Part shown: one piece after another, positions 1 to 64,000 of the stretch
How positions within the stretch are numbered: the first letter of the stretch is position 1
Layout of the letters: the number at the start of each line of letters is the position of its first letter
DNA from: an uncultured Rivularia sp.
GTDB lineage: Bacteria; Cyanobacteriota; Cyanobacteriia; Cyanobacteriales; Nostocaceae
DNA length: 64,000 nt
Direction of reading: 5' to 3'
Assembly (NCBI GenBank): GCA_963665115.1
Contig: OY762007.1
Span: 512,001-576,000, forward strand
Notes under the pieces: model-generated
What the model saw: the letters and a program-made list of their open reading frames with translations, nothing else
Told to the model about the DNA's origin: nothing
Databases searched by the model: none
Made by a program: the position numbers and the translations under genes

Positions 1-227
1 ATCAGAGGTATATTCGGTTCTATTACTTCTTTAATATATCTTTCTATCGTCTGACGTTTTTTAGATTCTGGAAGACGGTAACAACCAAAAAGTAATTCAT
101 GATAGACAATGCTAGTTGTGACAACTTCACTTTCATGTTGCCGCAACATTTCCATTATATTTGGATTAGGAATTGGTCGTAATGGTTCAGAAATAATATT
201 AGTATCTAGTAGAAACTGCCAACTCAC
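1..227 (-). CDS. vapC: PIN-domain toxin (VapC family), 3' end runs off the window
   Basis: Manual translation from GTG at 227, which overlaps the upstream TGA: MSWQFLLDTNIISEPLRPIPNPNIMEMLRQHESEVVTTSIVYHELLFG. Shows the PIN LLDTN..SE and ..EL..G motifs. Not in the ORF track. Confidence 0.85.
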   Translation of the reverse strand, partial: MSWQFLLDTNIISEPLRPIPNPNIMEMLRQHESEVVTTSIVYHELLFGCYRLPESKKRQTIERYIKEVIEPNIPL

Positions 228-472
228 CAAATTACCTCTCTTCCGGGTGAATCATCTCGTACATCAGCAAAAAGTTCTGGTTCAATTCCTGCTGTTTCTA
301 AATCTTCTTCCTGGCGGAATTTTTGTAGATTATCCCAAAATTTCGCTTTACTGTTGACTATTTGTGTAGACTCTTCATAAGTCGTATAAATTATAATTTC
401 TTGTCCATCTGGAATATCTATTTCCTGAGATATTTCTATAGTTTTTCCACGTTTGATGCCTTTAATTTTCAT
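224..472 (-). CDS. Putative antitoxin of a VapBC-type pair
   Basis: 82 aa, acidic C-terminus, translationally coupled (GTGA overlap) to the PIN gene. Confidence 0.7.
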   Translation of the reverse strand: MKIKGIKRGKTIEISQEIDIPDGQEIIIYTTYEESTQIVNSKAKFWDNLQKFRQEEDLETAGIEPELFADVRDDSPGREVIW

Positions 473-590
473 TGGTTTTAGATATTATATTTTTAATTGC
501 GCTTACATTTTAAATTTTATCTTTTTTTCCATTATCTGAAATTACACTTTTTTAGTCTTATTTATCTTGCTGGTTGGATTTCTAATTGCT

Positions 591-617
591 GGAGACGTAG
601 CACTGCTACGTCTCTAC
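591..617. repeat. REP-like palindrome GAGACGTAGCACTGCTACGTCTC(TAC)
   Basis: Perfect hairpin; sibling at 33261..33287 (GAGACGTTATATATAACGTCTCTAC). Confidence 0.75.
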
Positions 618-625
618 ATACAAAA

Positions 626-2872
626 TTATGATGCAGATAAGATTGCGATCGCACGCAGCAAGCTGAACGCACTTTCCCAATTAACTACCCGATTTTCCAA
701 TTTCCCATAAAATAAGCTTTTCACAATTTCTATCTCTTTCTTCGTCAATTCCTTCTCAAGATGATTTAGATAACTCGGACGTGTTTTGTTATCGGAAGCT
801 GTAAACCAACGATTTAATAAATTCTGTGTCAGATAAAGTTGAGTTGAATTTTTCTGTTGAGTTATATCTACCTGTAAACCTGCTTGAATAAAGATTTTTT
901 CTAAATCATCTATATCCCAATTCACCATCGCATCGTCTGGATTACTATATATAGCCTCTTCTGCTGCAACTAATTTATTAAATAACTTTTCCGATAACCA
1001 AGTTTTATCCAACAGGTTATACAATCTTTGATTACGACGAGGTATAGTTTCCCCCAGGATAATCATTCCGTTTTTATTCAACCGTTTTACTAAATCCAAA
1101 ATATTTTTTAATTTATCAACTTCTTTCCCTAAAGCGTTTCTTCCGATAATCCGATCAAATTTAATTTCTGTGGGTATTTTCGTTAACGAAGGATGAATTA
1201 CAATCGGACGTGTTAATTCTGGAAGTATATTACTTTGCTCTATCAAAGCTTCTGCATCTTTTTGATTTTTCACCCAACTATAAACACCACCTTCGGGAAC
1301 TCTTCTTACTGCTTCCCAAGTTAATAATCCACTTTTGGCGTTCAAATCTAAAATTAAATGATGACGTTGAGGATTCGCTATCTCAAATAAATTGTCTCGG
1401 ATTAAAGCAAAATTTTCCCCAACTTCTCCTAATGTTCTTTGCAACCAATTATCTGTAACTCTATCTTTCTCGCCATAACTCAATATTTCTACCGATTCAA
1501 TTCCTAATCCTTCAACCATCGCTGCTAATTGAGCTTCCCTTCTCCTTTCAACTTGAATTTTAATTAATGCTTCCTCACCAACATCGGAAGGTTGATAAAA
1601 AACTTGTCCCTGTAAACTTTGAGGTAAATATTGCTGTTCTACCCAATGGTCGCGATATGCGTGAGGATATAAATAACCAGCACCATGTCCAAAACCTTTG
1701 TTATCTCGATTTGTATCTTTGAGATGATTGGGAATTTCTGCTGATTTCTCTTTCTCTACCGAAGCTAAAGCGTCAAAAAATCCCATGACGCTATTTGATT
1801 TGGGAGCATTCGCTAAATATAAGGTTGCTTGAGCTAAATGATATCTTCCTTCCGGCATTCCTACCCTATCAAAAGCTTGAGCGCAACAATTTACGATTAC
1901 TATGGCTTGGGAATCTGCTAAACCAATATCTTCACTAGCTTGAATTAATAATCTTCTAAATATAAAACGCGGGTCTTCCCCTGCATAAATCATCTTTGCT
2001 AACCAATATAAAGCAGCATCTGGGTCTGAACCGCGAATACTTTTGATATAAGCGCTGATGGTATCGAAGTGAGCGTCTCCTTCTTTGTCGTATAGTACCG
2101 CTCGTTGCTGAATTGATTCTTCTGCTACTTCTAAATTAATTTCAATAATTTTATTTTTATTCTCTTGCGTTGTTTCAACAGCCAATTCCAAAGCATTTAA
2201 TAAAGAGCGAGCATCACCATTAGCAACGTTAACTAAATGGGAAAGAGCATTTTCGTGTATATCAACATTCAAATTACCAAAACCGCGATCGCAATCTTTG
2301 AGTGCTTGAAAGCCAATTGCTCGCAAATCCTTTTCTTCCAACTGCTTGAGTTGAAAAATTCGCGAACGACTTACCAAAGCCTTATTAACTTCAAAGTAAG
2401 GATTTTCGGTAGTTGCACCAATTAAAATTACCGTTCCATTCTCCACATGAGGTAATAAAGCATCTTGTTGAGATTTATTGAAACGGTGAACTTCATCGAC
2501 AAATAAAATAGTTTTTCGATTGTAATATTTTCTTTCATCGGTTGCTGTAGATATGGCATCGCGAATATCTTTAACTCCAGCAAGTACGGCATTAATGGCA
2601 ATAAAATGCGCTTTAGTAGTATTAGCAATGATGCGAGCTAAAGTTGTTTTACCAGTACCGGGAGGGCCAAAAAATATTAACGAAGATAATTGATCTGCCG
2701 AAATTGCCCGACGAAGTAAACGTCCAGGTGCAATTATATGCTCTTGTCCGATAAATTCATCAAGAGTTCGCGGACGCATTCTTGCAGCTAAAGGTGCTTG
2801 TTGGGAGATTTGGTTTTGGTAGTTTTGCTCGAATAGATCCAATTTAGGAGAGAGGGGGGTAGAAAATTCCAC
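626..2872 (-). CDS. rarA: Replication-associated recombination protein RarA/MgsA (AAA+ ATPase) with C-terminal methyltransferase-like extension
   Basis: [51 protein letters not shown] motifs. Confidence 0.93.
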
Positions 2873-2987
2873 TTATAAAATGATTTTAGATTTATTTATC
2901 TCTGGTTAACGTTAAAATTTTTGACTTTTCTTCGCCGTGATTCCCTTTGAGAATAAACTATTTTTTAATCGCAATAGTTTTTTTGTC

Positions 2988-3458
2988 ATGTATGTAGGTA
3001 CTACCGAAGCAGCAGAAATTTTAGATATCACAACTTCCAGAATTCGTTATTTGCTTTCCCAAGGTAGAGTGAAGGGAGCTTATAAATCTGGAAAGAATTG
3101 GATAATTCCCTTATTTAACAGAATGCCCATTATTTCTCGGGGTAAACGAGGTCCCAAACCTAAATGGCGCAGACGAATTCCCCCAAAAACTACAATTAAC
3201 GTAAATAGAAACGAAATTAGAGATAACAAAAATCGGGACATTCCAGAGCCTGTAATTTCTGTGAAGCGCTACGACAGTAACACTTATGGTTTCTCAGCCA
3301 AAATTAATGGTCCTTGTGAAATTATTTATCAACCTGAAAATCCTTTAGATTGCAAAGGCGTACTGTGGATTGAAACTTTTGCATCGGTGGGAGTGAAGCG
3401 TAAGAAATCTAAGAAAACTGGGGAAAAAGAAGATATTTTTATGGTTAATGCAGCATAA
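2988..3458 (+). CDS. Helix-turn-helix (excisionase-like) DNA-binding protein
   Basis: N-terminal VGTTEAAEILDITTSRIRYLLSQGRVKGAYK..W.IP; ATG 2988 preferred over GTG 2937. Confidence 0.7.
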   Translation: MYVGTTEAAEILDITTSRIRYLLSQGRVKGAYKSGKNWIIPLFNRMPIISRGKRGPKPKWRRRIPPKTTINVNRNEIRDNKNRDIPEPVISVKRYDSNTYGFSAKINGPCEIIYQPENPLDCKGVLWIETFASVGVKRKKSKKTGEKEDIFMVNAA

Positions 3459-3572
3459 TAATGATTTTTCACGAAAACTATTTTAAGTAGAAATTTCCCC
3501 TTCTACCGATAATCTAATGCAGGGCAATCGCCGATTGGTAGGTCTTCGATTTCAACATCTTGGATATCAAAA

Positions 3573-4535
3573 ATGAAGCCATCGAATACCGAAATTCTCA
3601 AACAGCTTAATGAAATTACTAAAAACCTTCTATTTAGTAGCGAGACTACTTCTGGGTTTGAGCCATTTTTATGGGAAACAAACGAACATGGAGTTTTGAA
3701 CTTAGAAAATTTCCTTCAATCCGAAGGATTTTTATTCCCATTTGAACCAAATAATTTTTTAGAGTTTGTTTCTTCCGAAGCTAGCTGGAGTCCTTGGGGT
3801 AGCTCTACACCCTCGGAAGTTGCGATAAAGATGAATCTTAAGTACACAGAAATAATTGATTTTTTTTGTTCTCATCTGAAGACGCTATCTGTTTATCTAG
3901 TAAGCAACTTAGGTGAAAAAGATTCTACAGTCCGTAAAAAAGCATTTAAAAAATCCTTATTTGGAAATCCAGAACATTACTTATTGCCAGTAGATGAAAT
4001 CCACGAACCTTATATAAGGGGAGAAATCTGTATCGAACAGGAAGCATTCCATATAGTTATTGGGGAAACTTTTGATGGAGAATGGTTGGGTATTACTCCT
4101 AAAATGTATCGTGCTAATGGTAGAAGAGGTGGAGAAAGATTTGTACTAGATAAAGCTTCTGTCAACGAAAATACAATTGATTTGAAACTAAGTTTGGAAG
4201 CAATGGCTTTGGAATTAGAATTTTCCGTAGTTGAATTCCTAGCTTTTTACAGGAAGAACGAAGCTGTTGTAGAAGTTGGCTGTATAAAAGAAGAGTTACT
4301 TTATAGATTGCTCGGTTCTATGGGATTTTTTAGAGCATTTACTTTTGAGGATTATTGCAATGAAGACTGTACTAACCCATCCGAGTTCCGTTTGTTGGAT
4401 GAATTTCTTAGGTCAAATCTGAATAACTTACAAGAATATATAGTAGGTTCAACTGCAAGATATTTTATTTACAGTATTGGTCATACAGAAGAAAAAGATG
4501 TGTTGGGTATCTCAACATTAGCTAATTGGACTTGA
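3573..4535 (+). CDS. Nuclease A inhibitor (NuiA)-like protein, apparently two domains
   Basis: N-terminus EILKQL...LLFSSE...FEPFLW and C-terminus NL.NLQ.Y.VG...IYSIG.T...VLGIST resemble Anabaena NuiA. Confidence 0.65.
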   Translation: MKPSNTEILKQLNEITKNLLFSSETTSGFEPFLWETNEHGVLNLENFLQSEGFLFPFEPNNFLEFVSSEASWSPWGSSTPSEVAIKMNLKYTEIIDFFCSHLKTLSVYLVSNLGEKDSTVRKKAFKKSLFGNPEHYLLPVDEIHEPYIRGEICIEQEAFHIVIGETFDGEWLGITPKMYRANGRRGGERFVLDKASVNENTIDLKLSLEAMALELEFSVVEFLAFYRKNEAVVEVGCIKEELLYRLLGSMGFFRAFTFEDYCNEDCTNPSEFRLLDEFLRSNLNNLQEYIVGSTARYFIYSIGHTEEKDVLGISTLANWT

Positions 4536-4583
4536 AGATAAATTAGGATATGGCGATCGCCCACTATAATAATTTCCTATTTA

Positions 4584-5702
4584 TCAAACATTTTCAATCA
4601 ATTCAAAGTCATATTTACCAACAGAGCGTCCGTTAACTACAATTTCAATACTGTGAAATCCGGGATAATAAGTTCTTGTGGATAGCTGTTTAAATTTATG
4701 TTTACCAGATAAAGCAATTTTTTCACCTAGTGGCAATTCTATTTGTCTTAACTTAAAAACTTTTTTTGATATTCTCCCATTGGCTAATACTCGATGCAGT
4801 ACGTAATCTACAACAAGATGCACGTTTTTAGATTCTTCAGAAACAAGATTAAAAGAAAAATTCAATTCGTCACCAATATTTACTACCAAAGGTTGAAATT
4901 GAAAGTTCTTAACTCCAATATTGTCACCACCAACAAAACCTAAAATAGATAAAACTTGTTTATTCCCTTGCTTAACTAAAGTCCTCAATCCATGACGAAC
5001 AGTCCATTGAGCAATTTCATCTCCAGAATCCCACCAGTGTTGTGCTGTTGTCACTACTAAATCTGGATTATCTTTAGCAATATCATTTAAATTATTAGCA
5101 ACAGAACGACGAACAATTAGATTCGGGTCATTATGTAGTTGGTTTAATATGCGAATAATAAAAGATGGGTTTTCGATAAATGGTTTTAACTGTATACTCC
5201 AAGGTAATCTAGCTCTACTTCCTTCTGAAGCAAGTCGTCTGACACGCCAATCCCGATGAGATGTCCATTTAATAAGACGCGGTAAAGTTGTATCTGGGTA
5301 TCTTAAAATAAAAGGACGAATTGCAAATTCCGCGCTGAAGTGAAGCGTCATTTTTTCCAGCGAATTGAGTGCAATATCTGGATTATCTAAACCACAAGCA
5401 GCAACAAAATCAAGAAAAGGCATAAAACGAAATCCGTAATAACCTGTCTTACCTCCAGAATTATCATCTTTCCCCATCGCTGCAATAAGAATATTTACTG
5501 CTTGCTCAAATTCCGCAGGTAAATATGATGTCAGAGCAGTACATATTTGTGTAGAGCGTTGCTTTAATTCTAAATTATCAAGATTTTGATTAGCATCTTG
5601 CTCAAAAGCAACTTTGTCAAATGGCGGAAAAACTTTCTTAATCCTTTGTGCTAAATCAGTGATAACTTCTTGATTGAAAATCGTTTTTACCTGATTAGAC
5701 AT
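4584..5702 (-). CDS. DNA alkylation repair protein (AlkC/AlkD-like HEAT repeat)
   Basis: SAEFAIRPF, VRRLASEGSR.RLPW, VRRSVANNLNDIAKD.P, KVFKL, TR.YYPG.H motifs. Confidence 0.85.
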   Translation of the reverse strand: MSNQVKTIFNQEVITDLAQRIKKVFPPFDKVAFEQDANQNLDNLELKQRSTQICTALTSYLPAEFEQAVNILIAAMGKDDNSGGKTGYYGFRFMPFLDFVAACGLDNPDIALNSLEKMTLHFSAEFAIRPFILRYPDTTLPRLIKWTSHRDWRVRRLASEGSRARLPWSIQLKPFIENPSFIIRILNQLHNDPNLIVRRSVANNLNDIAKDNPDLVVTTAQHWWDSGDEIAQWTVRHGLRTLVKQGNKQVLSILGFVGGDNIGVKNFQFQPLVVNIGDELNFSFNLVSEESKNVHLVVDYVLHRVLANGRISKKVFKLRQIELPLGEKIALSGKHKFKQLSTRTYYPGFHSIEIVVNGRSVGKYDFELIENV

Positions 5703-5723
5703 CTGGACATTTAAATATTTTCC

Positions 5724-6062
5724 CTAAACTTCTTGCTTATCCTTTCCTGTCAACTGTTTAATCACCAACTGTACCGCTAAAGCTAATAAGCCGACTCCAA
5801 CTATCCCAAATATTCCGGTACCCAAAGCAACTACCCCTACAACCAAAGTTCTTACCGCTGAGGAAATACTGACTACCATCGGATTATCTGAAGTGACTGG
5901 TTTATTTGCGAAAGTCGTCGCGATCGAAACCATTAATTTGTACATCGCAAACCCCAATCCTCCACACATTGTTGCTCCGATTATGCAACGTAGGGGAGTT
6001 GGTTGATTTTCAATTTGATTTTCTTCTTGCTCGGTTGTTTCGGTGATTTTTTCTTCTGCCAT
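5724..6062 (-). CDS. Conserved cyanobacterial membrane protein (DUF3082-like)
   Basis: PTPLRC, two hydrophobic segments, AVRTLV.G. Confidence 0.7.
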   Translation of the reverse strand: MAEEKITETTEQEENQIENQPTPLRCIIGATMCGGLGFAMYKLMVSIATTFANKPVTSDNPMVVSISSAVRTLVVGVVALGTGIFGIVGVGLLALAVQLVIKQLTGKDKQEV

Positions 6063-6166
6063 GATTTTGAAAAGGGAGTAGGGAGGGGAAAGAGGGGAAA
6101 GAGAGGAAAGAGGGGGGAGATGGGGAAGGAGTTATTACATATGCAGACCTTTTTACCAATTAACAA

Positions 6167-7111
6167 TTAATTTACCACCTGAATCCCATGAGTTATCAAC
6201 TTGGTGACGAATAATTCTAAATCTGGATCGGGAATTTCGTTTCTCATACTCAACTTTACTTCTTCTGCTTTCTCCTTAGATTCGCATAAAGCAAATACAC
6301 TTGGGCCACTACCTGACATCATTGTTCCTAAAATGTCGTATTTTGCAAAGCTTTCTTTCAACTTTAATACTTGGGGATACTCCGGTAACACTACCTTTTC
6401 TAAATCGTTACGCATTTTCTGTGCTATCTCTTTCACATCTTGATGCAGAATTGCTTTAACTATTTCTCCCGAATGTACCGTACTCGCACGCGCTGCTAAA
6501 CTTTCTTTATCCTTAATATAGCTATCGCCAAACTCGGAGCGATAGCTATTGTAAGCCCAAGGTGTGGAAACTGATAAACTGCGATGTTTCGCCAATACTA
6601 TATATATGTCTCCTAAATCCGATAAAGAAGAAACTACTTCACCTCGACGAGTTGCGATCGCAGTTCCTCCTGCAATACAAAATGCTACATCAGAACCAAT
6701 TTTTGCTGCTAATTCTTCTAGTTCTAACTTAGTCAATCCTAATTTCCACAATAAATCTATCCCTACTAATACTGCTGCTGCGTCTGTGGAGCCTCCTGCT
6801 AAACCGGCAGCTACGGGAATGCGTTTGTGAAGGGTTATATCCACACCCCCATAAGTTGCAAAGCTATCGGGAAATTCGCTAACCATTAAATCGGCTGCAC
6901 GATAAGCTAAGTTACTTTTATCTACGGGAACTTGCTTATTATCGCATCGCAATCGAATCAACTCTATACCGTTTGCTTCTAAGTCGATTTGATCTGCAAG
7001 CTCTATACTTTGCAGTATCATAGCTAACTCATGATAACCATCAGGGCGATCGCCAATGATTTCCAAATATAAGTTAATTTTGGCTGGAGCAATTAAGGTG
7101 TAGCTACGCAT
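6167..7111 (-). CDS. ispE: 4-diphosphocytidyl-2-C-methyl-D-erythritol kinase
   Basis: APAKINLYL, IPVAAGLAGGSTDAAA, GSDV.F, MSGSGPSVF. Confidence 0.96.
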   Translation of the reverse strand: MRSYTLIAPAKINLYLEIIGDRPDGYHELAMILQSIELADQIDLEANGIELIRLRCDNKQVPVDKSNLAYRAADLMVSEFPDSFATYGGVDITLHKRIPVAAGLAGGSTDAAAVLVGIDLLWKLGLTKLELEELAAKIGSDVAFCIAGGTAIATRRGEVVSSLSDLGDIYIVLAKHRSLSVSTPWAYNSYRSEFGDSYIKDKESLAARASTVHSGEIVKAILHQDVKEIAQKMRNDLEKVVLPEYPQVLKLKESFAKYDILGTMMSGSGPSVFALCESKEKAEEVKLSMRNEIPDPDLELFVTKLITHGIQVVN

Positions 7112-7922
7112 CTTGATTTTCTAGTTCGTTAGCTAAGTTTACCCACTGCATGACGCTCAATTCTTCGGCGCGAGCTTGAGGGTTGACGCTTAACTTTTCC
7201 AATAATTGTGTCAGATTATCGCGTTCTATTATTGATTGCAAATTATTTCGTAACATTTTACGTTTTGCACTAAATCCCACTTTTACCAAGGTTTCTAATC
7301 TCTGGGGATTTTTAGCTACTACTTCCCTTTCTCGCGGCATTAATCTGATGACAGCAGAATCAACTTTTGGTGGTGGATAAAAAGCCTTTGCGGGAACGGT
7401 ACAAATCATCTCGCAATCTGCTAGGTATTGTACTCTTACCGATAAGGCTCCAAAACTCGTTCTTCCGGGTTTAGCTACAATTCTTTCTGCTACTTCTTTC
7501 TGTACTAATAATACGATTGAATCATAAGGCTGTAGATTTGGACTCCCAATCTTCCCTAACAACTTTTCGATAATAGGACCAGTTATATTATAAGGAATAT
7601 TCGCTACTACTTTATTTTGATTTTGGTACTGAGGAAAATCTTTAACTAAAGCTGTTAAATCAGAAGTTAAAAAATCCTCATTCAACAGCAAAAAATTTTC
7701 TTTATCTCCCAATTTTTGAACTAATAACTTACATAAATCTCTGTCAACCTCTACAGCTAATAAAGAATTTACTTTCTCTAATAGCTGCCTTGTTAATACT
7801 CCTTTCCCCGGCCCAATTTCTAAAACTCTGTCTGTATCTTTTAATTCTGCTGCTTTAATAATGCTATTCAAAGCCTTGTCACTCTGTAACCAATGCTGAG
7901 CAAGGTGCCTGCGCGGTTTCAT
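7104..7922 (-). CDS. rsmA: 16S rRNA m6,2A dimethyltransferase (KsgA)
   Basis: QHWL, LEIGPGKG, NIPYNIT, QKEVAER, F.PPPKVDS. Confidence 0.96.
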   Translation of the reverse strand: MKPRRHLAQHWLQSDKALNSIIKAAELKDTDRVLEIGPGKGVLTRQLLEKVNSLLAVEVDRDLCKLLVQKLGDKENFLLLNEDFLTSDLTALVKDFPQYQNQNKVVANIPYNITGPIIEKLLGKIGSPNLQPYDSIVLLVQKEVAERIVAKPGRTSFGALSVRVQYLADCEMICTVPAKAFYPPPKVDSAVIRLMPREREVVAKNPQRLETLVKVGFSAKRKMLRNNLQSIIERDNLTQLLEKLSVNPQARAEELSVMQWVNLANELENQDA

Positions 7923-8134
7923 TCTCTATATCTCCCTTCTGTTATTCGTTTTGCTGTATCTATTATTTCTATATTCTTACTTTTATCTTACTTCCAACCT
8001 TCTCTTTTGTAGTAATGCAGTACTAACAAAATTGTATTTAAGTACTTTTATCCAATTCTTAGATAACTAACGTCCCATAAAAGCGGAACTAATGTACTAG
8101 AGTTAGAGATAAGAGAAATTACTTGATTTACAAC

Positions 8135-11100
8135 TTAATTATCAGTTTGAACAACGGGGATTTCGATGATAAATTCAGTTCCTTCTCCTGGGGTAGATTT
8201 ACATGATAAATTGCCACCATGTTTATTTACCACAATTTGATAGCTAATTGATAGACCCAAGCCAGTACCTTTTCCAACTTCTTTAGTAGTGAAGAATGGA
8301 TCGAATAGTTTGGATTGAATTTCGGGAGAAATTCCAGAACCGTTATCAGAAAGATGAATTGAGATTAGATTACGATCGAGAAGTTTAGTATGAATTTGAA
8401 TTTGAGGGGTAGAAAGAGATTTTTGCGATTCAAGAGCATCAATAGCGTTTGCGAGAATATTCATCAGCACCTGATTTAGCTGACTTGGGAAACAATCAAC
8501 TAGGGGAAGAGAAGCATATTGTTTTACGATTTCAATTTCGGGGAAGTTGGGTTTTGCTTTGAGACGATTTTGGAGAATCATCAAGGTAGAATCAATCCCT
8601 TGGTGAATATCTACGGGTTTAAATTGAGCTTCGTCGAGACGGGAGAAGTTACGTAGGGATAAGACAATTTCTCGGATACGTTGAGTGCCTTGTTTCATTG
8701 AATTGAGCATTTTGATGAAATCTTCTTTGAGGAATTCTAATTCAACGGTTTCAATTTCCTCTTGAATATCTTCAGGGGGATTGGGGTAATGTTGTTGGTA
8801 GAGTTCGAGTACTTTAAGTAAATCTAGAGCGTATTGAGTTGCCGGAGTTATATTTCCGTGGATGAAATTAACGGGATTATTGATTTCGTGAGCAACACCC
8901 GCTACCATTTGACCCAAAGAAGACATTTTTTCACTTTGAATAAGTTGAGCTTGGGTAGTTTTGAGTTTGTCTAGGGTATTTTGTAATTCAATTTCAGCTA
9001 GTTTACGTTCGGTTATATCTGTAGCAACACCAAGAATTTGCGTTACTTTACCATCTTGGTTACGAGTGAAGACGGTATCTCGGCCGTAAAGCCAACGGTA
9101 TTCACCATTAACTTGTTTGACTCGATATTCCGACTCATTAATTTCACCATCTTCACAAACAGCAGTTTCTTGGAAACTGGATACTACTTTTTCTAAATCT
9201 TCTGGATGAAGAGTATTAGCAAGAAGGTTGTTTCCCATCTCTTTAATTTCTTGACGAGAGTAACCGAGAATTGCAGCGATTTCGTGATTCGTGTAAACAT
9301 TTTGCTGTTTTTCTAAATCATAAATATAGATAGTGCTGGGAGAAGAATCTGTAATTCGCTCAATAAAATGTTGTTTCTCTTGAATTTCCGCTTCAACTTT
9401 TTTTCGTTCGCTGATATCGCGGACGTTGGCTAAAATGATATCTTTAGAATTAAGGGTAACTTTACGTAAAAATACTTCTACATCAAAAGTATAATTATCG
9501 TGAGGTCGTTTCGCTTTCCACTCGAATAACTGACCATCCTCATTCATTACCTTTTCAAAAGTTTGAAAAAATTGTTCGTGGGGGTTATCGGAACTTGATA
9601 AATCAACCATAATAGACATTTTTTTAGCTTCCGAGCGACTGATTCCATACATTTGGAGCATTTGCTCGTTAACATCTAAAATATTTCCATCAAGGTCGTG
9701 AATAATTATTGCATCGTAAACACTGTCTAATAGAGTTCGCAGGTTTTGTTCGGAAGAGCGAATAACTTCTTCAGCTTTTTTAAATTGGGTAATTTCAGAA
9801 GTAGTTCCTACCAAACGGTAAATTTTACCCCCAGCATCTTTGAGAGGATTTAGAGTTGTAAACCACCAGCTAAGATTTCCATCAAAGTCTAAACACTCTT
9901 CATAAGTAATAGGAGCTTTTGCTTCCACGCAACTTAGATATCTTTTACGTACTTCTTTAGCTGCAACATTTCCAAAAACTTCTTCAAGAGCTTTACCTTT
10001 AATATCTTCGCTTTTCATACCAGTAGCACGTTCGCAAGCAGTATTCCACCCTTGAAGAACAAAGTCATGATCTTCCAAAATGTCAATGACAAAGATAACG
10101 TGTTCCGAACCATCGTAAACGCTACGTAAAAACTGTTCTTGTTCTCGGGTTTTAGCTTCTACTAATTTTCTTTCGGTGATATCAATTATGCAACCGTCCC
10201 AAAAAATTGAATCATCGGATTGTTGTTCTAATCGAGCAAATCCTTGTAACCACTTTTCCTTCTTAGAAGGGGTAGTAATTCTAAATTCATGCTCCCAATT
10301 GTTCAAAGTTCTAACAGAATTAACAATTGATCGATCGAAACAAGCAACATCATCCGGATGTATCATATTCGTGAGAATACCCGAATTACGGCGAATTTGT
10401 TCGGGCTCTACACCAAAAAGTTCGCGACAACCATCAGAAACATAAGAAAAACGGACATCACCATTATTGTAAAGTCGGTATTGGTAGAGCATACCTGGAA
10501 CATTGGCAGCAAGACGCTTTAGCCTTGTTTCAGTTTCCGCTACAGTATTAGTTTTTTCCTTAACTCGAAGTTCTAAATCTTTGTTTAAACACTTCAGTTC
10601 ATATTCAATTTCATGTTGTGCGATAGGCGAAGCGTCAAGCCTCCAGCTTATCGCACCACCAAGATTTATTGTAAAAGCTTGTAAAATAGACTTTTGTGCA
10701 TCCGACCATTGATGTAAAGTTGTATAGTCTTCAAAACCGATAAAACCCCACCATTTACCTTTTACTTGAATGGGGATTACAAGTATTGAACGACTTCCCT
10801 GGAATTGAGATTTATCTTCAAGACTAATAATTGATTCACCTTGGGAAAGCTGTTCGTACCATAAAGGTGAAAAATCGTTATAAGAAAGATTTTGTAACAA
10901 AGGATAATCTTGTTCCGAATTCACCCCATCTTTCACCCATTCCCAACGCTGACTCAAAAATAATTCCTTCGTTACCTTTGGGGAATGATTTTCAAAAATA
11001 TATATCCTATCTATTGCAGTAGCTTTACCCAACTCAGCCAAAGCTGCATCAATAGACTTATCGTAATCTTGAGTAGTCAACAAGCAACTGGTAGCATTCT

Positions 11101-11608
11101 TCATCCCATCAAGCAAATCCTCCGTCGCTAAAACACGCCGACTAATATCAATTACACAACCATCCCAAACAACATCACCACATGGTTGAAGCACGGGTTG
11201 AGAAACTCCATACAGCCACTTTTGTTTACCGCTACGAGTAATAATTCGCCATTCCGACTCCCATCTTTGTAAACTTTGAGCGGATATCTCAATTGCTTTG
11301 TTTAATTTAATCAAATCATCATCATGAACCATTTCAAACAGCAAATCGGGATTTTGCTGCACCTCATCCGGCTCCAACTCGTAAAATTCTCGACATCGAG
11401 AAGAAACGTAGGGAAAAGACATCGTACCATCTTTGGCAAGTTGAAACTTATAAATCATCCCCGGAATATTGTCAGCGGCATATTGAAATTCAACCTCCTG
11501 CTGACATAGCTTCTCCTCCAAATCGGAAACCCTTTCCCGAAGCTTCACCAACTCCCCTTTCAAAGAATCATAAATACCTTTATCAATAGTAATGAGATTG
11601 TTTTCCAT
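8135..11608 (-). CDS. Multi-PAS/GAF sensor histidine kinase
   Basis: Several PAS/PAC repeats, a GAF segment, H-box VAHEINNP, N box, G boxes (DNGSG, FFTTK, GTGLGL). Confidence 0.93.
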   Translation of the reverse strand: MENNLITIDKGIYDSLKGELVKLRERVSDLEEKLCQQEVEFQYAADNIPGMIYKFQLAKDGTMSFPYVSSRCREFYELEPDEVQQNPDLLFEMVHDDDLIKLNKAIEISAQSLQRWESEWRIITRSGKQKWLYGVSQPVLQPCGDVVWDGCVIDISRRVLATEDLLDGMKNATSCLLTTQDYDKSIDAALAELGKATAIDRIYIFENHSPKVTKELFLSQRWEWVKDGVNSEQDYPLLQNLSYNDFSPLWYEQLSQGESIISLEDKSQFQGSRSILVIPIQVKGKWWGFIGFEDYTTLHQWSDAQKSILQAFTINLGGAISWRLDASPIAQHEIEYELKCLNKDLELRVKEKTNTVAETETRLKRLAANVPGMLYQYRLYNNGDVRFSYVSDGCRELFGVEPEQIRRNSGILTNMIHPDDVACFDRSIVNSVRTLNNWEHEFRITTPSKKEKWLQGFARLEQQSDDSIFWDGCIIDITERKLVEAKTREQEQFLRSVYDGSEHVIFVIDILEDHDFVLQGWNTACERATGMKSEDIKGKALEEVFGNVAAKEVRKRYLSCVEAKAPITYEECLDFDGNLSWWFTTLNPLKDAGGKIYRLVGTTSEITQFKKAEEVIRSSEQNLRTLLDSVYDAIIIHDLDGNILDVNEQMLQMYGISRSEAKKMSIMVDLSSSDNPHEQFFQTFEKVMNEDGQLFEWKAKRPHDNYTFDVEVFLRKVTLNSKDIILANVRDISERKKVEAEIQEKQHFIERITDSSPSTIYIYDLEKQQNVYTNHEIAAILGYSRQEIKEMGNNLLANTLHPEDLEKVVSSFQETAVCEDGEINESEYRVKQVNGEYRWLYGRDTVFTRNQDGKVTQILGVATDITERKLAEIELQNTLDKLKTTQAQLIQSEKMSSLGQMVAGVAHEINNPVNFIHGNITPATQYALDLLKVLELYQQHYPNPPEDIQEEIETVELEFLKEDFIKMLNSMKQGTQRIREIVLSLRNFSRLDEAQFKPVDIHQGIDSTLMILQNRLKAKPNFPEIEIVKQYASLPLVDCFPSQLNQVLMNILANAIDALESQKSLSTPQIQIHTKLLDRNLISIHLSDNGSGISPEIQSKLFDPFFTTKEVGKGTGLGLSISYQIVVNKHGGNLSCKSTPGEGTEFIIEIPVVQTDN

Positions 11609-11925
11609 AGTCTCATCAGCCGTTACAGCGGCTTATTTTATATAAAATTTATTCTTTCCTACTTATAATTCCCAAAAAACACCTGCTTTACAACATCTGC
11701 TTAATCTAATTTTGAAGGAATAGGGAACGGGGAATAAATAATATTCTGCAAGTAGCTCTCAAAGCATCATTTTAAATCTTATAGTCTCAAAATCCTCATA
11801 TTTATACCTCCTCCTCCTTCTTAACTCAGCTTACTCCGCGTCAAGCATCGGTTTATCATTTTCACACCCTACAAAAAGATTATTTTTGAACTTCTCATTA
11901 CTCATTACTTATTACTTATTACTCC

Positions 11926-13398
11926 TTACTCCCCATTCAACAACTCTCCCAACCGATGGTTAATCAAAATCCCCTTCAAAGAATTATTTTCAGCCTTTAA
12001 AGCCAAATTTTCAGCTTCCAACTCCTTAATCCTCTCCTTCAAAGCTTCCTTACTAGTGCCATTTCGGTGAATAACCACCTCCTGATAAATTTGTAAATTC
12101 GTATCCTCACTCATCCACCGTTGATAAGTCTTGGTATGCTCCTGTACGGTATGTCCCATATAATCAGCCATAGTCTTAATTGGCACCTGTAAACGATGTC
12201 CCCGAATTGCAAAAGCATGACGTAGATCGTAAGGTTTAAAACCGATACCAATATTTCTAAACTTGATATGAATTAAAGCCGTTTTATTACTTAAACTTCC
12301 CCCAGCTTGGGGTAACTTAATATTCTTTAAATCAAATAATTCTATCCAGTGAGGATACAAAGGAGGAATCCCACAACTTCTTTCACCAGTCTTAGTACCT
12401 TCAGTCAAACTCGGATTTAAATAAACTAAATGAAACTGATTATTTGTATCGGTAAAAGCTTCTAAATCAATCGCAAACAATTCATGAGGTCTTAAACCGT
12501 AAGTAGCTAACATACCATATAGCCACTGCCACTGTTCCGGTTGCGTTACCTCCTTACTAGCATAACTTGACAACGCTTCTCCAATAGTAGAAAAACCATT
12601 CACAACCTCTTCATCAGAAGGGATTTTACGTAAACTAGGTTGCGGTAACGGAGTTGCATAAGAATCGATAATTTTACCACTATCAAACTCGCAAAACTGA
12701 CAAAACTTTCTTAATTGCCAAGCCAAATAAAATCTAGAATTACTTAATGGTCTAGTATTCTTCAAAGCAGCTTCCAAAGCATTTTTAGTTAAATATTCAT
12801 CTTGAGCTAGCTTTTTTAGATGTCGTAAATAATGGCTTTCCCAAGTTTTAACACCCTGCCTATTTTTCTCATGAGTCTTCCAAAATTCCTCTTGATAATC
12901 TTCAATTAATTCCCCAATCGTTTTAACTAGACTTTTATCTCCATCAGGAATTAACTTCTGAGCCTTTTTACCTAATAACTCAGGAGTCCATTGAAACTGC
13001 TTCGTCATTAACAACAAATCCAACTCCCGAGCCTTGGCAACAGCAGTTTTTAAACCCACATCATTAGCCGCAAAACCTAACGAAATGGTATACTGTCTGT
13101 TAGAACTATTATTTTTACCAATATCTCCGGATTTACAGGGAAAAGTACCTTGTAAAGCGATGGTTTTGCCATTCGTTAATTTAAGCTTAACTTTTACTCT
13201 ATCTAAATTTAAAGCCAAATTAGCCTGTATAACGCTATATTTTATTCGCAAATACTCGCGTTCTAACTTAACAAACTCATCCTTAGCAGACACTTTTGCC
13301 TTCCACAGCTTCCATTTAGAAGGTTCCCATTTATCTATAGGTATACCTTCCCATTCAGCATTGCGTAGATTATAAGTACTATTTTGGTTGTTAGACAT
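11926..13398 (-). CDS. XisA/XisC-family tyrosine recombinase
   Basis: YGMLATYGLRPHE, KTGER, FKPYDLRHAFAIR, ADYMGH....HTKTYQRW, C-terminal coiled coil; N-terminal QYTISL...N..GLK.A as in XisA. Start taken at ATG 13398. Confidence 0.88.
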   Translation of the reverse strand: MSNNQNSTYNLRNAEWEGIPIDKWEPSKWKLWKAKVSAKDEFVKLEREYLRIKYSVIQANLALNLDRVKVKLKLTNGKTIALQGTFPCKSGDIGKNNSSNRQYTISLGFAANDVGLKTAVAKARELDLLLMTKQFQWTPELLGKKAQKLIPDGDKSLVKTIGELIEDYQEEFWKTHEKNRQGVKTWESHYLRHLKKLAQDEYLTKNALEAALKNTRPLSNSRFYLAWQLRKFCQFCEFDSGKIIDSYATPLPQPSLRKIPSDEEVVNGFSTIGEALSSYASKEVTQPEQWQWLYGMLATYGLRPHELFAIDLEAFTDTNNQFHLVYLNPSLTEGTKTGERSCGIPPLYPHWIELFDLKNIKLPQAGGSLSNKTALIHIKFRNIGIGFKPYDLRHAFAIRGHRLQVPIKTMADYMGHTVQEHTKTYQRWMSEDTNLQIYQEVVIHRNGTSKEALKERIKELEAENLALKAENNSLKGILINHRLGELLNGE

Positions 13399-13637
13399 AA
13401 GTCCTGTTTTACTATCTTTTAAACAATAAAATAAATAAAAGTTAAGAGTTAGTAGTTCAAGCAATGATTTAGAAATTCAAAGTTCACAATTGTCTCCTTG
13501 TCCCCATTCCCTAATCCCTAACTTTGTAAAATTGCAGCTTGCTAACATTAAAAAAATTTCCGATTTTAGTTATAAATTGTTACTGAACACATATAAGTGA
13601 TACTGAAATACAAAGAAATACTTAGGGGTATAACACT

Positions 13638-14276
13638 ATGAACAAATTTTTCCGTAACAAAAAAAGATATATTTTCCCTTTGATGTTATCAGCAATGGCG
13701 ATCGCCGCAAGCAGCTGTGGTTCAGATCCAAGTGTTGACAGCGTAGGGCAAACACCATCCGACGAAACCCCAGTTGCTAGCAGTCCATTTCCCTCCGATA
13801 GCAGCGAAACCCAGGTACCTAAAACCGAAATAACACAATCACCATCGCCAACAGCTAAAACAGCCCCATTTGGAACAGAAACAGTCCCAACATCAGAAAC
13901 CCCCAATCAAAATAAAACTGGGAATCTCAAAAATTCCGACATCACACTATTTACAAGTGATTTAGAATGTCAAAATTTAGTACCTCAAAAAGTAACAGTA
14001 TCAGCTAACGAACCAGTAAAAGATGCAGTAGGTAAAATTATTGCATCAAAAAATACAGCCGATATTAACATCTCCAACTATCGAGTTAACGTTAACAGCG
14101 GAATGGCCACAGTAGATTTCCGCATACCTCCCGATTCTCCAAGACAATTAGTCTCCCTTTCAAGTTGCGAACAATTCACCTTATTCAAAAGCATTGAAAA
14201 AACCTTAACCAGCAACCCCAAATGGAGGATCAGAAACGTTCGCTTTACCCAGTCTGGTGAAGAAATTTATTTATAA
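13638..14276 (+). CDS. Lipoprotein with GerMN-like C-terminal domain
   Basis: Signal peptide with lipobox (AASSC), S/T/P linker, ATVDF...SSCEQ...I.KTL. Confidence 0.7.
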   Translation: MNKFFRNKKRYIFPLMLSAMAIAASSCGSDPSVDSVGQTPSDETPVASSPFPSDSSETQVPKTEITQSPSPTAKTAPFGTETVPTSETPNQNKTGNLKNSDITLFTSDLECQNLVPQKVTVSANEPVKDAVGKIIASKNTADINISNYRVNVNSGMATVDFRIPPDSPRQLVSLSSCEQFTLFKSIEKTLTSNPKWRIRNVRFTQSGEEIYL

Positions 14277-14305
14277 ATTGTTGGTAGTTAGTTGATATTT
14301 GTTAG

Positions 14306-14337
14306 AAGCCCGGTTGTTTACAAACTCGGGTTTTTTA
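14306..14337 (+). terminator. Rho-independent terminator
   Basis: GC hairpin followed by a T tract after the GerMN gene. Confidence 0.6.
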
Positions 14338-14354
14338 TTTTAATTAATTATTTT

Positions 14355-14690
14355 GTAGGGTGTGTAACTAAGGCGTTGACTTTAATAGGATTTTTCCGTT
14401 TTTGATTCATACAACTTTGATGCCGGTAGTAATCCTAACACTCGTCCCTCACCCCGCCTCCGGGGAGAGGGATTTGGGATAATTTTTTAGCAATTAAAAA
14501 GGTACAAAGTCAACAGTCTGTGTCTGACGCTTTTGGTAATCTCATTCATAATTACAATACTTATAGCGTCACGCACCATTATTAAGCTGTTACGCACTTA
14601 ATTTGTATAGTACTAGCGGGCTGTTCGGCCCGCACTACAATAATTCCAATTTTTTTTTAAATACAACTTAGCTGCACATCAGCTTATTTT
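14355..14690. repeat. Cluster of nested MITE/REP-like elements
   Basis: Inverted ends GTTGACTTT...AAAGTCAAC (~14374..14516) and TAAGCTG...CAGCTTA (~14583..14686); internal hairpin GCGGGCTGTTCGGCCCGC. Confidence 0.55.
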
Positions 14691-14765
14691 GTTTATTAAC
14701 AGACGTGATGCGTTAGATGTAATTTAAATTATTGACTTCTCCCTCGGCTAGAAGCGCGAGGGATT

Positions 14766-16202
14766 CTAAACTGATGTTGCTACGCCGGATAAAATCCGAG
14801 CGGAGCAACGTTTACGATATGATTTATTTAATCGCGCAAACAATTCATACCGTTGTGGCACAGTCAAAGATGCCCTACCCACCTCGGCTAGATTCAATTC
14901 TAGCTGTGTGGCTACTTTTCTCATGATGTTAGCCGCACCATTACAATCTGCATTGATGATGTACCCATCACGACTTTTATACATTCCGCGTTTTACTCGA
15001 TTACCTGATGCTTTCCAACTTACGGGTTTTTCACCGTGTTTCGGTAGAGAATCACCATCAAGAAAAGACGCTTTTGAAGTATATGCCTCTTCGGTAATTG
15101 TTAATTGTATTCCGTATTCTGGGCAAAGTTGTTTTAGTCGGTTAATCAACCGTTTTGTAGGGATAGCAACAAAATTTTGATTACCGCGTTTACCCATGTT
15201 GGAACCATTTTTCTGTTCATCATTCCAGCCAATAATCAGATTACCAACTCCATCGTTAAGGCACTGATTAATAATGAATCTTGCTGCTTTGTTAACAGCA
15301 TCACGCATTTGGTTGTTGCGTTTGCGTTGTACACGATCAAGATTAGAATCCCAGTATAAATCAGGTTTGCCCTGCTTATATTTGGCAACTAAACGACAAT
15401 AACCTTGATTCATCGCTTTAAGTTTTCGACCATCTATAATTAAGCTTTTGCCACGAGTTGAAACTCCAGTTAACCAATTTGTACTGCCGTGGTCAAAACT
15501 CCATGCTTGTGTGTAATCAAGATTGGGGTTAACATCTATCGGGTGTTTTCCATCATCAATAACCCAATCAATCCACAATTCGCCTTTTGAAGGACGAACC
15601 GTTACTTCTTTGACCCAATCAAAATCAATAAAATCGGGTAATTGTAGGGTTATTTCTGTTAATAAATGTGGCTTCGTTTCTTTGCTGATTGACGGGTAAA
15701 AACAACCGTTTTTCCAAGTGAGAGCCTGACGGGGAAATGTAACCGCAGCCAAACCACCACTTTTTCTGTATTTAGGGAGTGATGGTCTTCTTACAAAGTT
15801 CGACGGGACGGAAACCGACCCCGCCGACTTTGCGCTATCAACTTCACCACGATAATAAGCTTTAACCAACCCGTTGTAACTGGTTATTGACTCGCCCACA
15901 GACTTCAAGGTTTGCTGTGCTGATTGTGCAGCCATTGCCTTGTAATGAGGATTGTTTTTGAGTATTTTATCTAACTCCGGGTAAGCTGTATTGCACCGAT
16001 AAGTTTTCCACCCGTAACGCAGTTCATCGCCACGCCAATAAACACAAAACGCATCCTCATTGTTTTGCAGTATCGCATAATGTCGTTGACGTGTTTCGTA
16101 CACTGCCGAGTTAATAAGACTGTTGGCGTGTTCGCATTGGTCAACCCAAAATGCTTTTTCTTCATCTGTAAACTTCGCTTTTAGCGGTATTGTTCTGTAC
16201 AA
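14766..16202 (-). CDS. tnpB: TnpB RNA-guided endonuclease
   Basis: AQSAQQTL, RuvC motifs FDHG, EEAYTSK, INADCNGAANI. Confidence 0.9.
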   Translation of the reverse strand: MYRTIPLKAKFTDEEKAFWVDQCEHANSLINSAVYETRQRHYAILQNNEDAFCVYWRGDELRYGWKTYRCNTAYPELDKILKNNPHYKAMAAQSAQQTLKSVGESITSYNGLVKAYYRGEVDSAKSAGSVSVPSNFVRRPSLPKYRKSGGLAAVTFPRQALTWKNGCFYPSISKETKPHLLTEITLQLPDFIDFDWVKEVTVRPSKGELWIDWVIDDGKHPIDVNPNLDYTQAWSFDHGSTNWLTGVSTRGKSLIIDGRKLKAMNQGYCRLVAKYKQGKPDLYWDSNLDRVQRKRNNQMRDAVNKAARFIINQCLNDGVGNLIIGWNDEQKNGSNMGKRGNQNFVAIPTKRLINRLKQLCPEYGIQLTITEEAYTSKASFLDGDSLPKHGEKPVSWKASGNRVKRGMYKSRDGYIINADCNGAANIMRKVATQLELNLAEVGRASLTVPQRYELFARLNKSYRKRCSARILSGVATSV

Positions 16203-16271
16203 TTTGTCATCACTTCCTATTTTTTATTATTGTTGCTACTACGTATTCTAACAACAGTATACCGTAAAATT

Positions 16272-16685
16272 ATGGCTAAACTTTCAGAAAAAGATTACGA
16301 GTACAGACGTACTGAAAATTCTGTGTCATCAATAAATTATCATTTTGTCTTTGTCCCGAAACGCCGTAAACCCGTGTTGGTGAAAGATGTAGCTAAGCGG
16401 TTGCAAGATATTATTTTTGAGTTAACGACAGAGCATGGCTGGAAATTAATTGCTTTGGAAGTTATGCCTGACCATGTTCACTTGTTTTTAAATACACCTA
16501 CCCACGAATCACCCGCAGATATTGCTAGATGGGTAAAACGTCGAGCATCCCATCATCTTAGAAAAGAGTTTCCGCAACTAAAAAAACTACCGTCTTTGTG
16601 GACACCAACCTATTTTGTAGCTTCAACAGGTCAACTCAGCACTGAGGTAGTTAAAAAGTATATTGAAAATCAACGTGGGAAATAA
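16272..16685 (+). CDS. tnpA: IS200-type HUH (Y1) transposase
   Basis: YHFVFVPKRR, DHVHLF, LW.P.YFV, KYIENQ. Confidence 0.93.
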   Translation: MAKLSEKDYEYRRTENSVSSINYHFVFVPKRRKPVLVKDVAKRLQDIIFELTTEHGWKLIALEVMPDHVHLFLNTPTHESPADIARWVKRRASHHLRKEFPQLKKLPSLWTPTYFVASTGQLSTEVVKKYIENQRGK

Positions 16686-16855
16686 AGAAACACCGGGTTA
16701 AAACCCGTCGCGTCGCGTTTCATCCCCTCCTTAAAAGGTAGGGGTTTCTCACGTTCACGGTTAATTTGATAGCAGTACGTCTAACACAACGGCAATATTG
16801 TGGGAAGAAAATCTACACCCCAATTTGCCTCCCCTACAAGAATTATCTTTAACAG

Positions 16856-17119
16856 CTAATTGCTCTTTTCCAAAAGCCACTTTTCTAGCAATTCAGTCAT
16901 AATATCGCTCATTTGACGGTCCTCAGCAGCAGATGCTAACTTTAAACTTCGATGCAGTTTCTTGGGCAAATAAACAGTTGTCCGAACATAATCTGGATCG
17001 GTACTTTTGCTTTTAAAAGTAACTTTTTCTTCAGTTAACTCCTGTGGCTTATCCCGTTTTTGACGGGAACGAGCAGCATCAATTAATTCATCAAAACGGC
17101 TAGTTTTCTTTTTACTCAA
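16856..17119 (-). CDS. Small ParA partner protein (ribbon-helix-helix/CopG-like)
   Basis: KSTDPDYVRTTVYLPKKLHRSLK...MSDIMTELL; overlaps the parA stop. Confidence 0.75.
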   Translation of the reverse strand: MSKKKTSRFDELIDAARSRQKRDKPQELTEEKVTFKSKSTDPDYVRTTVYLPKKLHRSLKLASAAEDRQMSDIMTELLEKWLLEKSN

Positions 17120-17706
17120 GATAAAATCTCCTTCCCAACTTCAGCATAACATCGCCATGCAACTTGCGCGTAAGCATCATCTACAGCATTAACTGGTACT
17201 CCTTCTAAAGCTGCTCTCTGAAATACCGCAAGTCGTTTAATTCCTGTTTTAAAAATAGGTACTTTAGCATTTTTTAAAGCTAATTTAGCCTCTTCTCCCG
17301 ACTTATTCGGATTTGGAGGAATGATAGTTAATAAAATCCGATAATTAGCTTTTAGTTTAATAAGTAATCCAACCATTTGCATGGTAGCAGCTAATGCAAT
17401 TGCATCTGGTGTTGTCGGTATAATGATTAAATCGCAACCGCGAGCAATGCTTTTTAATTCCTCTAAACTAGGTTTAGTAGGAGTGTCAATTACTATATGT
17501 TCGTATAAAGCAGCTAAACTAATTCCATCATCCTCATCAGCCACTTTAAACGGTAAACTACCACGGTTCGACCAGTGTAGCGCACTACGATTCAAATCTC
17601 CGTCCACCAACAGTGTATCAGCCTTAGTTTGCAGGTATGTTGCAAGGTGTAATGCAGTTATAGACTTACCTACACCCCCTTTGAAAGCCGCTACAGTAAT
17701 AATCAT
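17116..17706 (-). CDS. parA: ParA-family ATPase (short, type Ib-like)
   Basis: Deviant Walker A FKGGVGKS, LLVDGD.N, VIDTP. Confidence 0.88.
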   Translation of the reverse strand: MIITVAAFKGGVGKSITALHLATYLQTKADTLLVDGDLNRSALHWSNRGSLPFKVADEDDGISLAALYEHIVIDTPTKPSLEELKSIARGCDLIIIPTTPDAIALAATMQMVGLLIKLKANYRILLTIIPPNPNKSGEEAKLALKNAKVPIFKTGIKRLAVFQRAALEGVPVNAVDDAYAQVAWRCYAEVGKEILS

Positions 17707-17758
17707 TTTTTCCAATATAAAAACTTATACCGTACAAATTTTACAGTACATTATTTGC

Positions 17759-17848
17759 GATGTCTAAACATCTAAATGTGTGAATGTTACATAAATGTCT
17801 AGATATACAGACACTTTTATAACATCTAGATGTTTAAACATTTAAATG
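17759..17848. promoter_or_regulatory. Array of palindromic repeats (ACATCTAGATGT-like), candidate operator/centromere
   Basis: TGTCTAAACATCTAAATGT, ATGTCTAGATAT, ACATCTAGATGTTTAAACATTTAAATG directly upstream of parA. Confidence 0.55.
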
Positions 17849-18249
17849 CAAAATTTGTTAAGTGCATAAAATAATACATTACAAAAGAAAAGTACTCAAT
17901 ATATAAGTGTAAAAATAATTAAAATATTAAATATTTGTATGCTTAGTAATTTCTAAAATAATTTACCTGTAAAAAATCAAAAAACCGTATTCAAATAAAG
18001 GGTAAGTAGGAATAAAAAATAAGACTAAATATTTTCCTCAATCCCTCAAAGTAAAAATTTCCTATTTCCGATATGTAACAAGACCGGATAGACACCTGAT
18101 ATACAGATGTTCTACAATCTGACCGATCGCAGTAAGTTTACTCATTGCATAATAAAAAAAGACATGATAATAAAATTTTCTCTGCCATCTACTCGATAGC
18201 AGAAGTATCCTATATAGATAGGAATATATAAAAATGAAGGGTAAACAAT

Positions 18250-18372
18250 ATGGATGTAAAGGTAATTCTAGTAGCACTAACAGTCGTATTCAGCGTGTCA
18301 TGCTTGATTTTCGGCACTAAGAACGGGTTTTATGATTCCGATAACTATCACGGAAATGGTTCCGCTCATTAA
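18250..18372 (+). CDS. ndhP: NDH-1L small subunit NdhP
   Basis: Manual translation MDVKVILVALTVVFSVSCLIFGTKNGFYDSDNYHGNGSAH; one TM helix plus the characteristic GFYD.D.YHGNGSAH tail; below the ORF-track size cutoff. Confidence 0.92.
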   Translation: MDVKVILVALTVVFSVSCLIFGTKNGFYDSDNYHGNGSAH

Positions 18373-18567
18373 AGATAAATTCGACCGTTATTGAAGTAGA
18401 CGGAGAGGATAGAAATGTATAGCGTTTCTTAACTTCCTCTCCTCTTTCTTGTCTAATAAAGGCTTTTTAATTAATTGTTTATCCGAAATCCGTCTTAAAA
18501 ACTTTGGGGAAGAATATTTCCTCGTCAAGTTTCCGCAAAATTTAAAATCTGTCGATGCTTAGTTTTG

Positions 18568-18657
18568 GGGGAAGAAAATCTACACCCCAACGCCACTTAT
18601 CTCAACGCGGGAAAGCCCCGCACGAGAATGGCTCAACTTTCCGCAAAATCCAAAATT
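18568..18657. repeat. Composite small dispersed repeats
   Basis: GGGAAGAAAATCTACACCCCA is also at ~16802; AACTTTCCGCAAAATCCAAAATT is the reverse complement of 30226..30248; GCCAC...TGGC hairpin related to 25274..25318. Confidence 0.6.
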
Positions 18658-18671
18658 TACTGGGAGGATAT

Positions 18672-20324
18672 ATGAGCGGATTTTATTCAATAGTCTCTCT
18701 TGATGAAGGGGAAAGCCAAAGCGAATTAGAATGCTTACCCTATGGTGTTCATCAAGACGGTGAAGGTATGTGTTTGTTAGTGCGAATGGGTCCCCATCGT
18801 ATAATGTTGGACTGCGGTTTGGAAGACATTTCACCCTTAGCAGAAAAGTTGAAAAAGTCAGCACGTCCGGATAACACTCCTTTACCAGCCGACATTGTAC
18901 TAGTAACTCATGCTCATCCAGACCATGCTAGGGGATTATTAGCGCTACACGAAACATTTCCTCTTTTACCAATTTATGGGAGTGAAGTAACTTGTAAGCT
19001 GCTACCGCTAAATTGGTTAGACAAAAATAGTAAAGAAACCCACTCACTCTTCCAAGCATTAGAACTGCGTACAACTGTAGAGCTTAAAGAAAATCTTACC
19101 GTAGAACTTTTTCCCTGCGGACATTTACCGGGTGCAGTCGCAATTTTGCTTACCTATACAACTTACGAACGCGCCTATAAATTGCTTTATACGGGAGACT
19201 TTTTTCTATCTAACTCCCGATTAGTAGAAGGTTTTCGTTTAGAAGAATTGCGCGGAATCGAATTAGATGTGTTGATCGTAGAAGGCAGCTACGGTACCGC
19301 TCGTCATCCCCATCGCCGCAATCAAGAAAATCAACTAGCAGAAAGAATAAATCAGGCGATCGCGAATGGTTCTTCAGTATTAATGCCTACCCCAGCATTA
19401 GGGTTAGGTCAAGAATTACTCATGCTTCTCCGCAGTCACCATCACTTTACCGGTAGGGATATAGATATTTGGGTTGATGGAAATGTTGCAGCGGGATGCG
19501 ATGCTTATTTGGAATTGATGCCCCATCTTCCCCCATCGGTACAAAACTTTGCCCGACATCAACCGTTATTTTGGGATGAACGAGTGCGCCCCCGCGTGCG
19601 TCGTTTAGAAGATTCCCAAAGAAGTAACGTTGGAAATTCTCCCTGTATAATTCTTACAGACTCCACGACCGATTTAAAAGAATATTGTCAACCACAAACA
19701 GGTTCTTGGCTGATCTTACAGCCAGAAAAAACCGGAATTGAAGCTTCCCAATATTCCGAACTAGGTACCGTCGAAAGCTACCTCCTCGCACAACATAGCG
19801 ATGGCCCCGGTACCACTCAATTAATTCACAATTTACGACCACAACACGTGGTTTTCGTCCACGGCTCGGCAGCTTACCTGGCAGATTTAACGGGATTAGA
19901 AGAACTGCAAAACCGCTATCACGTTCATTCTCCCGAAATTCAAACTTTAGTTCAGCTTCCTATCGGCGATACATTTTTACAACCCGCAGCACCAGATACG
20001 AATTATGAAGGCGAACTGACTCAACTAGATACGGCAATCTTAATTACACTTTCAGATAATATAAAAAACGATCCCCGATGGCAACAATTCGCCGACACCG
20101 GATTAATTGAAGCACGCTGGCAAGGAGAAGAACTCGTATTGAGAGGTTTAACCCAAAAAGAACTGCTCAACCAAAATAGCGATCGCAACATTTGGTCATC
20201 GTTGGATTGCTGCGGCACCTGCAAACATCAAAGGGGACAACGGTGTTGGAATACCGCGTCCCCTTTATATAACTTTAAAGTAACATTAGAAGGTTACTGC
20301 CCAGCGTTTGAAAGTGATGAATAG
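18672..20324 (+). CDS. MBL-fold metallo-hydrolase (beta-CASP ribonuclease-like) with C-terminal Cys-rich motif
   Basis: LDCG, THAHPDH, GHLPGA, YTGDF, EGSYG, HSDG, FVHG; RBS GGAGG precedes ATG 18672. Confidence 0.88.
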   Translation: MSGFYSIVSLDEGESQSELECLPYGVHQDGEGMCLLVRMGPHRIMLDCGLEDISPLAEKLKKSARPDNTPLPADIVLVTHAHPDHARGLLALHETFPLLPIYGSEVTCKLLPLNWLDKNSKETHSLFQALELRTTVELKENLTVELFPCGHLPGAVAILLTYTTYERAYKLLYTGDFFLSNSRLVEGFRLEELRGIELDVLIVEGSYGTARHPHRRNQENQLAERINQAIANGSSVLMPTPALGLGQELLMLLRSHHHFTGRDIDIWVDGNVAAGCDAYLELMPHLPPSVQNFARHQPLFWDERVRPRVRRLEDSQRSNVGNSPCIILTDSTTDLKEYCQPQTGSWLILQPEKTGIEASQYSELGTVESYLLAQHSDGPGTTQLIHNLRPQHVVFVHGSAAYLADLTGLEELQNRYHVHSPEIQTLVQLPIGDTFLQPAAPDTNYEGELTQLDTAILITLSDNIKNDPRWQQFADTGLIEARWQGEELVLRGLTQKELLNQNSDRNIWSSLDCCGTCKHQRGQRCWNTASPLYNFKVTLEGYCPAFESDE

Positions 20325-20343
20325 CAACAAGCTCTTGGCTCTT

Positions 20344-20655
20344 TTAATCGGGATTAGAATCAGTAGACGGATTATGAATACGTTCCTCATCCGGACAATC
20401 TTCCGTCATCAGAGGCTCAACATTACCTCGTGGAACCGAAGCAAGCTTTTGAGTTACAGCACCAATACTTTCAAGTCGAACCATTTCCTCCCAAGAACAA
20501 ATTTCATCGTCTTCTTCTGTTTCATAACGTAGGGTGACTAAATCTCCCTCAATGTCTATAATGCGGGCGCGTTCAATCCAGCGTTGCTGGTCCCGCAAGA
20601 AAATACATATTTCCCGCGCATCACAGCATAGTTGATAAATCTTACGGTGTAGCAT
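20344..20655 (-). CDS. Conserved cyanobacterial protein (DUF6679-like)
   Basis: MLHRKIYQLC..., WEEMVRLESIGAV; family recalled from memory. Confidence 0.7.
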   Translation of the reverse strand: MLHRKIYQLCCDAREICIFLRDQQRWIERARIIDIEGDLVTLRYETEEDDEICSWEEMVRLESIGAVTQKLASVPRGNVEPLMTEDCPDEERIHNPSTDSNPD

Positions 20656-21299
20656 TCGCGTGCTTCTACCTTTTTCTCAACGTACTCTTTGTCTGTAAAA
20701 ACTTGGGATTAACCCGCGTATTCGATAACACCCATGACCCGAGTGCGGTAATTGAACCCAAACCGGCATATTTTACTGATATTCCCATCAGTTGTATGTA
20801 AATTTTGGATTCAAAAGAATTATATGCTTGTTTACCGCACTAAAAAATAAAATTCTGAACTAATTATTCAAGGAATATTTGTATCATAGAAGTGAAATCG
20901 CGTGGAATTCCCGCCGACCAGATAATATATTGCTGGTAAGTCATTTCTATTATTATGAATTAAATGATACTCCAAAGCAAGTGAATATTGAGGTTGGTTA
21001 TTTTGCCTACTTGTAATCATTAGCATTGCTAGGAGTGAGACAGCGAGCAGAAAGGGAGTTTCCCCAGCGACTGCCTCCTGTATTGGAAGCGTCTCCCTGA
21101 AGGAGATACCCGTTCACGCGGAGCGTGCGGCTCAGGGTGAGAGCGCGGACTGCGATTAATCCACCTTTATATTATCGATCTTAACTCAAACTCTTGCAAG
21201 CTTCACCCAAGAATGAAAAATTATATGATTTTTTACTCGGCAACATCACATCTCAAATCAACGATACGACTTGCCATTGGTCAATCCAATATTTAATAA

Positions 21300-21509
21300 T
21301 TATTTTCTTTGCGCGAGAAATTCCATAGAAAGATTTGAAGATGCTTCCCGCTTAACTAGTCCCGCACGAACGGCATCAGACAGCCGCGTCAATGCAGTCA
21401 CATCTTCAGTTCGATATATTCTGGTAGCCAGCATCTGATGCAGCAGACCTTCGGACTCAACGCTTAAATATCCAGTTTGAAAAGCAGATTCAACAAGTGC
21501 CCGAATCAT
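21300..21509 (-). CDS. Small conserved cyanobacterial hypothetical protein
   Basis: MIR.LV..A..TGYL.VE.E...L..AV..G.V.RE pattern. Confidence 0.65.
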   Translation of the reverse strand: MIRALVESAFQTGYLSVESEGLLHQMLATRIYRTEDVTALTRLSDAVRAGLVKREASSNLSMEFLAQRK

Positions 21510-21806
21510 GATTAATTAAAACTAAGTTAGCATTTCATCATTTTTCATAATGAAGCAACTCTAACTATCTTTAAGTGATTTAATTCACTAAATCTTTGTG
21601 ATTTAAGTCACAGCTAGCAACTAATAGCCTAACGCGCGATAAATTCTCAAACCTAGCTATTGCAGTATAAATATTATGGCAAGTATTTTTATTTTGTCAA
21701 ATAAACACTAATTCTAATGTATCCTAAGTAACTCAGTATCAGCATAAAGCTAATTAAATACTGAGCATTAATTTTGACTTGGTATTGAAGCTACACGTAT
21801 AAAAGA

Positions 21807-22611
21807 TTAAAGAAGAAATTGGCGAAAATCCTCATCTTGATTGCTTAACTGCACAAAAGCCAGATTAAAAGAATCGAACTTAGCGGCTAAAGCTTTGCAA
21901 GCTGGGCGTTCGGTAGCGTAATGTCCGGCATCAACTAAAATAATTCCAGCATCGCGGCTTTCTTGAAACTGATGAAATTTGCAATCAGAAGTCAAATATA
22001 CCGTCGCACCAGTTTTACTTACCGACTGAATAAAACTAGCCCCCGAGCCTCCTAAAACAGCCACCTTTTCCACAGACACATCTAAATCAGCAGTTGGGGA
22101 AAAAATTAAATTCCGTGGTTTTAAAGAAGATTGAATTTTCTCCAGTAACACCCGTAAACTTAAGCTCGGTTGAAGAACACCAACACGCCCATATCCCAAA
22201 CCCAGTTGAGTATTTACGATAGGAGAAACTTCCTGCAACTTTAAAATTTGGGCTAAAACATCCGCAGTACCGTCATTTACCTGGTCGAAATTGGTATGAG
22301 CAGTATATATACCTATATTATGAATAAATGCTAAACGAACCATTTCCCCAATTGCATCACCAGTACGCAGCGACTTAGGGGGATTAAAGATTAAAGGATG
22401 ATGAGCAAAAATGAGATTAACCGGATGACCGGAATTTTTCAACTCGATCGCTTCTTGCATCACAGCCAAAGTAGGAGTCAGACAAACCAAAACCCCCGCA
22501 TCATCATCTAACACCCCCGGTTTCCACCTGCCAACCGCAATTATCCCATTTTTCTTGCCATGCAGGATTCGCCCATTCCTCAAACCAGATAATTAAATCC
22601 GTAATTTTCAT
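21807..22611 (-). CDS. Nif3-like dinuclear metal centre protein (GTP cyclohydrolase 1 type 2), with a +1 frameshift near 22522
   Basis: True N-terminus MKITDLIIWFEEWANPAWQEKWDNCGWQVE is in another frame; HHPLIF, HTNFD, GGSG, DAGHYATE follow. Confidence 0.88.
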
Positions 22612-22662
22612 CAACTAAATTATAATATTTTGCATTTTGCATCGGTTATTTATTGTAAAGGA

Positions 22663-22880
22663 CTTGGGGAACAGGGAGTAGGGAGTAGGGAGCAGGAAGT
22701 AGGAAGTAGGGAGTAGGGAGTAGGGAGTAGGGAGTAAGGGAGAGGGGGTGATGGGGAGAAAAGATTTTTAGCTTACTTCTAAGTTTTAATCCGAAATTGA
22801 ATAACTCCTAACTCTTAACTACTCCCTATTCTCAATTACCTATGCCCTATGCCCAATTACCAATTACCAATTACCAATTA
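22663..22880. repeat. STRR heptamer tandem repeats (GGGAGTA)n and (CAATTAC)n
   Basis: Seen directly; similar tracts near 6075, 27050-27150, 54958, 55460-55560 and 58345-58520. Confidence 0.8.
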
Positions 22881-23618
22881 CTTCTTCGCAATATTCAACT
22901 GCTTGGAAGCCTCTTCACGAATTTGGTAAAAAGGTTTATCCCACACTCCAACAGCATTCCATCTCCACGCTGCAACTGGGATACATTCACGAGCAGCAAG
23001 ATAAGTCAGCAGATAACGTTCATCTTTCGGCTCTCGGGAAAAGCAAAAAGGGTTCCGATAAAGCTTTCCAGAGATTTGAGGATACTTGACATCATCCTTC
23101 TTAATGCTTTGTAGGATTTCTTCACCTTTACAAAGTAGATCGTCAAGAAAATGAAGGCAGAAAGGTTCTGAATTTGCTCTTTGTTGGGGTTTCTTCTTTA
23201 CCCACCTTGCCCAATCAAATCCATACATGAAATCATGGACATATCGAAAGCGAATTTCTGACTCTCTACCGAACATATCCATTAGCAAAACAATTTTATT
23301 GCCGAAATCTTCCAAAACATCTACAGGAACATCAGATGATAAAGCTTGTTCAAGCATATTGCTGACTATAAAATCAAAATCCCAAAATATATTTTCTGGG
23401 AAATTATGTAGCGAAGATTCAAGTATTCTTTGTAAAGTATCCCGAAAAACACCGATCAAGTACACATCAGATACTTGTTCCACAACTTTCACTTCCAATT
23501 CAGTGAAACTAGTAATTAAAGATCGATCTGGATTCAGCGACAAAGGTTTTGCAACTTGTTGAACGAGAATTTTATCTAAAACTTGAAACGAATTATTCGG
23601 TGTAAAATTTAGCTTCAT
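22878..23618 (-). CDS. Conserved hypothetical protein
   Basis: Long ORF with FPENIFWD.D, RFRYVHDF.YGFDWARW and RNPF.FSRE motifs; function unknown. Confidence 0.7.
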   Translation of the reverse strand: MKLNFTPNNSFQVLDKILVQQVAKPLSLNPDRSLITSFTELEVKVVEQVSDVYLIGVFRDTLQRILESSLHNFPENIFWDFDFIVSNMLEQALSSDVPVDVLEDFGNKIVLLMDMFGRESEIRFRYVHDFMYGFDWARWVKKKPQQRANSEPFCLHFLDDLLCKGEEILQSIKKDDVKYPQISGKLYRNPFCFSREPKDERYLLTYLAARECIPVAAWRWNAVGVWDKPFYQIREEASKQLNIAKK

Positions 23619-23881
23619 AAAAAATAATAGCTCGCAACAGTCGCTAGTATTCAAAATTGATTTATATTTTTACTTTAAATTAAAAATCAATAGTAAGCTT
23701 CAAGCAATAAATAAACTTAATAATTATAGCTGTAGCCGTACTTGTTATGAAAAAATAATAATAGTAAAAAAGGGAACGGGGAACAGCATGAAGAAGTATT
23801 TAAAAAAGATGTTCTATTTTCTCTAAAATTTAGCACTAAGGTATTGGAAAAACATAATTGGTTTAGATATTACATTTAATC

Positions 23882-24138
23882 TTACATCTTGCAGCATTCT
23901 CAGTTAGCCTTCACAACCGCCTTGGAATTTATTCCAAGGCTCATATACGAAGTCCTATAAATAGGACTAGGCAAGGCATGAGAGTGCGTTTTAACGTACT
24001 TTGTATATTAGCCTTGAAATTGATTTCTCTGCGTTCACGCGGCTAGCGGAGCGTACCGTAGGTATTGCGTGCGGGCTAGAAAGCCTCCGGCTTACAAGGC
24101 GGGTATTCGGGCTTAACGAGAATGGTGCAAGATATCAG
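23882..24138. mobile_element. MITE-like element with nested small repeats
   Basis: Terminal inverted repeats ATCTTGCAGCATTCTC / GAGAATGGTGCAAGAT; GC-rich hairpin inserts at ~24030-24100. Confidence 0.6.
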
Positions 24139-24227
24139 TTTAAATACACATTTTAAAAATAAAAATATTTACTACTTACTATTCCCAATTCCCCATGCCC
24201 CATTCCCAATTCCCTACAAACTAAAAA

Positions 24228-24641
24228 CTATGCAGAAATATGAACAACTAACTCTCTAGAGTGATTGCGTTGCCGATGTTCCCAAATATAAATACCTTGC
24301 CAAGTACCTAAGACCAAATGTCCTCGATTGATAGGAATATGTTCTGAAGTATGAGTAATCGCAGTACGTATATGTGCTGGCATATCATCGGGGCCTTCAT
24401 CGTCATGGATGTAGTTAGCCGATTCGGGCACCAATTTAGCCATAAAATTAGCTAGATCTTCCAATACACTAGGATCAGCATTTTCTTGGATTAATAAACT
24501 AGCAGAAGTATGGCGTAAAAATAAAGTACAAAGCCCAGTTTCAACTCCCGAATCAGCAACGATTGCTTCAATTTTAGGAGTAATATTGTACAAAGATTTA
24601 CCAAGTGTAGAAACTTTGAGTAACTTTTGATAGTGCGACAT
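24228..24641 (-). CDS. yjbQ: YjbQ family protein (secondary thiamine-phosphate synthase)
   Basis: HTSASL.IQEN.DP, EGPDDMPAHIR, LGTWQGIY..EHR. Confidence 0.92.
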   Translation of the reverse strand: MSHYQKLLKVSTLGKSLYNITPKIEAIVADSGVETGLCTLFLRHTSASLLIQENADPSVLEDLANFMAKLVPESANYIHDDEGPDDMPAHIRTAITHTSEHIPINRGHLVLGTWQGIYIWEHRQRNHSRELVVHISA

Positions 24642-25595
24642 ATTAGTTTTTGATTTTTTTGCTAGCGGCAAATTAATAATTCAAATTTTAAGCATTAATC
24701 AATAGCATATTTTTAAAAATAATATAATTAGTTGAATTTACTTAGAGATGAAAATATAGAGTAACATTACTTAGTGGAAATTGCTGTTGTTTGGGTAAAA
24801 GTCTGTAGTTACACTAAGTATCGTTTGTAAGAGTTACTATGCACAGTTTTGGAATTTTCGAGGGTCATTAGGGACATCTTTTCTCTCAACTAAGTATATT
24901 CGGGGTGCAATCATAATTTATTTTTTCTGAAAATAAATTATAAGAGTAAACAAAACTTAGATATTTATTAAATAAAATAATATTAACTATTAGATTTAAT
25001 TTAATAAACTACTAACTGTAAAATAATTTATCATATTAATTATTCAATTCTGTGAGTGTAATTTTTTGTAGCAAAATTAGCCATTTTTGTATACGAGATA
25101 TACAATCGTGGTAAAAAGTGGGAATGTTACATATTAAGCGCCGCAATCGTCCGAAACTTAAGAAAAATGACCTAGGCATACTACTGGTAATTTTGGTTTG
25201 GAGTCTAACTATGGGTTGCCTGTTGAATTTCGCAACCAACTCTTATGCTGCCGTTCCTGAATCGGAAATCGGTAAGCCACTTGCTACAACGGAGGGAACC
25301 TCCGCAACGCAGTGGCTTACGGTAGACGTAGTACCAGCAGAACAGCAGTTAGGACAAAAGCTTTATTTAGAAAACTGTTCTGGCTGTCATATAGCGATAC
25401 CACCAGCAGTATTACCGACTCAAACTTGGAAGAATTTGCTGCAAGACTCGCAACATTACGGCGCAACATTAAAACCTTTAATAGACCCACCTAGAATATT
25501 AGTATGGCGCTACCTGTCAACTTTCTCCCGTGTCCACAAAGAAGAAGAAAGAACACCCTACAGAATTAATAAATCGCGTTTTTTCAAAGCTTTAC

Positions 25596-26970
25596 CAAAA
25601 AATTGGGTTTAAAGCCCCGTGGTTTTAGCACGGCTTTAATAATTAAATTATTTTATCCGCAATATTGCATGATAAAATATAGAAATGATAGTAAGAGAAG
25701 CCAAGCTGCTAAACGGAACCAAGGAACAATACCAAGCAATTGACTCTGCAATCCGCACTGCCCAGTTTATTAGGAATAAAGCAGTTCGTTATTGGATGGA
25801 TAATCAAGGGGTTGGTAAAGCTGACTTATATAAGCTGTGTTCATACTTAGCACGCGAATTTGACTTTGCTTTGAAGTTAAACTCTGCTGCACGTCAAGCC
25901 AGTGCCGAAAGAGCTTGGTCTGCTATCTCTAACTTTTATAAACGCTGTAAAAAACAGGAAAAAAATAAAGGATATCCGAAATTTAAAAAACATTGCCGTT
26001 CTGTGGAGTACAAGGTTTCAGGATGGAAGCTATCTCCGGACTGCACGAGCATCAATTTCACTGATGGATTTAATGCAGGGACATTTTCTTTATTTTGCAA
26101 TAAGGAAACACGCATTGACCTATTTAGGATTAAGATAAACCGTGTACGAGTAATTAGAAGAGCGGACGGTTATCATGCTCAATTCTGCTTTGATGCTGAC
26201 CGTAAGGAAGTTGGGGAATTCACTGGTAAGGTTGTTGGGTTGGACTTGGGGTTAAAATATTTCACCAAAGATCAAAATGATAATGCTGTAATTTATCCCC
26301 AATTCTTGAGAAAGTCAGAACGAAGACTTAAAAAGCGATCAAAGCGATTAAGCAAAAAGTTTGTTAGAGGTAAAAAACCTCAGTCAATTAATTTTCATAA
26401 GGCACGAAAACGATTAGGTAAAGTTCATCTTAAAATCCAAAGACAGCGTAAAGATTGGGCTATAAAGCAAGCCCGATACGTAGTTCACTCTAACGATGTG
26501 ATTGTCTATGAGGATTTGAAGATTGCGAACATGGTCAAAAATCATCATTTATCTTTTGCGATTTCTGATGCTAGTTGGTATCAGTTCACTCAATGGTTAG
26601 ACTACTATGGGAAAATTTGGGATAAAGCAGTAGTAGCGGTATCGCCTAACTACACAAGCCAGGACTGTAGCCATTGTGGACATAGAGTAAAAAAATCACT
26701 TAGCACCAGAACTCATTCATGTTCTAGCTGTGGTTTTGAAATATGCCGTGATACGAATGCGGCTATTAATATCCTAAAAAAAGGTATGAAGATATTAGGA
26801 TTTAAGTGGCAAAACAACAGTACCTTTGGGCAAAAGGGATCTGCCTCGTAAGAGGGAAAGCATGGGGAGAAGAGCGCCAATACTACTGATGGGAAACTGT
26901 ACGGTAGCAAGCGGATTTCTGTGAACCATGAACTAGAATCCCCGTGCGTTTACGCCGGGGAGTATGTCAA
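25596..26970 (+). mobile_element. Non-autonomous IS200/IS605-family element (tnpB only; IS891/IS1341-like)
   Basis: Inserted after TTAC (25592-25595); left end AAAG + hairpin; right end GAAT + hairpin CCCCG...CGGGG + TCAA; no target duplication. Confidence 0.88.
25685..26851 (+). CDS. tnpB: TnpB RNA-guided endonuclease
   Basis: VGLDLG, YEDL, YTSQDCSHC...CSSC zinc finger, RDTNAAINI; D-E-D triad intact. Confidence 0.93.
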   Translation: MIVREAKLLNGTKEQYQAIDSAIRTAQFIRNKAVRYWMDNQGVGKADLYKLCSYLAREFDFALKLNSAARQASAERAWSAISNFYKRCKKQEKNKGYPKFKKHCRSVEYKVSGWKLSPDCTSINFTDGFNAGTFSLFCNKETRIDLFRIKINRVRVIRRADGYHAQFCFDADRKEVGEFTGKVVGLDLGLKYFTKDQNDNAVIYPQFLRKSERRLKKRSKRLSKKFVRGKKPQSINFHKARKRLGKVHLKIQRQRKDWAIKQARYVVHSNDVIVYEDLKIANMVKNHHLSFAISDASWYQFTQWLDYYGKIWDKAVVAVSPNYTSQDCSHCGHRVKKSLSTRTHSCSSCGFEICRDTNAAINILKKGMKILGFKWQNNSTFGQKGSAS

Positions 26971-27437
26971 AGCGCCCCATACAACTAGGAAGCTGCGTTA
27001 GTTGTCATCCAGGAGCGGCAGAATATAACTTCCGAAAAATCAGTGAGCAGTGAGCAGTGAACAGTTTTATATCTACAACTCATAACTCATAACTGTTCTC
27101 CTTGTCTCCCCATCCCCCCATCTCCCCATCTCCGCATCCCCCTATCTCCTCATCTCTTCTACTAAAAGACGGAAAACCAACCTTCCCCAGATCGGGCTTT
27201 ACGGCGCTGCATTGGGGACAAAATGATACTATTAAGTTAGATAAATATAAGTTCTTTGTTAAAACCAATTGTTTAGTAAGCTGCGACGCTGGTATTTTTA
27301 CTATTTTTGAGTTAATTCTCTTGGAATGCGTCTTTACAAAGCCAAGAAAATTATCCGATCTTCGGTAACGGTACTTATAATCATTTCCAACGTCGATAAA
27401 TTTATTCTTCTGCCAGGTTTAGTTAAATTAAAAAGCC

Positions 27438-30224
27438 ATGCTAAAAACCTTGTTGGGCGACCCCAACGCTCGTAAACTAAAAAAATTCCAACCATCAATT
27501 ACTGAAATTAATCTCTTAGAGGAAGAAATTAAAGTTCTTTCTGATGAAGAGCTTAAAGGTAAAACAGTAGAGTTTAAAGAACGTCTTCGTAAAGGCGAAT
27601 CTCTTGATGATATCTTACCCGAAGCTTTTGCCGTAACTAGAGAAGCTGGAAGGCGAGTTCTAGGGATGCGTCACTTTGACGTGCAGCAGCTCGGTGGGAT
27701 GATTCTGCACAAGGGACAAATTGCAGAAATGAAAACTGGGGAAGGTAAAACCCTGGTTGCTACATTGCCTAGTTATTTAAATGCTTTAACTGGTAAAGGC
27801 GTACACGTAATTACCGTTAACGATTACTTAGCCCGTCGTGATGCTGAGTGGATGGGACAAGTACACCGTTTTTTGGGATTAACTGTAGGACTAATTCAGT
27901 CCAGTATGACTCCCGTAGAACGGAAGAAAAATTATGAATGCGATATTACCTATGTTACCAACAGCGAAATAGGTTTTGACTATTTGCGGGATAACATGGC
28001 AACTTCGATGGCGGATGTAGTGCAGCGTCCGTTTAATTATTGCGTAATTGACGAAGTTGATTCAATTTTAATTGACGAAGCACGGACACCTTTGATTATA
28101 TCCGGTCAGGTAGAAAGACCAACTGAGAAATACGTCAGAGCTGCTCAAATTGCCAGAGCGCTGTTGAAAGAAGAAGATTACGAAGTAGACGAAAAAGCTC
28201 GTAACGTACTTTTAACCGATGAAGGTTTCCAACACGCAGAAGAGCTTTTAGAAGTAAACGATTTATTCGATCCTGAAGATCCTTGGGCGCACTTTATATT
28301 TAATGCGATTAAAACCAAAGAACTGTTTTTGCCAGACGTACACTACATTCTTCGTAACGGGGAAGTGGTAATTGTAGATGAATCTACTGGTAGAGTATTA
28401 CCGGGAAGACGTTGGAGCGATGGTTTACACCAAGCTATTGAAGCCAAAGAAAACGTAGAGATTCAGCCGGAAACCCAAACCCTAGCTTCGATTACTTATC
28501 AAAACTTATTTTTGCTGTATCCCAAATTAGGTGGAATGACAGGGACAGCAAAAACAGAAGAAGTTGAATTTGAAAAAATTTACAAATTAGAAGTAACGAT
28601 AATTCCTACCAACCGAGTCAGGCAGCGTAAAGATTTGGCTGACATGGTGTTTAAAACAGAAGTCGGCAAGTGGAAAGCCATTGCTAAAGAATGTGCCGAA
28701 ATGCACGAAACTGGCAGACCTGTTTTAGTCGGAACCACAAGTGTTGAGAAATCGGAATATCTTAGCCAATTATTAAAAGAGATTGATATTGCTCACGAAC
28801 TGCTTAACGCTAGACCGGAAAACGTCGAACGGGAAGCTGAAATTGTCGCTCAAGCCGGACGCGGTGGAATGGTAACTATCGCCACCAACATGGCTGGTAG
28901 AGGTACCGACATTATTTTGGGTGGTAACGCCGAATATATGGCGCGTTTGAAAGTTCGCGAATTTTTAATGCCTCGTATCGTCAAGCCAGAAGACGAAGAC
29001 GTATTTTCACCTCATAGAGCAACCTTACCTACCGGAAGTGGTGGCGGACAAGGATTTACTCCCGGTAAAAAAGTTAAAACCTGGAAAGCTTCCCCGAAAG
29101 TATTCCCTACGAATATAAGCAAAGAAGCCGAGAATATCTTGAAAGTAGCAGTAGAAGCTGCCGTGAAAGAATTTGGCGAACGTAGCTTATCCGAACTCGA
29201 AGCCGAAGATAAAATAGCGGTTGCAGTCGAGAAAGCGCCAACTGACAACCCCGTAATTCAGAAAATGCGGGAAGCATATAACCGCGTAAAAGAAGAATAC
29301 GAATCATTTACCGACGCAGAACACGATAAAATTATCTCCTTGGGTGGTTTGCACGTAATTGGTACCGAACGCCACGAATCGCGACGGATTGACAATCAAT
29401 TAAGAGGACGCGCCGGAAGACAAGGGGACCCAGGTTCCACCAGATTTTTCTTAAGTTTAGAAGACAACTTAATGAGAATATTCGGTGGCGATCGCGTTGC
29501 TGGTTTGATGAATATGTTCCGCGTTGAGGAAGATATGCCCATCGAATCGGGTATGCTAACTCGCAGTTTGGAAGGAGCCCAGAAAAAAGTTGAAACCTAC
29601 TATTACGACATTCGTAAACAAGTATTCGAGTACGACGAAGTAATGAACAACCAGCGTAGAGCAATTTACGCCGAACGTCGTCGAGTATTAGAAGGGCAAG
29701 ACTTGAAAGAACAGGTAATTAAATATGCTGAAAAAACGATGGATGACATCGTTGATTTTTACGTCAACCCAGACTTACCATCGGAAGAATGGGAATTAGG
29801 TAAATTAACCGAAAAAGTCAAAGAATTCGTTTATTTATTATCGGACTTACAACCTTCTCATTTAGAAGATATGTCCATGAGCGAAATCAAAGCCTTTTTG
29901 CACGAACAGGTTCGCATCGCTTACGACATGAAAGAAGCCGAAGTTGACCAAATTCAACCCGGATTAATGCGTCAAGCAGAGCGATTCTTTATTCTACAAA
30001 GGATAGACACCTTATGGCGCGAGCATTTGCAGCAAATGGAAGCCTTAAGGGAATCAGTCGGATTGCGCGGTTACGGTCAAAAAGATCCATTAATTGAGTA
30101 TAAGAGCGAAGGTTACGAACTATTCCTGGATATGATGACAAATATCCGCCGCGACGTAGTTTACTCCTTGTTCATGTTCCAACCACAGCCACAACCAACG
30201 GTGGAAACATCACAGATGGTGTAG
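27438..30224 (+). CDS. secA: Preprotein translocase subunit SecA
   Basis: [48 protein letters not shown]. Confidence 0.98.
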
Positions 30225-30312
30225 GAATTTTGGATTTTGCGGAAAGTTGCGGTGCGGGGATTCCCCCCGTTGAGCAAACTTTCCTGCACCGGATTTTAGA
30301 TTATAGGAATAT

Positions 30313-30342
30313 TAACCGGGTTTTAAATACCCGGTTTTTTTA
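30313..30342 (+). terminator. Rho-independent terminator of secA
   Basis: AACCGGG-ttttaaata-CCCGGTT followed by a T tract. Confidence 0.75.
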
Positions 30343-30402
30343 TGTTCGTCAGTATTCTTATGAGGCTGCGTGGGGCTACTAAGAAGCTAAACCTAATACT
30401 CT

Positions 30403-30562
30403 TAATACTTTTTACTTCTTACTTTTGACTTTTTACTTCCGCGCAGCGGTACTAGTACAGTAAGGCGTAAATAAAGCACCCATTTAAAAAGTTTGAAAGC
30501 CTTATCACATAATACTTTTTACTTCTTACTTTTGACTTTTTACTTCCGCGCAGCGGTACTAG
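30403..30562. repeat. Tandem MITE-like unit; ~53 bp direct repeat ending CGCGCAGCGGTACTAG
   Basis: Identical segments at ~30403..30455 and ~30510..30562, each bounded by CTAG. Confidence 0.7.
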
Positions 30563-30712
30563 GCGCATCTTTATAACAGAAATGGTATAAGTCTTTCTTT
30601 GACAATCTGTCTTTTGACAACAGTTAATTTTTGCATTAAGAATATAAATTGCTTTTAGTACTGGATCGTTTGTGTTAAGGTTCCTATTCTTTTATCTGCG
30701 TGTAATTTTCAT

Positions 30713-33229
30713 ATGGTGTTGGAGGATACTTTGAAATTGAAACAGCTTTGGTACGCAGGAATATTAGGTATATTTTATTTAGTGCTATCTCAACCAGCTT
30801 TTGCAGAAGAAAATCGAAAACAAGAAGCTTCGGTTGAGGAAAAAACTCAGAAATCAATTTCAAATATTCGTGAAATTAAATTTGCAAAAACCAGTGCTTC
30901 TTATTTACTGACACAGGAAAATACAACTCCTGCAATTACTCAAATAACTAGTGTACGAATACAGCAAACAAGTAATGGTTTGGAAGTGATATTAGAAACT
31001 CCCCAGGGAGATTTATTATCGCCAACTACAAGAATAGAAGGCAATACTTTAATTGCAGATATTCAGAATGCAGTCTTGATACCCGATGGTAGATTTCAAG
31101 AAAATAATCCTGTAGAAGGGATTGCTTCAATAACCGTTACGCAGTTAGATAATAAAGTACAAGTACGAATAGCGGGGGTACGAACTGCACCAACTGTAAA
31201 CGTTGCTTCGGGCGATCGCCGTTTAGTTATCAGCCTAGATTCGGCTCCTAGAGCGGATATCGAACTCACTGTCACCGCACAAAAACGACCGGAAGATGCA
31301 CGGGATGTACCTCTGAGTATTACGGTAATACCCCAACAGGAAATCGAAGACGCTCAAATCGATTCTTTTCAAGATATCGCTAATAATACCCCTAATTTCA
31401 GCTTTGCTCCCACATCTTCAGGTGGTACTGAGTTCAGTAACTACAGTATGCGGGGATTAAATAATGCTAATTTTCTTACCGCTCAGGATAGCGTAGCCTT
31501 CTATATAGATGATGTTCCGGTTGATTATAACGGCTTTTTAGACTTGGCTTTGAATGATTTAGAGCGGATAGAAGTCTTGCGGGGACCTCAAAGTACTCTC
31601 TACGGTAGAAATAGTTCGGCTGGTGTAGTTAACGTCATTTCTCGTCAAGCAACTTTTGAACCAGAAGTCACATTTGGTGTCGGTTACGGAAAATATAACC
31701 ACCGCGAATTGCAATTTTCTCTTAACGATGCTTTGGTTGACGATAAATTAGCGTTACGAATAGCTGGAGCTTATAAGGGACAAGATGGATTTATTGAAAA
31801 CCTTGCCACGGGTGAAAAAATCGGCGAAAGAGCGCGATTTGCAGGCAGAGCGCAATTATTGTGGACACCGACATTAGATTGGAACGTTTCTTTTAATAGC
31901 TATAACAGTTTTACGGATGACGGAAATCCGACTTACAACAGAATTAATCCTGAAGATGCATTCGAGGTTAATTTAGAGACTGAAGGTTTCAACAAACTTA
32001 GTACAAATACCCAAGCGGTGAAAGTTGGTTATAACGGTGAGGGTTTTCGAGCAACTTCGATTACAGCACGTCGTTATAGTCGTCAAGAAAATGTAGTTCC
32101 TGGAAGCACGGGAGCGTTACAGATTCTTGATGATATTAACTCAACAACATGGACGCAGGAATTACGCTTTCAATCTCCCGAAACTTCCGAGCGTTTGCAA
32201 TGGTTGTTAGGTGGTTACTACGAATCTCGCGACTTTAAAGTTGATGATGCTCGAACCGACTTTCCCGGATTTGGCAGATTTCGCCGTTTTGGTGATGATT
32301 CTCGTACAACCTATGCGGTATTTGGGCAGGTAGATTATAAACCTATCGAACCATTAACCGTATTTGCCGGTTTGCGTTACGAAACTTCCGATGCATCTTC
32401 AGATAGTAGCTATGAATCGGTAGCTGCTGACGGTAGTTTAACTCCACTACGTCCAGAATTTACAGATGAAGAAGTTAGTAATGATGAATTAATTCCTCGC
32501 TTTGGTTTGAAATATCAACTCAATCCTAATTTAATGGCTTATACCACAATTGCCAAAGGTTATAGACCAGGTGGATTGAATTATCGTGCTAATAGCGAAG
32601 CAGAATTACGATTTGGAGAAGAAAAAACTTGGAGTTACGAAGCAGGTTTAAAATCTTCTTGGCTGGATAATCGTTTGATTGCCAACTTGTCGGTATTTCA
32701 TAACGATGTGAATGACTATCAAGTATTACAATTTGACAACACTGGATTTTTCGGAAGTGTCAGCAACATTGATGTCAAAGCCACTGGGGTTGAATTTGAA
32801 CTGAAAGCAAAACCAGCAGCAGGACTAGATTTAATTGCATCAGTTGGTTATGTAGATAGTAAATACAAAAACTATTTAAACTCAGATACTGGAGTGGATT
32901 TGAGCGACAATCAAGTTCCTTTCGTACCGCAATTTACCTATAATTTAGCGGCTCAATATCGAACAAAAGGAGGGTTATTTGCTCGTGCCGGATTGAGCGG
33001 TTATGGTATTACTTATTTTGATGACGATAATCAAATCAAGCAAGAACCATACGTTCTCGTAAATGCTCGTATCGGTTACGAAGCTGAAAAATACGGAATT
33101 TATTTATATGCAAATAACCTGTTTGATTCTCGCTACATTACTTCTGGCTTCTTATTCCCAGTACCAGACGGAACCGCAGGATTTGGAGATCCAGTTACAT
33201 ACGGAGTCCAATTTAAAGCGACTTTGTAA
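30713..33229 (+). CDS. TonB-dependent receptor with N-terminal AMIN domain
   Basis: Signal peptide, AMIN-like domain, TonB box (ELTVTAQKR), plug IEVLRGPQSTLYG, NLFD, C-terminal beta strand. Confidence 0.93.
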   Translation: MVLEDTLKLKQLWYAGILGIFYLVLSQPAFAEENRKQEASVEEKTQKSISNIREIKFAKTSASYLLTQENTTPAITQITSVRIQQTSNGLEVILETPQGDLLSPTTRIEGNTLIADIQNAVLIPDGRFQENNPVEGIASITVTQLDNKVQVRIAGVRTAPTVNVASGDRRLVISLDSAPRADIELTVTAQKRPEDARDVPLSITVIPQQEIEDAQIDSFQDIANNTPNFSFAPTSSGGTEFSNYSMRGLNNANFLTAQDSVAFYIDDVPVDYNGFLDLALNDLERIEVLRGPQSTLYGRNSSAGVVNVISRQATFEPEVTFGVGYGKYNHRELQFSLNDALVDDKLALRIAGAYKGQDGFIENLATGEKIGERARFAGRAQLLWTPTLDWNVSFNSYNSFTDDGNPTYNRINPEDAFEVNLETEGFNKLSTNTQAVKVGYNGEGFRATSITARRYSRQENVVPGSTGALQILDDINSTTWTQELRFQSPETSERLQWLLGGYYESRDFKVDDARTDFPGFGRFRRFGDDSRTTYAVFGQVDYKPIEPLTVFAGLRYETSDASSDSSYESVAADGSLTPLRPEFTDEEVSNDELIPRFGLKYQLNPNLMAYTTIAKGYRPGGLNYRANSEAELRFGEEKTWSYEAGLKSSWLDNRLIANLSVFHNDVNDYQVLQFDNTGFFGSVSNIDVKATGVEFELKAKPAAGLDLIASVGYVDSKYKNYLNSDTGVDLSDNQVPFVPQFTYNLAAQYRTKGGLFARAGLSGYGITYFDDDNQIKQEPYVLVNARIGYEAEKYGIYLYANNLFDSRYITSGFLFPVPDGTAGFGDPVTYGVQFKATL

Positions 33230-33312
33230 TTTGAATGGTTTGTTTTTCTAGAAACTGGGCGGAGACGTTATATATAACGTCTCTACAAAACGTCTTATGA
33301 ATCTATATTCTT

Positions 33313-34521
33313 ATGCTCTCTAAACTAATCCTTCTCGCCGCACTTTACACCGCTCAATTCATACCGACAACCTTTTTTATCCAAACCGTACCTATCTTTA
33401 TGCGACAGCAAAATATGTCGCTTGATGCTATAGGCTTTTTAAGTTTTCTGATTCTTCCTTCAGCATTAAAATTCCTTTGGTCGCCATTCATAGATCGTTA
33501 CCGTTTACCTAAGTTAGGACATTATCGCGGCTGGATTATTCTTTTTCAGTTGTTATTAGCACTTGTCACATTTGGATGTGCATTTATTGATATTCAAGAG
33601 AACTTCAGTACTTTAGTTATTTGTATATTCTGCGCTTTTTTGTTCTCCTCCAGTCAAGATATTGCCACCGATGCATTAGCAGTTAATTTACTCGAACCAA
33701 ACGAACGCGGAATTGGAAACGCTATTCAATCTGGGGGAAATGTTTTTGGGGCTATTATTGGCGGTGGTGGAGTATTAATTTTATTAGATAGAGTTGGCTG
33801 GAAGTACAGTTTAATCATCATGTCCGTATTGATGTTACTGACTTTGATTCCTGTTTTTTTATATAAAGAAAATAATCATAAACCCAAAACATCAAACTTA
33901 TTTAGGTCTTATTTTCAACCTTTTATTAGTTTTCTCTCTCGTCCCAAAGCATTACCTTGGCTTTTAGTGTTGGTGCTGTACATGGGAGGAGAGATGATGT
34001 CAGGAACAATGCTGCGTCCGCTTTTTGTAGATAGAGGCTTGTCGCTGTCAGAGATTGGCGTGATGTTGGGAATAGTTAGTTATAGCGTTCGTATTGCTAG
34101 CGCTTTAATTGCCGGAGTTTTGATTACTAAAATAGGAAGGATACGTTCCCTAATTCTATTTGGTTTAGCAGCAAGTATTGCAACACTTTTGTATATAATA
34201 CCCGCAAGTGGAATCAGTAATTTGCCCATCTTATACGCCGTCACAATCACAGTCAATGCATTGCAAGGAATGGCATATACCGCCTTACTTAGTGCAATGA
34301 TGGATAAATGCGATTGCCAGACAGCCGCAACAGATTATACGTTTCAAGTTTCAGTAGTGTATATTGGTGGAGTTGCTGCTTCAATGCTCAGCGGTAAGAT
34401 CGCGAGTTCTACCGGATATGTAGGTATGTTTATTATCAGTGCAGCAGTGGGTTTATTAAGCGTATTAGTGATTAGTAAAACGAGCGATCGAGTAGCGACA
34501 AATATGCAATCCCATTCTTAA
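33313..34521 (+). CDS. MFS importer of the RhtX/FptX (AmpG-like) siderophore permease family
   Basis: LY..Q.IP, LKFLWSP.IDR, SQDIATDALA, ATDYT.Q. Confidence 0.85.
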   Translation: MLSKLILLAALYTAQFIPTTFFIQTVPIFMRQQNMSLDAIGFLSFLILPSALKFLWSPFIDRYRLPKLGHYRGWIILFQLLLALVTFGCAFIDIQENFSTLVICIFCAFLFSSSQDIATDALAVNLLEPNERGIGNAIQSGGNVFGAIIGGGGVLILLDRVGWKYSLIIMSVLMLLTLIPVFLYKENNHKPKTSNLFRSYFQPFISFLSRPKALPWLLVLVLYMGGEMMSGTMLRPLFVDRGLSLSEIGVMLGIVSYSVRIASALIAGVLITKIGRIRSLILFGLAASIATLLYIIPASGISNLPILYAVTITVNALQGMAYTALLSAMMDKCDCQTAATDYTFQVSVVYIGGVAASMLSGKIASSTGYVGMFIISAAVGLLSVLVISKTSDRVATNMQSHS

Positions 34522-34553
34522 AGTTACAGTTTATCAATGTTATTTTGACGCGG

Positions 34554-35837
34554 TTAATTAATCTCACGTACTGATGGTTTTAATGCCAACAAAGTACTTG
34601 TAATTAACATAATGCTACCTGCGACAGTGAAAAGAATTGTTAAATTAAAGTTGACTAATATACCAGCCAAAGCAAAGGAAAAAGGGGCAATTCCAAAGGA
34701 AGAAAACATCCCTAAACTCATAACTCTTCCTAACATTTCAGGTGGAGTTTGTTTTTGAATCCAGGTAATTCCTACCACAGTAAACAAGCCACTGCAAAGT
34801 CCTAATATAGCAATTGTAATAGCAGCTAGTGTGATGTTTGGGATAAAGCTAAGTAGAAACAGACCAAAGCCTTGTATACTAGCAAGACTGACCATTAATA
34901 CTCCAAGTTTGGGAAGATTTCGGATAAATTGAGGTGCTAATGTCCCTAATAAACCACCAGCACCCCAAGCTGACTGCATTATCCCTAAAGCGACTGCACC
35001 GCCCTGAAAGCGACTGTGAGCTAGTGAAGTAATCCCGACTTGTAATGGACCGACAAAAAGAAAATTTAGCATTACTAATATCAGCAAAAGTACTCTGAGA
35101 GACTGGTTGCGCCATCCGTAATAGAGTCCCTCACGCATACCATTTATTAAACTAATACTTTTGTTGGTAAAAGTAGATTTTGTAGAGTTTTGATTTGATT
35201 TCCCATCTAACACTGTTGAAGAAGATCTCATCTGTTTCATCAGCAAAAGCGTTATGGTTGTGATAACGAAAGTTACTCCATCAATTGCAAATGCTGCCTG
35301 GATACCGGCAGTTGCAATCAGCAAACCACCTAAAGCAGGTCCAATCAATAGAATTATTTGGGAAGTTCCTTGGCTTAAGGTATTACTTGCTACTAACTGC
35401 TCTTTTGGTACCAATGTAGGTATAATTGATTTCGATGCTGGGATAAAAAAACCATCTAGAATTCCGAAGCTAGCAGCAAAGAAGTAAAGATGCCATAGTT
35501 GTGTGACTTTAGAAGCAACTATTACTGTAAATAAAACAATCAGTAAACCACGTAAAGCATTGGAAATCAGCATAACTAATCGTGGTGAAAAGCGATCGCT
35601 AAAAACACCACCAAACAGCATTAAAACAGCACGAGGAATTGCTGCTGCCATCAATACTGTACCCAAGCTGATACCAGAATTAGTTAACTGTATTGTTAAC
35701 CAAGGCAATGCTATTATATAGAACTGATCGCCCAAAAGTGAAACGTTTTCACCGATGTATAAGAGTAGGAAGTTACGTACAGTTAGTGGTTTCCAAAGAG
35801 GAACCCGGTGATTACTCGATATTGTTGATTTGTCCAT
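34554..35837 (-). CDS. MFS exporter (EntS/DHA3-like)
   Basis: R.F.LLY.G..VS.LGD, GGVFSDRF.PR, Q..TP.EMLGRV. Confidence 0.85.
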   Translation of the reverse strand: MDKSTISSNHRVPLWKPLTVRNFLLLYIGENVSLLGDQFYIIALPWLTIQLTNSGISLGTVLMAAAIPRAVLMLFGGVFSDRFSPRLVMLISNALRGLLIVLFTVIVASKVTQLWHLYFFAASFGILDGFFIPASKSIIPTLVPKEQLVASNTLSQGTSQIILLIGPALGGLLIATAGIQAAFAIDGVTFVITTITLLLMKQMRSSSTVLDGKSNQNSTKSTFTNKSISLINGMREGLYYGWRNQSLRVLLLILVMLNFLFVGPLQVGITSLAHSRFQGGAVALGIMQSAWGAGGLLGTLAPQFIRNLPKLGVLMVSLASIQGFGLFLLSFIPNITLAAITIAILGLCSGLFTVVGITWIQKQTPPEMLGRVMSLGMFSSFGIAPFSFALAGILVNFNLTILFTVAGSIMLITSTLLALKPSVREIN

Positions 35838-35916
35838 GCAGATTATAGATTACTCAAAATTTATTATTTATTTGTAGTAGCGCTAAGCGCTTCGGAGTGC
35901 GCTACTACTTTCATGT

Positions 35917-37495
35917 TTAATTAACGCGACGTTGGTAGCCTTGCCAATATTTTTCTCTCAGCTTGCCCTTTTGCAATTTACCAGTTGGTGTTCTTGGTAA
36001 GGATTGAGTAAATTCAACACTTCTAGGTAACTTATAATCGGCAAGTTTACCCCGGATATAACTAATAATGTCTAATGCGGTTGCTTTCATCCCTTCTTTT
36101 AAAACAACAATAGCTTTGATCGTTTCTCCAAAATCTTCATCTGGAACACCAATTACTGCAACCTCACTTACTGCTGGATGTTCGTATAAAATATTTTCAA
36201 TTTCTGCTGGATAGACATTCTCGCCAGCATAAACAATCATATCTTTAACGCGATCGCAAATGTAAATATAACCTTCTTCATCAAAATAACCAGCATCACC
36301 AGTATGAATCCAGGCATTTACTAAGGTTTTTGCTGTAGCTTCGGGTAATTTCCAATAACCAATCATATTTGCAGGGGATTTGATCCAAATTTCACCTACT
36401 GAACTGCCTGATACCTCTTTACCATTACTGTCTAAGATAGCTACTGATACACCAGGAAAAGGTTTCCCCGCAGCTTTGAGTATGTCTGTATTTGTAGATG
36501 TATGAGCATCCGCAGGTAAACAGACAGCACAATTTCCGGTTTCCGTCATCCCATATATTTGTACGAAGTTACAGTCAAATGTGGCGATCGCTTTTTTGAG
36601 TAATGATTCGGCTATGGGAGAAACCCCCGTAAATAATATATTCCAGTGATGAAAAATCTGTTTTTTGGCATAATGGTTCGCTCAACAAAACTTGAATCAT
36701 TGCTGGAACCATACAAGTCTTGGTGATGCGGTACTTTTCAATCGCTTTGAGAACTTCAAAGTCTACAAAAGTTTCTAATATAATATTGGAGGCTGCGGAT
36801 GCCAAACCGCGAATAGCCCACCATAAACCTCCGATATGGAATAAAGGTAAGGTAACTAGATTCTTGTCAGTTTCGTTCCAATTTATCCAGCTTTTATCAA
36901 GTTTCGCAAATTCATTGGCGATGGCAAAAAAACTATAATGTCCTAGTTGGACACCTTTAGGTCGTCCTGTAGTGCCACTAGTATACATTTGTACGGCTAC
37001 ATCATTTTCGTCAACAGCAACATTGGGTGGTTCGTCACTATATTCGTGGCACCATTTATCATAAATGGGCCAATTACGGTCAGTTTTTTCTAAAGCAATA
37101 ATAGTTTTAACATCATCAATTTCGTTTTTAATTGATTCTACTAATTGATAAAAATCAGATCCGACAAAAAGAATTTCAACATTAGCATCGCTTAGAATAT
37201 AGCTCACTTCAGCAGCAGCTAAACGCCAATTAATTGGTACTAAAACAGCATTTATTTTGCAACAAGCAAATAAGATTTCATAACTTTTAAGTGAATCTTT
37301 AGCTAAAAGTGCCACTCGCGCACCTGGTTTAATTCCGACAGCTAAAAGTGAATTTGCGATTTTATTACTTCGTTGTTCTAATTGTGAATAAGTAAGTGCA
37401 TTATCTTTGAATATTAATGCTTTCGCATCTGGAAATTGACGCGCTTGTACCTGTGGTAAATCTGCTAATGTGAGAATTTTATTGTTATATATCAT
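35917..37495 (-). CDS. Acyl-CoA/acyl-ACP ligase (FadD-like), split by a +1 frameshift near 36622
   Basis: YTSGTTGRPKG in 36575..37495; YGMTET, HTGDAG, DRVKDMI, TGKLQK in 35917..36549; YGG|SP junction has one extra T. Confidence 0.88.
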
Positions 37496-40400
37496 AGATG
37501 TTAATTGTTTCAAGAGATTTTTGTAATTCTTGAGCAAGAGTTTGAATGTGTGGAGGGCGGACTATACTAAAGTGATTACCATCTAAAGTTTTCGTGAAAG
37601 TGGCTGCCGTAGTATATTTACTCCAGTCGGTATGAGGTAATATTTGATCTTGCCAATCTGAAGCCCACCAAACGTGCAGCGGTGCTTCAATTTGGGGAGA
37701 ACGGTGAACTTGAAGAATTCGGTCGTGAATTTCGGTGATATTTAATTGTTTTTCTAGGATATCGATAGAAATATCTGTGGGAAATAAGTTTCGTTTTTGT
37801 CCCCAATCCATTATAAATTGCAGGCGTTGGCGAGAAGATAAATTGATGAGTTTTTCTCGCAGTTGTTGCTGTTCGACTGCATCAAGAGCCATAAAAGCAT
37901 CAAAGAAAGTACCGCCAAATACTAACGATACATCGATGAGGGGGTCACGTTTAAGTTGTGATGCATTATTTGAGATGAATTCGGACATCAAAAAGGAATC
38001 CACTAGCCCCACAAAAGCTACTTTGTGTCCTTGTTTTTCTAACTCTTTGGCAACAGTTACGGCAATTACTCCACCCATAGACCAACCCATAAGATAATAA
38101 GGGCTATGGGGTTGATGCTGATAAATAGCTCTATAGTATTGGGCAGCCATCTCATCAATGCTTTTATGCTCTTGTTCCGGCTGATTGAGAGCGCGAGACT
38201 CTATTCCAATAATTGGTCTATCTGCTCCCAAACAAGCTGCCAAATGCTGATACACCATCACTTGTCCCCCGGCTGGATGAATGCAGAATAAGGGGGGCTG
38301 AGTACCTTGAGTTTGGATTGGAACTAAGTATGTGGAAGTTAATGAATCAGCAGAATTTTTGGCAATCTTAGCAGCAAGCTCTGCCACGGTTGGATATTGG
38401 AAAATTTTACTCAAAGATATATTTGTCTCAAGTTTCTGATTGATTTTTGAAACTAATTGAAGTGCCAAAAACGAATGTCCACCCAACTCAAAAAAGTTAT
38501 CATGGATGCCTATCTGCTCAAATTTAAATTCTTCAGTCCAGGTTTCAATTAATAATTCTTCAATAGAGTTGCGAGGAGGTACAAAAGTTTTTTCTAATTC
38601 TGGCTTGATGCGATTAGGTAAGGGAAGCGTGCGACGATCTATTTTGCCGTTAGATGTCAGGGGTAAAGATTCTAACAGCATGAAAGTAGAAGGAACCATG
38701 TAATTAGGTAGTTTTGCTTCTAGATAATTACGTATTTCGCTGAAATTTGGGCTAATATTTTGTTGCAGATTTTTAACTATATAACCGATAAGGGATTTAT
38801 TTCCTCGTTCTTCTACGACAGCATTTACCACAGCTTGTTTAATAGCGGGATGTTGTTTTAATGTCGCTTCAATCTCTCCCAATTCAATCCGATAACCATT
38901 AATTTTCACCTGAAAATCGGAACGTCCCAAAAATTCAATATCTCCACTCGGTAAATATCTTCCTAAATCCCCGGTTTTATATAATCTTTCCCCAGTTACC
39001 GGATGATTAATGAAGCCTTCTTTTGTCTTTTCATCATCTCCCCAATAACCCAATGCCAATCCAATCCCACCAATATAAAGTTGTCCCACAACCCATATCG
39101 GAGTTGGTTGCATTAACTCATTCAACACATAAAACTGTTGATTCGTCAGAGGTTTACCGTAAGGAATACTTTTCTCGCTAGGATCGACGGTAGTGATGGG
39201 ATAGAAAATCGACCAAATCGAAGCTTCCGTTGCTCCCCCCAAACTAACAATTTCAATATCCGAACAATAACTTTGAATTTGAAGCGGTAAATTTAAAGGC
39301 AACCAATCTCCACTCAACAAAGCCAAACGTAATGGTAATGCTGTTATTGCTGGCTGTGAGGATAAGTATTCTACCAACATTTGCATCAAAGCCGGAACTG
39401 AGTTCCAGATAGTTATCCGTTGCTTAACTATTAACTCATGCCAGCAAGCAGGATCTTTTACTGCATCTTGTGGTGGAATAACTATGGTTGCCCCAGCTGC
39501 GAGAATACCGAAGATATCGTATACTGATAAGTCAAAATTTAATGCTGATAGAGCTAAAAGGCGATCGCCATTTCCAATTCCAAACCGCTGATTAATATCA
39601 ACAATTGTATTCACCGCACCTCGATGATCGATCGCAACTCCTTTTGGTAATCCTGTGGAACCTGATGTATAAATTACGTAGGCTAGATTTTCGATATTTT
39701 GATCTTTTAAAGACGTTACATCTAAAGTCTCTACATCATCATCGCTAATACATACAGTCTGCACACCTGGAGGTAAAGAAAGATTGTTTTCAAGGTGTGG
39801 TTGAATAACAACTAATTGAACTTTCCCTTGTTCGAGTAAATACCACTGTCTTTCTTGCGGTAAATTTGGATCGATTGGCAGATATGCCGCTCCAGACATT
39901 AAAATTCCTAGTACAGCTACAACTTGTTCCCAACCTTTCTCCATAACTACAGCAACTAAAGTATTGGGGATTGCTCCCAACTGTTGTAATTTAGCTGCTA
40001 ATGTAGATGCCTTTTGATATATTTCCCTATAAGTAAAATTCCTCTCGCTGGTAATTACTGCTAATTCTTCGGGTTGTACTTTGACTTGCTCAATAAACAA
40101 ACCGTGCAAAGTTTGCTCGCAAATTGGAGCGCTAGTGTTATTAACTTGATGGCGTTGAGATAATTGAGCTTGTGGTAATAATTGTTGATGTGCTTCAACC
40201 CAAGCTGATTCGGAAGTTGCTAATCGTTGGAGTAAATTGCAGTAAGCCGCAAACATATCATCGATCAAACCTTCTGGGAAGAGTTTCTTCCACCACATCC
40301 CAATTAAAGATTAATGCTCCTTTTTGTTCGGTAACTTGATGATCCAGCAAAACTTGGGGGGTTTGACTGATACCATAAATCACTTCTCCCAAAAAATTGA

Positions 40401-41712
40401 ATTCTAAATCTCCCTTAGTAAAAGAGTTTAAACCTAAAACACTGCTAAAAACTATGGGCATAACTGCAGTTAACCCGGTTTTCTGACGACGAGCTAATTC
40501 CCGCAATAACTCCACTCCACTAACATGAAGATGCTCTAAGTCTTGTAGCAATTGCTGTTGTAGTTTCTGAGCGCGACTAGTAAATGTTGCTTGCCTTGAA
40601 TTGTCTACTGCTAATAGAGTTGTATTGGTAAAATCTCCAACAACTCGATCTATTTCAGGGTGAAGAGGAAGACGCTCGAGTACAGTCAGATTAAGAGTAA
40701 ATCGAGGATTTTTGCTCCACAACCTTAAAACTTCAGCAAAAGCAGCCAGCAATACCATAGAAGGAGTCAAACCAGCATTTTTCCCTCGCTGTTTCAATTG
40801 CTGCCAAATATTTGGTTCAAGTTGAGCAGCGTAACGTTTAAATCGATAATCTTTTAACTCGCTGGGAAAATAAATCAGAGGTAATTCTGGTGCTGGGGGT
40901 AAATCATCTAAACGGCTTAACCAGTAATTTTGCGATCGCTTGACTAATTCAGAATCTTGCAAGCCTTGCTTATTAATTACATAGTCGCGGAAAGAGATTT
41001 GCGGTAATGGCAAGCATATTTGTGGATTATGATAAAATTGGTTCCACTCCTCAAATAGAATACGAATACTCCCAGCATCCGCCATCAATAAATCTAGATT
41101 GATGTGAATTCGCACACGCCCCTCGTCTAAATAAGTGGCTCGAATATTGAACCAAGGCCACTCCTGTGGTGGTAACATTTGATGGGATAATTGTTCCCGA
41201 ATAGCTTGAAGCTGAGCCTTTACTTCAATATTTTTCAGTCCTCGCAGATCTAAGATTGAGATTTCATAGGGTGGAACTTTTTCTAAAACTTTTTGCTCTC
41301 CTGTAGGTAGCACTACAGCACGCATCATCTCGTGGCGATCGATTAATTTCTGCCAAGCTGTTGAAAGCCTTGACAAATCTAAATTGGTAGCTTCAAATTC
41401 CAGATAATGATGATTTGCTACATTACCTAACTCAAATACCTCACTGCGCCCCAACCAATGGGCTTGCTGAATATCAGTAAGAGGAAAAGGTTCATATTTT
41501 TTACTACTATCCGGCTCGATTGCTGGTAGAGAATCAGTATTTATCTCAGTTTGACTAAGCAAACGTATAATATCTAATTTATGCTCTACTAAGGAATTTC
41601 TTAACTCTGAACTCAAAACTCCTTTTGGTGCTTCAATAATTAATCGTTCGTTTTTAACTGATAATTTAATTTCTCGCTGTTCTAGTTGTTTTAAAAGTTC
41701 ATTTCTATTCAT
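37485..41712 (-). CDS. NRPS: docking domain-Cy-A(Cys)-T-TE, split by a +1 frameshift near 40285
   Basis: PFPLTDIQQA.W.GR, DLLMAD (Cy DxxxxD), SQTPQV.LD; A-domain code DLYNLSLIWK; GGHS; TE GWSMG. Confidence 0.9.
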
Positions 41713-44700
41713 AATTCGATTATTTCTGTATCATCATTAGATTCAATAGATAAAGGCGATGACTTAATTTTTGCGATGGTTAATTGCTCCTCTACAGCTA
41801 CAGCTAATTCTGCAATATTCGTTGCTTCGACTAATAACTGTTTCATGGAAATATTGACTCCAAGTTGAGTTTGTAACTTATTTCTCAACTGCACTAATTT
41901 CAATGAATCCATGCCCAATTGAAAGAAATTATTATCGATTCCCACAGCATCTATCTGGAGAAGTTCTTGCACAATTTCGGCTAAAGATCTCTCCATTTCA
42001 GTTCTTGGAGGTGTTAGAACTGTTTCATATTTAGATTTGAGTATATCGGGGCTGGGTAACTTCTTACGGTCTACTTTTCCATTCGCAGTTAAAGGCAAAG
42101 CATCTAAGATAATATACTCAGAAGGCACCATATATCTTGGTAGCTTCTGTTGTAAGTACTCCCGTAGCTGTACAGAAATTGATTGTGAATCCCGATCTTT
42201 TTTAGAATTTAACCACTGTTTAGTTTGAGCTAAATCGATTTTGCCACCTACAAAGCTATAAAGTAAAACCTGACTTGATTCCAGTTTAAATATATCTTGT
42301 ATTTTGCTCAATTCCAAATAGCCAATAGGACATAATCCTATTTCCTGTTCTGGCGCAGATTTCATTAATAATTGACCGATATGACCTGCTTCTAAAAGAC
42401 AAAATTCTTTTGCTAATTCTCCATAAATTGGGGTAATGGCGCTTAGTTCTCCAATTAAAAATAGGGAAAAAGCACCATTATCAAAAATTGGTTGATTACC
42501 ACGATAAATACTATTATCAATTTCGCTGCCACTACTAACTAATATTAAACGATGGTCGGCAGGATTGTAATAGTATATTCCTGCTTCCAAACCTTCTATT
42601 CGGTTGGGTTTAATTAATAAGTAAGTTTGTACGGGATAAAGACTACCAGCGGAAGGGTAAAGATATTTTGGTAGAGGATAATCCTCCAGTTTCATCTGTT
42701 GTAAGCAACTTAAAAACTTGCTTAATTGTGTTAACGAAATAGGTTGGGGTAGAAATTGTCGATAACTTTGACGTTCTAAGTAAGCTTGGGTAACGTCTTC
42801 ATCAGACTCAGTTTGGGGCAATTGTACGCTATGTTGAGAAGATTCTAACTGTCGCAATCCTGGTTGTTTGAGCTTAAATTCAATCCGTTCTATAGGATCT
42901 TGTATTACTCCTTCTTGTTGAGCAGGCTGGTAAGCTTCTGCGGGATTTTGAGTAGAGGGATTATCGCCAACAATATAAGCTACAAGTTGCTGTTTATTTT
43001 GTGATTCTCCCACTGCAATCACCACAGCTTGTTTAATTCCAGAATGCTGTTTTAATGTCGCTTCAATCTCTCCCAATTCAATCCGATAACCATTAATTTT
43101 CACCTGAAAATCGGAACGTCCCAAAAACTCAATATTCCCGTCAGGTAAATATCTTCCCAAATCCCCAGTTTTATATAATCTTTCCCCAGTTACCGGATGA
43201 TTAATAAAGCCTTCTTTTGTCTTTTTCAAATCTTCCCAATAACCCAAGGCTAATCCAATTCCCCCAATATAAAGTTCTCCCACAACCCATAATGGAGTCG
43301 GTTGCATTAATTCATTCAACACATAAAACTGTTGATTCGTCAGAGGTTTACCATAAGGAATACTTTTCTCGCTAGGATCGACGGTAGTGATGGGATAGAA
43401 AATCGACCAAATCGAAGCTTCCGTTGCTCCCCCCAAACTAACGATTTGAATATCCGAACACTTTGCTTGAATTTGAAGCGGTAAATTTAAAGGCAACCAA
43501 TCTCCACTCAACAAAGCCAAACGTAATGGTAATGGTGTTATTGCTGGCTGTGAGGATAAATATTCTACCAACATTTGCATCAAAGCCGGAACTGAGTTCC
43601 AAATACTTACCCCGCACTTAACTATTAACTCATGCCAGCAAGCAGGATCTTTTACTGCATCTTGTGGTGGAATAACTATGGTTCCCCCAGCCGCAAGAAT
43701 ACCAAAGATATCGTATACTGATAAGTCAAAATTTAATGCTGATAGAGCTAAAAGGCGATCGCCATTTCCAATTCCAAACCGCTGATTAATATCAACAATT
43801 GTATTCACCGCACCTCGATGATCGATCGCAACTCCTTTTGGTAATCCTGTGGAACCTGATGTATAAATTACGTAGGCTAGATTTTCGATATTTTGATCTT
43901 TTAGAGACGTTACATCTAAAGTCTCTACATCATCATCGCTAATACATACAGTCTGCACACCTGGAGGTAAAGAAAAATTGCTTTCAAGGTGTCGTTGAGT
44001 AACAACTAATTGAACTTTCCCTTGTTCGAGTAAATACCACTGTCTTTCTTGCGGTAAATTTGGATCGATTGGCAGATATGCCGCTCCAGACATTAAAATT
44101 CCGAGTACCCCTACAACTTGCTCCCAACCTTTTTCCATGACTACAGCAACTAAATTGTTGGGAGTTGCTCCCAACTGTTGTAACTTCGCTGCTAATCCAG
44201 ATGCAAATTGATATATTTCCTTATAAGTAAAATTCCTCTCGCTGGTAATGACTGCTATTTGTTCGGGTTGTACTTTCACTTGCTCAATAAACAAACCGTG
44301 CAAAGTTTGCTCGCAAATTGGAGCGCTAGTATTATTAACCTCATGGCGTTGAGATAATTGAGCTTGTGGTAATAATTGTTGATGTGCTTCAACCCAAGCT
44401 GATTCGGAAGTTGCTAGACGCTCTAGTAAATCGCAATAAGCCGCAAACATATCATCAATCAGACCTTGTGGGAAGAGTTCTTCCACCCCATCCCAATTAA
44501 ATATCAATGCTCCTTTTTTCTCTCTGACTTGATGATCCAGCCAAACTTGGGGCGTTTGACTAATACTGTAAACTTCTTCTCCCAAACGATCTAACATCCA
44601 TATTTCTTCACCGAGCGAGTCCAAACCGAGGGTGCTGGTAAAAACTATTGGTACAATCTGATAGCTTTCTCGCCGACGATTTAATTCTCGTTGAACCTTT

Positions 44701-47700
44701 ACCGCACTAATATAACCGCGATCTAAATCTTGCCATAGTTGCTGCTGTAATTTTTGAGCGCGGTTGGCAAATGTATTAGGAACTGAGTTATCAACTTCCA
44801 GAAGTGTTAGAGAGGTGAAGTCGCCAACTAAATCGTTGACTTGGGGGTGCAGGGATAAACGATTAAAAAGAGTCAAATTAATCGTAAATTTCTGACTTTT
44901 GCTCCAAATACCAAGAATTTGGGCGAAAGCAGCTAATAAAACCCCACTAGGAGTTAAATTAAATTTATTTCCCCAATCTTTCAATTGTTGCCATTCACTT
45001 GGGGATAGTTTGGCGTTGCGACGTTTAAATTTAGGCTTGGTAATAGAACCTGGATTCTTGGCTAAGGGTAATTCTGGTGCTGAGGGTAGAGTTTCTAATC
45101 GGTTAAACCAATACTCCTGAGAACGTTGATATTGTGGTGTATTTGATAAAGTTAACTCCGCGAAAACATAATCTCGAAATGAAAGTTCTAGTGGGGGTAA
45201 TACAACATCGGGATTCTCGTAAAGTTTTGCCCACTCTCGCCCCAGGACAAACATACTCCAGGCATCAGCTATCAGTGCATCGAAGCTGAGATGAAGTCGG
45301 ATATGTACCTGATCCAAACGAGTAGCTCGGATTTCAAACAACGGAAAGCTATCTGCTGTTAATACCTCATGAGACATACGTTCGCGGATAGATTCGAGCT
45401 TTGCGTTAACTGCTTCGTCAGATTCTCCGCACAAGTCCAAAAGCTCAATATCGTAGGAGGGAACTTGTTCTAGAATTTGCTGCTGACCATCTGGTAAGAT
45501 TACAGTTCTGAGCATCTCATGGCGGTCAATTAATTTCTGCCATGCCTGATTTAACCTTTGCAGATTTAAGTTTTTACTTTCTAACTCTATATAACCGTGA
45601 GCAGCAATATTACCTAGTTCAAAGGCTTCATTACGACCTAGCCAGTAAGCTTGTTGAATATCGGTGAGAGGGAAGGGCTGATACCGTTGCTCGGGAGCAG
45701 GTACAATTGTCGGCAAAGGAACCAACATTTCAGATGAAGATTCACCTTGACGCAAAGAAGCAAGATTTTGGGTAAGTTCGGCAACGGTGGGAGATTCCAA
45801 CAAAGAGCGTAAGGGAAACTCAACATTAAAAGTTTGCTGTAATCGAGAAACTACTTGAGTCGCGAGCAGTGAATGTCCTCCCAATTCAAAAAAGTTATCG
45901 TGAATCCCCACTCGTTGCAGTTTCAGTACCGAGGTAAAAATATCAGCAATTGCTGCTTCGGTAGATGTGCGGGGTGCAACAAATTCTACTTGTCGATTTT
46001 GCTCTACATCCGGTGTGGGTAAAGCGCGACGATCTATTTTACCATTAGGGTTTAAAGGTAAAGCTTCTAAAATGACAAAAGCAGACGGCACCATATAATC
46101 GGGCAACTTCTGCCTGATTAAATCACGCAATTCCTTAGTGCTTAAAGATTCTTGGCGAGCAACAATATAGGCAGCTAAATACTTATTATCTACTTGTTCT
46201 TCTCGAACAATTACCACCACTTCTTGTACTTGAGGATGGGTAATCAGAACCGCTTCAATTTCCCCTAACTCGATGCGGAAGCCACGAATTTTAACTTGAT
46301 TGTCAATTCTACCCAAAAACTCAATGTTTCCATCAGGTAAATACCGAGCTAAATCTCCAGTTTTATAAAGTTGTTCTTGTTTTACTCCCCTATTTGCAAA
46401 GGGGCTGGAGATGAATTTCTGCTTAGTTAAATCTGGACGATTAAAGTAGCATTGCGCCAAACCAATACCACCAACGTGCAGTTCTCCCGGAACCCCAATA
46501 GGAACTGCTTGGAGATGACTGTCTAAGATATAAACTTGTGTATTATTAAAAGGATGTCCAATGGGCACTAGCCCATCAACAGATAAATTGACATTCGTAC
46601 TTTCAAAATAGGTACTGTCAATAGTGGCTTCACTCAGCCCATAGGAATTAATTAAGCGAGTATTAGAATCGCAAAAACGCTTCCATTCTTGATATTCTTT
46701 TACATATAAACTATCCGAACCTACCACCAACAACCGCATAAAGTGAAGATTTTGGTTGGTTCTTTTCAGATATTGCACCAAATTCCTCAAAACAGGTGGA
46801 ACAAACTCCGCGCAATCAATCTTCTCTTCGCGCATCAAGTTATACAGCTTTTCCGGTTCTAAAAGCCACTCACGGGGACATAAAACTAACTTACCCCCAG
46901 AGCAAAGAGCGCGAATGAAATCCCCAGAAAACACATCAAAAGAGAAACTAGCCATTTGTAAATGACTGGTGAGGGAATTAAGCTGATATGCATCTTCCCA
47001 AGCCCAATATGCATTAACTAAACTACGATGGGCGATCGCAACTCCTTTAGATCTACCTGTAGAGCCTGATGTGTATACTACATAGGCTAAATTTTCTGAC
47101 GTGGCACTGTGAACTAAATTTGTTTCACTTTCCTGACTAATAACTTGCCAATCTTTGTCCAAACAAACCACAGGTATATCTTGCTCGGGAAGAATTTCTA
47201 GCAGTTTTTCTTGAGTCAACAATACCGATACCTGTGAATCACCAAGCATGAAATTCAAGCGCTCTTGAGGCAATCGCGGATCTAAAGCTACATAAGCTCC
47301 ACCAGCTTTAAGAATTCCTAAATTACCTACAACCATTTCCAGGGAAACGCTCCACATAAATTCCCACTAGCACATCTGGCTTTACTCCCAATGAATGCAA
47401 GTAGCGTGCTAATTGATTAGCTCGTTCGTTTAACTCTTGGTAAGTCAGTTGTTTGTCTTGAAACGATACAGCTACTGCATTTGGTGTTTTATTCGCCCTA
47501 TCTTCAAATAACTGATGAATGCACAAACAGGGGGGATATTCTACTTGGTTATTATTCCACTCTCTCAATAAATTCTCTTCGACATCCGATAGCATTGGTA
47601 ATAAACCAATCTCCTTCTGTGGGTTGTTGACAATTCCCTCAAGTAAAGTCTGAAAATTGTCCGCCATTCGCTTGATAGTCGTTTCATCAAATAAATCAGT

Positions 47701-49113
47701 GCTGTACCTGAAAATACCAATTAAGGATTCTCTTGTCTCGACAATATCCAATACTAAATCGTTTTGTCCTTCCTGTTGCGGTATCACAAAAGGTTCTAAA
47801 GTCAAACCTCCCCAACTTTCTGCAACTGTTGTTTTATTAGACACAGATAATTCATATTCCGGTGCCATTTCCTGAAGTTGCAACATATTAAACGAAGCAC
47901 GGAAAAGCCCAAGAAGACTGGGGTCGCGGTTTAACTGTAATCGCTCGATTAATAATGGAGTTGGATAATCTTGATGGGTGAGTGCTGCTAATACCGATTG
48001 ACGCACTTGAGACAAAAGCTCAGAAAAGGTAGGATTGCCAGCAAAATTTACTCGCAGAGCCAGCATATTAACGAAAAAGCCTACAGTATGGGCGAATTCA
48101 GCCTTACTTCTCCCCTCCGTAGGAGAGCCAACAACGATATCTTCCTGCCCCGTGTAGCGATGAACCAGTACTTGAAAAGCTGCCAGCAGGGTCATGTAAA
48201 GGGTTGCTCCCTCCCCTCTTCCTATTTCCTTAAGCTTATGGGCTAATTCTTTAGTTAGTTCAAAACTATAACAAGCTCCTTGATAATTCTGCACTGGCAT
48301 TCGCGGGCGATCCGTAGGCATATTTAGTACTGGTAACTCCCCAGCAAACTGTTTCTGCCAATATGCCCAATTATTATCCCCCACAGGACTTTTGAGCATT
48401 TTATCTTGCCATTGCACAAAGTCCTTATACGAGTGCTTAATAGGAGCTAGAGATACTGAAGAACCATGACTTTCCGCCTCGTAGAGCAAACGCAACTCAT
48501 CTAAAATAATCCCAAATGAAAAACCATCTACCGCAATGTGATGTATCGTCAGTAATAACACATAGTCTTGTAGAGAGCGAGTAAATAGATCTACTCGGAT
48601 TACACAACCTCGTTGCAAATCAAAAGGACGCTTATATGCAGCGATCGCCCTTTCGATCAATTCCGAATCATCCCAATTTGAAGCGTCAGTAGTTTCAATA
48701 GAGAATTCCTGGTATTCGTGAACTACTTGAAAAGGTTCAGCATCTCCTTGAGCAAACGTAGTACGTAGTGTGGGATGACGAGCTATTAATGCCTGCAAAG
48801 CCCGTTCCAAAGCCGGAACATTTAAACGGGAACGGATGCGAACTGTAAAAGCAATATTATATGCAGCGCTTGATGGTGCAAGTTTATATAGAAACCATAA
48901 ACCTTGCTGACCGTAACTAAGAGGATAGGATCTAGAACTATAAAAATCGGATCTCAATAAATGAATAATTTCTGTCTTATGCTGCTTAATTTTATTTAAT
49001 AGTGTGGAAGTTAATGCTTCTTTAGGACCCCGATAACGCAGCTTATCATTCTCTACCCACAATTCCACATTCTGCTGTGATAGGTCTTTAATAAAATCAG
49101 CTAAATTATTCAT
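41709..49113 (-). CDS. NRPS: docking domain-C-A(Orn/Lys-like)-T-Cy-A(Cys, embedded FMN oxidase)-T, split by a +1 frameshift near 47346
   Basis: HHIAVDG, A1 code ~DVGEVGSIDK, GGHSL, DALIAD, A2 code DLYNLSLIWK, R.S.R.F / PSAG.LYP oxidase insert, GMDSL. Confidence 0.9.
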
Positions 49114-49532
49114 ATTTCTCCGTCAATCCAATCATCATCATCATTTATTGCTTTGGAGTTGAGGTTTTCCTTATCTTGAGAGAGAGCATTTTCTATCTGC
49201 TCATCCACTAGCATTACCAAATTAGCAACAGTAAAGTCGTCTAGGAATTTCACCGCAGCCAAGTCCACCAACCAATCGGTTCTCACTTTATTCCTCAGTT
49301 TTACAGCAATCAGAGAGTCAATTCCTAAATACTTGATAGACTGCTGCATATCTAATTCAGATGGGCTTATACCTATAGCTTTAGCAATCTCAAGACGCAT
49401 ATAAGCTCCTAAGAATTCTTGACGCTCGCTTGTAGTGAATTCAGCCCATCTTTCTAAAAATTCATAGGGTTTTACTACAGTGTGTTCTAATTCTTCTTGT
49501 GATTCAATTTCACCAATTAATTTGGAATGCAT
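49110..49532 (-). CDS. Stand-alone acyl carrier protein with acidic C-terminal docking tail
   Basis: LGIDSL phosphopantetheine motif; ends DDDDWIDGEI. Confidence 0.85.
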   Translation of the reverse strand: MHSKLIGEIESQEELEHTVVKPYEFLERWAEFTTSERQEFLGAYMRLEIAKAIGISPSELDMQQSIKYLGIDSLIAVKLRNKVRTDWLVDLAAVKFLDDFTVANLVMLVDEQIENALSQDKENLNSKAINDDDDWIDGEI

Positions 49533-49567
49533 GGGAAAAATTATAGTTTTAAAATGAACCCTAAAGC

Positions 49568-50164
49568 TTAAGTTAATACAGATTTGTGACCATTATTAAT
49601 AGTTTTTTCATTCTCGCTATTTAAGATAGCGATGGTAACATCACCTTCAGACCAACCACCATTATCATCATAAAATGCACAGGAAGTTTTCAACATAATT
49701 AAATCCCCACGAGCAGATACTTTATTTATTGATAAAGCTCCTTGAAAATGATTAGAATTTATTGGCTTTTTAAAAGCGCTAGAAAATTTAACAATCAGAA
49801 AATCACTCAGATGACGAAATTCATAGGTTTCTAAACTCCAATTTTTCATCACCTCCAACAAATCATTTTGTACTAAATAAGCAATTATTATATAGAACAA
49901 TTGGTTGTAACAAATATTGAATTCTACTGAATTAAAATGACCAGTATCATCAATATAGCAAGATTCTGAAATTGAAAAGTCAGCTTTTATAAACCATAGA
50001 CTCCGAACATCACTTTTATTTTTATCAATCAAATCACTTTGTATTGGATATTGAAATTGAGCTTTTTTTAGATACTTACAACTCTCCTTATAAGGCTTAA
50101 GAAAAGTATCCAATAAATCCTGATTAACATCATCAACCTTGATATATTCCTGATTGATATTCAT
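49568..50164 (-). CDS. FcoT/ScoD-like thioesterase
   Basis: L.PYK..C.YLK and SCYIDDTGHFN.VEFNICYNQ signature of the FcoT family. Confidence 0.88.
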   Translation of the reverse strand: MNINQEYIKVDDVNQDLLDTFLKPYKESCKYLKKAQFQYPIQSDLIDKNKSDVRSLWFIKADFSISESCYIDDTGHFNSVEFNICYNQLFYIIIAYLVQNDLLEVMKNWSLETYEFRHLSDFLIVKFSSAFKKPINSNHFQGALSINKVSARGDLIMLKTSCAFYDDNGGWSEGDVTIAILNSENEKTINNGHKSVLT

Positions 50165-50274
50165 AGTTTTTGCTCAGTGGATTAGATGATAACTACAATC
50201 AAATAAATAAACCACAGAACTGTAACCTCTGTGATTCTTCAATTTGATTGTTAATTTGCATGTAAAAGTAATAT

Positions 50275-51171
50275 TTACTTGACAAGCATTCTTGACTGTT
50301 TTTCCACACTCTCAGAGGAAACATAAAATGGTAAGCCATCGTAAATACCGATGCGATAGCTGACACTTTTCTCACCTGTTGGCACTGTAGAAGCCATATG
50401 ATTTAAACTTCTGTTCTCCCATAAGAGAATATCTCCGTCTCTCCATGTATGGGTATGAATATGCTCATCACGTTCAATAAATGCAAATAGTTCGGGCAAA
50501 ACTTTTTGATTTGTTTCACGATCAACATTCACAATACCAGTGGTAAAACCTTGGCTCATGTACAATATTTTTTCATTAGTAACGGGATGGGTAATTACAG
50601 ATGGGTGTGTTACAGATGGAAATTTATTTTCAAAATCATTCATAATATCGATGACTGCTCTATCAATATCACACTCTTGGACTTTATAACGCCATTTAGC
50701 CTCATGACGTAAATATTTTCCATCAACATACATTTTTAAATTTGCAGGCAATTTTTTATAAACCTGCTGCATATCTATGTAATAAGTTTCTCTAATCGAA
50801 TGAGGTAAAACTTGCGGGTATAACATCGTAAATGGCAAGGGTTCATTAAGAAATGCACAGTCAGTATGCCAATATCTGCCAGTACCCTTAACTCCAAATT
50901 TCTTCCCATCTTTCGGAACATTAGAAGATACAAATATTTCTGGATAATCTGGGTGATGATAATTATCTTGAGGGTAAATTTGTGGAACTCCAATTTTGCT
51001 CGCAAATTCTAAGTATTGGTCTTCATTAATATTTTGGTTTCTGAAAACCACTAATTTATGTTCGTATACAAGTTGCTTAATTATATTGATTTGTTCTTTA
51101 GCAATTGAAACAACGTCTATGTCTAAAATCTCTGCACCAATAAATTCCAAAGGAGGTCTATTAATCTTCAT
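50275..51171 (-). CDS. ScoE-like Fe(II)/2-oxoglutarate dioxygenase (putative isonitrile synthase, TauD superfamily)
   Basis: Y.HP..PEIFVSSNVP..GK..GV..TG.YWH.D, YPQV.P, TY.IDM, THP.T.E..LY.S.GFT, W.NRSL.H, VSYR, collinear with ScoE as I recall it; the ORF could extend to TTG 51240. Confidence 0.85.
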   Translation of the reverse strand: MKINRPPLEFIGAEILDIDVVSIAKEQINIIKQLVYEHKLVVFRNQNINEDQYLEFASKIGVPQIYPQDNYHHPDYPEIFVSSNVPKDGKKFGVKGTGRYWHTDCAFLNEPLPFTMLYPQVLPHSIRETYYIDMQQVYKKLPANLKMYVDGKYLRHEAKWRYKVQECDIDRAVIDIMNDFENKFPSVTHPSVITHPVTNEKILYMSQGFTTGIVNVDRETNQKVLPELFAFIERDEHIHTHTWRDGDILLWENRSLNHMASTVPTGEKSVSYRIGIYDGLPFYVSSESVEKQSRMLVK

Positions 51172-51774
51172 TGTTTTTTGTATGCTTATTTTATTGGAAC
51201 TTGCCTTCTCTACATCTGTTCCTTGTTTTTTGTTCTGCAATTCTGCTCAAATAATTGACAATCCTCTTACAAAGTAAAGTAGATGAGAATGGTATAAAAA
51301 ACCATTTATATTACCTACTATGGATATATTCAAAACTCACGATGTTGAATATTTATGATTCATTGAGACTATAACCTAAAATCTATTCCTAGCAAAAAGT
51401 AACAAATAGTACATATTAGTTTTTACTATTATTGACTATTTTTCTTCACAGGAATAAAAAGTAGCTATTTATACTATTTCTTTAAATTAAATGTTTTCAG
51501 TGCTTATAATGAATTGCTTTCAGTGCTTATATAGATAGAAAAACGATCGAAGCAATAGTCTAAAATAATACTAATTATTTAAAATGAATTTGTTGGTAAT
51601 CAATTTACTGTATTTTTATTTAAGTAAGCAGAATAATTCTGATGTTTGATAAGTTGTCAAACTAATCTCAAATGCTTATTAATTAAGGACTTTTAAAGCA
51701 GAGCGACTAACCGTTCTAAATCATAAGAATAATTAATCAAAAGTAAGTTAATAAAAATTATGATATTTGGATCA

Positions 51775-51864
51775 AGACTTACGCACTCGTGATGATTTTC
51801 CAGAGTTTAGGATTGCAAGATACGTCGCAATGACTGTAATTACGTTGTCTTTACGTAAGTCCTA
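51775..51864. repeat. Short MITE/REP-like element
   Basis: Inverted ends GACTTACG...CGTAAGTC. Confidence 0.55.
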
Positions 51865-52546
51865 TAGATATCAAACGAATGTACTCTGCTTAAGCGACTA
51901 CGAGAAAATAAATGATTTCAAAAATAATGATAATTACTCTCGTTGGGGTGACTATAATTTGGGTGGACGTAATTAATTCCCCATAAATTTCACTTAGGAA
52001 CTTCAATGTTCGTCTAATTAAGGGATAAATCCGGGGGCTCCTCAGAAGCGATTTTATCGAGTGACGGTTAAAAATAATCGTTTAATTTTGCTGCCCGAGC
52101 TTTTTTTGAGTATCACTAATTTGAGCTTCTAACTCGTATTATCGTTATTTCCGATATCCGAACATATTATTTACTTATTGAATATCTTTACAAAAATGAT
52201 ATTAGGAACCATTTATCAGAAAAAATCACTCGGTATAAACCACAGCAAAACTATTAACTCGATTGCAACTTCATCTGGCTCCCGTGTAAGTTTCACTTAT
52301 CGATGCTAATGTAGCTATTGAACTGGGACGATCGAATTTTCGTCCTGTTATTTAATTCGGCTTCTTGTTCTAAGGCTTTGTCATACTTCTGCCATATTTG
52401 AGCCGATTGATAAAATCTTGTAATATTTTTTTATGTTTCGACCTGTCTCGATCGCTATTTAACTTTAACGACCTTTGCTCAAGCTTTACACAGAGTTAGA
52501 ACACAACACATTTTGCTAACACATACCCATTTGGAGAGATACCTTC

Positions 52547-53275
52547 ATGAACCCATCAGGGGTAAAAATTATTTTAGTAGAACCAGCAGGGCCACTAAAT
52601 GTAGGCTCTATAGCGCGGGTGATGAAAAATTTTGCGCTTAAACAACTGGTTTTAGTAAACCCCCAATGCGATTATTTGGGAGAAGAAGCTACAAGAATGG
52701 CAGTTCATGCCAGAGATGTTTTAGAAACAGCAGTATGTGTAACCACATTGCCCCAAGCATTAGAAGGTTGCCTTCGAGCGATCGCCACAACAGCTAGAAC
52801 CCGAGATAATTCTCTGCTGCAAAGTCCCCGCGAAGTATTACCCTGGTTATTAGAAGCAGAATCACAACCAGCAGCATTAATATTTGGTAGAGAAGACCGA
52901 GGATTAAGCAACGAAGAATTAAACTACGCTCAAAAATTTATGCGTATTCCTACTGACTCCGGATATGCATCCTTAAATCTGGCTTCCGCTGTAGCAATTA
53001 GCTGTTACGAATTAGCACAAAATCAACCATCAACCATTGAAACTGCTGCTTTAGATAACGAAATTGCACCGATAGAGGTTGTCGAAGGATACTACGAACA
53101 GTTAGAATCGCTACTGCTGTCTATCGAATATCTATATCCTCATACTGCCAACCGTCGCATGGAAAAGTTTAGACAATTGTATAATCGCGCTCAACTACAA
53201 ACAACAGAAGTCGCTATGCTAAGAGGTATCTTACGACAGATGCAGTGGGCGATCGCACAATCCGGAAAGTTATGA
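52547..53275 (+). CDS. SPOUT RNA methyltransferase (TrmH/TrmJ/LasT group)
   Basis: NVGSIARVMKNF, FGRED.GL.NEE, SLNLA.AV. Confidence 0.9.
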   Translation: MNPSGVKIILVEPAGPLNVGSIARVMKNFALKQLVLVNPQCDYLGEEATRMAVHARDVLETAVCVTTLPQALEGCLRAIATTARTRDNSLLQSPREVLPWLLEAESQPAALIFGREDRGLSNEELNYAQKFMRIPTDSGYASLNLASAVAISCYELAQNQPSTIETAALDNEIAPIEVVEGYYEQLESLLLSIEYLYPHTANRRMEKFRQLYNRAQLQTTEVAMLRGILRQMQWAIAQSGKL

Positions 53276-53425
53276 AAACAGATGAAAGAATATTAATCAT
53301 GTGTCGCTATTATCCCCGAAAGTAAGAATAATAGCTTAAACTAAACACAAAAATGCTACAAAGGGTAATTTAAGTTCGAGAGTTCGTAGCGTATTAAAAG
53401 AATAAGTGGGTTAGAAGGAGTAGCG

Positions 53426-54952
53426 GTGTCAGAGTCAAGTTATAAATATACAGCTTCTGGACGGCGACAACCCACAAAGGGCCGTCAACGAGTGCGTAAA
53501 GTCCAAAAGCCGGGAAATGGCAAAGTAAAAGTAGTTGGAAAGCAACGTCCACCTCAACAAGGTGGAACCGTTTCACGTGTGATAATTAACCCTTCCTCTA
53601 ACACCGCGAAAAAACCTCGAAAGCGTCAAAGAGTAGAAGCACCAGCAGAGACTTGGTTAAGAAAAAAGAATGCATCTAAAGGAATGAAATCGGCTGCTGT
53701 AAACGGTAAGATTCCACCTTTAAAATTCAATAAACGAGTCACTAAAAGAGTTAAAGTATCTAACAAAACTCGCCTCAAGCCGATGGCGAGAACCATGCTT
53801 TATATATTGCGCTTATTAATCGTCGGAGTGGGTATTGGCGCAATTGTAGGTACAGCATTATCAGTATTAGATCCAGCCACTCAAAACACTACAGCTTCAA
53901 ACTCATCTAACGTCGAACAAAATCAAGCTCAAACGCCTGCCAACAATCAAGGTTTATATTTAACCCAGGAAATAATTCCTCTCAAAAGCACCATACAAAG
54001 TCTAGTTGCCGCTAACCCGAATTTGACACCGGGGATTCTTATAGCAGATTTAGATAGTGGTAACTATGTAGATTTAAACGGCAACGCTTCATTTCCAGCA
54101 GCCAGCACTATTAAATTACCCATACTTGTTGCCTTTTTCCAAGATGTAGATGCAGGAAAAATTCAACTAAATGAACCGTTAGTCATGACAAAAGAAATGC
54201 TTGCGGGTGGCTCCGGTGATATGCGGAGTAAACCAGTCGGAAGCAAATTCACCGCCTTGGAAGTCGCGGATAAAATGATGGTAATTAGCGATAACACCGC
54301 TACAAATATGCTAATTGCCCGCATGGGTGGAATAGATGCTTTAAATCAAAGATTTCGCAGTTGGGGATTAACAGCTACCACACTTCGCAATCAACTACCC
54401 GACATTCAAGGAACCAATACCACCAGCCCCAAAGAATTAGCACAAGTAATGGCAATGGTGAACAAAGGGCAATTAGTTTCAAACATGATGTCTCGCGAAC
54501 GTATACTTGACATCATGCGTCGCAACCAAAGACGGCATTTGTTACCCAAAGGTTTAGGTGCGGGAGCCAAAATAGCAAATAAAACCGGATATATTGGCGC
54601 AATGTTAGGTGATGTAGGTTTAATTGAATTACCATCCGGCAAGCGCTACGTTGCAGCAGTCATGGTACAGCGCCCCAGAAACGATCCTCGCGCAGAAACT
54701 TTAATTACTTCCGTATCTAGTTCCGCTTACCAATACTTTAATCAACCAGTGGGGATGCCAGGAATACCTGGAACCAACGTGCTTCCACCAAGCAGTAGCT
54801 CTCCTTATTTAAATAATCCATCAACGGGAACCAACACTTATCAACCTCCGCTACCGAATCCCGTTCCCAACGGTGTAAATAATCCAATGCCCATAACAAC
54901 TTATCCCAACAATGGGTACAATTCGCAGTATTATTATCCTTATCAAAGATAA
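53426..54952 (+). CDS. Membrane-anchored class A beta-lactamase-like serine hydrolase
   Basis: STIK (SxxK), SDN, KTG motifs after one TM helix. Confidence 0.88.
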   Translation: MSESSYKYTASGRRQPTKGRQRVRKVQKPGNGKVKVVGKQRPPQQGGTVSRVIINPSSNTAKKPRKRQRVEAPAETWLRKKNASKGMKSAAVNGKIPPLKFNKRVTKRVKVSNKTRLKPMARTMLYILRLLIVGVGIGAIVGTALSVLDPATQNTTASNSSNVEQNQAQTPANNQGLYLTQEIIPLKSTIQSLVAANPNLTPGILIADLDSGNYVDLNGNASFPAASTIKLPILVAFFQDVDAGKIQLNEPLVMTKEMLAGGSGDMRSKPVGSKFTALEVADKMMVISDNTATNMLIARMGGIDALNQRFRSWGLTATTLRNQLPDIQGTNTTSPKELAQVMAMVNKGQLVSNMMSRERILDIMRRNQRRHLLPKGLGAGAKIANKTGYIGAMLGDVGLIELPSGKRYVAAVMVQRPRNDPRAETLITSVSSSAYQYFNQPVGMPGIPGTNVLPPSSSSPYLNNPSTGTNTYQPPLPNPVPNGVNNPMPITTYPNNGYNSQYYYPYQR

Positions 54953-55095
54953 ATTAAATAGGGAATAGGGAATAGGGAATAGGAAATAGGGAATAAATGA
55001 TTTTACCATTGTCAGTAGATAAAGTTTTAAATCACCGATTTTGAAATAATTTCTAAGTATCTTATTCTATTACCAATTACCTATTACCATTTACC

Positions 55096-55458
55096 ATGAC
55101 TACTCCTTCAATTCAATTCTTTGCTGGCATTAACGAGAAATTAGGAAACGTTAGCTTGCGTAGTAATCCGAATACTGGAAAACGCATCGTTTTAATGACA
55201 TTTGACCAGATGCAAGCATTAGAAGAATTCAATAGCTTTAAAAAACAGTCTTTAAATTCAATGCTTTTGAAAGATGAAGAAGGCGAAATCAACGTAACCC
55301 CCTCCTCTACTAAATTCATCTTTGCTGGTGACGAAGGAGACGAATTAAAAAGAGTTGATTGTCAATTTGAAATAGAGCAAGACGAGCATTGGGAAAGATT
55401 TATGCGCTTCATGCATCGTTATGCTGATGCCAACGGTATGGCTTATGCAGACTCTTAA
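55096..55458 (+). CDS. psb28: Photosystem II assembly protein Psb28
   Basis: IQFF.G, L.DEEGEI, WERFMRFM.RYA..NG. Confidence 0.92.
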   Translation: MTTPSIQFFAGINEKLGNVSLRSNPNTGKRIVLMTFDQMQALEEFNSFKKQSLNSMLLKDEEGEINVTPSSTKFIFAGDEGDELKRVDCQFEIEQDEHWERFMRFMHRYADANGMAYADS

Positions 55459-55569
55459 AGAGTTAGGAGTTAGGAATTAGGAGTAGTAAGTTAATAGTTA
55501 AGAAATTTCTACCCCCTCTTCCCCCTCTACCCCCTCTACCCCCTCTTCCCCCTCTTCCCATCTTCCTTC

Positions 55570-56631
55570 TTAAGTCCAATATAAAATTTCAGCTTCAGGA
55601 AAACGTTCGTTTATTTCGCTTTCAAAAAATGTCCGCAATTCTTTCATGGTGTCCTTATGATAAACATATTTCACACCTCCGAATTTGTTGCGTTTAATGC
55701 TGCGGTTTGACTCATCTAAATCGAGCTTGCTGTTAGGATACCATTCCTGCAAAACTCCTTTAGAACCAGGAGTAAAGCGGTGAGTGATTAATTCAAAAGT
55801 TAAATCGCAGTCGAAATCAAGACTAGAAGAAGCAGCATCAAGCAGTTGAGTATATTCTTCCTGCCAATTTTCAATCGGCATAATCGGTGCGATAACAAAG
55901 CCAATTTTGTAACCACTATCAGCTAACTTACGAATAGCCTGCAAACGCTGCATTACAGAAGCCGTACCACCTTCCAACGTTCGGGAAATAGAAGCAGCAT
56001 TAATACTAAACCGACATCTAGTATTACCGTTATGAGGTAGAGATAAAAGATGATCTACATTTTCAAATTTTGTCACCCAACGTAAATTAGCTTTTTCGCG
56101 AGTACCAAAATAACGGATGCATTCAGCCAAACTTCCCGTTAAATGTTCTATACCCAAAGGATCGGTGTAGCAGCTAACTTCATAGCTAGTTGATTTTTCT
56201 GAATCTTCGTAATTTTTGAGATTATCTAAAATGGTCGGTAAATTAGCGTAAACTCGAATAACCGGAGGTCCTTGAAGACTGCCAGCCAAATAACAATACT
56301 GGCAATGAGCCGGACATCCCTGAGCAAGATGAAACTGCCAATCTGCTGAAGGTGGAATTGGAGTAAGTTTAAACTGACTCTTTGGTGCCGTCACAACCGC
56401 TAAAGTACGCTTAGATGTAGTGTAAGTTTCGCGTTCCGTTTCTCCCCGCAAACCAGTAATGCGATTTTGCTTGAGCTTTTTAACGGGAAGTCCCAAAGAT
56501 TCGACACGGGCCAATATCTGCTGTCCCCAATCCTCATCTAAAGCAGCGGGTGTAAATAATACTTGTTCCGGCATCCACAAACGGTGATGAGACTCGGTAG
56601 TAATAGGAAGTGACTGAGGATTGGCAACCAT
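55570..56631 (-). CDS. Spore photoproduct lyase-family radical SAM protein
   Basis: GCPAHCQYCYL, SCYTDPL..EH, TK, R.R.S.N, E.ITHRFT. Confidence 0.88.
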   Translation of the reverse strand: MVANPQSLPITTESHHRLWMPEQVLFTPAALDEDWGQQILARVESLGLPVKKLKQNRITGLRGETERETYTTSKRTLAVVTAPKSQFKLTPIPPSADWQFHLAQGCPAHCQYCYLAGSLQGPPVIRVYANLPTILDNLKNYEDSEKSTSYEVSCYTDPLGIEHLTGSLAECIRYFGTREKANLRWVTKFENVDHLLSLPHNGNTRCRFSINAASISRTLEGGTASVMQRLQAIRKLADSGYKIGFVIAPIMPIENWQEEYTQLLDAASSSLDFDCDLTFELITHRFTPGSKGVLQEWYPNSKLDLDESNRSIKRNKFGGVKYVYHKDTMKELRTFFESEINERFPEAEILYWT

Positions 56632-56831
56632 AAAAATTTAAAATAAATCTACGATAAAAAACACTGTCTCTAATTTGACAATTAAACTTAAATAATAAAT
56701 CTTCTTATAAGTAGATTTTGATAGTCTAGTAATTAGACCTTTTGATATTCAATGTAAGCGTATTTAAAATTCAAGCTTTTAGAAGGGGTTTTTGGTTCGG
56801 TTGCTACTTACCTGTCAATTGAAAGTAGGAC

Positions 56832-58337
56832 TTACAAGTTTGTAATCAACCTTGCTTTTCTAAGAAAGAATTGTAGTACAGTTTCTTCTCGGGTAATAAT
56901 ATCAGCCCTACCGTCCATTCCTAATTGGATTTGGCATTTGTTTTTAGTATGACCTAAAGCCAGAGTTTGTGGTTTAACAGTTACCTCGTATAAACTACCG
57001 GGTGCAGTTGCTTTTGAGGTATTATTTGTATCAGTAGAAGCAGCATCATTTTGTTGAGGAGCAACAGCATCTGGGGAAATCGCCTTTACCTTACCATTGA
57101 GAGTACCGTAATCTGGGTAAGGACAAGCTCCAACTCGCATTTGCACTTTTTGACCAATTTTCAGCTTACCTTTATCTTCGGAACCTACTACTGCTTTGAT
57201 AACTTTAGGAGCGAATTTAGGGACTATTTGTGCAATTTCTTCACCAGCACGTACAATTTGTCCGGGGTTTCTTAAAGCTAGCTTGGAAATAATACCCTCA
57301 GTATTAGCAGTAATAGTAGTTTGATTCATCTCTTTTTCCACTTGTTTGAGTTCGCTGTTGTCGCGAAGAAGCTGTTTTTGAGTTTCAATTCTTTGCTGAA
57401 TCAATGTTTGGTATTCTTTCTCTAAAACAGCTTTATTGGCTTTTCCTGAAGCTTTCTCTTGAGCAATGCGCTGTGAAGCAACTGCAACTTGTGCATTACT
57501 TGGATTGAGGGCTGCTTGAAAACGTTTTTGTCTGGCGATCGCCGCTTTAACAGATTGCTGTAACTGCTGTATGTTTTCTTGTTGAGCTTTAAAAGCTGCT
57601 TTTTGCGTCAAAACTGCTTGTTCTTGCTGCTTTACAGATAGTTGTGCTTCTTCCATTTGATCTTTAGAAAGCGCTCCTGCTTTGGCTACGCTATTGTATC
57701 TGTTGCGTTTAGATTTAGCTGCTCCCAATGCAGCTTGAGTAGCCTGCAATTTTGCTTGTAGCGATTGTAAGTTGGCTCTACCTTCTTGCAATTTTTCTTG
57801 AGCAATATTAACGTTAGCGCTTGCTTCTTCTAATTCGGAGACGGTAGTAATTTTTTTATTTTCATGTTCCCGACTTCTACCGCTTAATTCAGCTTTGGCT
57901 GAGGCTATAGCACGATTGATGCGGTCAGTTTCGGCTCTAATCTGACTATTGAGGGCATTAATCTGGGCATTGATTTGGACTACTTGTAATCTGGCTTGCC
58001 TAATATTGGTTTGTAGCTGACTTTTTTTAGTTTGTAAGCGGGAGTCATCAATAGTTGCAATTCTATCTCCTTTTTTCACCGCTTGATTTTCTTTGACATA
58101 AATCTGTATTACTTGTCCTTCAGTTGCTGCTTGCACAATTCGCAACTCACCAGCAGGACGAACAACAGCCTGTCCTTTAACAGTTACCTTATATTTAACG
58201 ACAGCAGCCACAGGAACAGCTAGTCCCAAAACCAAAAGAATAAACATTCCGCCAAAAGTAGTCCAGCGACTAATTGGTGGGAGAAATTCGTTTTCTTGTG
58301 CCTCTGGGAGAAAGTTTGGATCGGAGTTGCTAAGCAT
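56832..58337 (-). CDS. HlyD-family membrane fusion protein
   Basis: N-terminal TM, lipoyl half-motifs, long coiled coil, YP.YG.L.G.V..ISPD. Confidence 0.92.
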   Translation of the reverse strand: MLSNSDPNFLPEAQENEFLPPISRWTTFGGMFILLVLGLAVPVAAVVKYKVTVKGQAVVRPAGELRIVQAATEGQVIQIYVKENQAVKKGDRIATIDDSRLQTKKSQLQTNIRQARLQVVQINAQINALNSQIRAETDRINRAIASAKAELSGRSREHENKKITTVSELEEASANVNIAQEKLQEGRANLQSLQAKLQATQAALGAAKSKRNRYNSVAKAGALSKDQMEEAQLSVKQQEQAVLTQKAAFKAQQENIQQLQQSVKAAIARQKRFQAALNPSNAQVAVASQRIAQEKASGKANKAVLEKEYQTLIQQRIETQKQLLRDNSELKQVEKEMNQTTITANTEGIISKLALRNPGQIVRAGEEIAQIVPKFAPKVIKAVVGSEDKGKLKIGQKVQMRVGACPYPDYGTLNGKVKAISPDAVAPQQNDAASTDTNNTSKATAPGSLYEVTVKPQTLALGHTKNKCQIQLGMDGRADIITREETVLQFFLRKARLITNL

Positions 58338-58520
58338 GAAAAAATAGGGAGTAGGGAGTAGGGAATAGGAGACGGGGGGATGGGGAGAAAGAGTTAGGAG
58401 TTAGGAGTTACAAAACCATTTGTAGTGTTCGCATCTTGCTCCCTGGCTGTTTCATAAACAATTACCAATTACCAATTACCAATTACCAATGCCCCATGCC
58501 CCATGCCCAATGCCCAATTA

Positions 58521-60713
58521 CTAATTACTAACAACTAAAGAAGAATTGAAACCGTTTTGAGGTGAGATAAAATCATCTAAGAAATCTAAATGCTCACCTT
58601 CGATTTGACGCAGTTCTTGTGGTTTTCCTTGAATTTTTAAACGTCCATTTTCAAGCAGCACAATCCAATCAGCACGCCCGATAACTTTGGGACGGTGACT
58701 AATCATAATTGTGGTTTTATCTTGACGATAGTAAATTAGTTTATCTAATATTTGGGCTTCACTAACTGGGTCGAGAGCGCCTGTAGATTCATCTAAAATC
58801 AGTATGGGTGGCTCGGTAACAATTGCTCTGGCTATGGCTAATCTTTGTTTTTGACCACCCGAAAGATTGGCACCAAATTCACCTAAAATAGTTTGATATT
58901 TATCTGGTAGTTTGCTGATAAATTCATCTGCACCAGCAATTTGACAAGCTTTTACTATATCTTCAAAACTAATATTGGGATAACTAAAATGGAAATTTTC
59001 AATAATTGAACGACTCCAGAAATGGGGTTCTTGGGGAACTAACACTACCTGTTGTCGCAGACATTCTAAAGATAAGTCTTGTTGATTGTATACACCATAG
59101 CGGATATTACCAGATTGAACTTCGTATAAACCAGCGATTAGTTTAGCAAGGGTGCTTTTACCGCAGCCAGATTTACCGATTAAAGCAGTAACTTTACCCC
59201 CAGGAATATTTACGGAAAAATCTGCTAATAAATCAACTCTACCGGCATGGTGGAAATTAATGTTAGTACAAATAATATCTTGATTACGAGAAATTTCTGC
59301 CCAAGGCTTTTTGAAATCATTTTCATCTTCTTGGGTGGTATCGATGACTTCATTCAAACGTTGGACAACAACCTTAGCAATTACAAACTCATCAATTAAC
59401 CCAATAGCAGTACTCAGGAATCCGAGAAAGTTACCACTCATGCCATAAAAAGCCAGCAGTTGCCCGATAGATAAAGTATTACCAATTACTAAATAACTAC
59501 CCAACCAAAGTACGCCAATATTAGTTAAATTTGAAAAAATACCAGTTATTGTACTGCTATAAAGCTCCAGCTTCATAGTTTTCCATCCTACGTTCGCAAG
59601 TTTACCGTAATTTGATTGGTATTCTTGCCATGCTTGGGGTGTAGCTTGAGTGGTTTTTAGTACTTGAACCCCGCGAAAAGTCTCTACAAGAAAACCTTGA
59701 TTTTCTGTACCCAAAACAATTTGTTTGCGGCTTTGCTGGTGCATTGCTGGTAGGAAAAGCAGGTTAATAGCTGCAACCAAGATAAAAGCAATAATAGAAG
59801 CTAAAGTAAGTTGCCAGCTGTAAAACAGCATAAAGCTCAAGGAAACTATGGCGATAAAAAATTGACTGGGTAAACCAAGAACTATCTGGGAAACTAACCG
59901 ATTAACTGCACTAATATCGGCAATGCGGCTAACCACTTCCCCACTACGACGACCTTCAAAATATGATAGGGGTAAGTGCAACAGTTTGCGCCCATATTCA
60001 AAGATTAACCCTAATTGCAACCGCTGACCAAAATGACCAATTAAGTGAGCCTGTACCAAGCCAATTACACTTTTGATTAAGTTCAATGTAATTACCCCAA
60101 TTGCTACGGTGGTTAACAATTGAGTATCTCCCCGCACCAGCACATCATCGGTGAGGAGTTGCATCATAAACGGAGATGCTAAGGAAAGTAATCCTACTGC
60201 AAAGTTCATTGCAATGGCTTGAGCAAGAATAAACCGATAGGGCAAAACCCTGACCAAAAAGCGTTTAAAGCCTTGAACTTTGTCTTCCTGTTGCTGCTTA
60301 AAGCGGATATCGTCTGGTACTAACAGCAGCATAACACCGTTAAGCCAACTACTAATTAACTCCTCGTGGCTGAGATAGCGGATACCAATACCGGGGTCGG
60401 AAATTACATATTTTTTACGTTTTAATCCATACAAAACAACCCAGTGATTACCTTTCCAGTGGATAATCGCTGGTAAAGGAGCATTATGCAATTTCTTCAA
60501 AAACTCACTGCTAGCTCTGACACATTGAGTGTTGAATCCTAGAACTTCTGCACCTCGGCTCAAACCTAACAAAGAGGTTCCCCGCGAACCTGTTCCTACT
60601 GCTTCTCGCACTCGATGTATGGCAAAGTTGCGTCCATAATGTTTAGCAACAGTCGCAATACAAGCCGCACCACAGTCTTCTTCGCTGTGTTGTCGAACAA
60701 CTTGGTATTTCAT
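58521..60713 (-). CDS. Peptidase C39-containing ABC transporter (PCAT)
   Basis: Q..EEDCGAAC, HW...HWVV, DP; TMD; GKSGCGKS, LSGGQKQR, LDE. Confidence 0.94.
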   Translation of the reverse strand: MKYQVVRQHSEEDCGAACIATVAKHYGRNFAIHRVREAVGTGSRGTSLLGLSRGAEVLGFNTQCVRASSEFLKKLHNAPLPAIIHWKGNHWVVLYGLKRKKYVISDPGIGIRYLSHEELISSWLNGVMLLLVPDDIRFKQQQEDKVQGFKRFLVRVLPYRFILAQAIAMNFAVGLLSLASPFMMQLLTDDVLVRGDTQLLTTVAIGVITLNLIKSVIGLVQAHLIGHFGQRLQLGLIFEYGRKLLHLPLSYFEGRRSGEVVSRIADISAVNRLVSQIVLGLPSQFFIAIVSLSFMLFYSWQLTLASIIAFILVAAINLLFLPAMHQQSRKQIVLGTENQGFLVETFRGVQVLKTTQATPQAWQEYQSNYGKLANVGWKTMKLELYSSTITGIFSNLTNIGVLWLGSYLVIGNTLSIGQLLAFYGMSGNFLGFLSTAIGLIDEFVIAKVVVQRLNEVIDTTQEDENDFKKPWAEISRNQDIICTNINFHHAGRVDLLADFSVNIPGGKVTALIGKSGCGKSTLAKLIAGLYEVQSGNIRYGVYNQQDLSLECLRQQVVLVPQEPHFWSRSIIENFHFSYPNISFEDIVKACQIAGADEFISKLPDKYQTILGEFGANLSGGQKQRLAIARAIVTEPPILILDESTGALDPVSEAQILDKLIYYRQDKTTIMISHRPKVIGRADWIVLLENGRLKIQGKPQELRQIEGEHLDFLDDFISPQNGFNSSLVVSN

Positions 60714-60887
60714 ATATATAAATAAGTGCTTAATTTTTAAAGCAAGGGTAGTACTGAAGGGAGCATCCCAATTTTTGAATATATCGTAGTGGGAGCGTCT
60801 CGCTCCCTGGTGTTAACTAGCGAGCAAGATACTTGTCTTAGGGACACGCTACCTTATGTCATTTTTCTCCTTAATTAGATCGCAATC

Positions 60888-61018
60888 AATTTAAATAGTG
60901 ATTTTAATAACCACAATTTAACAATATTAGTTAAGCATTTAGATAAGCAATCCAATTTTTTTAGTTATTGTGTCTAAATTTTTTAGGTTTTATTTGATAA
61001 AGTGGCAGTACCACCCCT
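60888..61018. repeat. ~130 bp inverted repeat, copy A (upstream of PCAT)
   Basis: Reverse complement aligns with 62930..63055. Confidence 0.8.
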
Positions 61019-61239
61019 AAATCATTTTTCATAGTTCGGATGCTTTCGATTATTTAATAGTAACTATAAAATTGTTTAATCTTTAAATATTTTTCATGAT
61101 TATTTTATCAGTTTATCCATGAATTATAATATTTAAAGAGACTGTAGTTAATAAAGATACGGTGTATAACTATGAGCTTTTCTGATTCAAAGCAGAACAA
61201 AAATTTTGGTAATCAACATTCATCTAAATAGTTCCAAAA

Positions 61240-61475
61240 AATTTCAACCTAAAACAAGAGTTTTGACTATAATTTTCTAAGTCCACAAATTAGAACTCTT
61301 ATATAACTTAAAACTAGTGAAATTAAAAGTTTGATACGTAAGAATGTTCCGGAGATAATTGATATTGGTCTAAATTTGATTGAAGTCGAAGCTCAATTTG
61401 GTGATGCAAATTTCAGAGATTTGTTGAAAGCTGAACTTGATTGGAGTGTAAGAATAGCATCTAGATTTATGCGGT
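61240..61475 (+). pseudogene. DUF3102-like gene remnant
   Basis: FDYNFLSPQIRTLI*LKTSEIKSLIRKNVPEIIDIGLNLIEV...FRDLLKAELDWSVRIASRFM with an in-frame stop; truncated by the repeat unit. Confidence 0.6.
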
Positions 61476-61528
61476 TATATACTTACAAATATTCTCGTCT
61501 ACTTACTTAATACTGAGGTAAATAGGTC

Positions 61529-61723
61529 ATGAAATTTACTAACGACACATGGTTCCATACGTTAGTAATAGTACTAATAACTTTTGTGAGTGCCTTCATA
61601 GGTGAATTCATTCTTGAAAATGTATTTGGTATTGAGGATAAGAATCTTTTAAAGTTGCTAACGCCTTTGTTTGTTGGTTTTCCGGTTAGTTTGTATTTTA
61701 TCAAAAGAGTCAAAAGGAAGTAA
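61529..61723 (+). CDS. Small two-TM membrane protein, paralog 1 (candidate immunity protein)
   Basis: MKFTN.TWFHTLV...YF.KRVKRK; GAGGT RBS. Confidence 0.8.
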   Translation: MKFTNDTWFHTLVIVLITFVSAFIGEFILENVFGIEDKNLLKLLTPLFVGFPVSLYFIKRVKRK

Positions 61724-61819
61724 TTTTATAAGCACCTCCGACTTTAAGTCGTCGCAACAATAGCCAAGGTTTTCAGATGGCAATCCTTGCCGTCATCATA
61801 ATATTGAGGTCAATACGTT

Positions 61820-62014
61820 ATGAAATTTACTAACGCGACATGGTTCCATACGTTAGTAATAGTATTAATAGTTTTTGTGAGTTACTTCATAGCTACACTC
61901 ATCGTTGAAAAGGTATTTGGTATTAAGAAAGATTTTCTTGTAACCTCGTTCACGATGCTGCTTGCCTATGCTCCGGTTTATTTCTATTTTACCAAAAGAG
62001 TCAAAAGGAAGTAA
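61820..62014 (+). CDS. Small two-TM membrane protein, paralog 2
   Basis: Same termini and 64-aa length as paralog 1. Confidence 0.8.
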   Translation: MKFTNATWFHTLVIVLIVFVSYFIATLIVEKVFGIKKDFLVTSFTMLLAYAPVYFYFTKRVKRK

Positions 62015-62189
62015 CTTTATTTCCACCCAATTCTGATGATGTATAATAATCCTAAATAATCGTGATGTTCTCGTCGTGCAGGTTAGACAAGGTTAGTTAT
62101 AAAATTAGGACGCGATAAAAGTATCAAAATATTAGTTGCATACTTACAAATATTCTCGCCCACTTACTTAATACTGAGGTCAATACGTT

Positions 62190-62384
62190 ATGAAATTTAC
62201 TAACGACACATGGTTCCATACGCTAGTATTTGCACTAATAAGTTTTATAGCTGTGTCCATAGCTACATTCATCGCTGAAAAGGTATTTGGTACTAAGGAA
62301 GATAGACTTGTAGCCGTGCTAACAAGTGTGATTGCTAGTCCTATTCTTTATTTCTATTTTACCAAAAGAGTCAAAAGGAAGTAA
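62190..62384 (+). CDS. Small two-TM membrane protein, paralog 3
   Basis: Same termini and length; shares ~50 bp of upstream sequence with paralog 1. Confidence 0.8.
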   Translation: MKFTNDTWFHTLVFALISFIAVSIATFIAEKVFGTKEDRLVAVLTSVIASPILYFYFTKRVKRK

Positions 62385-62654
62385 TATAAGCACCAGATTA
62401 ATGATGTTGAAGTAATTATGTATGAAAAAGTTTTGGATGTTAAATAATTTTCTATGGAGTTATTTTATGCATTTATAAATGGTAATAAATGTTTTATTTT
62501 TGAGAAGATTACTTCATCTACAGAGTTACAACAAAGGGCTATAGATTTACTTGAAATTAACTTGACTTGTACCCAGTAAACTCGGAATCTAAATCTCTGC
62601 AAGCCTTGCTAAGTATACCGATATTTGTTTTGTTAAAGGAAAATTTCAGTTTAT

Positions 62655-62909
62655 ATAGCGGTTTTCACTCTTGAGCAATATAGTTTTAACCTCTCTCCTT
62701 GCAGGAGAGAGGTTTTAATTCTTACTCCCCTTCCCTTGCTCTTATGGGGCTGGGGGTTAGGTTTGTATTGCACTCAACCGAAAAGCGCTATAAGTAACTA
62801 GGTAAAATTAAATATAATACCTCACCCTGCCTCCGGCTTCCCTCTCCTTATTAAGGAGAGGGATTGAGGGTGAGGTATTATCTTATATTTAATTACATCT
62901 ACCCACTTA
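62655..62909. mobile_element. Two adjacent MITE-like elements
   Basis: TATAGCG...CGCTATA ends (~62655..62792); second element with AATTAAATATAA...TTATATTTAATT and ATACCTCACCCT...AGGGTGAGGTAT arms (~62791..62909). Confidence 0.6.
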
Positions 62910-62929
62910 GTACATATGTTTAATTCGAC

Positions 62930-63055
62930 AGGGGTAATGCTGCCACTTTATTAAAACCTAAATAATTTAGACAGAAGAACTAAAAAAATTGGATTGCTCA
63001 TCAAAGGCTTAACTAATATTGTTAAATTATGGTGATTTAATTCACCACTTAAATT
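62930..63055. repeat. ~130 bp inverted repeat, copy B (upstream of the precursor peptide gene)
   Basis: Reverse complement of 60888..61018. Confidence 0.8.
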
Positions 63056-63113
63056 TCTTGACCTATAAGAGTTAAGAAGTTCTGTAAATCATTTGAAATC
63101 AAAGGAAAAAACG

Positions 63114-63419
63114 ATGGCTATTGCATCATTAGAATTAGATAACTTAAATTTGTTCGATTTAAACGACGAAGAATCAGCAGCAGTAAATGGAGGAGTGGCT
63201 ATTGGTGTTGCTACTGCGCTTGGTACTACTACTGCAATCGCTGTGCAGGGTTTATTAGACCCAAACTCAACTTCGAGAGATATACTCAGAAGGCAACTTG
63301 ATTCCATTGGTAGCATTGCTCTTAATAATGGGTTACAGTTTGTAGTTCCTATAATTCTCGGTGCTAGTGCCATTGTACCAGGTGCTTTAACTCTTGCTTC
63401 TTTAGGAAAATCAAAGTAA
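63114..63419 (+). CDS. Double-glycine-leader peptide precursor (bacteriocin-like)
   Basis: Leader ...LFDLNDEESAAVNGG followed by a hydrophobic Gly/Ala-rich core; AAGGA RBS. Confidence 0.8.
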   Translation: MAIASLELDNLNLFDLNDEESAAVNGGVAIGVATALGTTTAIAVQGLLDPNSTSRDILRRQLDSIGSIALNNGLQFVVPIILGASAIVPGALTLASLGKSK

Positions 63420-63495
63420 TAAAATATTCTGCTTTATCAAGCGTGGCTGTTATTAAATCCTTCGGAATATAGCGCCCTTTGATGCATTTTCCCAA

Positions 63496-63540
63496 AGCAG
63501 ACTTCGGAGATTTAATCCTTCCGAAGTCTGCTATCTTTTG
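63496..63540 (+). terminator. Strong hairpin, probable terminator
   Basis: AGCAGACTTCGGA...TCCGAAGTCTGCT then ATCTTTT. Confidence 0.6.
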
Positions 63541-63568
63541 CCCGTAAACAGTTTACTTGATTAATCAT

Positions 63569-64000
63569 ATGGCTGGAAAAGTAACAAGTCATGGCGATCG
63601 CGCAATGCGTTCAGATATAGCCCGAGAACTTTTTGAGGTAGATGGAACAGGGATAAAGATTGGCGTTATCTCTGGAAGCTTTAATGCATTAAATGGTTTA
63701 GATGCTGATGTAATAAGTGGTGATTTACCAGGAGAAAACAATCCTGATGGAAAAACTGTTCCTGTAAGTATTCTCAAAGACCTTAATAATACTTCTCCTT
63801 TGAGCAGTGATGAAGGGAGAGCATTAGCACAGATTATTCACGACATTGCTCCAGGAGCAGAAATCTATTTTCATTCAGTTGTTGAAAATGAGGGAGAAAA
63901 TTCTATTGAAATAAATGAAGAAGGCTTCACTAATGCAGTTTCATCTTTAATAGCAGAAGAGGTAGATATTATTATTGAGGATTCTGTTATACCTGCCCCT
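63569..64000 (+). CDS. Subtilase (S8)-like protein, N-terminal part, runs off the window
   Basis: Manual translation MAGKVTSHGDRAMRSDIARELFEVDGTGIKIGVISGSF...GDLP...DEGRALAQIIHDIAPGA. Confidence 0.75.
   Translation, partial: MAGKVTSHGDRAMRSDIARELFEVDGTGIKIGVISGSFNALNGLDADVISGDLPGENNPDGKTVPVSILKDLNNTSPLSSDEGRALAQIIHDIAPGAEIYFHSVVENEGENSIEINEEGFTNAVSSLIAEEVDIIIEDSVIPAP

Follow-up and report, generated by a model that had tools for sequence, protein, structure and literature searches.

A conserved cyanobacterial gene cluster predicted to make and re-import an isonitrile copper chelator, with a PetR-type box at its receptor gene

Gene organization of the locus

The DNA analysed here is a stretch of 64,000 nucleotides from an uncultured Rivularia sp. 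(referred to as the window), in which two genes on the plus strand converge on a run of seven biosynthetic and export genes on the minus strand. The first of the plus-strand genes (30713..33229) encodes a TonB-dependent receptor with AMIN, plug and barrel domains recognised by Pfam, predicted to import a metal complex. In the PDB it most resembles the pesticin receptor 4epa (E 1e-42, with the second-best match at 6e-23); receptors of this type (FyuA) take up yersiniabactin. The second (33313..34521) encodes an AmpG/RhtX-like MFS protein, the predicted inner-membrane importer.

Reading along the minus-strand run, the genes are those for a 298-residue ScoE-like Fe(II)/2-oxoglutarate enzyme of the TauD fold (50275..51171), an FcoT/ScoD-like glycine-adding thioesterase (49568..50164; PF10862, 3e-56, 190 bits), an acyl carrier protein that bears a GIDS motif and would act as ScoB does (49110..49532), two nonribosomal peptide synthetases, NRPS1 (41709..49113; docking-C-A(Orn)-T-Cy-A(Cys)-Ox-T) and NRPS2 (37485..41712; docking-Cy-A(Cys)-T-TE), an acyl-ACP ligase in the ScoC role (35917..37495) and an MFS_3 (EntS-like) transporter (34554..35837), predicted from profile matches to be the exporter. 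In several relatives the carrier protein is fused to NRPS1. The FcoT core, ESCYIDDTGH-N-VE-NICYNQ, aligns with 5wsy and Rv0098, and the protein scores 153.5 bits against the NCBIfam model for ScoD, where the cut-off is 250. We take FcoT to be the same family as DUF2662.

The initial annotation of this DNA had described one co-oriented run from dioxygenase to exporter containing a complete Sco-type cassette; gene set, order and orientation are confirmed, and all five conserved isonitrile lipopeptide (INLP) genes are present. It had overlooked that a single extra base breaks the reading frame of NRPS1 (at 47345), of NRPS2 (at 40284) and of the ligase gene (at 36621). The convergent receptor and importer genes are also where it placed them, but the RhtX/FptX label given to the importer is sub-threshold, the protein falling under both relevant NCBIfam cut-offs (RhtX/FptX 195 against 356 bits, AmpG 229 against 350).

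The assembly line and its predicted product

The first A domain of NRPS1 carries the code DVGEVGSID, predicted to select ornithine, and the A domain of NRPS2 the code DLYNLSLIW, predicted to select cysteine. Both codes are conserved among relatives, and supplement 5 of PMC4558948 lists predictions of Orn 100% and Cys 100%. The starter C domain, with the motif HHIAVDG, precedes an A domain of predicted Lys/Orn type, as INLP clusters require. Ornithine, the predicted substrate of the first module, would provide the diamine on which diisonitrile chalkophores are built. Both Cy domains (DxxxxD) are present and paired with Cys-specific A domains. NRPS2 contains the motifs DLLMADAGS, GGHS and GWSMG and terminates in a thioesterase, with no reductase (R) domain of the kind that releases INLPs. 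Domains, A-domain codes and conservation agree, and so support the earlier proposal of a hybrid in which an isonitrile cassette is joined to a Cys-heterocyclising NRPS and Gram-negative uptake machinery.

On this basis a pathway can be proposed in which the ligase would place a short 2-enoic acid onto the carrier protein and FcoT would attach glycine, freeing a carboxymethylamino acid that the Fe/2OG enzyme would convert to a 3-isocyano acid before its return to the carrier protein. The sole C domain would then acylate ornithine, probably at both amines, as in ScoA and MmaA, where a single C domain acylates both. The two Cy-A(Cys) modules would build the heterocycles, the Ox domain turning the first into a thiazole, and the thioesterase would free the acid for export by the MFS_3 protein. 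These steps would yield an isocyanoacyl-ornithine-thiazole-thiazoline acid, of which the di-isocyanobutanoyl form has a calculated composition of C21H26N6O4S2 (MH+ 491.153; mono form 396.116). Copper would be bound by the isonitriles. The FyuA-like receptor would probably recognise the complex by its heterocycle tail, which may supply extra donors, and the RhtX-like MFS protein would carry the copper complex into the cytoplasm.

A divergent clade of ScoE-like dioxygenases

The best PDB match of the dioxygenase is ScoE (E 2e-69, against 1e-26 for TauD), and its structural model (pLDDT 93.7) has ScoE as top fold match, with a TM score of 0.89-0.90 against 0.78-0.80 for TauD. An ordinary taurine dioxygenase is rejected on the PDB match, the tree and the fold comparison. 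In a tree built with no TauD outgroup and with AecA and AmcA absent, the enzyme falls in a clade, here called clade II, that is sister to canonical ScoE, the split being supported by 100/100; it scores 274.5 bits against the ScoE model NF049937, below the cut-off of 400. The ScoE identity assigned earlier is upheld as to nearest kin by sequence and fold, but not as to placement inside the characterised clade. The literature searched yielded no experimentally characterised member of clade II.

All 201 clade-II proteins keep H132/D134/H295, Y96, Y101, R157, K193, R310 and G238/F239, of which F239 indicates a short chain. None of the 201 has R195 and none of 120 has H299, the window enzyme having Q and T, respectively, at these positions; the ScoE variants R195Q and H299Q formed no product. 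An Arg at ScoE position 191 is specific to clade II (199 of 201), accompanied by an acidic residue at 187, and this pair may stand in for R195. The FcoT gene adjoins the dioxygenase gene, and in the FcoT-linked isonitrilase survey of Hostetler 2025 (PMC11811631), which covers 365 clusters and includes AecA and AmcA, the co-occurrence of such a dioxygenase with PF10862 marks an isonitrilase. The accessible main and supplementary text of that study contains no cyanobacterial names, and its network figure may include such nodes.

As the enzyme lies in a sister clade and lacks two residues essential to ScoE, isonitrile formation by it is a prediction. An unlikely alternative is that the system is copper-regulated and the clade-II enzyme performs other chemistry, such as a single oxidation giving an imine that hydrolyses to a 3-amino acid, or formation of an N-formyl group, so that copper would be held with no isonitriles, through the heterocycles together with an amine or amide. 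FcoT-like enzymes also supply beta-amino-acid starters, which counts in its favour, as do the sub-threshold NCBIfam score, the clade-wide loss of R195 and H299, and the role of H264, critical in Rv0097, in shielding the intermediate between the half-reactions. Weighing against it are the invariant iron and substrate-binding ligands, the possible substitution by Arg191 with acidic 187, and the occurrence of the same NRPS (66-74% identity) alongside canonical ScoE in at least seven loci (L053, L054, G543, G584, G544, G445 and G557), the dioxygenase of L053 passing the NCBIfam cut-off at 436.8 against 400. As the C domains of these canonical-ScoE loci nest among the clade-II clusters, sister to that of L012 (FastTree support 0.999), their sequences suggest that the two dioxygenase types are interchangeable.

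A PetR-type box and the choice of metal

Cyanobacteria require copper for plastocyanin and respiratory oxidases. A predicted PetR site of activator type, TTTGAC-N5-GTC-N-TTTGAC, lies at 30598..30618 on the plus strand, 115 bp before the receptor start. It corresponds to the published petJ-type motif, a GAC-N5-GTC core within TTTGAC-N9-TTTGAC that overlaps the -35 element in activator geometry (bioRxiv 10.1101/2020.07.31.226407), and its second repeat is the -35 hexamer of a sigma-70-like promoter at 30614..30643 (plus strand), which has 10 of 12 consensus matches and is weak evidence alone (3 sites against 1.3 expected). The chance of such a box in the window is 0.01, and no other perfect site exists in the 8.69-Mb genome, where the two sites with one mismatch stand before petJ and before an unnamed gene that is itself followed by a DsbD_2 gene. 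The same genome contains petR-petP, and petE with GACA-N3-TGTC. A second receptor paralogue, 67% identical, is found at about 4.12 Mb in G000, with neither box nor cluster.

Of 35 other loci, 25 have a box at one of the cluster genes, as do 22 of the 23 that bear a receptor. These counts include related, and so non-independent, genomes, and it was in these same loci that the box was noticed at first, its definition being taken from the published motif. Across 10 genomes picked from loci already known to have the box, 15 of 43 box sites fall at cluster genes, and the reversed control gave 2 matches. In the window and in its closest relative, L001, the intact box is at the receptor only. The biosynthetic operon of the window has no intact PetR box; upstream of it is a doubtful, degenerate PetR-like half site that has lost the core GTC (51640..51660, minus strand).

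Iron (Fur) or zinc (Zur) control is not supported as a conserved signal. A possible but doubtful Fur-like site at 51923..51941 on the plus strand, some 750 bp before the dioxygenase gene, departs from a 19-nt consensus at 4 positions, was equalled in 5 of 200 simulations and is absent in L001; sites with up to 4 mismatches occur in just 3 of 39 scoE upstream regions. Upstream of the receptor, the best matches to Fur and Zur consensus boxes had 8 and 5 mismatches. The initial annotation had left the metal open between copper, zinc and iron. Since receptor, petJ and related loci share the PetR box, uptake under copper starvation is favoured over that of iron or zinc, and these sites make copper the most likely metal.

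We consider it likely, from sequence comparison, that this conserved cyanobacterial cluster makes, exports and re-imports an isonitrile copper chelator, and that it is probably switched through PetR when copper runs out. We lean slightly towards the broader proposal that PetR-induced diisonitrile-thiazole chalkophores form a phylum-wide family for dedicated high-affinity copper uptake, with a second, mechanistically distinct isonitrile-forming clade that is devoid of R195 and H299 and extends to myxobacteria, Acidobacteria and Planctomycetes. It is quite unlikely that the product instead serves as an isonitrile-thiazole antimicrobial, withholds copper from others or acts as a broad Fe/Zn/Cu metallophore, with PetR controlling only a recycling or pirating receptor. 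Such a role would accord with SF2768, which is both antibiotic and chalkophore, with the 12 of 35 loci having no receptor in the DNA examined, with the likeness of the receptor to that for yersiniabactin, and with a window operon that has a weak Fur-like site and no intact box. However, the box stands directly before the dioxygenase gene in L003, L010, L012, L016, L018, L019, L020, L023 and L026, and before a co-oriented receptor-RhtX-ScoE run in L004, L006, L007, L008, L009 and L011, and the scarcity of Fur-like sites before scoE also opposes this reading.

Frameshifts in the assembly

Contigs from runs X1 and X3 are missing the extra base at all three sites and show 0 other differences over their length, and run X4, from a slightly diverged strain, is also free of it; run X2 agrees with the window at all three. 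All four runs come from one study. As three of the four lack the extra bases, the frameshifts are probably assembly errors. The read-throughs of the three split genes are full length and stop-free, that of the ligase having 77-79% identity to intact relatives of 525 residues. That the biosynthetic genes are true pseudogenes here, with only a PetR-controlled receptor surviving to import the chelators of neighbours, is very unlikely: the agreement of X2 with the assembly, the lack of an intact box at the operon and the broken and shortened cluster of L001 would fit it, but three runs, two of them otherwise identical to the window, are intact, and every break is a single extra base.

Relation to known systems

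The INLP systems ScoA-E, SfaA-E (SF2768), MmaA-E and Rv0097-0101 share with the window an Fe/2OG enzyme, an FcoT thioesterase, a carrier protein, an acyl ligase, an NRPS whose single starter C domain is accompanied by an A domain for a diamino acid, and an MFS exporter; they chelate copper, as is predicted for the window cluster. In contrast to them, the window cluster is cyanobacterial, has two modules that heterocyclise Cys along with an oxidase, releases by a thioesterase rather than a reductase, pairs a TonB receptor with an MFS protein where INLP systems have an ABC importer, and possesses a PetR box and a divergent dioxygenase. The Cy-A(Cys) modules, thiazole-thiazoline unit, TonB receptor and MFS transporters are shared with yersiniabactin and pyochelin and with the cyanobacterial lusichelins and leptochelins. 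Lusichelins are ligands for both Fe and Cu and are obtained in higher yield when copper is limiting. Whereas the yersiniabactin and pyochelin type has an aryl starter, the window starter is predicted to be isocyanoacyl-ornithine; neither a salicylate synthase nor an aryl starter was found in any ORF between 25118 and 60713, nor an AraC regulator in the cluster. With the PetR/PetP switch of Synechocystis (petJ, petE, slr0601-0602) the window shares the GAC-N5-GTC core and the -35 overlap. The known PetR regulon comprises four genes, none biosynthetic or for uptake, and merely swaps electron carriers.

The novelty claimed at the outset stands, within the literature searched, for the product and must be given up for the cluster, which was already tabulated as an unexplained orphan by Micallef et al. 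2015 (PMC4558948). Rows 456-462 of their additional file 5 (locus tags IC523, PCC9339DRAFT and, in part, YYIDRAFT) list a matching AS ligase, a secretion-effector MFS, a “taurine catabolism dioxygenase”, DUF2662 and an ACP, with NRPSs of C-A-PCP-Cy-A-PCP (Orn, Cys) and Cy-A-PCP-TE (Cys) architecture that match those of the window. The entry, which precedes the discovery of ScoE, gives no product, isonitrile reading, receptor or regulation. Clusters 6-9, which their main text ties to taurine dioxygenases, are different clusters; the match stands lower in the same file. No characterised cluster of the same architecture with a known product was found in the literature searched, and we regard the window system as a new variant of the isonitrile chalkophores, previously undescribed there. 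New here are the PetR box at the receptor and its conservation in related loci.

A 2025 review on cyanobacterial copper uptake contains neither “chalkophore” nor “TonB”, and no isonitrile-heterocycle ligand type is named in the current peptide-metallophore atlas. If the reading is right, that type would join the known ligands of peptide metallophores, the PetR regulon, so far a protein switch, would also take in active scavenging of copper, many filamentous cyanobacteria would gain a dedicated route to scarce copper, and a divergent isonitrilase clade would become available for mechanistic study.

Distribution

The arrangement recurs, with variations, across the related loci compared and is thus not due to chance. 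FcoT scores above cut-off in 41 of 301 genomes searched in the host family, with matches in 25 of 68 genera, which rules out a single rare locus. The dioxygenase appeared in only 5 of 401 genomes of a phylum-wide sample, all from the host family, so that either its prevalence elsewhere is low or the query used missed relatives. As a specific molecule (MH+ 491.153, tetrazine-reactive), an inducing condition (copper depletion) and strains are all predicted or named, copper scavenging by cyanobacteria becomes directly testable, the carriers including Scytonema sp. HK-05, Aetokthonos hydrillicola and Anabaena cylindrica UHCC 0172.

Organization of the cluster

The cluster is a real and conserved hybrid system, apparently uncharacterised, and is best read as a PetR-induced pathway that would probably produce an isonitrile-thiazole chalkophore. 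It sits between secA and trmJ in a genome assembled as a single 8.69-Mb contig, whose cyanobacterial origin is indicated by matches to psb28 inside the window and to petE and petJ elsewhere. The initial annotation had described a co-oriented biosynthetic run facing genes for a TonB receptor and an MFS importer in convergent orientation, and this was borne out by ORF order and domain matches: genes for the dioxygenase, FcoT, ACP, NRPS1, NRPS2, acyl ligase and an MFS_3 protein follow one another on the minus strand and converge with the receptor gene (30713..33229, plus strand) and an AmpG/RhtX-like MFS gene. A perfect 53-bp direct repeat (window 30403-30455 and 30510-30562) lies between secA and the receptor promoter.

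NRPS1, NRPS2 and the acyl ligase are each broken by a single extra base. These bases are absent from contigs of three of the four sequencing runs (X1-X4, all from one study), and the X1 and X3 contigs spanning the frameshift sites are otherwise identical to the window. Read through with X, the three genes are stop-free, and their products match intact relatives over the full length (61-79% identity). The three frameshifts are likely an assembly error, with some doubt left by the X2 contigs, which match the window, extra bases included.

Probable copper-dependent regulation

The upstream regions of the loci have in common the motif TTTGACAnnyGTCnTTTGAC. García-Cañas et al. (bioRxiv 10.1101/2020.07.31.226407) describe GAC-N5-GTC as the PetR core and TTTGAC-N9-TTTGAC at the -35 position as the activated petJ type, and report that PetR builds up once copper is exhausted. 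The sole perfect box in the source genome (30598..30618, plus strand) stands 115 bp upstream of the receptor; two more sites, before petJ and before a gene for a 155-aa protein, keep the core with one mismatch, and petR-petP and petE with GACA-TAT-TGTC are also present. Allowing two mismatches, the box occurs at a cluster gene in 25 of the 35 loci besides the window, in 22 of 23 with a receptor and 3 of 12 without, although these related genomes are not independent. At that threshold there are 40 sites in the 922 kb examined (which includes the window and three non-cyanobacterial loci) versus 25 in the whole 8.69-Mb genome. Ten genomes picked from box-bearing loci hold 1-6 sites each, 43 in total and 15 at cluster genes, against 2 for the reversed pattern, and a perfect box is found in 6/6 receptor-bearing canonical-type regions among those added from FcoT matches.

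The window biosynthetic operon itself has a PetR half site plus a Fur-like site for which the relatives' upstream regions show no conservation. Because it carries only these, co-induction of synthesis would be less certain here than in relatives with a box before scoE or a receptor-RhtX-scoE run.

Elsewhere on the source contig (G000:C1:8175800-8179075; L056:2262-4994, minus strand), the near-perfect box precedes the 155-aa His-containing protein, which has no match in Pfam or NCBIfam, followed by genes for a membrane protein resembling DsbD_2/ferric reductases and for another protein of 193 aa; these may form a second copper-uptake operon. A PetR-like box with two mismatches lies about 220 bp upstream of a LysM-lysozyme gene (G000:C1:4964851; L057:1472-2131, minus strand). 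A stand-alone receptor paralogue, 67% identical and lacking both cluster and box (G000:C1:4120314-4122560; L060:10314-12560), possibly takes up related chelators.

Dioxygenase and assembly line

The dioxygenase had been proposed to be of Sco type, and its nearest resemblance is indeed to ScoE, in sequence (237 bits, versus 153 for Rv0097/MmaE and 97 for TauD) and in modelled fold (TM 0.89-0.90 versus 0.78-0.80 for TauD); membership of the canonical clade did not hold. In a 40-row tree without a TauD outgroup it falls in a sister clade (clade II), split from canonical ScoE at 100/100, with members in cyanobacteria, myxobacteria, Acidobacteria and Planctomycetes. All 201 clade-II members retrieved keep the iron triad, Y96, Y101, R157, K193, D198, G238, F239 and R310, but R195 is found in none of them and H299 in none of the first 120; Gln variants of ScoE at R195 and H299 are both reported inactive (PMC7949033; PMC12946266). 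These missing residues, with the sister-clade placement, are the main weakness of the predicted isonitrile chemistry. The counterweight is that the same NRPS1 is paired with a canonical dioxygenase in other clusters (L053, L054, G543, G584, G544, G445 and G557), where Y97 and R195 are kept; H299 is kept in G544 and likewise in G450 and G418, and the L053 enzyme clears the NCBIfam ScoE cut-off. The starter C domains of the canonical-type clusters nest among those of clade-II clusters, grouping with locus L012 at FastTree 0.999 (35 rows), and the simplest reading would be that the assembly line stayed as it was while one enzyme pair took the place of the other.

NRPS1 (docking-C-A-T-Cy-A-Ox-T) and NRPS2 (docking-Cy-A-T-TE) have intact catalytic motifs, and their A-domain codes, at positions set by anchor motifs, are in order DVGEVGSID, DLYNLSLIW and DLYNLSLIW. 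The same codes are assigned Orn and Cys at 100% in PMC4558948 (supplement 5), and in ScoA and MmaA both amines of a diamino acid are reported to be acylated by one C domain (bioRxiv 121228). From these codes and such double acylation, the predicted product is di(3-isocyanobutanoyl)-Orn-thiazole-thiazoline acid, C21H26N6O4S2. We infer both acyl chain length and arm count, the former from dioxygenase residues P1-P3, which are Q/G/F here versus E/G/F in short-chain ScoE. The two Cys A domains contain near-identical stretches (window 38775-39692 and 42969-43886, offset 4194 bp), and one-Cy forms in L001 and L003 would fit recombination between such repeats.

Relation to known systems

The cluster would work like the isonitrile lipopeptide chalkophores described in PMC13500777 and PMC13674278, but has no R-domain release and a dioxygenase outside the strict ScoE family. 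With yersiniabactin-like metallophores and the lusichelins (PMC12210259), it has in common the predicted heterocycle tail and the receptor type, but it has no salicylate genes. The architecture is already tabulated, without interpretation, in PMC4558948 (supplement 5). The text covered of PMC11811631 and its supplement names no cyanobacteria. In the literature covered, mostly open papers, we found no description of a cyanobacterial ScoE system or of a PetR-controlled uptake cluster; with most subscription papers and MIBiG outside that scope, an earlier description is possible.

Distribution and variants

Among the GTDB genomes scanned, 34 loci turned up. Of these, 31 are from cyanobacteria or resemble cyanobacterial loci (counting L013, labelled otherwise yet closely resembling Nostoc loci), and three come from other phyla. 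Cy modules occur in 17 of the 35 loci besides the window, 14 of the 17 with a receptor within the fetched DNA; the variants comprise, among others, one-Cy clusters, clusters with an added first module, Orn-only C-A-T-TE and Orn-Tyr-PKS types, and clusters linked to a PKS. FcoT exceeds the cut-off in 41 of 301 genomes of the host family, and the 14 further regions chosen from FcoT matches included four earlier loci again, one weak lone FcoT and one scattered set. A canonical-ScoE cluster is carried by a 250-kb Halotia branconii plasmid (L080; NZ_CP124544.1, 65782-88579), with cobW nearby and NRPS2 interrupted by IS701, which shows its mobility.

Clade-II ScoE and FcoT genes adjoin reducing PKS genes in L027:2932-11743, L044 and L033:10001-19801, from cyanobacteria and one myxobacterium, which are candidates for isonitrile polyketide synthesis; the mirabilene isonitriles of Scytonema are a possible parallel. 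In a Nostoc-type variant (L014 with L047, L030 with L050), an Orn-Tyr/Phe NRPS is followed by KS-AT-KR-ACP-TE, and the PetR box is still there beside a different receptor, 29% identical.

Other loci in the window

A C39-peptidase ABC transporter and HlyD are encoded at 56832-63419 with three similar tandem 64-aa hydrophobic ORFs (61529-61723, 61820-62014 and 62190-62384) and, at 63093-63419, a 108-aa ORF whose leader is double-glycine-like; together these are likely a bacteriocin-type export locus. Two IS200/IS605-family TnpB genes (14766-16685 and 25685-26851), one with a Y1 transposase, lie near integrase-like (11926-13464) and ParA-like (17116-17715) genes. A dihaem cytochrome c ORF (25118-25612), covering 84 of 116 profile positions, may be another frameshift.
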